Both the position numbers and the translations under genes were made by a program. From the NCBI GenBank assembly GCA_965603825.1, contig CBFDEM010000015.1, positions 620,001 to 684,000 on the forward strand: 64,000 nucleotides of DNA, read 5' to 3'. This DNA is from Blepharisma stoltei ATCC 30299. Taxonomy: Eukaryota > Protista > Ciliophora. Numbering within the stretch: the stretch's first letter is position 1; each line of letters starts with the position of its first letter. Below the pieces are notes generated by a model that saw nothing but the letters and a program-made list of their open reading frames with translations, had not been told where the DNA came from and searched no databases. This document shows positions 1 to 64,000 of this stretch, one piece after another.

Positions 1-298
1 TGCAGCAATAATATCGGGAGAAATAAATGCTAGACAAAGAGTTCGTGGCATTTCATGTCCGATTAAACTCTAATCTAAAATAATAGTTTAAGGCCGGCAT
101 CACAGCTAGAATAGCAAGATAATAACAATAATAAGCCAAAATTTTCAATAAAAAACACTATTTAGACCTACTGGAGTTTATTAATATACAAAAAAGCAGG
201 TTTCCCAAGTCTAATTATCCAAATTTCAACCTAAACTTTAATAAGTGTCATATCAGCTACTTTATTAAAAATTCTAATTACATTAACTTAAACTAGAT

Positions 299-2128
299 AT
301 GGAGGGAGATGCCACCAAAGCCACAGACCTTATCAGCTACAACAGCAAAGGAGGCGTAAACCCACAAACACAAATCCTAGACGAAGACGGCAAAGGTGAT
401 AGTTTTCCTTCTCCTTTGCCCTTAATCAGCTACTATGAGCAGCGCAAAGTCCAAGATCCCAGCGCAGCCAAAACCGGGACTGGTCTGCCTATGTTAAACA
501 ACTCTCCTGAGTTTATTCCTGACGTGGAGCCTTATGAAGCAGTTGCAGTCCCTCGGGAATCTATATTAGAAGACTGTATACGGCGAGAAACAGAGAGATT
601 GGCTTATCAAGAAACTTTATTAAATAAGGTCGTATACGACTGTATAGACCCTAGCCCATTTAATCAAGACAAAGAGCCACCTGCCAACGGCGATTTAAAG
701 CCTTTTTACTACCCAGTTGACCCTGCAGACACAACTTTAGTATTTGAGTCCCGATTTGAGTCTGGAAACCTGAGGCGAGCTATCCAAATCTACGAGTTTG
801 AGTATGATTTAATATTAAAATCCGATTACAATACACGAGGAAACACCCAATGATATTATTTCTCAATTTCCAACACCAAAGCGAACCAAACCTACAGGTT
901 TAATATCATCAATATGATGAAGCCAGATTCTCTTTATAATGCAGGCATGAAAACTTGTGTGTACTCGACTAAGGATGCAGAAAATTTTCATAAGGGCTGG
1001 AGAAGGGATGGGTTTGATATTTGCTATTATCAGAATAACATGAAAAAGAAAATAGGTGGGTATTACTATACACTGACGTTTGCTATTACTGTGACTAATG
1101 AAAAAGATACAGTCTATATTGCGCATTGTTATCCTTATACTTATTCAGACCTTAATAAATATCTTAATTTACTATTAGCTGACCCTAAAAAACGAAACAG
1201 AATAAGGAGAAAAACATTGTGTCAGACTGTGGCTGGAAATTCCTGTGACGTTTTGACTATTACTAGCTTTTTGACTGAGGCTGAGTCGTTTAGGGCTAGA
1301 AAAGGTATAGCGCTCTTTGCAAGAGTGCACCCTGGAGAAACAAACTCGTCCTGAATGATGAAAGGACTTATTGATTATTTAACAGGACCAACCCTAGATG
1401 CCAAAATTTTGCGGGATAATTTTATTTTTAAAATTATCCCTATGCTGAATCCTGATGGAGTTATTAATGGATCGTATAGATGTGGGCTGGCTGGGGTTGA
1501 TTTAAATAGATGCTGGGCTGAGCCGTCTAGAAAACTACACCCCACTATTTTTAACGCAAAAGCTATGCTAAAGCAATTTTGTAGTGAAGCAGAAGTTGTA
1601 CTGACCTGCGATTTCCATGGACATTCCAGGAAGAAAAACATCTTTATGTATGGCTGTGTAGGCAAAAATGGAAATAAAGAAAAAATCTTCCCAAAACTAA
1701 TGGAAAAAACCTCAGAAATTTTCAGCTTCAGCGACTGTGTGTTCGGGATGCAAAAAACCAAAGAATCCACAGCCAGAATAGTAATTTATAGAGAAATGGG
1801 GATTATCAATTCCTTTACCTTAGAATCTTCTTTTTGTGGGGCAAATTATGGGAAGCATGCAGATTTCCATTTTAACCCTGAACATCTTCAAGAAGTTGGG
1901 CATGATTTTTGTGACGCGATTTTGGATTTCTGTGACCCTGACCAAATTAAAGTGAGAATGGCTATAGAGGAACTTGATATTTTATTCCCAGGGACTGAAG
2001 AAGAAGAGGTTGAAGAAATAGTCGAAGATGTAGTAATTGAAGAGGATAACGGCAAGAAAAAGAAAAAAAAGAAAAAAGTGGTTGTTAAAAAGAAGGTAAG
2101 CACAACTAAATCAAAAAAAGAAAAATAA
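299..2128 (+). CDS. Cytosolic carboxypeptidase (Nna1/CCP/AGBL, M14; tubulin deglutamylase-like), 609 aa
   Basis: ORFs 299, 914 and 1355 are one frame joined by TGA at 851 (GNTQ-W-YYF) and 1352 (ETNSS-W-MM). Motifs FESGNL, ARVHPGE, NPDGV..G.YR, DLNR, DFHGHS, TLESS. Acidic then poly-Lys C-terminus; TAA stop. Confidence 0.93.
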
Positions 2129-2142
2129 TTTAAAGTGTTTTT

Positions 2143-4869
2143 TTATAGCAAAAGAGTGTTTTTTGCTTTAAGCTTTTCTGCGGAAAGATTGATTTTTTCT
2201 TCTAAATTCATGATTCTGTTGGTAAGCTCTTGGTATGTTACACTGGATTTTTGATGGTTTCGCTCACTGGTTAGTGATTTTAAACTTTGGATTCTTTCTT
2301 CAAGCTCTTTTTCTATTGAAGATTTGTTTCTAGCTGGCCGAAATGTCAGCTCTTCTTCTATTTCGCCTTGCGGAGAAGACGTGTAGGAGACTGGCAGGGA
2401 AAAAATTTGCCTGGGTTTAATATTGGAATTATTTGGACTTTGAATGAATTTTGAATCAAAACCACCAGTTTCAAACCCTTTTGAAAAGCTTTCACGGATT
2501 GGTGAAAGAATTATTTTTGACTCATTTTCTTGATGCAAAAGTTGTATTTCTAGTTCTAGCTGAGTTTTTATAGTTTTCAGCTTGTTTACTTCTTCTTTTA
2601 AGTTCCTATTCTGCCCTATGCAATAGCTGTTTTCATATTCAAGTTTTTCAACTTGTGAGGACAGATGCTTAATTTGCAGTTCATATTTTCGGATTTTTTT
2701 TTCTAAATTGTTGACTATTTCTTCATTGGCGACTGCAATTTCATTGATTTTCGTTTGGTAACTTTTATCTAGTTCGTTAATTTTCAGTTTTAGCTCAAAT
2801 AGCTCTTTTGACTCTGAGTGGTATTTTTCTTTCATTTTGGATAATTGTGCTTGGATAAGCTGGATATGCTTATCTTTTTCATTGATATTTTTTAGAAACT
2901 TAGAGGTCTTTAATTCCAGCTGTGATTGGTTTATTGAAGCTGAGTCTTCAAGCTCTTTTTTAAGCCGAGAAACATCTTGGAGTGATGAACTCATTTTTTT
3001 CTTTATTCATTCAAAAAAGACGGTTCTCATTAAATTGCGATTTTTTTTGTTTAAGATGTATTTATTAAGGATTCTTATTGTTTGCAGCTTTTGCAAATAT
3101 GTTCTCCAGATATTAAAATATCTTCGAGCTATACTATTTGAGTAGCGTTGATGTGAAGTAATTTTTAGTGAGTTTAGTTTTTGTTTTTTTGAGTATTCAA
3201 ATAATCATTTGTTTAAAAATTTCTTTTGAATATGCTGCTTTAATAATAATCATAAATTTTTCTTAAGCTTTTCTTCTTTTATTGACTTTTTTCATGCACT
3301 AAAATATACTTTAGTAATTTTTGAAGAATTTTTTGCTTTCATTTGATATAATATCGAATTATAATGGCTTTTATTCCAACATAATAATTTCATCCCTTTA
3401 AAAGACTTTTTTATAAGATTCCTCTCATAAAATGAATTCGTCTTCATTTTCTGCATGATTTCTGGAAGTCTTATATCATAATATCAAACTCTTAACCCTA
3501 GCAGTGATTTTTTGCATAATTTATTACAATAAATTTTTTCTATATCATCTACCTTATCAGATTTTTTATCAAATTCTGCATGATCATGTGCTTTCTTCCA
3601 TTTTTCAAATAAATTCCATTTTAATCTAAATTGATTTGCAGTCTCTGCTTTAATTTTCTTTTCATTTGATACATATCTTTTTTCAGAATATATTTTTCAA
3701 GCATTTATAGTTTTTTGTTGTAAATCTTGGCTGCGCTTAATACCAGCTCCTTTAATAATCAAGGATATATCGGTATACCGCCTTCAGTTTCTAAATAAAT
3801 TCCTAACAATTTTTCTGCTTTTTTTTTGTTTTCCATAGCTCAGCATTCTCTCAAACTTATGAATCCATTTTCAGCCAGACAAGGCAACTTTACATGTTTC
3901 TTTTTCTCTTTTAATCTCAATAAATGATTTAAATATCGACACATTTTTTAAAAATCTGCATCTAGAAGAGAATAGCATAAAAAATCTGTGCAAAAGCTTC
4001 AAATTTCTGAATTTTTCTGCTTTTTTGTTTAAATCTTCACATATTGTCTTATAGCTCATATTTTCTATTTTTGAATCTTCTATTGATTCTTTTATCAATT
4101 CTAATTCTCTCTGTTGGAAATCTATTATATCTTCTAGTTCTTTCTGCTTATTTCTAGATAAAAATAATTCACTTTTCAGTTTTTTAAACTCATCCTCAGC
4201 TATCTGTACGTTTTCTATATTTTTCCTCTGAAATTCCAGTAATTTTTCTTTTAAAATTTTATTTTCCTTTATCGAGTCCTGCAATTTGATTTCTATATCT
4301 CTGACGTCTTCAAGCTGCTCAGGGAGCTCAAATCTCAATCTTTTAACCGAATTTGACTTCTTGGCATGCTTATTGCTTACATTTTTCATAATTTTCGCTT
4401 TAGCCTGGACTATAGGTGACTGCTCTTTTAGTCGTTTTTGCCAATTTGCTTTGCATCTCTCATTCATGATTTCGCATTGTGTCCGAATTCTTGAAATGTG
4501 AGACTGCTGGGCATTTAAACAGTCAATTATGGCTACATTGATATCTTTGGCTTTATTTTTTAAAATAATTTCTTTGATTTTTTGGCTAAGGCAATCTTTT
4601 ATTTGGGATTTTAGAGTTTCAGGCCAGTTAAGGGAAATCAGTTCAAGGAATTTTTTGATGCTCATTTCTTGGTATGACTCAAGCCTTTTCTTTTCAATTA
4701 ATTCTAAATGCAGTTTTAGTCTGATTTCTAAATTTTCTAGCTTTGCTGCGATTTCTTCATTGGCTAAAACTGTTAAAATATGTTTCTGAATAGCTTTTAT
4801 AACAGCTGCTTCATCTTGTCTTAAATTTTTATTTCTGCTTGGACTTGCTTCTTTTAGTTTTCCATACAT
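2143..4869 (-). CDS. Coiled-coil protein with central Sfi1-like (F/L-x-x-W) repeats, ~908 aa
   Basis: ORFs 3871-4914 and 2143-2994 share a frame, and I found no TAA/TAG between them. Trp codons (mostly TGA) at 3871, 3784, 3697, 3598, 3292, 3205, 3106 and 3007, often 29-33 codons apart. Start taken at ATG 4869. Confidence 0.7.
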
Positions 4870-4939
4870 CAAAATTATTAACTTATTATTATTCCATGTG
4901 TATATATAATCCACATGATAAGAAGTGGTTATATCATAA

Positions 4940-6289
4940 TTAATAATTGAATAAAATAGACTTTTTCTTTACCGGAGACAGAGAGCTAAGAATAAGCGGA
5001 TTAAAATCTTCAAAACCATTTATGGTAGGCGGCCTTAATGATAATGAGGTAGCATACCGATTGCTCAAATTCGGGGTTTTCTTTCTTTTCTTCTCATTTA
5101 TCAAAGCCAGCGCTTTGTCATTGCTTTTTCTGTTTTGGGCAGTAACAGAAGGCAAACTAATTTCCAAATAAGCAGGCTTATTTAAAAGTGCTGCCAGAGT
5201 TATATTTTTATGATTTTTTGGCCATTTTCTGTCAAATGATTCATTAGGATTTTCTTCCTCAATGGTATTCTGCATTGCTATACTTTGGTTCGGCTGATAT
5301 GAATCTGCGCTAAAATCAGATGACAGTCTTACTGATACTTCCTCATTGAGAGAGTTATTTTTATTGTGGTATGAAAAACCTTTGCGATGATGAAAACTTG
5401 ACTTGCTTCTTTTTTTCGCTAAAAGTGTAAAGGACTCTAGACCAAAAGAATTTCTCAAAATTTTAACATTTTCATTTTTAGGTCTTTTTTCAGTTTTTTT
5501 CCCTTTTCTCATGATTTCATACAAAAATTTGGGCAGCTTGACACCCTCATTTGTAGGTAAACCAAATGGATCTGAATTCTCTGGAAAATTATCGTATTTT
5601 TCTTCACTGGATTTTTCACTGTCTTCTTTGTCAATTTCGTACTCAAAATGCTTAATTGAGCTATCAATAATATCCAGCTGGTAGTTTCCTCTATTAATAC
5701 AAATATTAGAAGGACCCAATCTGCTGATAACCAGTGTCCAAATTTCGTTTTTTTCTTTAATTTCTAACTTTTTTCCTTCAATTAAGATTGAATAATTTGA
5801 CAATTTCCTTTTTATTATTTCAGCATCCAGGCTTTTTGTTAAGGACACAATTATTTCAGAGCAAATAGGAATTGTGTAGACTGGGCGATTTAAATAGCGT
5901 TTTACAGGGAGAGAGTGCAGATTAATTCCGTAGCCAGCTTTAAGTGGCTTTTTATCATTTTTAAATGCAATTTTGTAACCCAGCTCTTGGAATACTCAGT
6001 TTGGCAGGTAAATTTCGTCTTCTTCAGCTGTAAATTCTAATGGGCTACAGTAGACAAAGGAATTTATACGCCTTTGTGGAGTAAGAATAAAAAGATATGG
6101 GATAGGGAGTTTTAGCCTGAGAAGCTCAAAACCTACGGATTTTGGTAAAATGACTTTGTCTGAGAACTCTAAATCTTCGATGTATGAGCTATGAGTAGAT
6201 ATGGGCTGCAAAATTTGGAAATATTTGGAATAGGAAGGCAGACTGGATATTAATTACCTCAAGCTATTATCGTGTAAGACTTTTGTCAT
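4940..6289 (-). CDS. Protein with N-terminal UFD1-like domain and low-complexity C-terminus, ~444 aa
   Basis: FSDKVILPKS, PYLF.L, LEFTAEEDEIYLPN-W(TGA 5996) match the UFD1 N-domain. A 15-nt intron at 6243-6257 (GTAATTAATATCCAG) removes an in-frame stop. Confidence 0.7.
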
Positions 6290-6425
6290 TTTTATTCATA
6301 TCATATTTTTTTGTATAGACTGAAAAAGCTTCTTATAAGATTTATATTTTGGGAGCAATTCAAATTGAGGTGTTTATAATAATTTTTTTATAATTATTTA
6401 AAAGTATAATTTATTTTATCAAGGT

Positions 6426-6523
6426 TTGAATGCCTCCATATCTAGCCCTTTTTCAACTATTCATTTATTATAACTTGAATGTCTCCATATCTTAGCTCCT
6501 TTTTCAACTATTCATTTATTATA
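6426..6523. repeat. Imperfect ~50-bp tandem duplication (2 copies), intergenic
   Basis: TTGAATG(C/T)CTCCATATCT..CCTTTTTCAACTATTCATTTATTATA at 6426 and again at 6475. Confidence 0.8.
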
Positions 6524-6889
6524 TCTAAATATTATTTATGCAGAAAATGGTTAGCAGCTAGCAAATTAAATATATAAACAAAAGTATAGGCTCAAAAGTA
6601 ATAATTGAGCTTTTATAAAAGAGTTTTATTCCTTCATTAGATATTTTAAATGATCAACTTTTTATAATACAATTGCTAGGCTTTAAATACAGTCTACAAT
6701 AATTTTTTAGTGTGCATTTGACTCCCAAACTGATAAACCAAAATAGCATTTTGCTTCAAAGCACTTAACCAATGGAAATCAAATTCTCATATAGCAAATA
6801 AAATTAATATATCCCTCTGATTAATTTCAATATTTTTTAAATAATTATCATTTCCTTCATAAACAGCAGTATAATAATGCATTATTTTC

Positions 6890-9812
6890 TTAACGTTTTT
6901 TCTCCATCGTTACAGATAAGTTTAAATTCTTGCCTGTCTTCGACCTATAGCTTTCTTCCCACGAACTCGGAATCTGCTCAATCTTAAACTTCTCAATATT
7001 TATCCTTCTAAACACGTCAGAAGACGTAGTATCAATTTTATTTGTTTTCGGCCTGTCAATACTGATATACTTAATTGGCTTCGGGGATTCTTTTGCCTCT
7101 TCTTCTATATGAAACTTTGCTGACCTTGGCGACCCAGAGTTCACAAACACCTGTCTATTCTGCTTGGGCGATTTTGGTGGTGAATCAGTCGATGGATATT
7201 CTAAATTCCACGTCTTTGCCTGTCCAAAGTACCCTAAATAATACCCTTCTTCAGTAAACAGCTTAACATTCCTATCCAGCCCTGTAGTTAATAATAAATT
7301 AGAAATACAATCTTCTACAGAAAATAGCTGAAGGCTTGATATTGCCCCTTGGTGAGCATTAAAATAAAGCAAGGCCTCGACCTCCAAATTATCCAGCACG
7401 TTTCATATTTTCACGTTCCCTGACTCATCACCTGTCACTAATGTGATTTCGTTAGAACTTAAATAGGCACAGGTAATTAAATCATTGTCACAATGGGTAA
7501 TATCAACTGTTTTACTAGGTCTCATTTCACGTAAATCCCAAAACCTTAGTAAACAGTCAGCACTTATAGACAGCAATTTTTCTTTATTTGTAGCATATAT
7601 GAGCTCTTCAACTGCTTTTGAAGGCCTTTCAGGGCTAGGCAGCAGCGTACTATCAATTTCATGAAGATAAGCCCGAGGGAACCCAGTCTCAAAATGTCAA
7701 GCTATAATCTGTCCAGACTGTCCTCCAGTGATCACAAACCTGTCTTTAGGCGAATAAGCCAAAGACAGAATATCATCAGTATGCCCAAGTTGCCCTGATT
7801 TAGGCAAACATTTTATCCAGGAGACGACTTGGTCGTTTTCATCAGGCCATACATATACATGTTTATCCCAGCCTACTGATACGATATGCTGCAGCTTGCT
7901 TGAATTTTCATTACCTATAAACATGATTTTGGAGACTTCTTTTGGTTCTTGGTCATAGTTAAATTCTCTTAAACAGTGACCATTGTTAAAATTCCACATC
8001 TTTATGGAGCCATCGTGGCCACCTGTAATAAGTCTCCTGTGGGAAGAATCAAGGGACATCGCTGTGATCCTATTTCTCCCATGGGCTTCTGAAAACTTAA
8101 ATAGTAATTTTCCATCTTTTAGGTTCCATATGTGAATATTAGACTCTTCGTCACCAGAAATGATGCAGTTAAAATTCCTATTAAAAATAGCGCAGGTTAC
8201 TATTGATTCATGGCTTGTTGGGAGCTCTTCTTGGGCTTTGAATGGCCAGACATTAATTTTCTTACTGGTAAGCAGCAATGAGTTTATGTTTGGGTTAAAA
8301 TAAACTCCAGTCAGTCTGTTTTCTGGTCTATAAATAGTCTTGTCGACAATAGTCTGCACACATTTATAAGTCCTGATATCCCATACTTTTACAACCTTAT
8401 CAGTCCCTAATGATACCAACTGAAACTTATCCTGATTCAGCGCAATATCAATTATCGCTGAATTATGCCCTTGCAGTAGCGTTTTGGCCCCTTTTTTGTT
8501 ATAAGGGTTTCATAAGGTAATCACCCTTTCTTCGCCGCAGCTTGCCACAAATTTAAAATCAGGGCACCACACGAAGCTTAAAACCCCTTTTTTGTGGTAA
8601 TTATAAGTACTTTTTACCTGATGCCTTTCTAAGTCAAACTGTGTGATTGTTTTGTCAAGGGAGCAGGTCATTAAGGAGTCTAAGTCAGGGATATATTCTA
8701 CCTTGGTAATCCAGGAAGAATGAATATTTTTTTCCATTATTTCGATATTTTCCATAAAATGGGTCTTAAATTTGACACCTTTTATAGGAGCTTCTTGTTT
8801 TTGTTTGGAAATATTTTTTTCGTGGTTGGAAAGCTGGCTGTTTTGAGTGGAAATTAGATCTGTCTTGTGGCAGGGCATACGGGTGTTACAGATATGCCAG
8901 CCATCATAGAGCTTGTAGAGATAAATGTAGCCTTGGTCATCGCCTGCTATAAACATGCTGTCGTCTTCAATGTATTCCATACAGAGAGGAATGCCTCGAA
9001 GGTCGTTAATTCTTGATAAAGGGTTGGAAATTGACTCGTTTGATTTATTTAGGTCATAAAACGAAATGCTTCTGTCTGTGCTTCCAGCTGCCAGTCTTTC
9101 ATAGTTTTTAAGATAAGCTAGAGAAGTGACCCAGTTTTCAGAAACCTGAATGCTGGTAATAGGTGTAAGAGTGGAAGGGTTCCATATTTTTACAGTCCCA
9201 TCATAGCTCCCAGTCACATATCTACAAGTATCAGTAGCTTCACCTGAATTTATGATAAGGAGTTTCGAAATCATATCATTATGCAGATTAGTTTTCTGAG
9301 ATGCTGTAGGGTCTGGGATTTTTGGGTTATAATACTCACAATGCTCAGCCCTCATATGGGCCAAATTCTCATTTTCTAGAATGATGAAATTCATGAACTC
9401 GTCCCAGTCAATTGAGCCATCAGAGTTTGTATCAATTCTCATAAAGAGCTGAACTAACTCTCTTTTTGTGAGGTTTTTACCAAGGACGCTGCCGAAGGCA
9501 GCCACAAATTCTTCAAGCTCTAGAGCTCCACCTTGATCTGTGTCTGCTTGATTGAATTTTTCTTTAAGCTTAAGCAAACGTTTTTTATTGATTTTTTCAG
9601 TCAGTGACGATATGATCCTGAGTAAGCCTTACTCCTCGTCCTCTAGTTTTTCGTCTTCTGAATCTTTTTCTAAATTTGAAATAATGTCTTGGACATCTCC
9701 AGTGAGAATTTGGTTGTCGCTGATTTCTATTGTAAATGTTACTGAGATTGGCTACATAACCAGCTTTTTCCTAAGTAGAAAATACAGGCGAGATAATCCT
9801 TTTACTTTTCAT
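6890..9812 (-). CDS. EF-hand + WD40-repeat protein (WDR49/EFCAB8-like), ~958 aa
   Basis: ORFs 8510, 7697 and 6890 share a frame, joined by TGA at WD-motif Trp positions (8510, 7697, 7403). EF-hands DTDQGGALELEE and DTNSDGSIDWDE. Introns at 9771-9785 (15 nt), 9727-9742 (16 nt) and 9618-9632 (15 nt) lead to ATG 9812. Confidence 0.8.
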
Positions 9813-9912
9813 GAAATTAATTACTAGAAACGTTAATAATTAATTTAAAAAATGGTTTTATTATCAGCCTATTCTTCAATTTTTTGTAAAAATTATTATC
9901 TTACGATAACGA

Positions 9913-11625
9913 TTACTCTACTAATGCTATTGAGTGAGCTATTCCTAGACTCACAGATATTGCTCTGTTTGTTATTTTCACTTTTCTAGGCTTAGCTGAC
10001 TTTCCTCCTACTCCAATCCCTAAGCAGCCGTTTTTTCCTTCTCCAAAAGAATAGAGTCTTCCATCTACTCCCAGGACAATTGTGCATTTTCCATTTACGC
10101 TGACTTTTTTTCCTTTTATTTCTTCTAATTTTCTTGGGACGCTTGAATCCTCATAATTTCCACCAAGCTGCCCTAATTTTCCTTTTCCCCATAGCCAAAC
10201 ATCTCCATCAGCAGTTACACATCCAGTATGAGAAATCCCACACGAGACCTGCACCACGTTTTCTATGTCTAAAGGTCTAGGAATAGCTAATATCCTGCAG
10301 TCATCAAAGCCAACCTGGTTGTCTAGGTTTTCTCCCCACATAAGCAAGACTTTTTCTTGAGTTACAACTCCATAGTATCCGACCCCACAGCTTACCTGGG
10401 CTATCTTGTGTGAGGAGACTGATTTATTTATATGAGGCTTGTCAAGCATAGCTTTTACCCCTGATAAAGGATTAAAGCAGGCTCCCCACTCGTATAAAAG
10501 TCCTTCATCATTGCATGCTAGATAAGAATAATCAGAGCACGAAATATCAGTGAAAAATCTATGAGAAGTTCTTTCATCATTAAAAGACTCTATACGTAGA
10601 GGAACGCTTGAAAACCTGACTGAGCCAAGTCCAAGCTCTCCATATTCTCCATTTCCCCAAGTATAAATGTCTCCTTCTAAACTTATAGCTCCAAAAAATC
10701 TATAACCACAGGCTATTTTATAAAAGCTTATTTTCGGCTCCAATATAAACGGTAAACTAATGAATTCTTGGCGATTTTCGTTAAGGATTGCTCCCCATAC
10801 ATATAAACTTCCTTCTGTATTAATGCCTAAGTTTGAGCCATAATTGGTAGCGACCTCTACAAATGAGGATTCTACAGCAGGATGAGGAATTGGGGTCATA
10901 AAAATTTTTGTCTGCTCAATGCCTTGTCTTGCATCTTCATTATTACCCCAAGTGTAAAGTTTCCCTTCAGCGTTTGGCAATGTACAAAATATAAAGGGAA
11001 AGTCCTCAGATTTATAGTTCTGGTTGAAAGTATGCACTGTCAAGTTATATTTGGTGCTAAATTGCAAATCAGAAAACTCTATTGTGACTTGTTTAGTCTC
11101 AGTGAGATTTCTTATAGTCAAATTAAGGGTTTCTTGGCTGGTCTGCAATTTTAGATGACAGTCAGAGTAGTCAAGCAATTTAGCTTCTTCAGGGATAGTT
11201 CAGCTTCCATCAGGACTTAGAGAGGCTTCTATTTCTTTTTCAGCAGCTCCAGTTGTCTTAATGCAGAGATTTTCGACTGAATAAATCCCGCCTGAATTTC
11301 AGCTGATATTGACAGTGACTGAGTTTTTATTTGTTTTTACCAAGGAAATGATGGGGTCTGCTGGTAGCTGTTGAATGGATTTTTTACTTATACATAGCTC
11401 TCTGCCGTTTTCTGAGTCACGAGATTCATGAATGAGTCCATGAGCTTCAGCAATTTGATGAGCAAATTTTCTTACATTTGGAGCTGTATCTGGAGGAAAA
11501 AGAAGTGTTGTAGCCTTTGCATTCTTAAGAAATTTCTCGATTTCTTGAGTAATTGCATCTTTGATGTTTTGATTTCCTTTGATGCTGGCAAAAAGTGTGT
11601 TCGGGATTATTGTTTTTTCTTCCAT
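9913..11625 (-). CDS. R3H domain + beta-rich (FN3-like) segment + RCC1 repeats, 570 aa
   Basis: ORFs 11299-11625 and 9913-11178 are joined by TGA at 11299 and 11200. R3H motif RKFAHQIAEAHGL.HES; RCC1 repeats (LYTWG.N..G.LG, VSCG..H). Confidence 0.8.
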
Positions 11626-12542
11626 TTATATTTATAGATCTATAAGCCAACTCTGCAGGCTCAATTTTATAGATAATCAGTTCATTGTATATACTGCGTA
11701 ACTCTGAGAATAAAATAACGGACTGATAAAATTAACTATAGGCAATGCTAAAGAAAATGAGGCAAGCCAAATAATTCTAAAAAAATCATGCATAAAACAT
11801 TAAAATTCAGTTTTTAAAATTATGGCAATAAAAATATGACGACCTTAGAAACTGAATTGTATATGGATTTTACAGCTCAATAAGCTAAAGAAGAAAAGCC
11901 TTAATCAAGGCTGGGCATCGTTTAGACAATTAGAAGCATGATTAGGACTATTTATGATGATAAAATCCACTTCATAGACCAAGAGTTTTATTTTAAACAA
12001 ATCTCTTGCCTCAGATCACCTAAATTTTATTGCAAATATCAAAGAAATAATTCAAACCTATGGCCAAGAATTGAGGTTGCCAATTGTGCCATACTAAGAA
12101 GTAGTGTTGGACAAAGAAAAGTGTCAATTATCAGATTAGTAGCTTAAATATAATTAGATTTGACTAAAATAGTAAGTAATTTAAACTATTTAAAATCTTC
12201 CTATAATTAAATATGTGCTCAAATGGCCATTTCAAAATTCTTAATTTTATTGTATGCATGATGCCAAAAATAGATAACTTAGCCTATGATTTTCTACATA
12301 CATTAAATTGAATGCATTCCTTTGCATATCAATGAGCTTTAATTTCAGATTTTTTTAAGAATTATAATGCCGTATCTTTATTGAGATAAACAAGAATTTC
12401 CACAGTTATAAATTAAAGAAGTTATTTTCCTTTCTTTATAATAATTTCTTTTTGATGTTTTTGCCATATCATTTATCCATTGAAATTTAATTTCCTACTA
12501 GCTATGGTGAAGCATTAATTATTGTAAAAATATTCCAACTGA

Positions 12543-13499
12543 ATGCGGAGATCTAACTCTTCTTTTTCTTCGAATAATCACCAGAAAAAGCAAAACTCTC
12601 AATTACCTGGAAGCCCTAAAAGTCCTTCGATACTGAAGAGATCGAAATCTCCAACCAAGTCATGCAGATCAGTGAGATTTGATGACTCAATTTCAGGATT
12701 TCAAGAAGATAGCGATATTAATTATCAGCTTAAGAACTTTTATCAAGAGCTTAAATATAACAACGAGTCAAAGAAAAGGGAAAACTCTTTCATTTCAAGC
12801 TCTTCCAGTATCCAAGAAAAGAGTTCCATCAATAGTAGAAGCGATAAAGTAATTTCTATCATCCAAAACACCAAAGAAAAGATCTTAGACCGCCTCGGGT
12901 CAGCTTCAAAGCCGAATACCCTAAAAAACAGGCCAAGACCAAAAGACAAAATCAGCACTGAAAATTTACAGTCAATTGTCGAAAAGCGAAAATCTATAAT
13001 AGCCAACGACGGAGGAACCCAATACAGAAATTCTTTTTTGCAGACTAAATCTCATTTAAGAAGCAAAAGTGAGAGACCTTCAGGAGGCTCAGGCGTTTTT
13101 GAGCCCAAAGTTATCAATTTAGCCTTTAGGAACCAGAATTTCTACAGCAAGCTTAACAAATTTTATGGGAAAAGTGACTCAAACCCAGCATCTAGGGAGC
13201 AGTCGCCAAAAAGAAGAACTGCAGGCGAGCTTACTTGGCAATCAGTAAAAGACGAGCTTTATAGCTCAGCCTCAGGCTTTTCAAACTGCTCTCAGTCTTC
13301 TTTGGTCTCATTTTCTAGCCCTGCTGAGAATAAAAGAAGGAAATCCAACATTTTCATGAGCATAAACGCCCATTCAATTAGTCCCAAGCCTCAAAAAGCT
13401 GAGCCAGCCCATCGAGTTTTCTCAGTCCTTAAAACCCGCTATTCAAGCCCAAGTGGCTCCACCCGCTCAGGAAGAAGCAACACGAGTGTAATTTATTAA
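12543..13499 (+). CDS. Ser/Lys-rich low-complexity protein, 318 aa
   Basis: Intact ATG-TAA ORF; no recognisable domain. Confidence 0.7.
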   Translation: MRRSNSSFSSNNHQKKQNSQLPGSPKSPSILKRSKSPTKSCRSVRFDDSISGFQEDSDINYQLKNFYQELKYNNESKKRENSFISSSSSIQEKSSINSRSDKVISIIQNTKEKILDRLGSASKPNTLKNRPRPKDKISTENLQSIVEKRKSIIANDGGTQYRNSFLQTKSHLRSKSERPSGGSGVFEPKVINLAFRNQNFYSKLNKFYGKSDSNPASREQSPKRRTAGELTWQSVKDELYSSASGFSNCSQSSLVSFSSPAENKRRKSNIFMSINAHSISPKPQKAEPAHRVFSVLKTRYSSPSGSTRSGRSNTSVIY

Positions 13500-13532
13500 T
13501 TTTGGTAAATAAATAAAAAAAGCTTAATGATA

Positions 13533-14153
13533 TTATTCTGTCTTTGGCTTATTCTTTCTAAATGCTTTCAAAAGTCCGAAAACTGCTACAAAAAGTACCA
13601 CAGCCCCACCTATTGCAACATAAACTGTATTTCCAAGCACAAAGTCTTTTACTTTATCTAAAATAGGCTTTTCCTTTGGTGCTCTAAATGGTATAGGCTT
13701 ATGATCATACTGCAAATATAATTTTTCTAGATGCACTGAAGGCAGCGTCATATCATCGTTTGGTCCTGTGTAGTTATAATACTGCCCATCTACAAAATAC
13801 AAGAAAGCAGGATAGTTTTGAACCTCAAGTCTGACAACTAGTCGCATATTCTTTTCCATGTTGACTTTTCCAGTGTTAAGTTTATAGCCTTTTTCTTTGA
13901 CTTCTTCTGAGAAGAATTTCCACTGTGGAGAATAAAAGGTGCACTTTACGCTCTCTGGGTGATAGAAATAGACAAACCATGGGTCTTTTGAATTTCGGAT
14001 GAGTTCATCGAAGTTCTTTTCTGTGATGTCGGTGGACACGTCGTCTTTGATTTCAGAGACTATTCGTAAGGCTTCTTCCATTGAGGGCTTTTCTTTAGGA
14101 TTGCCAAAGTTAAATGCAAGAGTAAGAGCTGGAATAAGCAGCCAAATTACCAT
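13533..14153 (-). CDS. Signal peptide + thioredoxin-fold + C-terminal TM protein (TMX-like, no CxxC)
   Basis: DITEKNFDEL..PWFVYFY..C...PQW..KVN..YPAF pattern; C-terminal TM helix and KPKTE tail. Confidence 0.8.
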   Translation of the reverse strand: MVIWLLIPALTLAFNFGNPKEKPSMEEALRIVSEIKDDVSTDITEKNFDELIRNSKDPWFVYFYHPESVKCTFYSPQWKFFSEEVKEKGYKLNTGKVNMEKNMRLVVRLEVQNYPAFLYFVDGQYYNYTGPNDDMTLPSVHLEKLYLQYDHKPIPFRAPKEKPILDKVKDFVLGNTVYVAIGGAVVLFVAVFGLLKAFRKNKPKTE

Positions 14154-14223
14154 TTACACGTGTAAATATTATGGAAATATTTCATATAGTAAATATTGAA
14201 TTTAAGCAACTTTATTAATATAA

Positions 14224-14928
14224 ATGATAAGGAATTTAATAAGAAAAGCACACACCTGTAATGACATTCTAGAGAACTTTTCACCGCTTTCGTCAGAGAC
14301 TGACAGAGTTTACAAGATTTTTACTAATGCAGTCAATGGGCTTTTATATCCAGAAAATGGGGAGTATCTCAGTACATTTGGGGAATGCTCATCATATTAT
14401 GCACTTCAAGGAATCAAAAAGAGGATGCAAGCCCATCCTGTAGGAGCCAAAATTCTCCAAGAGAAGCCTAGAATAAGAACTCCTTATGTAGACTTCAATA
14501 AACTTCGGGCATTATCTCCTAATACATTTGGAAAACAGTATATCGACCATATGGACTCCTTAAATTTAGTCCCTGATGAAAGGCCACTAGTAAAGCACAT
14601 TGGAGACCTAGATTTAGCCTATATTTTTCAAAGATACAAAGAAATCCACGATTTTTTGCATTTATTACTAAGTAAAGAAATCAGCGTATATGAAGAAATA
14701 GAGGTAAAAATTTATGAGTTCCAGCAGCTAGAACTCGCCTCTACTGCACTTGCCTCTTTGGTTGGGCCTCTTAGGCTGTCATTGTGGGAAAAGATTGAGT
14801 TGCTTAGAAACGGAGCCCCAAAAATGATTTCCCTTGCAAATAAAGGCAAATTCTGCATGAATGTACACTATGAAGCTCATTTCGAACAAGACATGGAGGA
14901 GTTCAAGAAGTGGTTTTTCAGTCCTTAA
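14224..14928 (+). CDS. COQ4: Ubiquinone biosynthesis protein COQ4
   Basis: ILQEKPRI, PNTFG..Y, YIFQRYKEIHDFLH...E..VK.YE (HDxxH-x11-E metal motif). Confidence 0.92.
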   Translation: MIRNLIRKAHTCNDILENFSPLSSETDRVYKIFTNAVNGLLYPENGEYLSTFGECSSYYALQGIKKRMQAHPVGAKILQEKPRIRTPYVDFNKLRALSPNTFGKQYIDHMDSLNLVPDERPLVKHIGDLDLAYIFQRYKEIHDFLHLLLSKEISVYEEIEVKIYEFQQLELASTALASLVGPLRLSLWEKIELLRNGAPKMISLANKGKFCMNVHYEAHFEQDMEEFKKWFFSP

Positions 14929-14945
14929 ATTAATTTAGACAAAAA

Positions 14946-16295
14946 TTATCTTGGGTATCTCCCGAGGACCATATTTCCATAGTCAGCGAGGGACTTGTCC
15001 TGCCTTGATTTTCCTCTTTCTTCTATTCCGAAGAACTTATTGGCGTCTTCTTGAAACTCAGGCTTGTATAGAATGGCATTAGGAGTGCCAGTCACAGGGA
15101 AGCTGGGAATGAATTTTGGAGAAGCCTTGGTGAATTTTACATCGTTAAACGCTGGGTGGGAGATAAATTCAGAAGGAATTTGTCGTGACTTTGGAGGCTC
15201 AGAGTGCTGTTTGGGTCGGAAAGGGCTTGGCATTGACTTTGTATCTCTTAAAGCTCCTGTTATTGGGTCAAAAGTGATAGTCCTAGGGTTCTTTTTAGCG
15301 TATCTCGGGAATGAAGGGCTTTCTATTTTTGAGAGTGACTGGTCTGATCGGTTTATCTCAAATTGTGAGACTTCCTCAACATATGATTTATTTACAGATC
15401 CATTTCCTTTCAGCTGATTTTTCAGCAATTCTTGGACTTCTAGGTTTTCTCTATACTGTTTTGCCCTTCTTATTTTCTGTTCCCTTTCATAAGCTTCGTC
15501 ATCTCTCAGCTTTTTCAGCTCTTCTAGCCTTCTAGCTTGTTCTTTTTCCCTTTCTAAAATCTGGATTTGCTTTTGTTGCTCTTTTAAGCTGAGCTGAAAA
15601 TCTAGGTTGCTGGTTGTTTCTTTTCTCTGCTCTTCCATTCGTACTTTATCATAAATCCCTTTATTCAGTCTATTATATGCTTCTTCTTGAGATATATTTG
15701 GGGCTGGGCTTTTTCTCTGCTGGAAGCTCTGGAGGATTTCGTCTTTTTGCCGCAGCTGCTCTTTAAGAATTTCTAGCTCTCTTGTGTATTTTTCAGCTAA
15801 ACTTAAAGGAGCTGGCTCTTGGTGAGGTTTTTCTATAGCAGGGTCGATATATTGTGTGGCTTCTTCTTGAAAAGATCTATCGAAGCCTTGCTGTTTTGTA
15901 TAGCCAGGTGACTGGTCTTCGTATTGATAGTCATTATTCCTGACAGTCCCTGCTTTTGGTTTATAATTAGGAAGTTTTTCATCATATAGTTGACTGTAAT
16001 TTTTAGGAATAGAGCTAGATCGTGGCTGATAGCTAGACTGTGTAGGCTGCTCGTAGTCTTTCTGGGGATTAGAAGGCAGGTCTTCTATATACTGTTCCCT
16101 GTTTCTAGGCTCCTCAGACGTTATAACTGGCTTCCTGACATTGTACACAATATGAGAGCTTTGGGCGTTTTTATCAACATCGAACCTTTTTCGGCCAAAT
16201 CTGAATTCTCCTGGCTCCTAAGTAATTAATACTGAGTTTAGCTGTGGGTGGACTACTCCTATGTATCCTCGGTTATATTCTGTAGTATAATTCAT
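14946..16295 (-). CDS. Hypothetical coiled-coil/low-complexity protein, ~444 aa
   Basis: Track ORF extended through a 15-nt intron at 16218-16232 (GTATTAATTACTTAG) to ATG 16295. Confidence 0.7.
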
Positions 16296-16399
16296 TAATA
16301 AAATGTTATATTAAGCGAAAATAATTAATAAGTAACAATAAGCATTCTAGATCTCTGAATAAAAATTATAATAAATATAATAATATAGAATAGATAGGA

Positions 16400-16729
16400 T
16401 TAAGGATTATTAGCATGGCTAGTCTTTTTTAGGAACGAAATTTTATATTGCAAATACAACGCAGCGAGGAAAAGCAAAAGAATAACTGCAGATTGGCCAT
16501 AAACCAGCATCGTTTTCACTTTGCTATATTTCTTGACGTCGCTCTTTGGCTTTTGTTTAGGCTTTGCATAACTTTCTCCAATTGATGTAGAGGTCCTGTT
16601 AAGATCTTCAATTAGGGAATAGCTTTTGCTAAATCTGTCTACTCCAACTGATGCAGAACTCTTATTCAATCTTTCATATCCAGCTAAATCTGCAGCCACT
16701 TTAGGATCAGGTGCATTTTTCCTTGCCAT
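16400..16729 (-). CDS. Small tail-anchored membrane protein, 109 aa
   Basis: Intact ORF with one C-terminal hydrophobic helix. Confidence 0.65.
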   Translation of the reverse strand: MARKNAPDPKVAADLAGYERLNKSSASVGVDRFSKSYSLIEDLNRTSTSIGESYAKPKQKPKSDVKKYSKVKTMLVYGQSAVILLLFLAALYLQYKISFLKKTSHANNP

Positions 16730-16869
16730 TCCTCTTATTTATTAATTATTTCCCAGTTTAATTTGAACGAACCATAAGGAAATTTATAAAACATTTTTGA
16801 TTATTTTTAAGTATTAAGTGCTAATACTCTTACTGCAAATTAAATTATTAACTTAAGCTTCTAAGCATA

Positions 16870-17886
16870 ATGGGAGAAGAAGACCAACGGAATTTGGAGA
16901 AATCAATCCAAGACCTCTGTGTCTTAATACACACAGAATTCGGGACTATGGGCGAAGAAAACCCATTCGGCGTAGGAATCACCGAAGTTATCCACATGGA
17001 CAGTTTTCAAGCCCTCGCAAGCATTATGAATATCACAGACGGTCTTTTAGACATCAAAAAACAAGCCAGAGGCACGCCTGAGTACCAACAGTTCCTAGAC
17101 AACGAAACTTACCAAAGAGCCCTCCAAAAGCTTGAGAACGAAGTCCGCAATCATATAAAAATCGAGCAACAAATGAAGCTTTATATTGATTCAATGACAG
17201 AGAAGCTTGAAAAATCAGAGAAAAAACAAAAAGGACTGACCCAAAGCAATAACAAAGTCGTGGATCAGCTCAGACAGGACACTGAGACCTTAAAAGAGCT
17301 AATTGAGTTAAGGAAAAAAGAAGTCCAAGATTTGAAAATGTCAAGCTCAGGCAAAATTAAGCTACCAACTACAGATAGGCCAATGTCAAGGACAATGGCA
17401 AAAAGAGAAGAAAAGTCTGCAGAACATGAGCAAAGGAATTCTCGGCTCCAACAGGAGTGAAAACGGTTAAAAGGGACCTTAGCTGAAAAACAAAAAGAGT
17501 ACCAAAAGCATGTGGTGGAGCTAGATAAGCTGCAAGAAGCCTTGACTTCTGTGAATGAGCCTACTCTAGAAGAGGAGCAGAAGCTTACCGACTATTATAA
17601 GCGAAAATATGAAGAAAAATGCCTAGAGGCAGCCCAAATCCAAAACAAGCTGAAACGATTACAGATTTATGAGAAAGCGCCTGTCAAAAAGCAGAAGTCA
17701 ATTTCTCCAATCCCTTCTACAAACTCAAGGAAAAGAGGGGAAGAGCAGCCTCTTTATAAGATGATTTCGAACTCCCGGTCTTCTAACAACTTGCAAAGAG
17801 TGACGTCAGTGGAAAAGCTGAGAACTGACCGAGTGCCAGTAGCAATAAAGCAGAGGGTGCAGATGTCTTATACATCTAGAAAGTAA
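16870..17886 (+). CDS. Coiled-coil protein, 338 aa
   Basis: ORFs 16870 and 17512 share a frame, joined by TGA at 17458. Confidence 0.75.
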
Positions 17887-17926
17887 TTAATGATTAACTA
17901 TTAAACTCACTTTCATACTTCAAATT

Positions 17927-20311
17927 ATGGAAGAATTTGACATCCAAAGGTCAGTTTTGTTCTCTGACGAAGAAAACAGTGAAGAAATTGGCGATGTTGA
18001 AGCCAAACTCAAAGAAGAAATTCGTGACGGCAAGTTTTCAGTCAACGAGCTGCTCCCTCCTCCCAACCCGCTGCTGCCCAAAACTTTGATGCCATCTGAG
18101 CCTGCTTTTCAAGCACAGAAAATCCCGTTTATGTAACTCTTATTCAGAGCTCTGGAACCTTTCTACGGCGATGAAGAACAAGCCGAGCAAGGCTTATCAG
18201 CTGATAGGACTGCATTTCCAGCGCCTTATCCTCCAGAGACTTCATTGCGGAGTTTATTTGAAAGTCAATCAATAGTCTACCTGAGGTCTAAATCTATATA
18301 TGACGACAGTGTTGACGCTGGCTATTTCAATGCGAATTTGTGCGACATCAAGTGTCTCATATTAAAAAAACGCTCCCTTGAGACCAAGGGACAAAGACTC
18401 TATCAAAACGAGTTGTTACAAGCTGAGTTGCCTATGTATTATCAGCCTGCTGATAGCACTGATAATACGTTAGTATTCGAGTCCAGGTTTGAGTGCGGGA
18501 ACCTCGCAATGGCTGCAAAAATAGGGGAAAACGAGTATAATCTGTTAATGTCAAATGATATCAACTCTAAAGGGCACACACAATGGTTTTTCTTTAGGGT
18601 GGAAAATACCAAGGCAAATATGAGGGTAAAATTTAACATTGTGAACTTCGCCAAGGCAGATTCACTGTTTAATGACGGCATGAGGGTGCTAGTGTACTCT
18701 TGCAAGTACTATGAAAGATATGAAAAAGGCTGGACAAGAGGCGGGGAAGATATACAGTATTATCCTAATGGGATTTTGAAAGATCCCAAGAAGACAAAAA
18801 CGTACTATAACTTGAGCTTCACTTATCAGTTTAAATATACAGGGGATTCTGTGTTTTTTGCCTACTCACTGCCGTATACATATACACAACTGCAGCAGAT
18901 GCTGGATAACTATGAAAGAGATCCAGCGAGGAACAAGTATTTTGCGAGAAAAACCCTGTGCAGGACTATTGGGGGGAATAATTGTGATTATTTGACGATC
19001 ACTAATAAAGGGACACTAGAGGAAATAAGGAATAAAAGAGGAGTTGTACTGTCAGCCAGGGTGCATCCGGGGGAAACAGTTGGGTCATGAATGATGCATG
19101 GAGTTTTGGATTTCTTGACCAGTGATGACCCAGAAGCCTCTGCGCTGAGGGATAGATATGTATTTAAAGTGGTCCCAATGCTAAATCCTGATGGTGTTAT
19201 TAATGGAAATTACAGATGTGGGTTGGTAGGAGCTGACCTGAACAGGAGGTGAAAAAATCCTATCAGCGTCCTCCACCCAACTATTTTTAGTCTCAAACGA
19301 TTAATTAAATCTATGGCTGGGAACTACGATATAGAACTTATATGTGACCTGCATGGACATTCTAGGAAGAAAAATGTGTTTATATATGGCTGCAATGTCC
19401 CTGATTCCCCTCAAGCTTGCAAAATTTTCCCTTTTATTTTGTCAAAACTTTCCCCAATTTTTAGTTATCAGTACTCAAGATTTGGGGTACAAAAGTCAAA
19501 AGAATCCACAATGAGGGTCACGATGTTTAAGGACCTGAAAATCCCTCAAATTTATACAATGGAATCGTCTTTCTGCGGAGCCGACTTCGGGCAGTACATG
19601 GGGATGCATTTTACTGGACAAATCCTAGCTGGGATTGGGAGGGACTTGTGCAGGACTTTAATTGTTTTTGGGCAAAATCAGCCAATAATTCAGTCTCCTG
19701 TTTCCAAAGGGAAAAGACAGCCAATGCCTCTAGCGAAAAGCAGAATTAAAAAAGGAAAATTACCTGAAAAAACTCCCAAAAAAGCAGAAAATAAGGCAAT
19801 GATAGAGCCTTTTAAGCTATTTGGGGTTGATTATGATGAGATTTTAAACGAAATGATGCAAAAAGAAGATATTTTACATAATGGAGAGGACGGAGAAGAC
19901 TCAAGTGGCTCAGATTCTGACCCTTCAGAGGACAATTTAGAAATTGAAGAGCTCAGGAATTTAGTCCCATTGTCTTATTCAGCCCCTACAAAGAAAAAAG
20001 AAAAAAATAAGAAAAAAATAAACCAGCCTAAGACATTTACCAGAAGGATCCCAAAACAAAAATGCAAAAAATGTGGCGAAGAAATGCAGCCTGGGCACCA
20101 ATGCAAAGTCCAGGATGCCCCTCCTCCACCTAAAAAGGCTCCTATTGGGCTCAGGACGTATTATAATCTTGCAGGGAAGCGAGTTCATGATCAAGCTACT
20201 CAGACACCTCTGTCATTATATCCTAAGGCTGCTAAAGGGATTACAGATGAAGAACCTAACCGAAGCACTTCTCCTCACGCGCTGAATGCTTCAATGGAAA
20301 ATAATTTATAA
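17927..20311 (+). CDS. Second cytosolic carboxypeptidase (Nna1/CCP/AGBL), ~789 aa
   Basis: 15-nt intron at 18133-18147. TGA=W at 19088 (ETVGS-W) and 19250 (DLNRR-W). Motifs FECGNL, HTQWFFF, ARVHPGE, DLHGHS, TMESS; C-terminal CKKC..H.C knuckle. Confidence 0.92.
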
Positions 20312-20329
20312 CTTTTATCAATATTAAAT

Positions 20330-21310
20330 ATGACTACTAGGTTGCTTGAGAACCCAGTTGAAAAAGAAGCTGAAAAAGCAGTCAAACGAGACGAGTTTCT
20401 AAAAGAGTCCAAAGAAAACTCCACCAAGTCGCGGTATGGTCTTTTTTCCTTCACAGGGACACTTGCGATATCTGATGATGCAGGATATTACAAAACTGCT
20501 TCAAAAAAACTACCAGATGGAACTGTCAAAACCGGCCCAAAAAACTTCTCGACAAGCCCAACAAGGACAGGGAAAGGGCCTGACGTTTATTTTTCGAAGC
20601 CTGAGTTCCTTAATGGAGATCTCTATAGAGATCCTATAAAGCCACAGCTAAATGAAAAAGAAAGAGCAGAAAAAATGAAAAAAAGCCATGACGTGCCCTT
20701 CCGACCAGCTGGGCCAGTAGAGGAGCCTAAAGGATACGAAAACATGCCAACTCAAACTTTCCACTATAGACAAAGAGAGCCTGATGGGTCAGTTAAGCTG
20801 GAGCCGAGAAACTTTTTTACGTCACCTCCTAAGGCAGGGGCAGCTAACTGTACACCTGGTGTTACTTTTGACAAAAAGATTGACTATATTCCTGACCCTT
20901 ATGATAGGGTCAAAGAACTAAATAGACAAAAAGCCGCTGCTGATAAGGCTAAACTCCAAGATAGGCCATTTAAGCCAAGTTCTCCATCTGGCTATACTTT
21001 TAGCGACTTTAAAACTGCTTTGGAAGACTCAAAAATTCCTTTAAAAATAAAATCCCCAAAATACAAAATGAATGTCCTTAAACATGATCGACCTTTCTTC
21101 CCAGCCAGCCCAACCAAGAAAAACATTTTAGAGGCCTGCTTTGATAAGTACCCGGAGCATATGTCAAACCCTCTAACCTACCCTCAGCGAAAATCTCCAA
21201 GCTCCCAAGCCCCTTGGAAGCCTACAGTTAATTTCATTACTAAGCCATCTCCTTCAGTAGCCCAAAATCTTGCCAATATCAGAGCTGAGTTCCCAGGAGT
21301 AAAGATATAA
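20330..21310 (+). CDS. CFAP96/C4orf47 (DUF4586)-like ciliary protein
   Basis: R.GLFS, PKNF.TSP..G, EPRNFFTSPPK.G, DPYDR and PF.P repeats, recognised from memory of the family. Confidence 0.7.
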   Translation: MTTRLLENPVEKEAEKAVKRDEFLKESKENSTKSRYGLFSFTGTLAISDDAGYYKTASKKLPDGTVKTGPKNFSTSPTRTGKGPDVYFSKPEFLNGDLYRDPIKPQLNEKERAEKMKKSHDVPFRPAGPVEEPKGYENMPTQTFHYRQREPDGSVKLEPRNFFTSPPKAGAANCTPGVTFDKKIDYIPDPYDRVKELNRQKAAADKAKLQDRPFKPSSPSGYTFSDFKTALEDSKIPLKIKSPKYKMNVLKHDRPFFPASPTKKNILEACFDKYPEHMSNPLTYPQRKSPSSQAPWKPTVNFITKPSPSVAQNLANIRAEFPGVKI

Positions 21311-21315
21311 TTAAT

Positions 21316-22476
21316 ATGCCTAAAATTAAATATAAAATGGAAGATGTTGAAGAAGCCTCAGATACAAGTGCCAACAGTTCTTTACTAGACAACTCCCGAA
21401 GCATTCTAGAATTCAACTTCGATTTACCTCAGGACAGAGACCACTACAAAAAAGATAAAAAATGTACCGTCTGCAAAACAAAATTCGGTAAAGTCGGCCT
21501 GGTGAATTTTAAAAAATACTGCTGCAAGTTCTGCTATAAAGGAGTCTGTTTGAAATGCTCACCAAAACAAGTGATGCATCCTGAAACGCTTAAGCTGGAA
21601 AGGATCTGCAGCAATTGCTATCAGAAATCCAAGGAAGCACAGGTTGTTGAAAAACAAGAACAAAACTTGATAGCGGTGCAACAGATAAGACAAGAAGTGA
21701 TTGCCAAGGTAGAAGAAGAAAATCAGTCAAAAAATAAAAATAAGCAAAATGCTAAGATTTTGGCTGAGAAATACGAGAAATTAAAGCTGGAAAAAGACCA
21801 AGAGCTAAGCCGGCTAAATGATGTTATAAAGCAGCTAAATGAACAAAGAGATACTTTAATTGACAATTTTCAACAAACTAAAGAAAAAATGAACAAGGTG
21901 CAAGAAGAAATGGCAAATCGGGATAAGCTGCAGAATGACTTAGATAATGACCTTTCTGGTATAATATCTTCTTCTGAAAGAGATAGAAATGAAATAGGCC
22001 AACTCAGAAATAACCTTGCACAGATCCAAGACGAGCATGTAAGACTAATAAGACAGATAGAAGAAATGTCAGGGCCGGTTGACACAAAGGCAAAGGTAAA
22101 AAGGAAAAGCAAAGGCGAAGAAAAAATGCTGGCAAGGATAGAAAATGCCAAACTTGAGTACCAAAAAGTATTAAATGACCATAATGATATGAAAAAAGAA
22201 CTGGAGTTTAAAGAAAGTGAGCTTAAATTGGCAGAAAAACAGATAAAAATGCTAGAAGATAGAGACCATGAAATTGAGATTCAAAATAGGCTGAAGGATA
22301 ATAAGTCAGAAACTACAGAAGGTCAAGAAGATAGAGCTGGAAATCTTAGGAAATTAATTCAGGAAAATGAGATACAGATAGATAAATTGAAAATAGAAGT
22401 GGAAAAAGCCAGAAAGCAGAAAAATATGAAGAAAAAGAAGAAGAAAGCAGTAGAGCTTAAAGGGACTGATTCATAA
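21316..22476 (+). CDS. FYVE-type zinc finger + coiled-coil protein
   Basis: CTVC..KF..KKYCCKFC...VCLKCS...ERICSNC (8 Cys); long heptad region. The start may instead be ATG 21337. Confidence 0.85.
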   Translation: MPKIKYKMEDVEEASDTSANSSLLDNSRSILEFNFDLPQDRDHYKKDKKCTVCKTKFGKVGLVNFKKYCCKFCYKGVCLKCSPKQVMHPETLKLERICSNCYQKSKEAQVVEKQEQNLIAVQQIRQEVIAKVEEENQSKNKNKQNAKILAEKYEKLKLEKDQELSRLNDVIKQLNEQRDTLIDNFQQTKEKMNKVQEEMANRDKLQNDLDNDLSGIISSSERDRNEIGQLRNNLAQIQDEHVRLIRQIEEMSGPVDTKAKVKRKSKGEEKMLARIENAKLEYQKVLNDHNDMKKELEFKESELKLAEKQIKMLEDRDHEIEIQNRLKDNKSETTEGQEDRAGNLRKLIQENEIQIDKLKIEVEKARKQKNMKKKKKKAVELKGTDS

Positions 22477-22527
22477 ATTAAATGCATTTCCTGAAATTTT
22501 ATTTTATAAGAGATTATTAAGAGATAC

Positions 22528-23304
22528 TTATTTTTTAACTTTACCAATTAGGGCCATGATTTTAAGAAATAGGCCAATAATGTCAATATATAGAATCATC
22601 GCACCAACCACATAGTCGTCTGTGGTTATTCCATACTTACTCCCATTCACTATAAGCTGGGTATCATAAATAATATAAATCCCATAAAAATTCACCCCCA
22701 CAAAGCACCAAATCTATATATAATCTACCACTGAATAATGGTTTCCTACATTGTAAAATGCAAAAATCATTAGCAAAATGATTGAAGATATAAAACTAAG
22801 AGAGACTCCTACAGGATGTCTAAATTCTTTTTTTGTCTAAATATTTGTTACTAAAAAGGCATAGACTGTCAAAACTAAAGTAACGCCTAAAGTCATTAAC
22901 GCTGCTGCAATGACAGTGTAAGCGTCATAAAATGTGTAGGCAGTTGAGACCATGTAGCTTTCGCAAAGTGTCTAAGTAATCGTCACAAAAATTATTAGCA
23001 AGATATAATTGGTAGGAACCTTGCGAGCTTTGTCTTTTGAGAATATTAATACGAGCATTAAAGCTATAGCAACTATAATAGAAATAACGAAGACTGCGAT
23101 ATCATTTTGAACGAATTCTGTTAAAGTCTCATTAGACATAACAATCCCGCAGAATATAACTGTGAGTAAAAGCTGGGAACTTAGAATTCCGTAGACTTTC
23201 CTTATAAATCCTGTATAGAAGCTACCTAATTTGTCAGTTTCCGGAGCTTTTTTCAAGTCGAAATTTGGATCATTGATTTCGAGGTTAACACCTGGATACT
23301 GCAT
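22528..23304 (-). CDS. Bax inhibitor-1/Lifeguard (TMBIM) family protein, 238 aa
   Basis: LGFIRKVYGIL..QLL.T, VPTNYILL, YDTQLI, DDY..GA..LY.DII. Four 15-nt introns: 23211-23225, 22972-22986, 22837-22851, 22714-22728. Confidence 0.88.
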
Positions 23305-23641
23305 TAAATAATTATAAGTTAGCATTAAATTCGTTTCGCCTTAAAATTAATAAATTGAAATAATTTTCGCTATAAACTAGACAGTTTGTGTTTGAAGAGG
23401 CTGGGTTTATTGCCTGATAAAATATTTACATTGCAAAAAAATGCTAATAATCATAAATCAATTCGTTGAGAATGGTAAATCTAAGATCAAAGCTAAAAAA
23501 CTCATTAATTTCTCTATCAATTGTTTTCCTATATTATCTAAAATTCTAAAACTACGAGTAGTGTTTACTAAGAATGTAGATAAATATATAACTAAAATTA
23601 ATACATCTTTAATTATATCAAAGATTAAAAAAAGTACTTAT

Positions 23642-24417
23642 TTACTTTTTAAACATCTGAATCAGTTCCATAAACCTAATAAACAGGACAATAACATCTA
23701 AGTAGATTAAAATTGCCCCAACTATATAATCATCAGTACTTAATTGATATATACTACTATCAAGAATAAGTTGAACATCAATAATAAGATAGCCCCCATA
23801 AATTAGCACACCAATAGTGCAATAAATCTAAATAAAGCCTACAACTTCTAAAAAACCACCTGAATAAAACATAAAAAAAATCATTATAGAAGTAGAGCTG
23901 ATCAATAGCACCACAAACCCCTTCATTATTTCAAAATCATATTTTTCCTACATATGCTTTACAATGCATGAATAGCCAGTGAGGATAAGAGTCACGCTTA
24001 AAGTCATAACTGCTGCTGTAATAACTGTAGAAGGGTCACACAAAGAACAGCAAGTAGCCACCATATAGCTTTCGCATAAAGTCTAAATAATTTTCACAAA
24101 TAAGAGCAAAACAAAATAATTTGTAGGAACTGCACAAGATATATTTTTGCAACATTCAGAAGAATATATAAGGCTATAGCGCAAAATGCAGCTAAGATAG
24201 CGAAGACATAATTTTCTTGAACAAACTCGGAATAAATAGGATTTGACATGACAATGGCACTAACTATGGCAGTTACTAAGAGCTGCGCACTCATGATGCC
24301 ATATACTTTTCTAATAAAATCTGCCTAGAAAATACTTAATGAGTCGTCACGAATAGGAGCTTCTTTTATATCGAAGTTTGGATCATTGACCTCAAGATGC
24401 ACACCTGGGTATTCCAT
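23642..24417 (-). pseudogene. Tandem BI-1/Lifeguard paralog with a 1-nt deletion frameshift near 24156
   Basis: Same four intron positions (24321-24335, 24083-24097, 23948-23962, 23828-23842). Spliced length is 716 nt versus 717 nt for the paralog, and VPTNY falls out of frame. Could be an assembly error. Confidence 0.7.
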
Positions 24418-25174
24418 TTTACAATTATTATAACGAATTAGAAATTTAATTATCAGAGATAAATAGATTAATATGAAACTTAATAATTTGATTAACATTT
24501 TTGAATTGCAAAGTTTTTAAAAGGCATTTGTATGCTCAAAAAATAATAAATTTTATTTTCGCAAACAATAGATTGATAATTCTATTATAGTTATTTAAAT
24601 TTTAATAAAATTTATTATGGATTACTTACGAAAAACCGAAATGATCCTATAATTAAAAAAAGGTAAAAGCGTGCAGAAGGAGTTGATTAAAATGAGAGAC
24701 AGATAATACAAATCTAATAAAAGCAACATCATTTTAAAGGCTATTCTGAAAATTTAACTTTTAGAAGAATTTTTATCATATATGAGGTTAACGCTTCAAG
24801 TAAAGGAAATATAAAAAGACTATAAAGGATAATAATGGCACAAATCCTATAGCTAAAGTTATGGCAAAAGCATAGATATTGAAATATAATTGGCACATCG
24901 AGGCTGATTAAGTAGTCTAGAAAATATTTTCTGGAAGCATTTGGAGTATACCGATTTATAAATCTTATAAAGACTCTCAAAATATGTCTTTCTTATAGCT
25001 CGCCTATTAGTTCATCGATCTATTCTGATGACTCTCTAGAATTGTCAAATTTTACTGTATTTGCCAATTTTGCCATCTTTCAGTTAGTTCGCCAGTCTAT
25101 ATTTAAAATAGCAAATTGAGTTGGAGAGACAATATCATTCCAAGCCTGGCTCAAAAATCCAAAGAATCTATAAA

Positions 25175-25430
25175 CTACATATACTTCTGAAATAGTAAAA
25201 AATATTTAAAATCTACAAATAAATGACTAAAACTCAAATTTATATCTATAATTAATAAAAATAGCATTTTTATTTTAAGCATCAAGGATTCTAATAAATT
25301 GGGCCATAATATTCTTAATAGCTGAGTATCCATAAATAATATAAACCCTAATATAATTACTCCAAAAGCGCACAAATCTATTACTAAAAAAATCACCAAA
25401 ATAAGTATAAAAATTAGCATTAACAATCAA
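25175..25430 (-). pseudogene. Probable degenerate third BI-1 fragment
   Basis: CAFGVIILGFILFMDTQLL resembles CFVGVNFYGIYIIYDTQLI of the intact paralog; the rest is decayed. Confidence 0.4.
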
Positions 25431-25750
25431 ACTTAGTACTACAAATAAGGACTATATATGCTTTTCTTATTAATTTCATAAGATAATTCTCATTCAATCA
25501 TGGTTAGAAGCTTTCTTCATGCCAAAGCTCTAATTTATCTCAAGATTTGAGACTGAAATTGAATTTAATAGTTATAAGATTAGCCTATTTATAACTGAAT
25601 AAATTGAGTATGAAAATTGCAAAAACTCTAAAAAGCGTTTGCATTAGGCAAAAAGTAAGAAGTTTAATGAAATAAGCATCTCTCAATTTCTATTAAATTT
25701 TCTAATAATCTTGCTGACATCTAAAGTTTAATTTTCCATTTTATTAATAA

Positions 25751-27019
25751 ATGAAAAGAAACTCAAGGAACCGGAATACCTCAGAATCAGACTCAAACCC
25801 AGCCCCTTCGCCTCAAAAAAGAATGAAACAAGACGAAAGCACCGTCAGCTCAACTGACACTTGGAGAGAAATCAGTAATTCCTATTCAGGCGGGCTAATG
25901 ACAATAAACATTTCTAGTTCCCCATCAGACAAAGTCTTAGGTTTCGACATGGACAGCACCCTAATCTGCACAAAATCAGGCAAAACCTTCGCAGTCAACG
26001 AAAATGACTGGAGACTCTTATATGACCAAATCCCAGAAACCCTGAAAAAGTATAGTAGTGACGGCTACCGCATTGTGATCTTCACAAATCAAGGAGGCGT
26101 CAAAGCTGGAAAGCAAGACAAAAGCGCTCTTCAGAGAAAAATAGAAGCTGTGGTCTCTGCTCTTGAGGTCCCAACTTTAGTCCTTGCCGCAATAGACGAC
26201 GATGAGTTTAGAAAACCATGCCCAGGCATGTGGGATTACTTTGTTAAAAACTTAAATGGAGGGGTTGCTCCAGATATGGAGCAGTCTTTCTATATTGGAG
26301 ATGCAGCAGGAAGACCTGCGAGTGGAGGCAGGAAAAAAGATTTCAATGACACTGACTTAAAATTTGCGCTAAACATTGGGGTTACCTTCCAGACTCCTGA
26401 ACAGTTCTTTTTAGGAGCACATGAAAATATCCCAGAAGTCGAAATAAACCCAAAACTTATCAAAAAAGGTAAAATTAATATAGAGGGGCCTGTGTTGAAA
26501 GGAGAGACTGATAATTCAACATTAATGAAAGACCATCAGGAAGCAATTATTTTTGTAGGGTCTCCTGGGTCTGGAAAATCGACTTTTTGGAAAAATAATT
26601 TATCGAGGTATGTGAGGGTTAATAATGATACACTTAAAACCAAGGAAAAATGCATGAAGACTATGAGGGATGCCCTTAATGCAGGAAAATCATGTGTAAT
26701 TGATAATACAAATCCTACTGCTGAAGTCAGGGCAAATTACATAAATATTGCAAAAGAATTCAATGTCCCTGTCAGGTGCTTTTTATTTTCTATGCCAAAA
26801 GAGATGGCTTTCCATTTAGATACTTTGAGACTTGTTAATAAGCATAGAAATCATTTGTCTGGAAGGGTTGGGAGTATGCCAATCCATAAGTTTTATAAAG
26901 ACTTCCAAAGGCCTGAGCTGAGGGAAGGGTTTGAAGAAATTAAAGAAGTTGAGCTTGTAGGAGGGCCATTTGATAATGAAGAAGATGAAAAACTATTTTT
27001 CAGTTTTGTTCATTCTTAG
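25751..27019 (+). CDS. PNKP: Bifunctional polynucleotide 3'-phosphatase/5'-kinase
   Basis: HAD motif FDMDSTLI, IFTNQGG, RKP..GMW, YIGDAAGR; P-loop GSPGSGKST; VIDNTN. Confidence 0.95.
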   Translation: MKRNSRNRNTSESDSNPAPSPQKRMKQDESTVSSTDTWREISNSYSGGLMTINISSSPSDKVLGFDMDSTLICTKSGKTFAVNENDWRLLYDQIPETLKKYSSDGYRIVIFTNQGGVKAGKQDKSALQRKIEAVVSALEVPTLVLAAIDDDEFRKPCPGMWDYFVKNLNGGVAPDMEQSFYIGDAAGRPASGGRKKDFNDTDLKFALNIGVTFQTPEQFFLGAHENIPEVEINPKLIKKGKINIEGPVLKGETDNSTLMKDHQEAIIFVGSPGSGKSTFWKNNLSRYVRVNNDTLKTKEKCMKTMRDALNAGKSCVIDNTNPTAEVRANYINIAKEFNVPVRCFLFSMPKEMAFHLDTLRLVNKHRNHLSGRVGSMPIHKFYKDFQRPELREGFEEIKEVELVGGPFDNEEDEKLFFSFVHS

Positions 27020-27325
27020 TTTAATTACTTATTCTTAAAATTACCTAAAAATAGTTATTTGAAGAAAATAAGTCATGGATTTTCAATATTTGTAAAGAAA
27101 TTATATCAATTTATAAATTTTCCCTCTTTTTTAAGTACAGATTGATATTATCTAATTTAATCGGACATATACACTTGATTTATTGAAGATTTTCAATAAT
27201 TATTATATTCTATTCTGCCAAATTTTATTTTCACAAGCTATTTTAAATATCCATATTTCTATAATAAGATTTACCAAAATAGATAAATTTTAATGCTGAC
27301 ACATCTTTAATAAATAATATTTGCA

Positions 27326-28231
27326 ATGGCAAGCCCAGGTCTCCTTACAATCCATCCGATATGCGCAGAGCTTAGAAGAAATGTCGAATCCTTCGGGAAA
27401 ATGGACCCTTATTGTGTTGTTGGGGTTGGCCCCGCTATCGAGAAAACAACAGTTGCCCGAAATCAAGGAAAATTCCCCAATTGAAAAGATCACTTAAATT
27501 TCAGAATTTTCAACGAACAAGTATTCATAATTGGTGTCTGGGACCGGCGCCAGTTGCTTGGCGACGAAGAGATCGGCAATGCCCAAGTAAGTCTATATAA
27601 TGCCAAAACAATGGGAGTTTTCGAAGAGTGGATCCAATTATTCCACAACGGCCACGATGTTGGACGAGTAAGGGTAAAGGCGACTTTTAAACCTGAAATG
27701 ATGCAGCCTGGAATGCCACAATACCAAACTGCCCCGATGCCTAGGCCTATTATTCCGCCTCAACCGCAGGTGATTCTTATAGAAGAGGGTCATCATAGGC
27801 ATCATGCTCCTGAAGTTATAATAGAGCAGGTTGGGGGATATGGACGTCCTCAGCAGGAAGTAATTATTATAGAAGAAGGACGGCATGGACATCATGGGCA
27901 TCATAGGCACCATCATGGACATCATAATGAAAGAATTATAATTCAAGGTATTCCTCCTCCTACTCAATTTTCTGGGCCACAATTTGGGTATCCTATGCAG
28001 AATGGTTATCCTATGCAGAATGGCTATCCTATGCAGCAAGGATATCCTATGCAGCCTGGATATCCAATGCAACAAGGCTATCCTCAGCAGCAGGCTTATG
28101 TCCAGCCTGGAGTGTATTCGCAGCCTACCATGATGCCACCAACTCAGCAGAGATTTCAAAATCAGCCCCAACAGGGGATTTATGCGCCTCCTGGATTTTC
28201 CCAGCCAAGCTGCCCTTCATTTGACCCTTAA
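27326..28231 (+). CDS. C2-domain protein with His-rich and GYPMQ-repeat (XYPPX-like) tail, 301 aa
   Basis: ATG 27326; FGKMDPYC, FPN-W(TGA), VWDR, DEEIG; His clusters; tandem GYPMQ repeats. Confidence 0.85.
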
Positions 28232-28980
28232 TAATAATATTTCAACTTAATAAACTCAATATTCTGAAAGAAGAATGCGTCCGCTTATATATTACACTCT
28301 GTTAAAAATTAATAATCATAGATTTTATCTGAGCAGTAAATTTGTGAAAATCAAATTAAATCCTCCATATCTAGATATAGTAATCTATTAGTCATTAAGA
28401 CCAATATTTTAAGTTTATATATATGCTAGTTAAAAACTCCAAGCCGCTTTATTAGGTTTTTATAAAGTTTAAATTAAATATCGTTTAAAAGTAATTACAA
28501 AATCCTTGCTTTAATATAATTTGCTTATTTGGCAGGCTTTCAATGTTAATTTTCTAAATAGGCATAAGAAATTGGAGATAAAGTTTAAAATTTTATTGCT
28601 TTATGTTCAAAAATTATAGTTAACGAGTTAATTATGTTCAAGCTTCTTTATGTTCACCCTTAGCAAAACGCTGCGGATCAGAATTGTGACGGAAAAGTGC
28701 CTTTAATCATGGCATGACCTGGATAATATTGCAAGCAAGACAATTATAGCCTAAATCATAACTTTTTGAGTCAATTTAGATTAAAGCTTCTTATAATATA
28801 TTACTATTATATCGAACTGGGTTTTGCTTATTCTTATCTCCAAATTTACTTTGTAATTAAAAGGAAAAAATTTGCGAATTTGTAGAATTAAAATAAAATA
28901 AATAATCAAAGTAAAAATTGGGGAAATAAAAATAGTAAAATATTTATTCATTGCATGAATTAAAGTGTTTAAGGGTCTAA

Positions 28981-30495
28981 TTCCATCACCCACTAAAGGG
29001 TCTTATCTGCAGCTTCTCTTCCTCAACTCATTTCCTACCAGAGCTTGAAGAAAACAAATTTTTAGAATTGTCAGTGAAATTTTATTTGTCTAAATTTCTC
29101 AAAGACTGCAACCAAAACAAGAAAAAAGAGCTCTTTTCAGCATTCTGCATCTCAGTTAACCAAAAATTTCCCCCAGAATCAATCCTAAGATGTCATAGAT
29201 TACCTTCAGGAGATGCTATCCTGATTCCTAAAGAAAAATCAATACAACAAGATTTACTGAATCAAATCACATATGAATTAAAATACAAAGGAAGAGAGAT
29301 CATGATACCAATCGGAATCTTATGACTAGGTGGTGAAATCAACTACAATAGGTATCGGATTAATTTTACATTACCTCCTGGAATATCGATTGAGGAAACA
29401 ATTAAATCATTAAAGCAAATCTGCAATATAAAAGAAATAATTATGAATAACACAATACAAAATGAAGGCAAGTTTCACAGTCTTAATTTTATACCAGAAG
29501 CAAAATACACAATATATGCTGAATTTAATTCACTAGAGCAAGCATTAGATCTCACAGATATATTGAAAATAGGAAATAACTAAATATGATTAAATCACGC
29601 AGGAACAATGCAGTGCAACACTTGTAACGAAATCGGACACCTTGAATCAAACCACGATAAAATTATTGAAATCAGAGAAAAAAGAAAAAGAATTAAGCAA
29701 TCTAAGAAAGTCAAGAAAGGTTCAAGAAATTTAAATTTAATCGATCAAAAATACTTAGTCTCTGATAATAAATATGAAAACAACTTAAAAACACGCAAGA
29801 TCTCAACAATTAAGCCACCCAAAAAAAACATTCATCCTCCTGTTAAAACTCAGAATAATGAACCAGTTAATGCCTACAACTATGATATCAAGACATATAT
29901 TCCTCTAAAGAAGAGCATCATAAAGCCGATAGAAATCATAGGAAGAACTATTCTAAAAGAAAATCACAAAAATACAATCAAAAAAATTTTTATAATTAAA
30001 AAGACTCCAGCAATAAGGAAAAATGAACCAGATAGAGAAGATGTAAATTGAAAGCTTATTAAGGAATCTTCGCAATCCTATAATGAAACTGCTTCCAAAT
30101 CTCCAAAACTTTCTCCATCATCAGAAATAAATTCATCCACTTTGATGACAGATTTTCCTGAAATAAACGTTTCTAAAATCGAAAACCCATTCTTACATAA
30201 AAAAGAAAAGAAAGAAAAACTGACAGTTGAACCCTTGATTTCAATTTATAACACCCAAAATAAGAAAAAGTTTGAAAATCCTTTCATCAATAAAGATGAA
30301 AAAGAAATTTACAAAAATAAAAAGATACAAATACTAGAGAGCAGAATGTTCCAAGATATGATTAGACCTCTATGCACAATTCTCTTTATTGAAGCATCTG
30401 ATAATTTCACAGATCCAAAAAAATGATTGAAAATAACCCATTCTCCCTTAAGAAAAAATAATGTCCTACCCGCTCAAGTTGAAGAGAAATTATAA
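28981..30495 (+). pseudogene. LINE ORF1 (RRM-like region + Zn knuckle), disrupted
   Basis: Single frame with TGA=W, a premature TAA at 29581, and a final TAA at 30493; no clear initiating ATG. Confidence 0.7.
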
Positions 30496-33400
30496 TTCCA
30501 AATCCAAGAAGATTGTGCGAAAAAATAATAAGAAAAAATTTTGGATTCATCAACATTTCAGGAATTGGAAAAGACGATCTATCACGAAGACAATTAAGAA
30601 ATGTTATGATCGAAAACGATATTACTATCTTAGGAATAGCTGAAACTTGATTAAAAGATAAAGTTTATATTGATGGTTTTGTGTGAATAGGTAATAATGG
30701 ACCTATAGTAGGCTACAGAGGATCAGGTGGAACTGGCTTATTAATTCATAATTCACTGGCAAATGAAATAACTTGAATTGAAACTAATAACCATAGAATA
30801 ACTGCAGCAAAGATAGAAGATTTTTTGATAATATGCATATATGCACCAGTACTTGCAAACCACGGAAATGAAAAATCAATTAACGAATATAAATGAAACT
30901 TCTATATCAACTTTCAGAGGAAATAATAGACACACTATTATCGATTATATTATTTCAGAAACCCTATCAAAGATTAAATACATAGAAGTTCCACAATTAA
31001 ACACCAATCACGTATTATTACTATCTCATATAAAAAGTGTCCAGATAATACCAAAGCAAATATCCGTGATTCCATGATATAAATTAGAAGGCAAGGAATT
31101 AGAAGCGTTCCAACACAGAATCTGAATCAATTTCCAGAATAAAGGAATCTACAAAACTCTTGATCCTTTAGCAATATTTAATAACATCAAATCAACAATT
31201 GATGAAGAATCAAAATACCTACTAAAACATTTAAAACCAGACCATTTTAGAACCCCAGAAATGAAAATCTTATTAAATAGAATAAATGACTCGAGGAAAT
31301 GAATAAAATTTTGCTGAACGCAAAATAATAGAGAACTTGCTAACAAACTACAAAAGGTAAAAAAGGCATGAATAAATAAACTAAAAAGACTATCTAACTA
31401 TGAAAAAATCAGTGAAAGCAGATTGAAAGAATGTATGCAAGATCCATATGGAGCCTGAAACAAAATAAAACGTCAGATGAATAAAAATAGAATCGCATTA
31501 TCATTAAACACAGAAGAGATTAAAGCTTGAGCAACAGAATTTGAAAATCAATTTAAAAGTAAAATAGAATTCATACCACAAAAGGGATGCTCAAAAGAAG
31601 AACTATGAGATTTCCAAGATATCCAGAAAATCATTAAAAAATTACCAAACAAAAAAGCTCCTGGACCAGACAATATAAGAAATGAAATAATAAAGAAAGG
31701 TGGAGATATAATGGCAGAAGCAATTACACATTTCCTTAATAGTTGCAAATTAAATGGAATCCCAGACAAAGCCAATGAAGCAAAAACAATCCTTATATAC
31801 AAAGGAAAAGGTAATCCGAAGGAACTTAATAGCTATAGACACATAACCTTAATGAATAATTTTATGAAGATTCTTGACAAAGCAGAACTAAAAAGAATTG
31901 AAAATACGGTTAATATCTCAGAAAGACAACATGGATTCACAAAAGGAAAGTCATGCATGACTCAGATTTTTCTCTTAAAATCTACACTGGAATATCGTAA
32001 GTATTACAGGATTGGAAAAGGTAGAGACTCATATATATTATTTGTTGATTTCTCAAAAGCTTATGACTCAGTTAATAGAATTAGACTATTAGAGAAAATT
32101 AAAGCAAAAAATATAAAAAATGATAGCTGAAAAATAATCTCGCAAATGCTAAAAGGTGAACAAACTACACTTGTCATAAATGGGATTGAAACAGAAAAAA
32201 TAAACATAACAAGAGGTGTGAGACAAGGAAGTGCAATATCACCATTGTTATTTAATATATATATAGATGATATAGAAAAGGAAAATAATGACATCAATAT
32301 AGAACTCCTCCCCAATCACCAATTAAAATCAAAAATCAATTTTCAATATGCGGATGATACAGCTTTTGTAATAGAAGATTGAAAAGACATTGAAAACATT
32401 TTAAATAAACTTGATAAATGATCAAAAGATAATGATATGAACTTGAATATAGGACCGGAAAAAACAGCAATAATGCCAATCATAACAAAAAATAGGAAAA
32501 ATATTATAAGTAAACTACCTAAAATATCATACCAAAATCATGAAATACCAGTTGTTGAAAAATATAAATATTTAGGCAAAATAATGAATGGAAATATAAG
32601 AGGTACAGGATTCGACCAAGCGCATTATAAATACCTCAAAGATAAAGCAAAAATATCTACTTGCTCTCTAATCCCTATGATTAGAAGAATGCTTAACATC
32701 CCAAGTAAAACTCTTATAAACTGCTTCAAAGCAATATTCTTACCAAGATGCACATATGGTCTTGAAATATGCTCAAGAATTAAATGCAAAACTGCAATTA
32801 AACAAATTCAAAGATCATTCAATAAGATTATAAGAGAATGTTGCCATGTTTATGACAAAACACCTATTGAGCCCATATTACTTGATTTAAATATTCCAAC
32901 AATACAACAATATATTGACCAAAAATTATTGATATTTTTACAAAAAATTTTTGAATTAACACATATATCTGAGATTGCAACCCATTTCCTAAGAAATTTC
33001 GATAATGCAATTACACCGACAATGAAAATCTACCAAGAGTTGCTTCAAAAATATAATTTTACAAAACCATTCGATTTTAATAACAACATGATTAGCTGAA
33101 ATGACAAAAATTGAAAAGGAAATGTCAAAGATAAACTCAAAATCTATTGAAGAAACGAAAACATGAGCATAATAAATAAAAAAGTAACATAAAGATGTTT
33201 AAAGAATTAAAGAATCAAACTTTTACCACGAATAAACTCCCAAAATTCTGAATACTGAATAAAAACCTAATTACTGAAACAAGAATAAAGGCTGCTTGAA
33301 GATATGGTGCTGGTCCATCTAAAGTATTAGTTCTATTGAGAAACAGAAATAATCAAGATAACACTTCGAATTTATGTGAATTATGTAAAGTCAAGGAAAC

Positions 33401-33704
33401 AGATAAACATATTCTTAACGAATGCATAAAATATAAAAACGAAAGAATCAAATTTATACAAAGATTACAAGATATGATAGGCAGATATATTAACAATACA
33501 AGCATATACAATTGACTTATTTCAGATGCTACAGAATTAAAATTTTTAGAAGAATTAGGTGAAGAAAAATGAGAAAAGATTGACTTTTTAACAAAGATCA
33601 CACTAAGAAGTATTGATGATAAATTGCGAACTAGCAGAGAAAACAGCAAATACAAGCATTTCTTTGAAATCCAAAATATTGAAGATGAAATAGTACGCCA
33701 ATAA
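30462..33704 (+). pseudogene. LINE ORF2 (endonuclease-reverse transcriptase), disrupted
   Basis: Frameshifting deletion near 30890 (the APE GDFN motif is missing) and a frameshift near 33190; RT core otherwise open with TGA=W. Confidence 0.85.
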
Positions 33705-34119
33705 TTAATTTAGAAATAGAACCTTTTAGCCTGATAGATCGGTCTAGTAGCCAATTTTGGGATTTAGGATTTTCAGCATAAGTTTTACTGTCAGAAGAGG
33801 CTGATTGTTTGCTTAAATTGATTTTGCTTGACAATCCCCATTTGATGGTTGCACTTGTTTTGAAACTGATACCTCAGACTAGCAGCCAAGATAATTCCCA
33901 AAGTAATTTGGAGCTAGTCTTTCTCATAAAAATCTTGCCTAAAATATTTAATTTGACATGATTATTATTAATTTTAAATTAAAACTTTGTTTGTCCTGCT
34001 AGAATTGACTTAATAAGGCAATTTATCAAATATTCAGACTAAATACAATAATAGAGTTCAAAAATTTATAGATTTTTATTCACAAATCCAATTATTTTAA
34101 TTTTAAACATAAATTTAGC

Positions 34120-34368
34120 TTAAAACCCTCCTTTCATCTGCTGGAGCACACGAATGACGCAGTTATTAGTCAATCTTAATTGTTCCAAAGTAGCAGCTCC
34201 TTGAGTGCCTATACTTAAATACTTATTCCCAAAAATCACACTTAATTCACCTTGGCCAAACATCTGTTGAAATTGGTTGTGAAGCTGAGCATAAGTTCAC
34301 GAGCTGTTTACTTGCAATGTGCGTTGTTGCCCGTTCATATCCTCTACTCTTATCGTCAAGTTCGACAT
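34120..34368 (-). CDS. Divergent mono-ubiquitin-like modifier, 82 aa, ending QMKGG-F (absent from the ORF track)
   Basis: Hand translation MSNLTIRVEDMNGQQRTLQVNSS-W(TGA)-TYAQL...TLEQLRLTNNCVIRVLQQMKGGF*. Beta-grasp pattern; clear paralog of 50323-50868, whose aligned Trp is TGG. Confidence 0.88.
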
Positions 34369-35196
34369 TTATAATTATAAGAAATGGAAATTTGTGTAGA
34401 TTCTCAGGTGATTTTATAAAGTAAATAATGAAATGATAAAATAGCTATTAAAATGAGATTTAAAGAAAGAAAACTGCAAGGATATTCTTTAATTACGTTG
34501 CATATATGATAGAAAATATTATTTTTAGAAATTTTATCTGAAATTATGCTGAGTTTTATTTTATTTTGATGTTTAATAATTTTGCCTTGGGTATAATAAT
34601 TTTATCTATTAAACAATGGGAAATCTTATTTAATAATGCTATAAAGTAATGAAAACAATTGATTTTGCTTGAGATGTTCTATAACTTTTGTGAAATCAAA
34701 ATTTTAAAATTTAGAATTAATTCTTATCAATAATATTTTTGGCAATTAAAAATTAAGAAATGCTTAAGCTATATTTCTTCTCTTACATTTATATCTGCAC
34801 TATTAATTTTATAAGGAAAATAATACAAGGCTTCATGCTGAATATTATTAGCTATAGGCTTGGTCAGATGCTAGTTAGGGGGGAACATTATATATAGTGT
34901 TTTAGGCGTTTTATTTATTTTAGTTATAATAAATTAATAAATTTCTTATCTTTATCTCAGTGAGAAGTAAAGTACTTTAAAATCATAATACATATTATTT
35001 TATATTATTTGACTTTGTAAAATGATAGGGTGCTAGGTTCATTCCTTTTATGACTGATTTCTTCAAGTCTAAGAACAGATAGACTTTTATTTGCTAACTA
35101 GTTTCTCTAAATCCTTAAAGGCTCAATTTTCATTTAAAAAATGCGGTAAACTTTATTTCAATGCTTTATAAAAATTTATAGATTCCATATTAATAA

Positions 35197-37990
35197 ATGG
35201 TGCAAAGACAAGATGTTGAAACCTATACCTTAGCTCAAGTAATTCATGCGCTCCGAGCAATTCAAGGGCATTGCAATATACTAGAAGAAGGTTCTACTCC
35301 TTTGCACGATAAGTTAATAAGGCAAAATTCTGATGAAAATTTAGATAATGACCTTCTAAATGAACTTACAAGCAGCATCCCAGTCAAAGCAATCCCATAT
35401 TCATTTATTGAGCTGTTAATCTTAATCTGAAATTCAGTAAATCCACAAAATCAAATATCCCAAGAAAATGATTCGGTCTTTATTTTTTATAAAAAATATA
35501 AATGATTGAATAAATTTTTGGAAGACAGAGAACTTAATGATATTTTCTTTATAGTTGGCAAGCGTCTATGCAAAACTGACTGAAATATTAAAGGCAAAAC
35601 CTACAAATGTTTATTTTTTAAACATAAAAATACCCAAAAATTTACTGTCAAAAGAAATAATTCAGAGCAAGAATACTTCTATAAATTTGGTGAGAGCAAT
35701 GAAGATTTATATGTTTCTGGGTACATAAATTCTGAGGTGCTCAATCAGAAATGCTCAATTTTACAAATTCCTATTAAAAGCAGTGAGATCAAGAGCAGAA
35801 AAGAAATAAATTATCTACTGATCTCTGATAACCAAAAATTATGAAGCTCTTGCTACCTTAATTCTCTTCTAAAAACACTTGTATACAATGATAAATTTTA
35901 CCAAAAAATCCAGACAGTGAAGTACCCATTATTTTTTGGTTTATCATCAGTATTGCTAGCTATTAAAGAATCTAAGCCACATTATAAAATTTATAAGCTT
36001 ACAAACTTACTTAAAAATCAATTAAAAGCTGAATTCCCTTGAGTAATTTTTTATATAGATTGAAAATTTCACCCAGCAAGAATGCAAAGAATTAATGATG
36101 GAGTTAATAGGCAGACTTTCAGAATTTACTGAAATAGATTCATTATTTGCAATTACAAATGAGCAAGCCTTAAATTTCAAGGAAAAAGGTGAGTATCGTT
36201 TTCTCAGCATAGCACCTCTTCCAGAAAAAGATGAAGAAAAGTGTTTTTGGGAGCAAATAATATATAAAGTGGCGCCTTTTATTAAATTCAATAGATTAAG
36301 CAAAGAGAAACCATATGCTTATTTTGAAAAAAATGAGGCAACTGCTTATTATTTGGCAGCAATTTTTACTGAAAATGAACAGAAATGAATTTATTGCAAT
36401 TCCTGCAATCAATGGATAAACATCAGTATAAATCCAAAAAACAAAGAAAAAATAATATTCAGTGAAGGAGCTGCATATTTTTATATAAAAATAAATAAAA
36501 AAGATTTTGAAAAAGATAAAGTTAGTAAGCAACTTTCGCTTGAATGGGAAAGAAGGAAATATAAACAAAAAAAATTGCCAGAGATATATAAATCCACAGA
36601 AAAAACCAAAAAAATTGAAATTGAAAAATTGAAAAATATTGAAATTCAGCAAAAAATCCAAAATAGCGAAGATATTATAAATAATTATCAGCTAGAGAGA
36701 TTGAATAATCAAGAAATAACAAATAATCGAAAAGAATTAATGGCTGAAAAAGATGAAAATGGTGAAAAAATGCAAAAAGATAATAGGATTCAGCGAAAAT
36801 TACAATGGAAATTAATAACTCTTAAAGAATTGATATTTGAAAACGAAATTCTAGAGAAAAGATGCATAAACTACGAAAACAAAGCTGAATTACTAGAGAA
36901 AGAAAATCAAACATATAAAGCTCAGAATGAAGTCTTAAATCAAGAAAAAGAAATTTATAAAGCTCAAAATGAATTTTTAAATCAAGAAAACCAAACTTAT
37001 AAAGCTCAGAATGAAGTCTTAAATCAAGAAAAAGAAACTTATAAAGCTCAAAATGAAGTCTTAAATCAAGAAAACCAAACTTATAAAACTCAACTAAAAT
37101 CATTAACTGAAGAAATAAAAAAGCTAAGAGAAAATAAGATCCTAAATTATCCATTAATTTTTGACAGAAAAAAAGCAGGGATTCCTAATATCGGGAATAC
37201 ATGCTATCTTAATTCACTCTTACAAGTGTTTGCAAGCAATAATGAATTTTGTGAGAAAATTCGACCACTAACATATGAATTATTCTCTACTTTGTCATCA
37301 CTATTAGTGAGTATTAGAGATCCCACAACTAATACAATCTGAGAGTTCGTGATGGCTTTTAAAAGTAGATTTAATGATGAATTTCCATGGGTAATCTTTA
37401 TATAGCTTGGCGATTTAACCCAGCAAGATTCTAAAGAAGTGTTGCTAATGCTAATAGGGAGATTATCAGATTTTACTAATATTGAACCTTTGTTTATAAT
37501 TTCATATAAACAGATATTAAATTGCCATGATTGCAATTATAAAGCAAAGGCGACTGAAACAAACACTTTTATTACAGTTCCCATTAACAAATTCAGTTCT
37601 ATACAAGAATTTATAACGGATATAAAAAAGCCAAAAAAATTCATTGGTGATGGAAGCCAATTATATTGCGAAAAATGCAATAAGCAGCAAGATATGACGG
37701 TTGAATATGAAGAAATTATATGGCCATCTACAGTTACCTTTTATTTATCCTCAAAGAATGGCAGAATTAGAATTAATAAAGAATTAGATATTGAAGGAAC
37801 TATTTATAGATGGTACGGATTAATATGCCATTATGGGGATTCATGATCTGGGCATTATTTGGCATATACATGGGATACTAACAATTGGACTGAATATAAT
37901 GATAGCAAGACAGCAAATCGCTGCAGCCGCAGCATTGATGTGGCAAATGGATATTTAGCCTTTTATGCAAGGGCAGGAAATCCCAAATAA
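35197..37990 (+). CDS. Multi-domain USP: divergent N-domain + degenerate USP + 14-aa repeat coil + intact USP, ~920 aa
   Basis: Open with TGA=W and introns at 36043-36058 (16 nt) and 37391-37405 (15 nt). First USP: SCYLNSLL/QQECKE with no recognisable His box. Second USP: GIPNIGNTCYLNS, QQDSKE, SGHY, YND. Confidence 0.82.
36902..37092 (+). repeat. 42-bp coding tandem repeat (~4.5 copies, ENQTYKAQNEVLNQ)
   Basis: TATAAAGCTCA(G/A)AATGAA...TTAAATCAAGAAAA recurs with a 42-nt period. Confidence 0.9.
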
Positions 37991-38803
37991 GAATAATAGT
38001 TATTTAAGGAAAATAATATTCATAAATATTAATGCATCTAAGGAGTTATAAATTGTAGGAAAAAATTCCAGAAGATAAGCAGAGGTAATTTCTTTTTACT
38101 AATCTGGCTATATCATTATATTTTATTTTGGCTAGTTTTCCTTTAATCGAAACTTTTTGATAATGTGGCATTCCTTAGTCACCTTTTTTTCTATTCCATT
38201 TCAAATTAATTTGTAGCATTATATATGAGTAGAAGTTACCTTTGAATATAGAGCTTTTTTATATTTTCCTTAATGCTTATCTAGGATCATAAATGATTTT
38301 TGAGAGGGCTTAGTTTTAGGTTTTCTTATCTTGTATTGAGTAAAATGCTATAGTAAAATTTCTTATACCAATTCTATGCTAAAATATATGTCGTTGTTTT
38401 ATATTTAGTTCACTGTAAAATCTATTCGAGCTGAAATATTAAATTAACTGCATGCCCTGTAGGCAGCAAAAAATTTTTACTCGCTTATAGAAAGGGATAT
38501 GCAAAAATAAGGCGTTATAACTTCCTGATTTGGTTTGTCAGCTCAAGAAGTTAAAAATAAGGCTAATAGCACATACTTGCCAACTACAGACTGATTTATT
38601 AATTATGCATATTGAGACTGCTCAGGAGAGCTTCATTACTTTTTCATAGACAGGGCTAACCTATGCCTAGCTAATCTAAATCCGCTTAGACAATATAAAA
38701 TATGCTCTGAATAATGAAATTTTATTTACGAAAATCCACACAATTTCTCAAACTGCATCATTAAAACTTTATCTTTTTATATTTAAATTTAAACTACTAT
38801 GGC

Positions 38804-40399
38804 CTATGAGCTTATAAAAAATGCAAGATAGCACGAACTGAAATCTGGCTGCCAAATCTTCGAGTTATTATCTAAATATTCTCTCCATGTGCATCCATCT
38901 TTTGTATATGCGGCATATTTCTTCGTGTTTTCTATCTGGTAAAGGCATTTGATTGCTCCATATATTTCATATTTTGATCCCATATAATTAAATTCTTCAG
39001 GGAGAATATATTGATTTCCTATTGGCAATTCTAATATTAAAAATGATCCCACTTCAATGGATTCTACTGTATTGCTCATCAATTTAGTTTGATTGCAAAT
39101 ACTACAAAAATCTTCATTTCAGGTACTTGTTTTTATATTTTGATCGATTTCTTCATGAATTGGTTTATTTGCAAAATTCATGAATTCAATAACATTTATA
39201 TAGTCCAGTTTTATATGCTCATGCCCAACTTCACAGTTAACTCTTGTTGTCAATATAGTTGAAAATAATTTTTGATTTGGATAATATTCATAAAGCTTAT
39301 TTATAAGCCAGTTTATCACATTTTTAGGGTCTTTTTCAAAGTTAGTCTATATAAAATTTACATAATAAGAGTTCTGTATTAAAGTTATGTTAAAATCTGA
39401 TAGTAAATTATCAACGAAATTTTGGAAATTTGACCTTTTCATAGTGTGAAATAAAATGTTTAAGCTCACTAGTGTTGGGTCTATTATACTTTTTGATAAT
39501 TCAATAAATAAAGATGTGCTGGCAAGAATCTGTAACGCCGAAGTGAGGTAGGAATTATCATTTATATCAGAAAATCCATGTTTTTGGTCAGGAAGAAGTG
39601 AAATCATTGAGGTAAATAAACTACCATTTCCTACAGTTAGGTAAGCTTGGCTTGAGTTGAGGTGCTGATTTTCAGGTTGAAAGGTATAATAATTCCTTGC
39701 TGGCTCATAATAAGCACTTCTTGATAAATTTAAATTACTTGCAACAGGCTCCTCATTTCTGCTTACTTGCCTTGAATTTTCAATAATTTGACTGAGTCTT
39801 CTTACCTCATGTTTTAACTCAGCTACGTTTTTTTCTAAGTCTTTTATTTTGGCATTATTTCCACTATTAATTTCTACTGTCCTCTCATTTCCTAAATTTA
39901 GCCCGCTCAGCACACAGCTATTGGCAATATCCCCGTAATTAATATATTCACTTATAAAGCTTTCAAGCTGTATTTGGACATCGTTAGGATCATTAAGCAA
40001 CAGGATTTTTAGCAATGCGTCTTCTTCATTTGTCCTTATTTCTTTTGTTGTTATAATTTTTCTTATATATTTGTCAATTATTCTGATTCCTGAGTCTAAC
40101 GATTTTAACCCATTTTTATTGATTTCTTCGAGGTTTTTCATATTTGTAGAAACCTCTGAGGAGAATTGTAATTTAATATTTTGGAGTTTTGATTTTTCTT
40201 CTTGAAAAGATTTCAGAATACTTATTATTGTGGGCTTAGCAGGTTTACGATATAGATATTCAAACCTATGAGTTAAAGAGTTAGAGGCGGAGTGAGATTT
40301 TTTATGTAGTTTGCAAAATACTAACTTTTGATCTTGTCAGTCGCACATGTACTTAGGTTTTCCATCGCATGATGGGAAGCTACAAATATTGTAGTTCAT
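38804..40399 (-). CDS. Catalytically dead pseudo-USP with N-terminal Cys/His (B-box-like) motif, ~526 aa
   Basis: ATG 40399; 15-nt intron at 39347-39361; TGA=W at 40337 and 39119. Cys box reads GFSDINDNSYLTSALQ (C>S); His box reads TKKYAAY (H>K). Confidence 0.78.
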
Positions 40400-41030
40400 G
40401 ATTAAAGTTTATTAAGAAATTTTAGTTTTGACCTTAATTCTTCATAAATGATTTTATTTTTCTGTAAAAATTAATTCTGAATACAATTATGAACTAGGCA
40501 GAGCTAATTGAAGAAGTTTATGGCGCTGCTAAGTTAAATTAAATCATTATTCAATAATATAATAAAAAATTTATTTCTTGCGATCAATATATAAAATTAT
40601 TTTAAGATTATAAAGGAATATTTTCTCTAGATCTAAAATTCTAATATAAAATTATTTGAAGAATGCATTTTTGGAAAAAAATTATAAAAATTTCTATCAC
40701 TCTTATGGAAATCATAATCCTCACCAAATCAATAGTAAATATAAAGACTATTTATTTATATATAAGAATTCAATAAATTAAAGACCAGGTTTAAGATAGC
40801 CCTTAAAAAACGCAAATATACATTCAACAGGTGTTCTGATCTTCTGTTCTCTTCTTAATATATACGATTTTCCTTTTTAATTAAATTAAATTAATATCAA
40901 CTATATAGATTACCTTCTATATAGTAAGGATACATTTAGCAATACATTTTGATATTCAAACCTTGCATCAAAAAAGTAATTATTCTCAATAATTAATGAT
41001 AAAAACATAAATATGTAGATTCCAATAAAT

Positions 41031-41876
41031 ATGGGTCCCTGTCTTGGCAGAAATGATCATCAAAGCGAACAGCAAAAAGGAATTCCAAATATTGGAAATA
41101 CTTGCTACATGAATTCTGTCATTCAAGTATTAGCAGCGACTCCGAACTTTTTAGCAAATTTGGATAGTGTCAAACAAGCTGAGTTAATTGCTTTGAAAAA
41201 TTTTATACAAGGAGTGAAATTAAGATATCCCTCATCAAGCTTATCAATTTTGGCCAATGATTTTAAAAATCAAATTTCTCAAGCACATCCAATTGTAATT
41301 ATAAAATAGTTTCAAGGGTCTAGAGAAAATGACGCAAAAGAATTATTTGCCATTATATTATCCATTCTAGGTGAAGAGGAAACGGTAACAAACCCATTCA
41401 ATATAGTTTTCAAAAGATCATTTAAGTGTGAAGAAAAGAACCATATTGCTTATTCTGAAGAAAAATCAAATTTAATTATTATTCCAAAAGGAGCTAGCAT
41501 TGAAAATCACCTGAAAAATATGGATAGTGAAAAGAAGTTCTGAGGAGATAACCAACTCTATTGTGAAAAATGCAAAAAAACTAAAGATATAACTATGAAA
41601 ACAGAAAGAATTGAATTACCAGAGATTTTAGTCCTTTACACTCCAAAGGATGGAAATTCAAAAAATAATACTAAATGCCTTAATGAAGTTATTTTAGAGC
41701 AGAAATCGTACATACTTTATGCTGTTATATGCTATAACTCATGGCCTCGACATTATTATGCATATACAAGAATCTCAGAAAAATCTTGGCGCAAATATAA
41801 TGATGATCGTACAAGTGAGTCAAATAGTTTACCCGAAAAAAATGCATATCTTTTGTTCTATAAGTCTAATTATTAA
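41031..41876 (+). CDS. Minimal USP-family peptidase, 276 aa, N-terminus MGPC
   Basis: GIPNIGNTCYMNS; intron 41295-41309; ENDAKE; CEKC; RHYYAY; WRKYNDD; AYLLFY. Confidence 0.9.
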
Positions 41877-42317
41877 ATTTATAAGATAAAGATTTCTAAG
41901 TAAACTAGTTGATTATCATAATAATAAATAGCTTAAAATTTTATTTATATTTAAATAACTTAGCCAAACTTTTTTAGTCTCATCCACAAAAGCATAATTA
42001 TATTTAATCCATCTTCTTTGGATGCTCCCTATAATAATAGCTGCACATTCCACTATAGCAATAAATATTCACTCACCTGTTTCAATTTATCATATATTCA
42101 AAATATGTGCTTATTTAGAATTTAGCTTAAATCATAGATTAAATTAGACTATAAATAATTCATTTAGTTGTAAGTTAAATAATTATAAATAAAATCAATT
42201 CTGTAGAATCTTAATCTTCGCTTTTATTTTATCCTTAAGTAATATAATTTAAAAATAAAATTATTTAGAAGAGCAAATAATCTTTAAGAACTGCATTACC
42301 ACTATAAATTTATAGAA

Positions 42318-43364
42318 ATGGAAGTCAATATTAAAAAAGCAGCTGAAACATTTTTGAGTTTCTATCTAGCATGCTTATTCTGGCTGATTGCGACTTGTGT
42401 ATGATATCTTTATTGCTTATGAGAAATATTTTATAGGCTCTTACATTTGGCTTTTAAAAAATTTCCACATTATGTAATGATCTTTATAGGATGCTTATTT
42501 TCTTGTTTTAGATGTAAAAGAAAAGCAAAAAGAAAAAATCAAAATTCTTACAGCATGCCCGAGCAATATAGGAAACAAGGGATTCCAAATTATGGAAGCA
42601 CCTGCTATTTAAATTCAATAATACAGATATTGTCTAGTACGAATGAGTTTGCTAGTTCAATAAAAAATTGTTTTGGGCTATCAGATATTTTTGACGATTT
42701 GAGATCTCCAAATCATGATTTTGAGCCTAAAATACAGAATTTCTTATTAAAGCTAAGCAAGGAGCACGAAATGGTAATTTTAGTTCAGTTTTCTTTGGGA
42801 AAGCAAAATGATTGTAAAGAGCTCTACAATATTCTTATTGAAACTCTTGCAAAAGAAAACTCAGATGCAGAGAATTTCTTTAAGATTGTTAAATACCAAA
42901 AAATAATATGCAGCATGAACCATAATCAAGAAAAACCTGAGACTTCTTATTTTCTTCTTTATCCAAAAAGCGCTAATTCGAGCTTAGGCTCATATTTAAA
43001 AGACTTAAAAGATAAAGCAGATGAATTTAATGAGAATAATCCTTTATTTTGCGAAAAATGCAATTGCTTAAGAGCTACAACAATTAAGATCGTTTCTTTA
43101 GAGCTGCCACAAATATTGGCAGTCTATTTACCAGGGAAACCATTTAAAAGCATAAAATCAGTAGAAAGTATTAATTTTGAAGGAAAATATTATGAGCTCT
43201 ATGGAGTAATTTGCTATTTTGAGCATAAATATTCTAGCCATTATATAGCATGCACACTAGATGAAGATGGCAAGTGGAGAGAGTATAACGATGCTTTTGC
43301 TACAGAGAAATGCCCAGATATGAAGAATGCTTATATGCTGTTTTATAGGGTTAAAAGCAAATAG
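42318..43364 (+). CDS. USP-family peptidase with hydrophobic/Cys-rich N-terminal anchor, ~343 aa
   Basis: ATG 42318, with two TGA=W in the hydrophobic leader; GIPNYGSTCYLNS; stop-free in-frame intron 42774-42788; QNDCKE; SHYIA; YND. Confidence 0.88.
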
Positions 43365-43907
43365 TTAGAAACATATTTATTTTTCTTTAATAAAACTCAT
43401 TTTAAGGCTTAGATATGTGTAAAATGAAGACGTTTTTGAGTTACTTTTGGCTTGGTATTTTTATAATTAAGAGTAAAAGAAAATATGAGAGTTAATTATA
43501 GTTATCATTAATTATTAGAAATTCTTGGAGTTGAATATTTGCTGTATCCTATTATTTGCTATGGATAAAGAAACAATTATAAGCAATATCTGGGTAAGCA
43601 TTTTCTCAAGGAGTTTGGATAAATGTGATGATTTTAAGTTGAAAGCAGGGGCTTTGATTATAAGAAAAATTATCGTATATTTGCAAAAAATAAGTGATAG
43701 CGCTGCATTTTTAATTATTTATAAAATAATTATTTATTTAAATTTATGTAGATTTGTTAACTCGGATAATTAATTATCTAGTATTTTGACTATTTCTGTG
43801 ATCAAATGGCAGGGTTATTGCAATAGCAGTTCCCTCTGCCTATAGAGACACAAATAATCAGTTAAAATTTCATAATTCTATAAATTTGCCCTATAGAATA
43901 TATAAAA

Positions 43908-44984
43908 ATGCAGCAAGAAGAAAAAGAAGGCGAAAGAAGTCAAAATCGCAGTTTTAAATTTTATTTATATCTCTTATACATATTATCACAACTGGGCAGC
44001 TATTGCAGCTTGATTTATGGTGCAATAGCCAGATATTGCGAAGGGATATGCGATTTCATAATATGACTAATATGCTGCAAGATTAGGGATCATAAAAAGT
44101 TTGAATGAGATAACCAAATAGAAAATCCAAACTATTTCAGCCAAGAGGAAATCGTAAATTACCCCGGAATAAAAGAAAATTATTCCAGAAAATTAGGAAT
44201 CCCGAATTTTGGGAACACTTGCTACTTGAACTCAGTTTTACAAATTTTAGCAAGCACCCCAGAATTTTCTAAATGCTTAAATCCAGATTTTGAGCTTTCA
44301 GGAACTTTATTAACCATTATCAAAATGATAAATAAATACTCAGACACTAATTTTCAGCCAGAAATAAACAGCCTTTTAAAGATCATTCAGCAATCATATT
44401 CAGACGTATTTTCTAAATAGTTTACTTTAGGCAGACAAAATGACAGTAAAGAAATATTTGTAATTATAATCGATAAATGCTCAGAAATTAATGAAAATTT
44501 GAAGGATTTATTTTTTATTAGAAAAGATGAAACAATTATTTGTGAAAATGGACATATAGAAAAAAAAGAAGAGGTGGAAACACTTTTATTAATCCCTCAA
44601 AATTTCAATAAAGATATTAGTGGCTTTATAGATATTTTAGAGCAGAAAAGCGATTTTAGTGGGGAAAATAAGTTATACTGCAGCACCTGCAACAGTTTAA
44701 AGGACGCTAGTATTACCTCAAAATATAAGCTGCCAAAATTTTTAGTTTTTTATTTTCCTGGTGAAAATCCGAAGAAAAGGAATATTAAGGAATCTGAGAC
44801 ATTTAAAGATAAAGAATATGAACTTTATGGAATAATTTCTTTTTATCCGTCTTACCGACATTATATAGCTTTTACGTTAGATGGTGGAATATGGAGAGAG
44901 TATAATGATATATCAGTGACTGAAAAGAAGCCTGATTATTATTATACTTATATGGCGTTTTATAGACATGCAGAGAAATTATAA
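43908..44984 (+). CDS. USP-family peptidase with hydrophobic/Cys-rich N-terminus, ~353 aa
   Basis: ATG 43908; GIPNFGNTCYLNS; intron 44406-44420; QNDSKE; RHYIAF; WREYND. Confidence 0.88.
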
Positions 44985-45412
44985 AATAATTTTAGATAAT
45001 TTAATAAAAGTATGCAATCAAAAATAAATAATTTTTGGAAATTTTTGATAATAAATCATCAAAAAGAAGGAAATTTTGCAAGTGTTAAACCAAGTTTGTA
45101 ATTTGGGGGATGGCGTTAAATAGTGACATTAAATCATTAATCCTCTCTAAGAATTCTCCAATTTGCAGTTAAGAGCATTGCAAAACTCATAAAAAATTGT
45201 CAGATAAGAAAGCTGGAATTCATTAAAAGCTACTAATAATTTAGAAAATTAAACCTTTTAAATTGGAACATTTTTTAGTATTTAAAGGGGAGGGATCTCG
45301 GCCCATAGTAATTTTTTTATAATAGTCTTTTTTTAAATTAGATAAAAAATATGCAACTTTTCAGACATAAGATTAAATTTAAAATCTTAATGAGGCAAAA
45401 TAACCATAATAA

Positions 45413-46147
45413 CTATAATTTAAGCAAAATAAAGCCTCCATTAAAACAGTCTAACACTATCAGCTTAGAATTAGCTGAAATTCCTAGTGCTTCTAGTGTT
45501 GAACTCCCGTTCTCAGGAACTCGAAGTGTTTTTGACCCAAGTATACAGACTATTCCCCTCTTTCCAAGCTTATCGCGAATATTTCTCTCCAACGTTTCAA
45601 AAGTGTCAGTCTTTTTGGTATTAAAAATAATAAATCCGTCTTCAAACTCAATCATAATTCTTATTTCATCTTTACTCACTCTCACAGAAGTTGAACTAGT
45701 AAAATCTAAATCTTTTAAGGAATAGTTTTCTTCTGTTGCCAAATCAAGTCTCTTTTTGTAATTTCTGATAATAACTTCTTTATGCATTTCGATGTCTTGG
45801 CTAATGTTAAATTTAGCTTTCACTAAATTGGTGAACTCAGAAAGCTTCATATCGCTGCTTCTTATTTCAAGAACCTCTTTTCTATCTCCATATTCTACAG
45901 AGATATACAAATCAGGGATAATTTCAATATCTAAGCAGCTGTTGTTCATAATTTTTAATTCAAGGAGAGATTTTTCGCCATCACGGTTGAAATTGAGGTA
46001 GTTTGGATTTTTGAGGATTTTGAGATCATTAGTCAGGGAAAGGGCAGCTTGGATATTTTGATAGAGCTCAGAAAATTTCATATCAGCTGAGGCTTCAACT
46101 ACAAAGTTTTCTCCTCCAATTACCTGAATTATAATCCTTAAAGACAT
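45413..46147 (-). CDS. Tri-ubiquitin-like protein, 244 aa, ending CFNGG-FILLKL
   Basis: Three ~78-aa beta-grasp repeats (ending SLLELKIMNNSCL / SLKDLDFTSSTSV / TLEALGISANSKL); GG only after the last repeat. Confidence 0.8.
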   Translation of the reverse strand: MSLRIIIQVIGGENFVVEASADMKFSELYQNIQAALSLTNDLKILKNPNYLNFNRDGEKSLLELKIMNNSCLDIEIIPDLYISVEYGDRKEVLEIRSSDMKLSEFTNLVKAKFNISQDIEMHKEVIIRNYKKRLDLATEENYSLKDLDFTSSTSVRVSKDEIRIMIEFEDGFIIFNTKKTDTFETLERNIRDKLGKRGIVCILGSKTLRVPENGSSTLEALGISANSKLIVLDCFNGGFILLKL

Positions 46148-46614
46148 TTTATCAATGGAATCTATAAATTTTTATTAACTATGAAATTGTGCTTTTAATA
46201 TGGTTTTTATAAAATTTTAGTTGAGATCGAACCTAATAAGGAGATCTGTTAATTTGAAATTAATGATAACTTATAGAAGCTTGCAAAGATCAAAAACTGG
46301 AAGAGTATGTGGAAGTTATAAGATAAACCATCTAATTTCTTGCAAAATTTACTATCTCAAGAGATGTAATGATTTTTTTTATATATTATATCCTGAATGA
46401 GGGATTCTTATTTACTATCTTGATTATTTCCCCACTTTATAGAAATTACCTTTCATATCCATATAATCTTATATGGATTTTATGCCTTTATATTTATTTT
46501 AGAAATAAAAGATAGATCTTCAATGAATTTTGGGTTCTCATTGTAAGCCTATTAAGAAAATATAATAAAATCTCAAGATTAAATATTTTAATATTTTAAT
46601 AACAATCTGTAGAA

Positions 46615-47055
46615 ATGGAAAGACTTCAAGCTGAGTTTAACGCAATTCAATCAGAAAGTCATCCAGAATACTCTGTTGAAATAGTCAATAACAATTTTTT
46701 CCACTGGAAAGGCACTCTTCAAGGACCTCAAGACACTCCTTACCAAAATGGAAAATTTAGGTTCGAAATTGTTTTCCCTCAAAGTTACCCCGCATCACCT
46801 CCTGAATTTTTTTTCAAAACAAAGATTTTTCATCCCAATATATACGAAGTCAACGGAGAAACTTGTGTGAGGGTTCTAAATATTTCTTATAATAGAAATA
46901 TCCCAGTTAGAATTATTATTGCTTATGTATTTGATCTGCTGGCGAATCCTAATCCTGATGCAGGGTATGTCCAAGACTCAACTCATGCTTATTTGTATAA
47001 TAGGCCAGGATATACATCTATGGCTGCTGAGTGGACAAGATTATATGCAATATAA
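46615..47055 (+). CDS. Divergent E2 ubiquitin-conjugating enzyme, 146 aa
   Basis: W.G.L.GP.DTPY..G.F, FP..YP..PP, FHPN, catalytic Cys (GETCVRVL), AAEWTRLYA. Confidence 0.93.
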   Translation: MERLQAEFNAIQSESHPEYSVEIVNNNFFHWKGTLQGPQDTPYQNGKFRFEIVFPQSYPASPPEFFFKTKIFHPNIYEVNGETCVRVLNISYNRNIPVRIIIAYVFDLLANPNPDAGYVQDSTHAYLYNRPGYTSMAAEWTRLYAI

Positions 47056-47183
47056 TTCTTGATTGTAGGCATTGCGAGAATTTATTATCAATAGAGATAA
47101 ATGCTTATTTAATAAATTTCTTATTTTCTAATAAATAATAAATTAATTAGATAATAACTCAATGACATATTTATAGAAATATA

Positions 47184-48608
47184 ATGAGCAAAAACTACAA
47201 TTTGAGCTATTCAAAAAATATATTATCACTTGCATGCAGTGCATTAAAGATTCTTAATCAATATAATTGCTTAGCCAACAATAAAACAAGCCTGTTTTAT
47301 AAGATAGTGAATTCAGATATAAATGACAGAAACCTGACAATTTTGAGTGATAGTCTTCCTAAAGATGGAAACAGTCCAAATATTTTTGAAGCTTTAAAGT
47401 TCCTATTATTATCAAAAGACTCTTTAGTTGCTGAAAAAGTCTATTTTTCTCGTAATATTTCATTTATTCGTGAGGAGGAAATATTTAATAAAAATAATGA
47501 CATAGTTATTATTTATGATCAACGGAGTCCAAGTATTGATAAAGATCATTATGAAAATTTGGGCTTTTGCTTGACTTTTTCAATTAACGTTAGTGAGACA
47601 ACAATGATAGATTACACTCAAGGAGTTAAAGAAGTTACTGAATGGAAATTTTATCAAAAATCACATCCTGGATATATTTATTGTTTTTGGCGAATAAATT
47701 CTCAGGCAAGTCAGCAGCAATTCAATGAAGAATCAAAGGAAATTATGCAAAGCCATTCTCCAAGAACTCTATCTCTAAACCTTCCCAATACACCCATTAA
47801 CCCAAATTATAAAGGACTTCCAAATTTAGGAAACACTTGCTACCTAAACTCAGTCCTACATATCCTAAAATGAACAGAAGGGTTCGCGTCATTGATTCAA
47901 TTATCTAGAACCCCCCCAATTCCACAATTATTTGCTGTTCTGTCTATTATGAACACCACTCAAGGCATAGAGAATCCCTTGAGAACTTTAATTTCCAGCT
48001 TAAACAAAACCTTTAAAGATGTAATTTTTAAATAGTTTCATATAAAAAAAAACCATGATGCTAAAGAGTTATTTACAGTTCTTATTGGCGAAATAGAAGA
48101 AAATATCACAAATCTCTTTTGTATAGTAGTGCATAAAACTCTGCATTGCCATCATAATGAGAGATATAGCATTGACCATGCAGAAGAAATAACCGAGAAA
48201 TTCCTGTTTTTATGTGTACCATATGGTGATGTTGAAAGCTATTTTATAAGGCTAGGAGAAGATCAATGATTTGAAGGGGAAAATTCTTTAAGGTGTAAAC
48301 GCTCAAATACCTTAAAAAGAGCTAGAATTTCGACTAATAAAATAGACTTTCCATCGAATTTGGCAATTTATGTGCCGCCATCAGAATCGAGGAATGAAAA
48401 TATTAAGACGAGTTTTATTCAAGAAGATAATCTATATCTCCTTTATGGAGTCATTGCGTACAATCCTTATATTCTTCATTATTTTAGTTATGTTTTGATC
48501 GAAAATAACTGGATAAAATTCGATGATGAAACTGTTACTTATGAAGCGCCAAGGCTTGATTTTGCTTACCTGTTGTTTTATAAAGCCACCTTTCTGCTAG
48601 CTGATTAA
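47184..48608 (+). CDS. USP-family peptidase with divergent N-terminal domain, ~469 aa
   Basis: GLPNLGNTCYLNS; TGA=W at 47871 and 48267; intron 48021-48035; NHDAKE; LHYFSY; WIKFDD. Confidence 0.85.
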
Positions 48609-48741
48609 TTCAAATAATAATTAATCTATTCTGAGAATTTTAAAATCTGATAAAAAAAGTTAATATATTATTTAAAAAAGCATTGGGACGGAAAACCTGT
48701 GAATTCAATATAAGTAGTTAAATTTATAGAGTTATTATTAC

Positions 48742-50238
48742 CTAATTTCTTTTATAAAATAGCATATAAGCGTTATCAAAGTCAGGGTCTTCATATGATA
48801 CTGATATATCATTATATTTTTCTCATTCTCCTTCTGTATTTATTGTATATGCAATATAATGGCCATAAGTGCTCACTCCATAATAGCAAATTATGCCATA
48901 CAAGCAATAACTTACATTATTGAGCTCTATTTCCCTAAATTCCTTAAATTCCCTCCTTATGCTCATCAAGCTGCTAGTTCTTTTTGGCATATAAAATGCT
49001 AAATTTAAGTGGCATTTTATCTCCAAAACATTTAATGTCGTATCTGCTAATCTCTCACAGTTTTGGCAGTAAAGCTGATTTTGATTGATATATTTCTTAG
49101 GCAACCTTTTATCATCAAAGTATTTTTTAATGTTTAAATAATGCGGAGGAACAGTCATAAACAGCTCTGTTTCGCAATTATAGCTCTTATGAAGATGAGT
49201 GTTATGGCATTCGAACATTTGATCAATATAGACTTCAAAAAAATGATTTTGAGGGTTTAATTCATTACAAAATGAAATAATTTGGACGAATAGCTCCTTT
49301 GCATCATTTTGCCCGTATCCTAAAAACTGCATATAAATTACCATAGGAAAATTCTGCCCAAGATCAGTTTTAAAAGTTTCTGCATTTCTCTCAACGCTAT
49401 TGGCTGAACGGTATTTTATTGAATTTAATAATTTGTTGAGAGATATTTCTAGAGAGGTTTGCAGTGAAAGATTTTCTGAAAACCCTGGAGTTGAAGCTAA
49501 AATTTGTAGAACAGAATTCAAGTAGCAAGTGTTTCCGATATTCGGGATTCCAATTTTTGAAAAATATCCTAATGGTCTTCTTTTTCTAATTTTTTCTTCT
49601 GAAGAATATTCTTCATTAGCTCGTTTTTTTGGTACTTTTTCTTTGATTTCGCTCTCATACTTAAAACATAAAAACGACACTTGAAGTTCTGGGGGAAATT
49701 TTTCAAGTTTACTTATGTTAAGTGAACAATTTAATTGAGATCAGTTGCCCTTGTCTTTGAAAAAAAGCTTTTTTGAAGGAAATGATATTGCAGACACCAA
49801 AGAATATTGATAATTCTGAATAGTGATTTCATTTTTGATGCTTAGCTGGGATTTTTTAGATGAGATGAATAAGAGATCATATTTTTTATTGATGTCTTTC
49901 TTTATTTCTTCCTCTTGCTTATAAGAATCATCAGGGAGGCAAACTCATAATTTAGCAATATCTTCAATCTGTCCGCTGCTCGTAAAAAAAATCTTTATAA
50001 AATGCTTCAAATAGCTAAATCAATCAAACAATCGCAAGTTAAAATATTTAAAAAACATTTTCTTAAAAATTTCATTATCCTGATTTCCCTCATCTAATTC
50101 CTTAAATAAATTTTGCAAAGCAATCATCCAATTACAGGTTGATGAAATTTTTTGTAAAAATGAGTATTCCTTGTTTAAATTGTGGAAAAAGTAGAGATTA
50201 GACTTAAAATTCCAATATTGATCGTTATGTGCTTTCAT
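48742..50238 (-). CDS. USP-family peptidase with degenerate USP-like N-domain, ~493 aa
   Basis: ORFs 50020 and 48823 share a frame via TGA=W (50020, 49945, 49741, 48823); GIPNIGNTCYLNS; stop-free intron 49327-49341; QNDAKE; YGHYIAY; TAG at 48742. Confidence 0.85.
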
Positions 50239-50322
50239 TTTTATTTGTAGATTCAAAACTTTTAATAGCTTAAGTTAGCAAAAGCTCTTTTGATATGAAT
50301 TATAAAGAAATTTATATTTTAG

Positions 50323-50868
50323 TTAATTTTCGGATTTTATAAAACCTCCAACCATTTGCTTCATAACTTTAATGGTAGAGTTATTACCAATTCCTAATGT
50401 TTGCAGGTCTATTTCACCATTGCTGGTTAGAGAAAGGTACTTATTTCCTTTTATAATTGTCAATTCTTGGTTTCCAAAAATCTGCAAGAATCTTTCATAG
50501 AGGTGCTTAAATTGCAGATTTGGAGGAACTTGAATTGTCCTTTTAGTTCCTTCATTGTCTTCAATGACTATAGAAATTTGCTGAGGAGCTTGCACTGGAG
50601 GCTGTTCAGGAGCAGGTGGGTTGGGGTTTTGAGGCCTTTGAACACTAACAACGCGGATAACTGAATTATTGGTGATATTTAGTTGCTGCAGTGTGAGGTT
50701 TTGGGAGTTCGGACCGATGTATTTATTTCCATACATGACTGTGAGTTCGGTTCCACCAAACATAGTCTGCAGATGTCTAAGAAGCTCAGAATATTGCCAA
50801 TCACTCTTGCCTTGCAGAATTTTTGTTGTTCCGGTAGCATCTTCGATTCTTAAAGTAAGATTTGACAT
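50323..50868 (-). CDS. Di-ubiquitin-like protein with Pro-rich linker, 181 aa, ending QMVGG-FIKSEN
   Basis: Two mutually similar beta-grasp domains; paralog of the mono-Ubl at 34120. Confidence 0.88.
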   Translation of the reverse strand: MSNLTLRIEDATGTTKILQGKSDWQYSELLRHLQTMFGGTELTVMYGNKYIGPNSQNLTLQQLNITNNSVIRVVSVQRPQNPNPPAPEQPPVQAPQQISIVIEDNEGTKRTIQVPPNLQFKHLYERFLQIFGNQELTIIKGNKYLSLTSNGEIDLQTLGIGNNSTIKVMKQMVGGFIKSEN

Positions 50869-51129
50869 ATTTTATAGAAACATGCACAATGGAAAATTAA
50901 TAAAATTCATAAATTTAAGAGTTTTAAGAAAGCTATTTGCGGAATTTCAAAAAAATTAGTAACTTATAAGCGAATTTGGCTAGTTTTACTAATAGCATAT
51001 TTTAACTACTCAGCTGCTTAAAGTTCAATTGTAATAAACTCGTTACTGAAATATAGAAACTAAGCCAAATTTCAATTCATAGGAATAAATGTGTTTCTAT
51101 CTAATCAAAAATTATTATTAAAAATTAGT

Positions 51130-51720
51130 TTATATTTCTGTAAGACACCAAATAAAGGAGATTCCAATCAGGACTTCATCAATTGACCACTTAATCGTTA
51201 AATTCCTACCATAAGCCTTTTTTATCATCTTTAGCAAACGCTATAAAATGGTTTCCATAATAGAATATCGCTCCAAATATATTATATCTGAACGCTTCAC
51301 CACTGCAGCATACTTAATGACTCAGACAAATTTTTAGTAATCCCTCCAAATTTTTATAGCAATATTGAAGAATACCTTCGAAGCTACAAAACCCAGCAAT
51401 ATTCAGAAGCAATGATTTATTAAAATGTAACTTATGCGGCTCAAATTCGATTTCCATGATGAATGAGTCCTTATAAACAAGCCAACTTACTTGATATTGT
51501 CATTTCAAGGCATAGATGCTATAGTCAGACTTCCTAAAAGTTTGGATTTTGAAGAAATCGGTGCTCTCTGTTTGAGTTGTGTCTTATACAGTTCATGGGT
51601 CTTCTGGGCATTATACAACATACACAAAAGAAAATTACTCATCAATACATTATAATGATAAGCATATGCAAATATTGATTTTCAGAATGGAATTCCTAGG
51701 GTTTATTTAGTTTTTTATTT
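51130..51720 (-). pseudogene. Decayed USP relic
   Basis: LGIP remnant near 51700. His-box remnant YNIFGAIFYYGNHFIAFAKD followed, after a frameshift, by W*EFND* near 51200-51285. Confidence 0.55.
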
Positions 51721-51837
51721 GCTGAATTCTTTGGTTTCTTACTAAAAGCACTGCTGCATATGTATATTTAAGCGAGCATTGTCCAAATATTGGAGCTTTA
51801 TTAATTATTAATAGTAAATCTTGTTTCCTAAATGTTT

Positions 51838-52290
51838 TTATCCAAATGCATCTCTAAATGTTCTTTCTCTTGCTATATTGAATCATTCTTCTCTGCTTAT
51901 TAAGCAAATATCAGCTGCCTCACACATAAATCCATGCTCTGGCTCAGGCCTGTTCAGTAATTCGATGAGATAGTCAATGATAACCCTGGGATGGCAGTTT
52001 GGGTTTCACATATGGTTAAGCAGAGAATGACAAACTCTTCCATTGCTAGGGAAAATATTTGGATGGAATATGGGTGTCTGAAAATATACTTTGGGAGGCT
52101 TGCTTGGGTATTTTTTGGAAAATTTTATTAAAAATTCAAAAAGACCGCCTTCAAAAGCAGTGCCTTCAGGCCCATTGAGATTTCCGAGTCATTCATAGTA
52201 GTCTCCCTGGTGAGTATTCACAGAAACAAAAGGCTGAGGATTTGCTTGCAAATCATTCAGTTCAGTCATAAGTCGTTGCAACGCTGCCAT
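51838..52290 (-). CDS. Divergent E2 enzyme, 150 aa (absent from the ORF track)
   Basis: MAALQRLMTEL..YE-W(TGA)-LGNLNGPEGTAFEGG, YPSKPP, FHPN, GRVCHSLL, W(TGA)NP, NRPEPEHGF; TAA at 51838. Confidence 0.9.
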
Positions 52291-52856
52291 ATCAAGCTTA
52301 TAAATTGTAATTCTACAAAAGTTAATAGCTTTAAAGAAGTAAAAAAGTAATCTTTTAAATTTTCGTTAAACTATAATTATAAATTACCCCATTCCTTGCT
52401 CTAAAGTATATTTTATAGCTTAAAAATTTCTGCTTATAGATAGTTATTTCCTTGATGTATGCTCACAGGCAAGAAGCTTAGGATTACCTTCCAAAAACTT
52501 AGTTCAGGTATGGTTTATATTATTCTGATCAATTAAAAGAAAAATGCTATATCATTTTTCCTCCTTGCATATATCCATTCTATAGAATCTCTTAGTAAAA
52601 GTAATAATCATGATTACACAAGCCTGAACTCTTATTTATAAGTTGTCACCATAGAAAAGCATGGCGATTTTATCCAACTTTTAAATATCAATATAGCAAC
52701 TACGTATTATGGCTAAATTTAAAGTTTATTTTATAGTTTATTCTGGATTAAAGGCCCATTTGTATATCATTAACTTAGCCCTAATAACTCTAAGCTTGGC
52801 TACAACTAATCAAAATTTTATTTATAAGTCAATTTGCATTCAATAGATTTATAAGT

Positions 52857-53336
52857 TTATCCCATAGCGTGTCTATACGTATGCTCTCTTGCCTTCGCTA
52901 TAAATTCATCTTTACTTCTTTTAAGGACAGTGGTTGGGTCATGGGCATACCCACCAGCTGCATTTGGGTCATTTAATAAAGCAATTATATAGCTTATAAT
53001 GGTCTTTGGAGTAAATCTACTATTCCACCCACCGCCCACGCCACCACGAAAAATCGGCAAGCAAACATTTCCATTTCCATTTCCACTGTCTGAATAAACA
53101 TTTGGATGAAAAATAGGAGTAATAAATTTGCACGTAGGAGGGTTAGTTGGATAATCAGCAGGGAAATTTAGCTGAAATTCGAAAAGTCCTCCTTCATATG
53201 GAGTTCCAGGCGGGCCATTGAGAGTTCCCTTCCAAAGTCTGAAATTGTTTCCATCAATATCAGCTGTCGCATAAGGTAAAGGATCAGATCTCATCTCATT
53301 CAAGTCTCTCATAAGTCTTTCGGTTGCGCTGTCCAT
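52857..53336 (-). CDS. Divergent E2 enzyme with Gly-rich loop insertions, 159 aa
   Basis: WKGTLNGPPGTPYEGG, FHPN, GNVCLPIF, GGVGGGW, DPNAAGGY. Confidence 0.93.
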   Translation of the reverse strand: MDSATERLMRDLNEMRSDPLPYATADIDGNNFRLWKGTLNGPPGTPYEGGLFEFQLNFPADYPTNPPTCKFITPIFHPNVYSDSGNGNGNVCLPIFRGGVGGGWNSRFTPKTIISYIIALLNDPNAAGGYAHDPTTVLKRSKDEFIAKAREHTYRHAMG

Positions 53337-53429
53337 TTTTAATTATTAAGATTCTATAATTTTTTGAGGTTTTGTGCTATGATAGATTGATTTTATTTTA
53401 TTTCATTATATAAATTATAGATATCTAGA

Positions 53430-53740
53430 ATTATTGTAAAGAGCTCTACAATTCTTTGATTGAAACTCTTGCAGAAGAAAATTCAGATGCAGAGAATTTC
53501 TTTAGGATTGCTAAATACCAAAAAATAATATGCAGCATGAACGATTATGAAGAAAACCTTGAGACTTCTTATTTTCTTCTTTATTAATTTTCTGGAAATT
53601 TTGGTTATTTCTGTGATCGAATGACAGAGCTATTCAATAGCAGCTCCCTCTGTCTATAGAGACACAAATAATTAGTTAAAATTCATAATTCTATAAATTT
53701 CGCCCTATTGAATATATAAAAATGCAGCAAGAAGAAAAAG
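53430..53740 (+). pseudogene. Duplicated fragments of the USP at 42318 (mid-gene) and the USP at 43908 (upstream region + first codons)
   Basis: About 53430-53583 matches 42810-42961; about 53605-53740 matches 43790-43927, ending ATGCAGCAAGAAGAAAAAG. Confidence 0.85.
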
Positions 53741-53935
53741 CTTTTAAAATTTTGATTCAGCTGTTGAAATGATATAAATAATTGAGAATTTATAAAAATT
53801 ACAAAATGCGAGATATTACTTTATAAATGCAAATTAAATAATAACAAATAAAACCTTTAATGAAATTAAAAATTATTTATTCAATTAAATCAAAAATTTA
53901 TTTATGACATATTATCCATCTATAATTTATAGAAT

Positions 53936-54499
53936 ATGCAGGGCAACGACAACTCAATGGTAACTATAACTTTAATCGACATCGATGGTCGGCCAGCAGA
54001 AAAAGAGATAAATCTTAATTGAACCTTCTCTTTATTGGCAAGACCTCTATTAAACGAATATGAAGCAGATAATCAAAGTCTCGCTCTGAATAATGGAACA
54101 CTTTTAAGGTTGGTAGATCATCAAAGCGAAAAACTTCGTGACTTAGGATTTGAGGGCGAAAAAGTAGTAAAAATAATGCATGCAAAAAAAGGCTGTCCAG
54201 ATATATCAGTTCGCGTTGAAAATTTGATAAACTCATCAAAATTTAGTGTTATGGTAAACCCTTTATCAAAATGTTTTGATGTCTGCCAAATGCTTGAAAC
54301 CAGGACTGGATTACGTCTATTAAATAATAGAGAAGCTTCTGTTATGGTGAAATCCGTTTATTTGAATTTTGAAAACAATTATTATAAAACGCTGAGAGAT
54401 TTAAAAATAAAGCACAATGAAAGTTTGAATATCTTGAAATTTGAGCGTGGAGGTCTTTATTGTGCAAAACGAATCAATTATTATAAAGCACCAAATTAA
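53936..54499 (+). CDS. Divergent di-ubiquitin-like protein, 187 aa, ending FERGG-LYCAKRINYYKAPN
   Basis: ATG 53936; TGA=W at 54020 in the same position as the other Ubls (INLN-W-TF); two beta-grasp units (KLRDLGFEG, TLRDLKIKHN). Confidence 0.78.
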
Positions 54500-54644
54500 A
54501 TGAAAAGAGAGTCGAATTGAATAATGATTAAACTTTTAGTAATTTTCTGATATATTTCTTATAAAATTCATGCTGAGTCTCAAAAATATGCCAAAAACAT
54601 ATATTTTAATTGTTTTCTTATTTAATTTCATGTATTAAGAAATT

Positions 54645-55265
54645 TTTGACCCAAGCATACAGTCTATTTTTCTTATTCCAAGCTTATTACGAATGCCTCT
54701 CTCTAACTTTTAAAAAGTATCAGTCTTTTTGGTATCAAAAACACGAACTTCTTCATTAAATCAAACATAATTCTTATTTCATCCTTAAGCACTCTCAGAG
54801 TAGCCGAACTAGTAAATCTAAAGCTTTTAAAGAAAAATTTCCTTGTGTTGCCAAATCTAGTCTCTTTTTGTAATCTCTGATAGTTTCTTCTTTCTAAATT
54901 CGATGTCTTGGTTAATTTTAAATTTAGTTTTCATTAAATTAGTGAACTCAGAAAGCTTCATATTGCTACTTCTTATTTCAAGAAATTTCTTCTATCTCCA
55001 TATACTACAGAGATATGCAAATCAGGGATAATTTTGACCTCTAAGCAGCTGCTGTTCATGATTTTAAATCAAAGAGAGATTTTTCGCCATCAAGGTTGAA
55101 ATTGAGGTAGGTTGCATTTTTGAGATTAGTGAGGATTTTGAGATCATTAGTCAGGGAAAGGGCAGCTTGTATATTGTAATAGAGCTCAAAAAATATCATA
55201 CTGGCTGAGGCTTTAACTACAAAGTTTTCTCCTCCAATTACATGAATTCTAATCCTTATGGACAT
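54645..55265 (-). pseudogene. Frameshifted, 3'-truncated copy of the tri-Ubl at 45413
   Basis: Close nucleotide match to 45530-46147 with several indels; the GG end is lost. Confidence 0.88.
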
Positions 55266-56203
55266 TTTATCGCTAAATCTATAAATTTTTATTAAATATG
55301 AAATTTTGCTTTTTATATATTTTATTATAAAAATTTTAGACCTAATAAGGAGATCTGTTAATTAGAATTTTATAGCAGCTTGCAAAGATCACAAACTGGA
55401 AGAGAATGTAGTAATTTATATCTAATTTCTTGTTAAATTTTGCTATCTCAAGAGATGTAATGAATTTTTATATATATTATATCCTGAATGAGGGATTTTT
55501 ATTTGCTATCTTGATTATTTCTTCTACTTTAAGTGGAAATATTTATCTTTTCGCATAACCTGTAGAGTGCAGAGAACAATTTGTCTTGAATAAATAAATA
55601 TAGAGAATTTGCCAAATTACTCTTGCAGGTTTAAATTTCAAATAATATAATTAGCATACGATATAGCTCGCTATCAACTGCTAATTCAAGTTTTGGTAAA
55701 TGATTGAGTTTATAGTGGCTTAGCTATAATTTATAATCTAAGCTCTTCAGCATTATCATTTATGGCTAAAAATATCTTCAAAATATCATATTTTTAACCT
55801 GAATAAATTTCTTTATTAGAGAAATAAAATATTTCATATTTTCGACTTAATTTTTTAAACTACTGCAAGTATATGATGCATCAGATTTAAATACTTATTT
55901 CATAAAACAAGAATAATTTCTTCATGATTATTATTTAATTACAAAATTCAAATAAAAAGCTAGATTAGAAAATGCCTAAAATTTATAAATTGCTTAAAGC
56001 AGCAATGAATATAAATTTTTTCTTTATAGAAATTACCTTTCATATCCATATAATCTTATATGTATTTTATCACTTTATATAAATATTTTGGAAATAAAAG
56101 ATAGATCTTCAATGAAATTTTGGGTTCTCATTGTAAGCTTATTAAGAAAATATAATAAAATCTCAAAATTAGATATTTTAATAATTTAATAACATCTGTA
56201 GAA

Positions 56204-56618
56204 ATGGAAAGACTTCAAGCTGAGCTTAACGCAATTCAATTGGAAAGTCATTCAGAATACTCTTTGAAATAGTTAATAACAATTTTTTCCACTGGAAAGG
56301 CACTCTTCAAGGGCCTCAAGACACTCCTTACCAAAATGGAAAATTTAGGTTCGAAATTGTTTTCCTCAAAATTACCCTGCATCACCTCCTGATTTTTTTC
56401 AAAACAAAGATTTTTCATCCCAATATATACGAAGTCAACGGAGAAACTTGTGTGAGGGTTCTAAATATTTCTTATAATAGAAATATCCCAGCTAGAATTA
56501 TTATTGCTTATGTATTTGATCTGCTGGCCAATCCTAATTCTGATGCAGGGTATGTCCAAGATTCAACTCATGCTTATTTGTATAATAGGCCAGGATATAC
56601 ATCTATGGCTACTGAGTG
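56204..56618 (+). pseudogene. Frameshifted copy of the E2 at 46615
   Basis: Near-identical to 46615-47032, with 1-nt deletions at about 56263, 56365 and 56392 and a truncated 3' end. Confidence 0.9.
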
Positions 56619-56882
56619 TTCGATCCTCCTTATCTTAAGAAGAAAAAGCTTATAATAGAAGTATATTTTTAAGGATTTTATAAAAATTATTTTTAATAAT
56701 AAAAAAATTTTCTAAATAGGACTACATTGCATTTTTAGAAATTGTAATATTTTCCTGCTGAAGTTTTATCTTAAACTCAATAATCATTTTCCAAGAATTT
56801 AAACAAACTTTGCAAAGACATAATAATTCATTATTTGCTTAATGATAAATTTCCTAACCAAATCCAATTTAAAAATCCAAAA

Positions 56883-58775
56883 TTAATTTTTATTTTTATA
56901 GAAAAGCATATAAGCGCATCTAAAATTCGGCTTATCAGCAAAAGAAACCATCGAATCGTTATACTCAACTCATGAATTTTCAGCCTCACAATAAGTATAA
57001 GCAAAATAGTGCCCAGACAAATTGGTCCCAATATGACAGATAACTCCATAAAGTCTATAATTGTTGTTTTCAATTGTTATATTGTCTTCTGGAATAAAAG
57101 AGGTTGGTGCCGGAGTCAAATAGAAAACTAAATTAGCTCGGGTCTCAATAGAAGTTGTCTCAATTGTCATATCTCTCAAGCAGTCACATTTGTCACAATA
57201 AAGAGCATTCGCACCTTGAAATCTCTCTGGATTCTTTAATCCATCTATATAGCTTTGGATACTCCTTATCCTATTTGTAGGTACCACAAAAAACGAGGAG
57301 CTTTCTTCTGGAGAGCCTGCATCATGCCCTCTACAAATAAACCTTTTAACTCTTTTTATCAAAAACAAGTCGAAATTAGGCTTTTCGTCAGCGACTTTTG
57401 AGATGATAATTTGGAAAAGCTCTTTAGAGTCATTTTGGGTGCATCCTTGGAACTAAATAAAGGCTACCATTGAGAATTCTGAGCTTAATTCATTTTTGAA
57501 TTGGGAAATAGCAGAGGCTAAATTGCCTGATTTTGATTTCATTAGCTTAAAGATATTAGAAAGATATGTGAAAAAAGGTTGATTTATCCAGGCTACTATA
57601 CCTTCAAAACCTTCAGTGCTAACTAGAATTTGCAATACAGAATTCATATAGCAAGTATTTCCAATATTAGGTAGGCCGCTATTGCAGTTCGCCAGAGATT
57701 TAGGTTTTGGGGTACACACGATGCCATATGCGTAAGAATTATCAGTTCTTTTGATATCATATGCCGCATTATAGGGGTGAACTATGTTTTTTCTATCATC
57801 TTCAAAGCGATTTCTTCGACTTCTCTCATTTCCGATTTCGCTAATATTGCTCCCAATCGACTTTTGGACAATACTCTCCGTCTTATTCTCTTTTGAAGCT
57901 TGGAAATTTTGTAAACTTCAAGCAGGCACAGGATTTGCTTGAGAGTTCTGATATTTGTCTTCTCGGTAATGCAGGTCCTTATTTCTTCCCCAATTATCTT
58001 GAACTGGGCTAGGACTTTTGTAAATACTATAGATAGCATCATACTGAGAATTCTGAGGATTCTTTACATGATCGAAGTTTTGATTTTCGCTCTTTGGTAC
58101 TCTATTAAGATTACGGCTTTGTCTCTCATCTTGATCTTGGGTTTTATTTCCAAATGTATAACTTACGTCATAATGTCTTTTATCTGTATAATGAACATTT
58201 AAATTAGTATCTTTTAGCGCTACATCTCGGGTGACCCTTGAATTGATCTTAATATTTTGGTTTGTAATTTTTAATTTTTCTTCGTTCTGGTTTGGCTTTT
58301 GTTGAGGTGCTTGAATAGTCTTTGAAGATCCAGAACTTTGTTTTGGTTCTTGTGGCTTTGATGGCGTGCTTACAACTTTGCTAATTCCACTTCGACTTTC
58401 AGGCTTGCTTACGCCAGCATTGCTAGAATTTCTTGAGTTTGCATTAGATGACAATTTATTGCTATAGATGATACTTCTTGCTTTATCTTCATTTCCTTTT
58501 TTCCCTGAACTTTGACTTAGTTCTTGCGGTTTTGGTGGCGTGCTTAAAACTCTGTTATTTCCACTTCGACTTTCAGGCTTGCCTAAACCAGTATTGCTTG
58601 AATTTCTTAAGTTTGCATTAGTTGACAATTTGTTGCTATATGAGATACTTCTTGCTTCACCTTCATTTATTTTTTTCTCTGTTATAGATTGGGTTTTTGG
58701 ATTAATTGGTCTTCTTGGAATATCAGCATTCAAATAATTATGATTGCCTTTGACCGGACCTGGAAATTTTCTCAT
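56883..58775 (-). CDS. USP-family peptidase with long disordered, internally repeated N-terminus, ~625 aa
   Basis: ORFs 57918, 57453 and 56970 share a frame; TGA=W at 57918 and 56970; intron 57453-57467; GLPNIGNTCYMNS; QNDSKE; SGHYFAY. Confidence 0.87.
58340..58670 (-). repeat. Two-copy ~59-aa coding repeat in the USP N-terminus
   Basis: NEGEARSISYSNKLSTNAN..KPESRSG..STPPKPQE versus NEDKARSIIYSNKLSSNAN..KPESRSG..STPSKPQE. Confidence 0.85.
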
Positions 58776-59636
58776 TTCTATAAATTAAGGTTACCGGAAA
58801 AATAAGTTACAAGATTTAATTAGAATAATTCCTATAACTATTGAAGCAATTATTTTATATCAATAAGATAAAAAATTATATCTAGTAAACTAAGTCTAAA
58901 ATTACTTTGTGAATATTTATCAAATCAAATTTCAACTTTGCTTTTCAAAATAAAATTATAGATTTAAATATCTCCAAGTCATTAATATGAATTATTATAT
59001 AATTGATCACTAGCTTTATGCTTTTAGCTAAATAAATATCCTTCTAATACAAATGTGCTCTTTTAATATGATAGCCTAAAATTCACTTAGACTATCTGTG
59101 CTGCCAATACAAGGGATCAAGGTATAAAGGAACTCTGAGCTTCAAGTAATTTGATGTGCTATTCTACCTAAATTTTAATATAGAAACTGCTGATAATTTT
59201 TTTAGATTATGCTCAACTTTAGCATAACTGATTAATTCAAATTCTTTTTCATTAGTTTGAGGTTACACCAGCTAAGATCATATCTATTGTCAGTGATTTA
59301 ATCAGTAGTAAATTTGATTCTATAAATTTAACATATTTTTCAACGCTAAAAGATAGTTTAAATGTTTAGAAAGATTTTAGAAGAATTTTTGATCTTCCAA
59401 GTCTTAAACTGAATATGCTAAGAAAATTCGTCCTCTATTTCAAATTCATCTTGATAAAAGCAAATACTGATGATCTTTTATAGATTAAGCTACTGTAAAT
59501 ATGCATCAGAATAAAGTAATAACTTTCTTTGCAATTATTAAAAGAAAATATAAAATTTATTCTAGATATTTGTTGGCCTCAAGCATAAAATATTTAAAAT
59601 TTAATTCTACAAATTCAAGTATGAAAAACATAGAGA

Positions 59637-60575
59637 ATGATGATATTAAATTTTCTTAGGAAGATTTTTGGCTACTTTTTCGATTCTCCAAGGCCTATAA
59701 TAAGTATACAAAATTTACCAACTCTAAGTATTGTTCCTGAAAAAAAGCTAGTATTTCCTATTTGAGCATCCCAGCCAGATGGCATAAAATCTCATAAACA
59801 GGGACTCCCTAATGTTGGGAATACCTGTTATTTAAATGCTCTTCTACAAGTATTATCAAGCACTCCAGATTTTGTTCAAAAATTACCTTCAAATTCAAAA
59901 ATATGTGTTTCACTGTCAAGAGTTATATCATGAGTCCAACAGAAAGGCAGACTTTCAATTTTCGCTGAAATAAAAAAGCTTCAGCTATATTTATTTCAAG
60001 AATTCCGCATGGTAATAAATACGTAGTTTAACGAGCACTCAGAAAATGACCCAAAAGAGCTTTACTTATCATTAATGGGCCTTTTGCCAGATTCAAGCGA
60101 TTTCTCTATAATTTTATATAAGAAAATTCTATGCAAACTATGCCACAATTTTTCAAATTTAGAAGAGCCATCTCTCTTTTGCATTCTAAAAAATCCATCA
60201 AAAAAAGAAATTGAAGAGAAATTAAAAAATCTCGAAGAAGAAAAAGAGTATAAAGGGGGAAATTTATTGTATTGTGAAAATTGCTCGGCAAACAGGGAAA
60301 TGGTAATGAGCACCTTTGGCATAAATATACCAAACATTTTTGTATTTTATATTGGGAATGTGTTGGGCAAAAGAGCTCAAGGAGCTTATAATTTCTTTTA
60401 TTGTGGTGATAAATTTGAGCTATATGGGGTAATATGCTATTATAATAGTGGGTGTAGGCATTATATTGCATATACATTAGATAATGCAGAGTGAATGCAA
60501 TATAATGATGACCATATTAGCTACTCATCACCTGATTTTGAGCATGCTTATATGTTATTTTACAAAAAGACATAG
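59637..60575 (+). CDS. Minimal USP-family peptidase, ~307 aa
   Basis: ATG 59637; GLPNVGNTCYLNA; intron 60012-60026; ENDPKE; CENC; RHYIAY; W(TGA)MQYNDD; TAG at 60573. Confidence 0.87.
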
Positions 60576-60649
60576 CAAGCTAAATATACCTATTTATTAT
60601 TTTAAAATAAAGTGATAATTGTAGAATGTATAAAAATATCCTTAATAAA

Positions 60650-61010
60650 ATGATTCATATAGCGCAAGAATTTAATAAGCTCAAACGAACTACATAAAGG
60701 AATCGAGTTAATATAGGACAAGTTTTTCCATTGGAATGGACTGCTGATAGGCCTTAGAAACTCCTTTGAAGTTGGCAAATTTCGATTCAAGCTAATTTTC
60801 TATTCCAATTCTCCAACTTCTCTTCCGAATTTTTCTTCAAAACAAGAACTTTCCACCCAAATGTGGACTCTGACGGGAAAGCATGCACACAAGTTCTCAA
60901 ATTCACTTTGAGGCCAAATATATCAATAAGCAGCATCTTGAATTCTATATGCGTTTTGCTAAGAGAGCCCTAACCTGATGCAGGGTATTTTAACGACGCA
61001 AGCCTTAGAA
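60650..61010 (+). pseudogene. E2 pseudogene
   Basis: Fragments FHWNG, FEVGKFRF, FFFKTRTFHPNVDSDGKAC and EP*PDAGY, with stops and frameshifts. Confidence 0.82.
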
Positions 61011-61019
61011 AGCAATGAT

Positions 61020-61751
61020 AGGTTTACAAATTTCGTGAGGAGCATAGACAGCCACTCTTTTGCAGTGGCTTTATATGGAGTTTATAATATTATGAGAGAA
61101 AAAGAGATATCGAGCAGAATTTAAGGATTTTTAAAGATCAAGCTAACCAAAAATTTTCATTCGTAAGCTCTATGCAGCTTGATACATTTGGCCACCAAGA
61201 TTCAAAAGAGTTTTTAGTGTGCCTTTTATCAACATTAGAAGAGCTTTCTAGCGTAAGTTTGTCAAATATCACTCCAATTCAAGAGTCTATATGCATGAGT
61301 TGTATAAAGTCCCTACCATAATCAAGAAAATCAAAGCTTTTTTACGATTCCAAATAACCAAAAATCAAATCAGATGCATTTAAGAGACTTCAATGCAAGG
61401 TATAGAATTTTAGAGGAGATAATATACTCCATTGTCAATTTTGTGAATCTCTGAGGAATATAAGTATTAAAACTAAGAGAATTTTATTCTGAAATGCTAA
61501 TTTTTTATCTGCCAGCTTATAAAAATTTTCCTAATGCCAAAATTGAGGGAAAACTGAAGTTAGAAGAGTATGAATTCAGTCTCTATGGTTTTATATGAAG
61601 CTATGGCTCTGGAAATATTGGGCATTATACAACTCATATTAAAGATGGGAATGTTTGGAGATTATATAATGACTCAACTGTAAGTGATAAAAGCTATGAT
61701 GCAGGAAATAGCTATTTAGTTTTTTATTTATTAAATAAGTCGAGGACTTAA
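61020..61751 (+). pseudogene. USP pseudogene
   Basis: Eroded Cys box, conserved intron 61163-61177, HQDSKE, CQFC, IGHYTT, WRLYND, SYLVFY; internal frameshifts and stops. Confidence 0.8.
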
Positions 61752-61945
61752 AAAATCCATAAATAATTTCAGTTAATTTTGTATCGTATAATGTAAATTT
61801 TCTTTTATTTCAATTATAAAAGAATTAACTTAAATTAACAGGATATATCCTTTGCGAATTAGAAAAATAAATACTCATGCGCAAGGTTTAGCATATAACT
61901 ATTTATTGAAATCTAGTTCCATTATTAAAATTTATAGAAATCAAA

Positions 61946-62386
61946 ATGCAACGACTTATGGACGAGTTTATCAATCTGCAAGACAGACCAGAACCTTATA
62001 TCACTATAAACATAATAAATCACTCATTTTACAACTGAAAAGGAACACTTAATGGCCCTGATGGAACCCCATACGAAGGTGGCCTATTCGAGTTCGAAAT
62101 TACATTTCCACCAAATTTCCCAACAAGTCCTCCTGAATTTCTTTTTAAGACGCCAATTTTTCATCCAAACATTAGATCTGATGGGCACGTTTGTTGTGAA
62201 ATCTTTTCAAATGCCTGAAACCCAAAAGTCCCTGTTAGAAACATCATTTCGTATGCAGTAGGATTATTAAATGAGCCTGAACCAAGAGCAGGATACCAAG
62301 GACCTGCCACAGAATTATGCTTGAAGAATCGAGAAGATTTTAATAGGGAAGCAAGAAGATGGACTTTTGAGCATGCAATGGGGTAA
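61946..62386 (+). CDS. Divergent E2 enzyme, 146 aa (absent from the ORF track)
   Basis: MQRLMDEF..N-W(TGA)-KGTLNGPDGTPYEGG, FHPNIRSDGHVCCEIF, W(TGA)NP, EPEPRAGY, RWTFEHAMG*. Confidence 0.92.
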
Positions 62387-63303
62387 AAGGACAATTAAGA
62401 TAATAAATTCTAGTAAATCTTAAGAATTTTTAATTATCATTTTAAAATGTTTAGTAAGAGGTCTTAAGGTTATATAAATTGCAAAATACGAATACAGTGC
62501 AAAACGTATCACTGTTTTGAAAGACGATAAGTGATTAACTAAAAGCATTAAACTTATAAAATTAGAGTAAAAGAGTCCAGCACAGATAGTAAGATTTACA
62601 TATATTTCTGCAAGAGCATTGCTTGTCTTGGTCGGATAAGATATTAAATATGAGCATCTGATCTTTAATCATATATTCAAAATTTAATTATATCAATGAT
62701 AAAGGTAATTAGAATTGGCCTATATAATAAGAATGAATAAAACTTATTTAGATTTTTACTCCTTAATATATTGCTTTAGAAAACCGTATATTGATTAAGT
62801 TCTTATTTTGTTAGGCATAATCTAATAATTTGAAATCAGCTAGAGAAATTGGAGTTGCAAATACTGGGTCCCTTAAGTTTGCGAATGCCTACTATATTTG
62901 GAATTTTCATATTGTCTATCGTTCATCAGCTAAAAGTTAAAGCCAATTCTCAGGCACAGCTAAAGTCAAATAATTGTATATGCTATAAAGGGCACAATTT
63001 CTAAACTAAACCCTAATTCTAAATTTAATTACTGATTCTATATCATTCAAAAATATATAATTTTTATCAATCAAAGCTGATTGGCAAGCCACTTAAAATG
63101 CATCCATAGCTTAGACTTAGAAAGAAATCCTGTGCTTCTTGAGGGCTTTAGTCAAGAGAAGTTATCTAAAATGAAATTTGTAGAGTTCAGAAAGTCTTTT
63201 CAGAAAATCAGATTTGACAGTGAATCTTAATGTAAATATAAGCATAAATCAAAGCAATATTATGCTAAAATAAATTATAGAATCATAATTATTTCCTTAG
63301 AAA

Positions 63304-64000
63304 ATGTCTGACGCACGAGTTTGAAAATTTTGCATCGCAGTCAATCTCACTTATTCCCTTAAACAATTTATCAATTTCGAAACCAATCTGTTGCTGTCTG
63401 AAACCTTAAATCAGGTACTAAATTCCTTACAATGAGATGAACAAAATCAAAGGGAGCTAGCCTTTTTACGAGATGAGCTAGACCAAGTTTTAATAGATAA
63501 TAGCTGAACTATTTCATGCATTGAAAAAGATCTTATTGATTTACCATTACAACAAAAGATCTTCTGTGCTGCTGATAAAATAATGATTTTAAAAGATCTT
63601 CCATCGAGAATTTGCTCAATTAAAATAAAAGAAAATGAAAATAGCTATTTTCTTGTCGCAGCGCTTTTAGAAAATGGCAAAGCACTTTATCATTGGAAAG
63701 ATGAAGATTGATACAAAATTGGGTTTGATAAGTCCATGCCTGATGAACCGCATTATTTTTACTTTTGCGAGGCTCCTCTACATGATATAGAGCGGATTTT
63801 AAACTCTAAATGCTATGAAAAAATATATTCGCTGCTTAGAGACTCGCATACCGAAAATGAGTCTCTACTAGATATTAGTGAAGCATCTGAAATAAACCAA
63901 AGAGCTAGCATAGATGAAAGTAAAGAAAGCAATGAAATTATTGAAAAAGGGGTAAAAGATACAAAAAATCAAGAATTACAAACTGAAATTGACAATGAGC
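63304..64000 (+). CDS. 5' part of a gene running off the window; N-domain resembles the degenerate USP-like N-domains of the island
   Basis: ATG 63304, open to the window end with TGA=W. SYFLVAALLE...W...HYFYF resembles YYLAAIF (36340) and YSLVSAISF..W (49780). Confidence 0.65.

What the first reader, a model, noticed from the sequence alone, without database searches (positions are those of the whole stretch)
34120..64000. A >=30-kb island of Ubl modifiers, E2 enzymes and minimal USPs: candidate dedicated Ubl conjugation system
Seen: after the LINE, essentially every recognisable gene belongs to one of three families. There are 4 intact Ubls plus 1 pseudogene, 4 intact E2s plus 2 pseudogenes, and 9 full-length USP genes plus relics, interleaved on both strands. 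Paralogs are highly divergent and many copies are dead. Known: a modifier with its own E2 and deconjugase is the logic of ISG15/UBE2L6/USP18 and of bacterial antiviral Ubl-E1-E2-peptidase operons. Eukaryotic ubiquitin-pathway genes are normally scattered. Inference: this is a physically clustered, birth-and-death evolving, non-ubiquitin tagging system, plausibly for defence or stress response. I do not know of a description in ciliates, but I cannot search.
Basis: partly seen in the sequence, partly recalled or inferred. Interest (0 to 1): 0.95.

Follow-up and report, generated by a model that had tools for sequence, protein, structure and literature searches.

The report
Clustered ciliate ubiquitin-like tagging system
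The ciliate Blepharisma keeps, side by side in its genome, what looks like a complete private protein-tagging kit (its own ubiquitin-like tags plus activating, conjugating and removing enzymes), and rumen ciliates carry a similar kit on single mini-chromosomes, an operon-like arrangement I found no description of in eukaryotes.

Summary
Observation confirmed and extended. The window is Blepharisma stoltei macronuclear DNA (C15:620001-684000). The island holds 4 intact Ubls, 4 intact E2s and 9 full-length USPs plus relics. Related clusters occur on at least six other contigs; 16 of 17 Ubl hits lie near an island-type USP (0.64% of the genome). The pathway's specificity surfaces changed together: the E1 lost a crossover-loop Asp invariant in 117/117 UBA1s and the Ubls lack Arg72; the E1 lost UFD acidic residues and 0/10 island E2s keep the basic helix-A motif. 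All four families show dN/dS below 1. Telomere-capped 8-10 kb rumen-ciliate contigs encode only E1 + E2 + GG-ended Ubl + 2-4 USPs; their E1 arose separately from UBA1 (AU p=5e-5). Best reading: a dedicated non-ubiquitin conjugation system (0.8). Defence is untested; there are no expression or biochemical data, and no E3 or target.

The parts
34120..34368 (-). Single-domain Ubl, 82 aa, ends GG-F; residue 72 is Gln
35197..36267 (+). Degenerate USP copy (Cys box altered, broken)
36095..37990 (+). USP, 626 aa, coiled-coil N-terminus with 42-bp repeats; Cys and His present; 15-nt intron
38804..40399 (-). Full-length pseudo-USP, 526 aa, no catalytic Cys or His, Cys/His-rich N-terminus; paralog on C18 with dN/dS 0.34
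41031..41876 (+). Minimal USP, 276 aa, essentially the catalytic domain alone
42318..43364 (+). USP with hydrophobic (membrane-like) N-terminus
43908..44984 (+). USP, 353 aa, hydrophobic N-terminus
45413..46147 (-). Three-domain Ubl, 244 aa, ends GG plus 6 residues; residue 72 is Cys
46615..47055 (+). E2, 146 aa, HPN and catalytic Cys intact
47184..48608 (+). USP, 469 aa
48742..50238 (-). USP; N-terminal part weakly resembles a second degenerate USP domain
50323..50868 (-). Two-domain Ubl, 181 aa, ends GG plus 6 residues; residue 72 is Gln; folds like di-ubiquitin/ISG15
51137..51286 (-). USP relic
51838..52290 (-). E2, 150 aa
52857..53336 (-). E2, 159 aa
53429..53599 (+). USP relic, 91% DNA identity to the 42318 gene
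53936..54499 (+). Two-domain Ubl, ends GG plus 14 residues; residue 72 is Phe
54644..55271 (-). Pseudogene copy of the three-domain Ubl (83% DNA identity)
56195..56637 (+). Broken copy of the 46615 E2 (95% DNA identity)
56883..58775 (-). USP, 625 aa, low-complexity N-terminus
59637..60575 (+). USP, 307 aa
60669..61003 (+). E2 pseudogene
61091..61748 (+). USP pseudogene
61946..62386 (+). E2, 146 aa
63304..64000 (+). 5' part of a 635-aa USP. Beyond the window, in extended coordinates: USP end 65226, E2 65271-65708 (-), UBA1-derived E1 66031-69084 (+; C15:686031-689084), USP 69218-71248 (+), telomeric repeats by 72057

Best explanation
The island is most of a self-contained ubiquitin-like conjugation pathway, insulated from ubiquitin. 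Proposed cycle: (1) Ubl precursors end GG plus 1-14 residues (shown) and are trimmed by cluster USPs (inferred). (2) The cluster E1, a fast-evolved UBA1 duplicate with intact ATP motifs, catalytic Cys and UFD (shown), adenylates and charges the Ubls rather than ubiquitin (inferred from the altered Arg72 pocket). (3) It passes them to cluster E2s through a remodelled UFD/helix-A interface (changes shown on both sides; exclusivity inferred). (4) The E2s, which lost the usual E3-binding and lysine-activating residues (shown), tag unknown targets without a canonical RING E3 or through an unlinked one (inferred). (5) Diverse compact USPs remove or edit the tags (inferred). The module is copied, shuffled and lost at several loci. 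A parallel module exists in rumen ciliates. The most likely role is biological conflict such as anti-parasite defence (about 0.45 given the pathway), by analogy only.
For: E1 adjacent to the island and two more in the C11 cluster. Island E1s form one clade with a long stem inside heterotrich UBA1, 48% identical to housekeeping UBA1, against 69% between Blepharisma and Stentor UBA1. Asp at human position 623 is invariant in 117/117 homologs but Q/W/Q in island E1s; no intact C15, C11 or C18 Ubl aligned has Arg72; PMC12355090 names Arg72 and the crossover-loop pocket as the specificity filter. UFD Glu (E/D in 98/117) and Asp (75/117) are replaced, and the (K/R)RxxK/R motif is complete in 0/10 island E2s versus 40/51 homologs, p=4e-6, and 59/80 viral E2s. 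dN/dS 0.17-0.28 for E1, 0.16-0.30 E2, 0.19-0.45 Ubl, 0.34-0.54 USP. The Ubl family was found only in B. stoltei among 1.84 billion representatives. The same four gene classes alone fill telomere-capped rumen-ciliate contigs, reassembled in many samples. Housekeeping UBA1s are not clustered.
Against: The E1 keeps Gln608, Tyr618, Asp620 and Glu626 equivalents, and UBA6 shows one E1 can charge both ubiquitin and a Ubl. USPs keep the D-x-x-E box that contacts the ubiquitin tail (role from my own knowledge). No E3 or target found. Of two C11 E1s, one lacks the catalytic Cys and one has a frame break. Some clusters show no E1 or E2 hits (C12; C8 has only an E1 relic). Paralog dN/dS reflects history, not present function. 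Blepharisma housekeeping E2s and USPs were not in the trees.
Confidence: 0.8

Rival explanations
1. Expanded ubiquitin enzymes: the E1, E2s and USPs still work with canonical ubiquitin (or are dual-specific like UBA6), and the Ubls are non-conjugated adaptors or decoys.
For: Part of the Arg72 pocket and the USP D-x-x-E box are retained; the C18 cluster begins beside a canonical polyubiquitin gene; the C18 three-domain Ubl and one other paralog end in GC, not GG.
Against: Complementary losses on E1, E2 and Ubl; GG is kept in all four divergent window Ubls; a GG-ended Ubl sits between or beside E1 and E2 on four rumen chromosomes.
Confidence: 0.1
2. Decaying relic: the pathway once worked but is no longer active, and the arrays are a by-product of tandem duplication in unstable regions.
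For: Many pseudogenes; both C11 E1s are damaged; LINE at the left border; GC 30% against 35% in the flanking housekeeping region.
Against: C15 holds an intact set of all four parts; dN/dS stays below 1 in recent pairs with dS about 0.2-0.35.
Confidence: 0.1
3. On role rather than chemistry: a poison-antidote or self/non-self module, in which Ubl tagging is harmful and the large excess of diverse USPs acts as an immunity array. Linkage would keep writer and eraser together. Compatible with the best explanation.
For: About 10 USPs per E1 on C15; USP and Ubl arrays without E1 or E2 elsewhere; writer and erasers share one chromosome in rumen ciliates.
Against: No direct evidence; USPs are needed anyway to mature the precursors.
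Confidence: 0.2
4. On role: a developmental or stress pathway (conjugation, encystment, macronuclear development) rather than defence. Compatible with the best explanation.
For: Ubl pathways such as SUMO act in development (own knowledge); public conjugation time-course RNA-seq exists (PMC9942806) but could not be read here.
Against: Rapid turnover, narrow distribution and clustering are more typical of conflict systems (inference).
Confidence: 0.25

Closest known systems
ISG15 pathway (UBA7, UBE2L6, USP18) of vertebrates
   Same: UBA1-derived monomeric E1, dedicated E2, tandem beta-grasp modifier, USP-family eraser; the two-domain Ubl matches ISG15 structures.
   Different: ISG15 keeps LRLRGG (PMC12355090); these Ubls do not. 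The E1 is a separate ciliate UBA1 duplicate. Genes are clustered and multi-copy; no E3 seen. ISG15 genes are unlinked (own knowledge).
FAT10 / UBA6 / UBE2Z
   Same: Two-domain modifier with a non-Arg residue 72, activated by a UBA1-like E1 about 40% identical to UBA1 (PMC12355090).
   Different: FAT10 needs no maturation and is degraded with its target; these Ubls carry extensions and come with many USPs. The island E1 nests within ciliate UBA1s.
Bacterial Bil (ISG15-like) anti-phage operon
   Same: Linked Ubl, E1, E2 and deubiquitinase with no E3; conjugates Ubl to phage tail fibre (10.1101/2023.09.04.556158).
   Different: Bil uses a JAB/JAMM metallo-peptidase and a bacterial E1 (PMC11354881); here the parts are eukaryotic UBA1, UBE2D-like E2 and cysteine USPs. 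Analogous layout, not descent.
Caldiarchaeum subterraneum ubiquitin gene cluster
   Same: One cluster with Ubl, E1, E2 and DUB (PMC11354881).
   Different: It includes a RING E3 and an archaeal E1, and is the main pathway rather than an accessory paralogous one.
Canonical ubiquitin system of Blepharisma (UBA1 on C28, polyubiquitin genes, about 70 scattered USPs)
   Same: Source of the enzymes; same folds and catalytic residues.
   Different: Scattered and conserved; keeps the crossover-loop Asp, UFD acids and Arg72.

Membership tests
Canonical E1-E2 Ubl conjugation pathway | Beta-grasp modifier with C-terminal GG (or GG plus extension) | tested here: met
Canonical E1-E2 Ubl conjugation pathway | E1 with ThiF x2, FCCH, 4HB, SCCH with catalytic Cys, UFD | tested here: met
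   (all five Pfam domains over cut-off)
Canonical E1-E2 Ubl conjugation pathway | E2 with HPN and catalytic Cys | tested here: met
   10/10
Canonical E1-E2 Ubl conjugation pathway | Protease with catalytic Cys, His, Asp/Asn | tested here: met
   8 of 9 full-length window USPs
Canonical E1-E2 Ubl conjugation pathway | Thioester formation and conjugation to a target | not testable with these tools
   needs biochemistry
Canonical E1-E2 Ubl conjugation pathway | E3 ligase | tested here: inconclusive
   none seen among ORFs of C15, C11, C18 clusters or rumen chromosomes; an unlinked E3 was not searched
Housekeeping ubiquitin system | Modifier with LRLRGG tail and high identity to ubiquitin | tested here: not met
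   12-26% identity, no Arg72
Housekeeping ubiquitin system | UBA1 crossover-loop Asp and UFD acidic patch; E2 helix-A basic motif | tested here: not met
ISG15 pathway | Orthology to UBA7, UBE2L6, USP18; LRLRGG tail | tested here: not met
   E1 nests in heterotrich UBA1 (UBA7 itself not in the tree, but it scores below UBA1 and UBA6); tail differs
ISG15 pathway | Induction by infection | not testable with these tools
Bacterial Bil system | Linked Ubl, E1, E2, DUB | tested here: met
Bacterial Bil system | JAB/JAMM peptidase and bacterial-type E1/E2 | tested here: not met
   peptidases are USP/UCH; E1 is UBA1-type

The most novel reading that the evidence does not exclude
Ciliates have at least twice built operon-like, ubiquitin-independent tagging pathways by duplicating UBA1 and co-adapting an E2, a Ubl and USP erasers, and use them as an E3-independent innate defence or poison-antidote system, a unicellular-eukaryote counterpart of ISG15 and bacterial Bil.
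Probability: 0.4. Interest if true: 0.95.

Novelty: new variant of a known kind. Interest (0 to 1): 0.88.

Why it matters
Eukaryotic Ubl pathways are a short list (eight E1s in humans, PMC11354881), and the ones born by UBA1 duplication (UBA6, UBA7) are known from animals and relatives. A clustered pathway with its own E1, several E2s, several modifiers and many erasers in a protist, plus a parallel module in a distant ciliate class, would show that new Ubl pathways arise repeatedly and can be found by gene neighbourhood as in bacteria. It gives a small, directly testable set (five genes on one rumen-ciliate chromosome) for asking how an E1-E2-Ubl triad becomes orthogonal to ubiquitin, and a lead on how ciliates defend themselves.

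Tried and rejected
Standard and TAR=Gln codes were set aside: UGA=Trp gives coherent genes and matches PMC9942806. Viral or prokaryotic origin is not supported: no viral relatives of the Ubl or E1; 80 viral E2 loci keep the canonical residues and have no E1 or USP neighbours; island genes carry 15-nt introns. A single origin of Blepharisma and rumen E1s was rejected. A single origin of the two E2 groups is neither shown nor rejected (p-AU 0.46; support 44). The single-sequence USP fold failed (pLDDT 41) and was not used. The Ubl profile found nothing in metagenome contigs. Paper searches found no description; the library is partial. As a precaution I kept that stretch out of later search queries, with one lapse: P0178, sent by id, proved to be the 53936 Ubl. 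Spliced USP models were built and compared only inside scripts; searches used single exons by reference.
Full report
Source. The window is G000:C15:620001-684000 of a 41.46-Mb, 64-contig assembly. Its proteins are named Blepharisma stoltei in NCBI. UGA=Trp, 15-16-nt introns, CCCTAACA telomeres and 64 contigs match the published macronuclear genome (PMC9942806). The left half holds ordinary genes and a LINE; GC falls from 35% to 30% in the island.

Observation. Eight USPs have Cys and His boxes; 38804-40399 has neither. Catalytic domains are about 260 aa and 24-42% identical; E2s are 36-48% identical. The Ubls miss Pfam cut-offs but fold as beta-grasp domains. All their domains score with one profile better than ubiquitin does, and that profile finds only B. 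stoltei proteins among 1.84 billion representatives.

The missing E1. A ThiF search of the genome found a 1017-aa UBA1-type E1 two kilobases past the window, between an E2 and a USP, followed by telomeric repeats. The end of C11 is a second complete cluster: two E1s, three E2s, three USPs and Ubls. C18 has Ubls, E2s and USPs. By coordinates, C8, C9, C12 and C55 hold USP and Ubl neighbours, C9 also an E2, and C8 an E1 relic. C35 ends in a copy of the C15 end, identical over the 7.7 kb compared. Sixteen of 17 Ubl hits lie within 6 kb of an island-type USP, 0.64% of the genome. Housekeeping USPs, ubiquitins and UBA1 are scattered. 'Subtelomeric' needs care: this genome has tens of thousands of alternative telomere sites and contig ends are not defined chromosome ends.

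Insulation from ubiquitin, shown in sequence. The three island E1s form one clade with a long stem inside heterotrich UBA1s. First interface: Arg72 of ubiquitin binds an acidic pocket of the E1 crossover loop (PMC12355090). The Asp at human position 623 is present in 117 of 117 homologs and is Gln, Trp, Gln in the island E1s. Residue 72 of the aligned Ubls is Gln, Cys, Gln, Phe, Lys or Gln. [quoted passage not shown] The motif is complete in 0 of 10 island E2s, 40 of 51 homologs and 59 of 80 viral E2s, and two usually acidic UFD positions are neutral in the island E1s. Third: island E2s all lack Phe62, Ala96 (9 of 10) and Asp87, mostly lack Asp117, and share a Gly-aromatic pair at 118-119. From my own knowledge these residues bind RING/HECT E3s and activate the acceptor lysine; UBE2L3 is the precedent for a cysteine-only E2 (PMC4822130). 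Against full exclusivity, Gln608, Tyr618, Asp620 and Glu626 equivalents remain.

Selection. Pairwise dN/dS between paralogs is 0.17-0.28 (E1), 0.16-0.30 (E2), 0.19-0.45 (Ubl) and 0.34-0.54 (USP), each significantly below 1; the E2-versus-pseudogene control is not significant. The catalytically dead USP has an intact paralog on C18 at 0.34, so it is probably a retained binder. Turnover is heavy: one C11 E1 lost its catalytic Cys and the other has a frame break before the UFD.

A parallel module in rumen ciliates. Scanning metagenomes with the island E1 returned seven loci. Four contigs of 7.9-10.3 kb, 20-22% GC, encode only a divergent E1, a divergent E2, one small GG-ended Ubl-like ORF and two to four USPs; a fifth shorter contig has E1 and the end of a USP. 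They carry CCCCAAT repeats at one or both ends, the telomere of rumen ciliates (10.1101/2022.01.05.474053); the species is not identified. The same gene orders recur in independent assemblies. The hits came from one shared 8-residue word, so the sample is not a census. These E1s also lost the crossover-loop Asp, their Ubls lack Arg72, and their E2s lack the full basic motif, Phe62, Asp87 and Asp117 and share the aromatic at 119 (14 of 14 module E2s against 5 of 131 others). Yet the rumen E1s group with a different set of canonical UBA1s, and a joint clade with the Blepharisma E1s is rejected (p-AU 5e-5; quick LG+G4 tree, AT-rich composition is a caveat). Eight conserved columns changed in both groups (p=0.005). 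The two Ubl sets show no sequence similarity; the E2s may or may not share an origin. Either the module arose twice, or an old module had its E1 redrawn from UBA1. Canonical UBA1s of Stentor and of the rumen E1s' sister group sit among unrelated genes.

Mechanism and role. Shown: all four parts, catalytic residues, linkage, co-changed interfaces, purifying selection, recurrence. Inferred: USP trimming of precursors, Ubl-specific activation and transfer, E3-independent or special-E3 conjugation, removal by USPs. I put the dedicated pathway at 0.8, ubiquitin-using enzymes at 0.1 and a dead relic at 0.1. Given the pathway, defence is the leading role (about 0.45), then development or stress, then poison-antidote; none was tested.

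Comparison and novelty. It works like ISG15/UBA7 or FAT10/UBA6 and is laid out like bacterial Bil, but is a member of none. I found no description in the searchable literature. Other readers in this scan noted the Blepharisma clusters, the E1 and its altered pocket; I had reached those points beforehand and count the notes as no added evidence. Limits on genome letters and reads are listed under Tried and rejected. Verdict: real, a new variant of a known kind, interest 0.88.

Noticed in passing
L017, L019, L020, L021 (also L024-L029, L032, L120-L122): Rumen-ciliate-type telomere-capped contigs encoding only E1, E2, Ubl and 2-4 USPs; deserves its own study.
   Followed up: yes
L020:266-3232 and L021:254-3385: These two rumen E1s have no Pfam UFD, and their partner E2s have also lost Arg5 of helix A, suggesting UFD-independent E2 loading.
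   Followed up: partly
G000:C55:255878-258751: A further divergent UBA1-like E1 (45% to the island E1, 40% to housekeeping UBA1) with no island-type neighbours detected; sequence not read.
   Followed up: partly
G000:C63:377313-378890 and C8:225731-226007: E1 relics; the C8 one lies in the USP/Ubl array and is 57-63% identical to the island E1.
   Followed up: partly
L007 (C11:1175847-1178870): Full-length E1 with the catalytic Cys replaced and the crossover loop altered, 87% identical to the C15 E1.
   Followed up: partly
L009:1031-1957 (C18:546031-546957): Canonical polyubiquitin gene at the edge of the C18 cluster; its fourth unit is diverged and lacks GG.
   Followed up: partly
G000:C35 about 754000-780130: Copy of the C15 end, 100% identical over 7.7 kb compared; recent duplication or assembly join. 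C35:720-750 kb does not match the window.
   Followed up: partly
window 28981-33701: LINE with endonuclease-like and reverse-transcriptase frames, split by frameshifts, at the island's left border; such elements are known in this macronucleus (PMC9942856).
   Followed up: partly
G000:C2:464666, C17:158871, C1:219960: Solitary island-like E2s (C2, C17) and a Ubl (C1) with no island-type USP nearby.
   Followed up: no
L010-L011 (C18:564085-568934): Tandem paralogs with kelch-like repeats next to the C18 cluster; identity from my reading only.
   Followed up: no
window 287-2125 and 18137-20308: Two genes resembling cytosolic carboxypeptidases (tubulin deglutamylases), recognised by eye.
   Followed up: no
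window 22879-23315 and 23990-24428: Direct repeat of about 440 bp at 67% identity.
   Followed up: no

What the first reader, a model, noticed from the sequence alone, without database searches (positions are those of the whole stretch)
34120..54499. Mono-, di- and tri-domain Ubls all end in GG plus a hydrophobic-led tail and lack LRLRGG
C-termini are QMKGG|F (34120), CFNGG|FILLKL (45413), QMVGG|FIKSEN (50323) and FERGG|LYCAKRINYYKAPN (53936). GG is kept only after the last domain, so these are ISG15/FAT10-type multi-domain modifiers rather than polyubiquitin. GG is conserved despite very low overall similarity, which implies selection for conjugation. Each precursor needs a protease, and the neighbouring USPs are the obvious candidates. 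The different P6-P3 residues suggest distinct Ubl-USP pairs.
Basis: partly seen in the sequence, partly recalled or inferred. Interest (0 to 1): 0.85.

Follow-up and report, generated by a model that had tools for sequence, protein, structure and literature searches.

The report
Ciliate's private ubiquitin-like tags
Four small genes of the ciliate Blepharisma stoltei encode one-, two- and three-domain ubiquitin look-alikes that keep ubiquitin's Gly-Gly attachment end under a short cap. They sit among their own activating, carrier and trimming enzymes, so they look like an undescribed, lineage-specific protein-tagging system, though nobody has yet shown tagging.

Summary
Read with this genome's code (TGA = Trp; it fits Blepharisma stoltei), four intact ORFs end QMKGG|F, CFNGG|FILLKL, QMVGG|FIKSEN and FERGG|LYCAKRINYYKAPN. 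They have 1, 3, 2 and 2 ubiquitin-type beta-grasp domains. This rests on AlphaFold2 plus Foldseek for two of them, and on a family profile that finds only ubiquitin in the PDB.

The GG lies in ubiquitin's Gly75-Gly76 register. Across 13 intact family members (median identity 24%) these are the two most conserved columns, and none of 9 internal domains keeps GG.

The family is nearly confined to Blepharisma. It sits in about seven gene islands with a divergent compact USP subfamily, E2s, and a UBA1 paralogue whose Arg72-binding Asp is Gln. That matches the loss of Arg72 in all four tags.

The mono-Ubl type shows dN/dS of 0.15, and a near-identical transcript ending KGGF exists in a public MMETSP transcriptome. 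RNA-like contigs cover the QMVGG gene.

Conjugation and processing by the neighbouring USPs are plausible but unshown. One-to-one Ubl-USP pairing is unsupported: the island has 4 Ubls and about 12 USPs. The hydrophobic first tail residue is not a family rule.

The scan has already followed up sister islands of this genome and reached the same reading.

The parts
34120..34368 (-). U1: single-domain Ubl, 82 aa, ends QQMKGG+F. Has an in-frame TGA (Trp) at 34297-34299.
   Evidence: The database holds the same 82-aa product (P0002), and the public annotation calls it as a gene. It is 91% identical to a copy on C8 and 87% to an MMETSP transcript with the same end. dN/dS against the C8 copy is 0.15.
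45413..46147 (-). U2: three-domain Ubl, 244 aa, ends DCFNGG+FILLKL.
   Evidence: AF2 pLDDT 76.8. Three beta-grasp units at residues 1-76, 80-158 and 161-233, then a disordered tail. Best Foldseek matches are linear tetra-/tri-ubiquitin (E 1.6e-14), then USP7 HUBL, ISG15 and FAT10. Atlas neighbours are all ubiquitin-type. The public annotation calls the same 244-aa product.
50323..50868 (-). U3: two-domain Ubl, 181 aa, with a Pro/Gln-rich linker at about residues 78-95. Ends KQMVGG+FIKSEN.
   Evidence: Only sub-threshold Pfam beta-grasp hits. The family profile hits ubiquitin end to end. Atlas neighbours are all ubiquitin/Rad60-SLD. Contigs of four probable RNA runs cover 50300-50803 at the highest depth in the stretch laid.
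53936..54499 (+). U4: two-domain Ubl, 187 aa from the first ATG (the database model P0005 starts at 53957, 180 aa). TGA (Trp) at 54020-54022. Internal junction is KKGC. Ends KFERGG+LYCAKRINYYKAPN.
   Evidence: AF2 pLDDT 79.5 with two beta-grasp units and a disordered tail. Best Foldseek matches are linear di-ubiquitin, ISG15 and FAT10. Low-depth contigs at 54053-54400 in two of four runs.
54632..55265 (-). U5: decayed copy of U2 (pseudogene). Frameshifts and TAA/TAG stops; the C-terminal part with GG is lost.
   Evidence: No real RNA-like coverage.
35197..37990 (+). Two USP genes. USP_a at about 35197-36600 is degenerate. USP_b ends at 37990, has intact Cys and His boxes, and carries a 15-nt intron at 37391-37405.
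38804..40399 (-). USP_c: USP-like protein with an N-terminal Cys/His-rich module. The catalytic Cys is replaced by Ser, so it is probably inactive. Intron at 39347-39361.
   Evidence: A paralogue lies on C18 (L011).
41031..44984 (+). Three compact USP genes: USP_d 41031-41876, USP_e 42318-43364 and USP_f 43908-44984. All have intact Cys and His boxes.
   Evidence: The 353-aa product of USP_f matches the public annotation.
46615..47055 (+). E2 (UBC fold), 146 aa, with the HPN motif and catalytic Cys present.
   Evidence: Pfam UQ_con E 2.9e-35. Its nearest paralogues lie in the other islands.
47184..50238 (.). USP_g (47184-48608, +, 469 aa) and USP_h (48742-50238, -, 498 aa). Both have intact catalytic boxes.
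   Evidence: RNA-like contigs lie on 49450-50050.
51838..53336 (-). Two E2 genes: 51838-52290 and 52857-53336.
   Evidence: Contig coverage.
56883..60575 (.). USP_i (56883-58775, -, 625 aa) and USP_j (59637-60575, +, 307 aa). Each has the conserved 15-nt intron.
61946..62386 (+). E2, 146 aa.

Best explanation
The four ORFs are real genes of Blepharisma stoltei for ubiquitin-family proteins. One has a single beta-grasp domain, two have two, and one has three. Each keeps a Gly-Gly in exactly ubiquitin's Gly75-Gly76 register after the last domain only, capped by a 1-15-residue disordered tail.

They belong to a family almost confined to Blepharisma. It lives in about seven paralogous gene islands, several at contig ends, together with a divergent compact USP subfamily, a clade of E2s and UBA1-type E1 paralogues.

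Most likely mechanism (inferred, not shown):
1. The tail is cut off after GG by a USP, probably one of the island USPs.
2. The exposed Gly is adenylated and thioesterified by the island E1. Its Arg72 pocket has lost the charge partner (Asp to Gln), in step with Gln, Gln, Cys or Phe at position 72 of the tags.
3. The tag passes to island E2s and onto target lysines.
4. Island USPs remove it again.

The multi-domain forms work like ISG15 or FAT10, as one tag, and not like polyubiquitin precursors.
For: Fold:
- A2 is a profile of 13 family domains, built without ubiquitin. It finds only ubiquitin in the PDB: single ubiquitin at E 3e-4 to 1e-3, aligned 3-81 to 1-76 with GG on G75-G76.
- AF2 models of U2 (pLDDT 76.8) and U4 (79.5) show 3 and 2 beta-grasp units with disordered tails.
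- The best Foldseek matches are linear poly-/di-ubiquitin, ISG15 and FAT10. Atlas neighbours are all ubiquitin/Rad60-SLD.
- Paralogues on C12, C1 and C11 pass Pfam PF00240 and match U3.

GG:
- The two Gly columns are the most conserved in 13 terminal domains, and 0 of 9 internal domains keep GG.
- An MMETSP transcript 87% identical to U1 has the same QQMKGGF end.
- Canonical polyubiquitin here ends LRLRGG+F or +Q, the same cap design as U1.

Selection and expression:
- dN/dS is 0.15 for U1 against its C8 copy, at dS 0.35.
- In four runs, contigs lie on genes only, and the deepest are on U3.
- The public annotation calls the same products.

Linked machinery:
- Eleven USP genes have intact Cys and His boxes after removal of one conserved 15-nt intron.
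- Low-scoring USPs, island-type E2s and extra E1s co-locate with the Ubl paralogues on C15, C35, C9, C8, C18, C11 and C12.
- An E1 of 1017 aa lies about 6 kb beyond the window, with the catalytic Cys motif intact.
- The E1 residue at the place of yeast Uba1 Asp591 is Gln in the island E1s and Asp in the canonical C28 E1. Asn574, Gln576 and Tyr586 equivalents are kept (pocket residues from PMC3731359).
Against: - No direct evidence exists for cleavage, E1 charging or conjugates.
- None of the four proteins reaches Pfam's ubiquitin threshold on its own.
- U2, U3 and U4 have no ortholog in any database searched. Conservation of their GG therefore rests on paralogues, which share descent.
- One intact paralogue is three fused U1 units with no GG at the junctions. 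It ends KGC, so the family also produces non-conjugatable forms.
- The island is littered with decayed copies: U5, USP and E2 remnants. This fits fast birth-and-death evolution, in which some intact-looking genes may already be on the way out.
- The runs laid are only guessed to be RNA. U4 is covered thinly and in two runs only.
- I saw no E3 in the island.
Confidence: 0.6

Rival explanations
1. The proteins are ubiquitin-fold but are not conjugated. They act non-covalently, for example as regulators, pseudo-substrates or inhibitors of the neighbouring USPs, E2s or E1, or as adaptors. GG is kept because it fits the enzymes' tail-binding clefts, and the tail is never removed.
For: - No conjugation evidence exists.
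- USPs outnumber Ubls about 3 to 1 in the island.
- The family also yields forms without a usable GG: the C18 tri-unit ending KGC, and a C41 protein with two Ubl domains and no GG.
- I saw no E3 in the island.
Against: - GG is kept only at the extreme end of the last domain and never at internal junctions. That is the pattern expected for a processed attachment site, not for a binding epitope.
- The tails vary in length and sequence and are predicted disordered, like the caps of known precursors.
- One paralogue ends exactly at GG.
- The linked E1 has a pocket change matching position 72 of the tags.
Confidence: 0.2
2. The genes are young, decaying duplicates in a fast-turnover subtelomeric family descended from ubiquitin. 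GG and the enzymes next door are leftovers of ancestry, and the window's copies have no function of their own.
For: - There are many remnants: the U5 pseudogene, USP and E2 fragments at 51000-51300 and 60600-61750, a broken U3 copy on C18, and broken copies on C9 and C11.
- dN/dS is 0.6-1.0 between the units of the C18 tri-unit gene.
- One island-type E1 on C11 has lost its catalytic Cys.
- Several islands lie at contig ends.
Against: - All four window ORFs are intact, while true pseudogenes nearby carry many stops.
- dN/dS is 0.15 at dS 0.35 for the U1 type.
- The U1 type is present and transcribed in a second transcriptome source at 87% identity.
- U3 is the best-covered gene in the RNA-like contigs.
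- Identities among family members go down to 11-24% with GG intact. That means long persistence under constraint.
Confidence: 0.12
3. The island is a cassette of foreign or mobile origin, for example from a giant virus or carried by the adjacent non-LTR retrotransposon, that brought its own ubiquitin-like system.
For: - A LINE-like element with an intact 783-aa RT ORF abuts the island's left edge at 29608-33704.
- The islands are multi-copy and often terminal.
Against: - The genes use the host's TGA = Trp code and the host's 15-nt GTA..AG introns at a conserved position.
- The island E1 is 45-48% identical to the host's canonical UBA1.
- No relatives turned up in 1.84 billion representative proteins outside this lineage.
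- I did not scan the viral collections.
Confidence: 0.04

Closest known systems
ISG15 (vertebrate two-domain Ubl modifier with UBA7, UBE2L6 and USP18)
   Same: Two tandem beta-grasp domains with a single GG after the second. It is made as a precursor with a C-terminal extension. It has a dedicated E1 and E2, and a USP-family protease. ISG15 structures are among the top Foldseek matches of U2 and U4.
   Different: ISG15 keeps ubiquitin's LRLRGG tail; these have QMVGG, FERGG and CFNGG. There is no sequence orthology: the family profile finds ubiquitin, not ISG15. The lineage is a ciliate. The enzymes are physically clustered with the tags. There are also one- and three-domain versions.
FAT10 (UBD) with UBA6 and USE1
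   Same: A two-domain Ubl with a non-ubiquitin tail (CYCIGG) lacking Arg72, activated by a UBA1 paralogue. The FAT10-UBA6 structure is among the Foldseek matches.
   Different: FAT10 is translated with a free GG and needs no processing. All four window proteins carry a cap.
NEDD8 and the position-72 rule of E1 specificity
   Same: The identity of residue 72 and the matching E1 pocket separate a Ubl pathway from ubiquitin's (PMC3731359). Here all four tags lack Arg72, and the linked E1 has Gln in place of the Arg72-binding Asp.
   Different: NEDD8 is about 60% identical to ubiquitin and uses a heterodimeric E1. The island E1 is a single-chain UBA1 paralogue, and the tags are only about 20% identical to ubiquitin.
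Polyubiquitin precursors
   Same: Head-to-tail beta-grasp units with a one-residue cap after the last GG. This genome's own polyubiquitin ends LRLRGG+F, like U1's KGG+F.
   Different: Every polyubiquitin unit ends in GG and is released as a monomer. In U2, U3 and U4 no internal junction has GG.

Membership tests
Ubiquitin family (beta-grasp, Pfam PF00240 / clan Ubiquitin) | Beta-grasp fold (beta-beta-alpha-beta-beta-beta) in each domain | tested here: met
   AF2 models of U2 and U4 show 3 and 2 such units. Foldseek best matches are linear ubiquitin chains, probability 1.00. Atlas structure and feature neighbours of U3 and U2 are all ubiquitin-type. U1 rests on sequence only: it is 44% identical to U3, and its 91%-identical C8 copy is one of the A2 rows.
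Ubiquitin family (beta-grasp, Pfam PF00240 / clan Ubiquitin) | Significant sequence match to the family model | tested here: inconclusive
   The four proteins alone are below Pfam's cut-off; the best is U3 at 14.2 bits against 25.4. None lies among the 132 genome matches. However, a profile of the family finds ubiquitin and nothing else in the PDB (E 3e-4 for one unit). Paralogues that match U3 at E 4e-6 do pass PF00240 at 33 bits.
Conjugatable (type I) ubiquitin-like modifiers | C-terminal Gly-Gly at the end of a flexible tail after strand 5, free or capped by a short removable extension | tested here: met
   GG aligns with ubiquitin G75-G76 in all four. It is conserved 13/13 and 12/13 in the family. 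The residues after it are predicted disordered. Caps are 1, 6, 6 and 15 residues.
Conjugatable (type I) ubiquitin-like modifiers | A cognate E1 that adenylates and thioesterifies the C-terminal Gly | tested here: inconclusive
   A UBA1 paralogue with an intact catalytic Cys motif lies in the same island. Its Arg72 pocket is altered (Asp591 equivalent to Gln), in step with the tags. Its activity on these proteins cannot be tested here.
Conjugatable (type I) ubiquitin-like modifiers | Isopeptide conjugates on substrates; processing of the precursor | not testable with these tools
ISG15 | Two Ubl domains ending LRLRGG, orthologous to vertebrate ISG15 | tested here: not met
   The two-domain layout is met for U3 and U4. 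The tail motif is absent, and there is no specific sequence relationship. The resemblance is in how it works, not in membership.
Polyubiquitin | Tandem units each ending in a cleavable GG | tested here: not met
   0 of 9 internal domain ends in the family keep GG.

The most novel reading that the evidence does not exclude
Blepharisma runs a second protein-tagging pathway of its own. It has several modifier types (one, two and three beta-grasp domains with different tails), a dedicated E1 whose position-72 pocket co-evolved with the tags, its own E2 clade and its own large USP clade. All are kept together in duplicating subtelomeric islands, possibly without any E3. This would be an independent invention of an ISG15/FAT10-style system in a protist, with tag diversity generated by domain fusion.
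Probability: 0.45. Interest if true: 0.8.

Novelty: new variant of a known kind. Interest (0 to 1): 0.62.

Why it matters
Only about a dozen conjugatable ubiquitin-like modifier types are known in eukaryotes, and almost all are ancient and universal. ISG15 and FAT10 are the rare lineage-specific ones.

A protist lineage that built several new tags would be informative. It would show how new Ubl pathways arise: by duplication of UBA1, E2 and USP genes, by fusion of tag units with loss of the internal GG, and by co-change of tag residue 72 with the E1 pocket. It would also give natural orthogonal E1-tag pairs.

The physical clustering of tag, E1, E2 and protease genes is unusual for a eukaryote. 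It makes the pathway easy to reconstitute from one locus.

I found no description of this system in the paper library searched.

Tried and rejected
- **Ciliate code 6 (TAA/TAG = Gln).** Rejected. Long ORFs end at TAA/TAG, and only TGA is read through.
- **U1 as a pseudogene because of its in-frame stop.** Rejected. The stop is TGA at a conserved Trp. The database holds the read-through product.
- **Direct Pfam assignment.** Only sub-threshold beta-grasp hits.
- **phmmer of U2 against PDB sequences.** Nothing usable.
- **Word-based homology searches of U3 and U4.** They found only themselves.
- **Exhaustive phmmer of U3.** It found U1, one spurious repeat protein, and one distant three-Ubl protein without GG.
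- **Look-up of the MMETSP ortholog's contig.** Not on record, so its species is not given by a tool. To my knowledge the only Blepharisma in MMETSP is B. japonicum.
- **Alignments used as AF2 input.** A3 and A4 put most single units on one domain, and A4 misplaced two C-terminal pieces. I dropped those pieces to make A5. For U2 I used A3 as it was, so its middle domain was modelled almost without alignment (pLDDT 49-53 around residues 121-140).
- **Tiny introns that would change the C-termini.** None found.
- **Polyubiquitin reading and mobile-cassette reading.** Considered and set aside (see rivals).
- **Not attempted.** Laying reads on U1 and U2 (one call only). Complex prediction (no tool). 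Scans of the viral or metagenome contig collections.

Full report
**What genome this is.** The window is C15:620001-684000 of a 41.46 Mb, 64-contig genome of about 30% G+C.
- With the standard or bacterial code, many ORFs break at TGA. With TGA read as Trp, they join into long genes: a 783-aa reverse transcriptase and USPs of 300-680 aa.
- A paper on Blepharisma stoltei ATCC 30299 reports a 41 Mbp assembly of 64 telomere-to-telomere sequences, UGA = Trp, and 15-16 bp introns (PMC9942806).
- A 91%-identical paralogue of one of the finding's proteins is labelled Blepharisma stoltei by NCBI.
- A public assembly record, GCA_914767885.1, carries the same genes.

| Name | Coordinates | Length | Ending |
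|---|---|---|---|
| U1 | 34120-34368(-) | 82 aa | QQMKGG+F |
| U2 | 45413-46147(-) | 244 aa | DCFNGG+FILLKL |
| U3 | 50323-50868(-) | 181 aa | KQMVGG+FIKSEN |
| U4 | 53936-54499(+) | 187 aa | KFERGG+LYCAKRINYYKAPN |

- U1 and U4 each contain one TGA. In U1 it falls on a Trp that paralogues encode as TGG.
- No tiny intron of the host type lies in or near the C-terminal coding parts. The RNA-like contigs over U3 are collinear with the genome.
- A fifth copy at about 54632-55265(-) is a decayed duplicate of U2. It has frameshifts and many TAA/TAG stops, and its GG end is lost.
- That copy is part of a local duplication of U2 plus the adjacent E2.

**Fold.** Pfam gives only sub-threshold hits. All of them are to beta-grasp families: Ubiquitin_5, UAE_UbL, PB1, ubiquitin and Rad60-SLD.
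- A2 is an alignment of 13 domain units from the family, built without any ubiquitin. As a profile it finds 341 PDB sequences; all 60 listed are ubiquitin, polyubiquitin or ubiquitin-derived variants.
- Single ubiquitin scores E 3e-4 to 1e-3 over its whole length, with the family's GG on Gly75-Gly76.
- AlphaFold2 gives U2 three beta-beta-alpha-beta-beta-beta units (pLDDT 76.8) and U4 two (pLDDT 79.5). In both, the residues from GG onward are disordered.
- Foldseek puts linear tetra-, tri- and di-ubiquitin first (E 1.6e-14 and 2.5e-11). USP7's Ubl array (U2 only), ISG15, FAT10 and the OASL tandem Ubl follow.
- The ESM Atlas holds its own models of U3 and U2. All their neighbours, by features and by structure, are ubiquitin/Rad60-SLD clusters.
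- So the domain counts of one, two, two and three are right, and so is the ubiquitin fold. U1's fold rests on sequence alone.

**The Gly-Gly.** Searching the genome with the proteins and with the family profile finds about 39 domain matches, nearly all in a few places.
- Translating those loci gives 13 intact genes. Their last domains end KGG+F (twice), VGG+6, NGG+6, RGG+15, KGG+N, PGG+stop, LGG+10 (twice), KGG+10, NGG+9, QGG+R and, as the exception, KGC+stop.
- In the alignment of these 13 terminal domains, the two Gly columns are the most conserved (13/13 and 12/13). Median pairwise identity is 24% and the lowest is 11%.
- None of the nine internal domains has GG at that position. U4 and its relative on C9 have KGC there.
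- This terminal-only pattern is what a processed attachment site predicts.
- The first tail residue is hydrophobic only in the window's four genes and the C8 copy of U1, so it is not a family rule.
- The genome's canonical polyubiquitin ends LRLRGG+F or +Q. U1's one-residue Phe cap copies the ordinary precursor design.
- By alignment with ubiquitin, position 72 is Gln (U1), Cys (U2), Gln (U3) and Phe (U4). It is never Arg.

**Are the genes alive?**
- U1 against its C8 copy gives dN/dS 0.15 at dS 0.35. The C12/C1 pair gives 0.35. The three fused units of the C18 gene give 0.6-1.0 (small counts).
- An MMETSP transcriptome holds a complete 83-aa ORF that is 87% identical to U1 and has the same QQMKGGF end. 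This is the only ortholog found.
- U3 and U4 found only themselves in the word-based searches.
- An exhaustive phmmer of U3 against 1.84 billion representatives added only U1 and one distant three-Ubl protein without GG.
- Four runs of one study, guessed to be RNA, give contigs that lie on genes and leave intergenic stretches and the U5 pseudogene bare.
- U3 (50300-50803) has the deepest contigs. U4 is covered thinly in two runs. U1 and U2 were outside the single stretch I could lay.

**Surroundings.** From 34 kb to the contig end at 694.6 kb, the island holds:
- about 12 USP genes;
- five E2 genes;
- one E1 of 1017 aa, about 6 kb beyond the window;
- the four Ubls;
- several remnants.

Removing one 15-nt GTA..TAG intron at a conserved site makes the USPs whole. 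In two genes the intron is a stop-free GTA..CAG. Two product lengths, 353 and 469 aa, match the public annotation. Eleven USPs keep the Cys and His boxes. One has Ser for the catalytic Cys.

Genome-wide, about 70 USPs score high against Pfam and are scattered. A low-scoring subfamily is concentrated on C15, C35, C9, C8, C18, C11 and C12. These are the same places that hold the Ubl paralogues and the nearest E2 paralogues.

The E1 SCCH domain (Pfam PF10585) gives seven matches. They include the canonical one on C28, the island one (with its identical C35 copy), and two flanking the C11 island. C35 from 754372 onward is 100% identical to the window from 47859 onward. It is therefore probably the same DNA assembled twice, or an alternative chromosome form, and not an independent copy.

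**The E1 pocket.** An earlier first-stage note pointed to this, and I checked it.
- The island E1s are 75-87% identical to each other and 45-48% identical to the C28 E1.
- Yeast Uba1 binds ubiquitin's Arg72 in a pocket of Asn574, Gln576, Tyr586 and Asp591 (PMC3731359).
- I counted from the catalytic Cys (yeast Cys600, from my own knowledge). The C28 enzyme has Asn, Gln, Tyr and Asp at exactly those offsets.
- The C15 island E1 and one C11 E1 keep the first three but have Gln for the Asp.
- The second C11 E1 has lost the catalytic Cys.
- Loss of the charge partner in the E1, and loss of Arg72 in all four tags, point the same way. This is correlation, not proof.

**Reading.**
- Shown: the proteins are ubiquitin-fold, the GG is terminal-only and strongly conserved, the genes are intact, and at least the U1 and U3 types appear transcribed. 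The tags also share islands with a complete set of E1, E2 and USP paralogues.
- Inferred: the tails are removed, the island E1 activates the tags, the island E2s carry them, and the island USPs both mature and remove them.
- Pairing: the idea that each Ubl has its own USP has no support beyond proximity. USPs outnumber Ubls about three to one, U1 and U3 share Gln72-Met73, and the repeated adjacency on other contigs follows from segmental duplication.
- The C18 tri-unit gene suggests how the multi-domain tags arose. It has exact head-to-tail fusion with the GG, cap, stop and start removed, and it ends KGC. It also shows that the family produces forms that cannot be conjugated.

**Relation to earlier work of this scan.** Five notes on other contigs of this genome were followed up by other agents. 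They read the sister islands as a private, clustered ubiquitin-like tagging system. My analysis of this island reaches the same reading from its own data. Those notes are not independent evidence.

**Literature.** I found no paper in the held library describing such a system in Blepharisma.

Noticed in passing
window 29608-33704: A LINE-like non-LTR retrotransposon abuts the left edge of the island. With TGA = Trp it has an intact 783-aa reverse-transcriptase ORF (30841-33192) and an upstream 295-aa ORF with a CCHC-like start.
   Followed up: no
L014 1252-1959(-) = C18:551.6-552.3 kb: A 235-aa gene made of three U1-type units fused exactly head to tail (..QQMK|NLAIRVED..). It has no GG at the junctions and ends KGC. 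dN/dS between its units is 0.6-1.0. It is either a non-conjugatable derivative or a decaying copy.
   Followed up: partly
L040 (C11:1175.8-1178.9 kb) and L039: Two more island-type E1 genes flank the C11 island. One, 87% identical to the C15 island E1, has lost the catalytic Cys (..ILTDNL.. in place of ..IPECTL..).
   Followed up: partly
window 47859-64000 vs C35:754372 onward: This stretch is 100% identical on contig C35. It covers U3, U4, two E2s, several USPs and, beyond the window, the E1. It is probably one stretch assembled in two contigs, or an alternative macronuclear chromosome form, and not an evolutionary duplicate.
   Followed up: partly
window 38804-40399(-) and L011 13-1065(-): A USP-like gene whose catalytic Cys is Ser and whose His box is degenerate. 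It carries an N-terminal Cys/His-rich (zinc-finger-like) module and is conserved between the C15 and C18 islands. It is a candidate pseudo-protease.
   Followed up: no
window 42774-42788(+) and 49327-49341(-): All island USPs share one 15-nt intron at the same site, just upstream of the Q-x-D motif. In USP_e and USP_h it is a stop-free GTA..CAG, so it would read through in frame (VILVQ / VIYMQ) if not spliced.
   Followed up: partly
L020 2669-3238(+), L031 1345-1938(+), L034 531-740(+) (C9 island): U4-type two-domain paralogues on C9 start MGGKSS/MGGSSS, which looks like an N-myristoylation signal, and follow it with a Pro/Ser-rich stretch. U4 in the window lacks this. The tags may be membrane-anchored in some copies.
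   Followed up: no
window 51000-51300(-) and 60600-61750(+): Decayed remnants of a USP C-terminus, of an E2, and of another USP lie between the intact genes. This is a sign of rapid gene birth and death in the island.
   Followed up: partly
L001 (C35:592.9-596.1 kb): Several genes join a canonical ubiquitin unit (ending LRLRGG) to a second, divergent Ubl domain without GG. This is a different ubiquitin-related family. The genome has at least 132 PF00240 matches.
   Followed up: no
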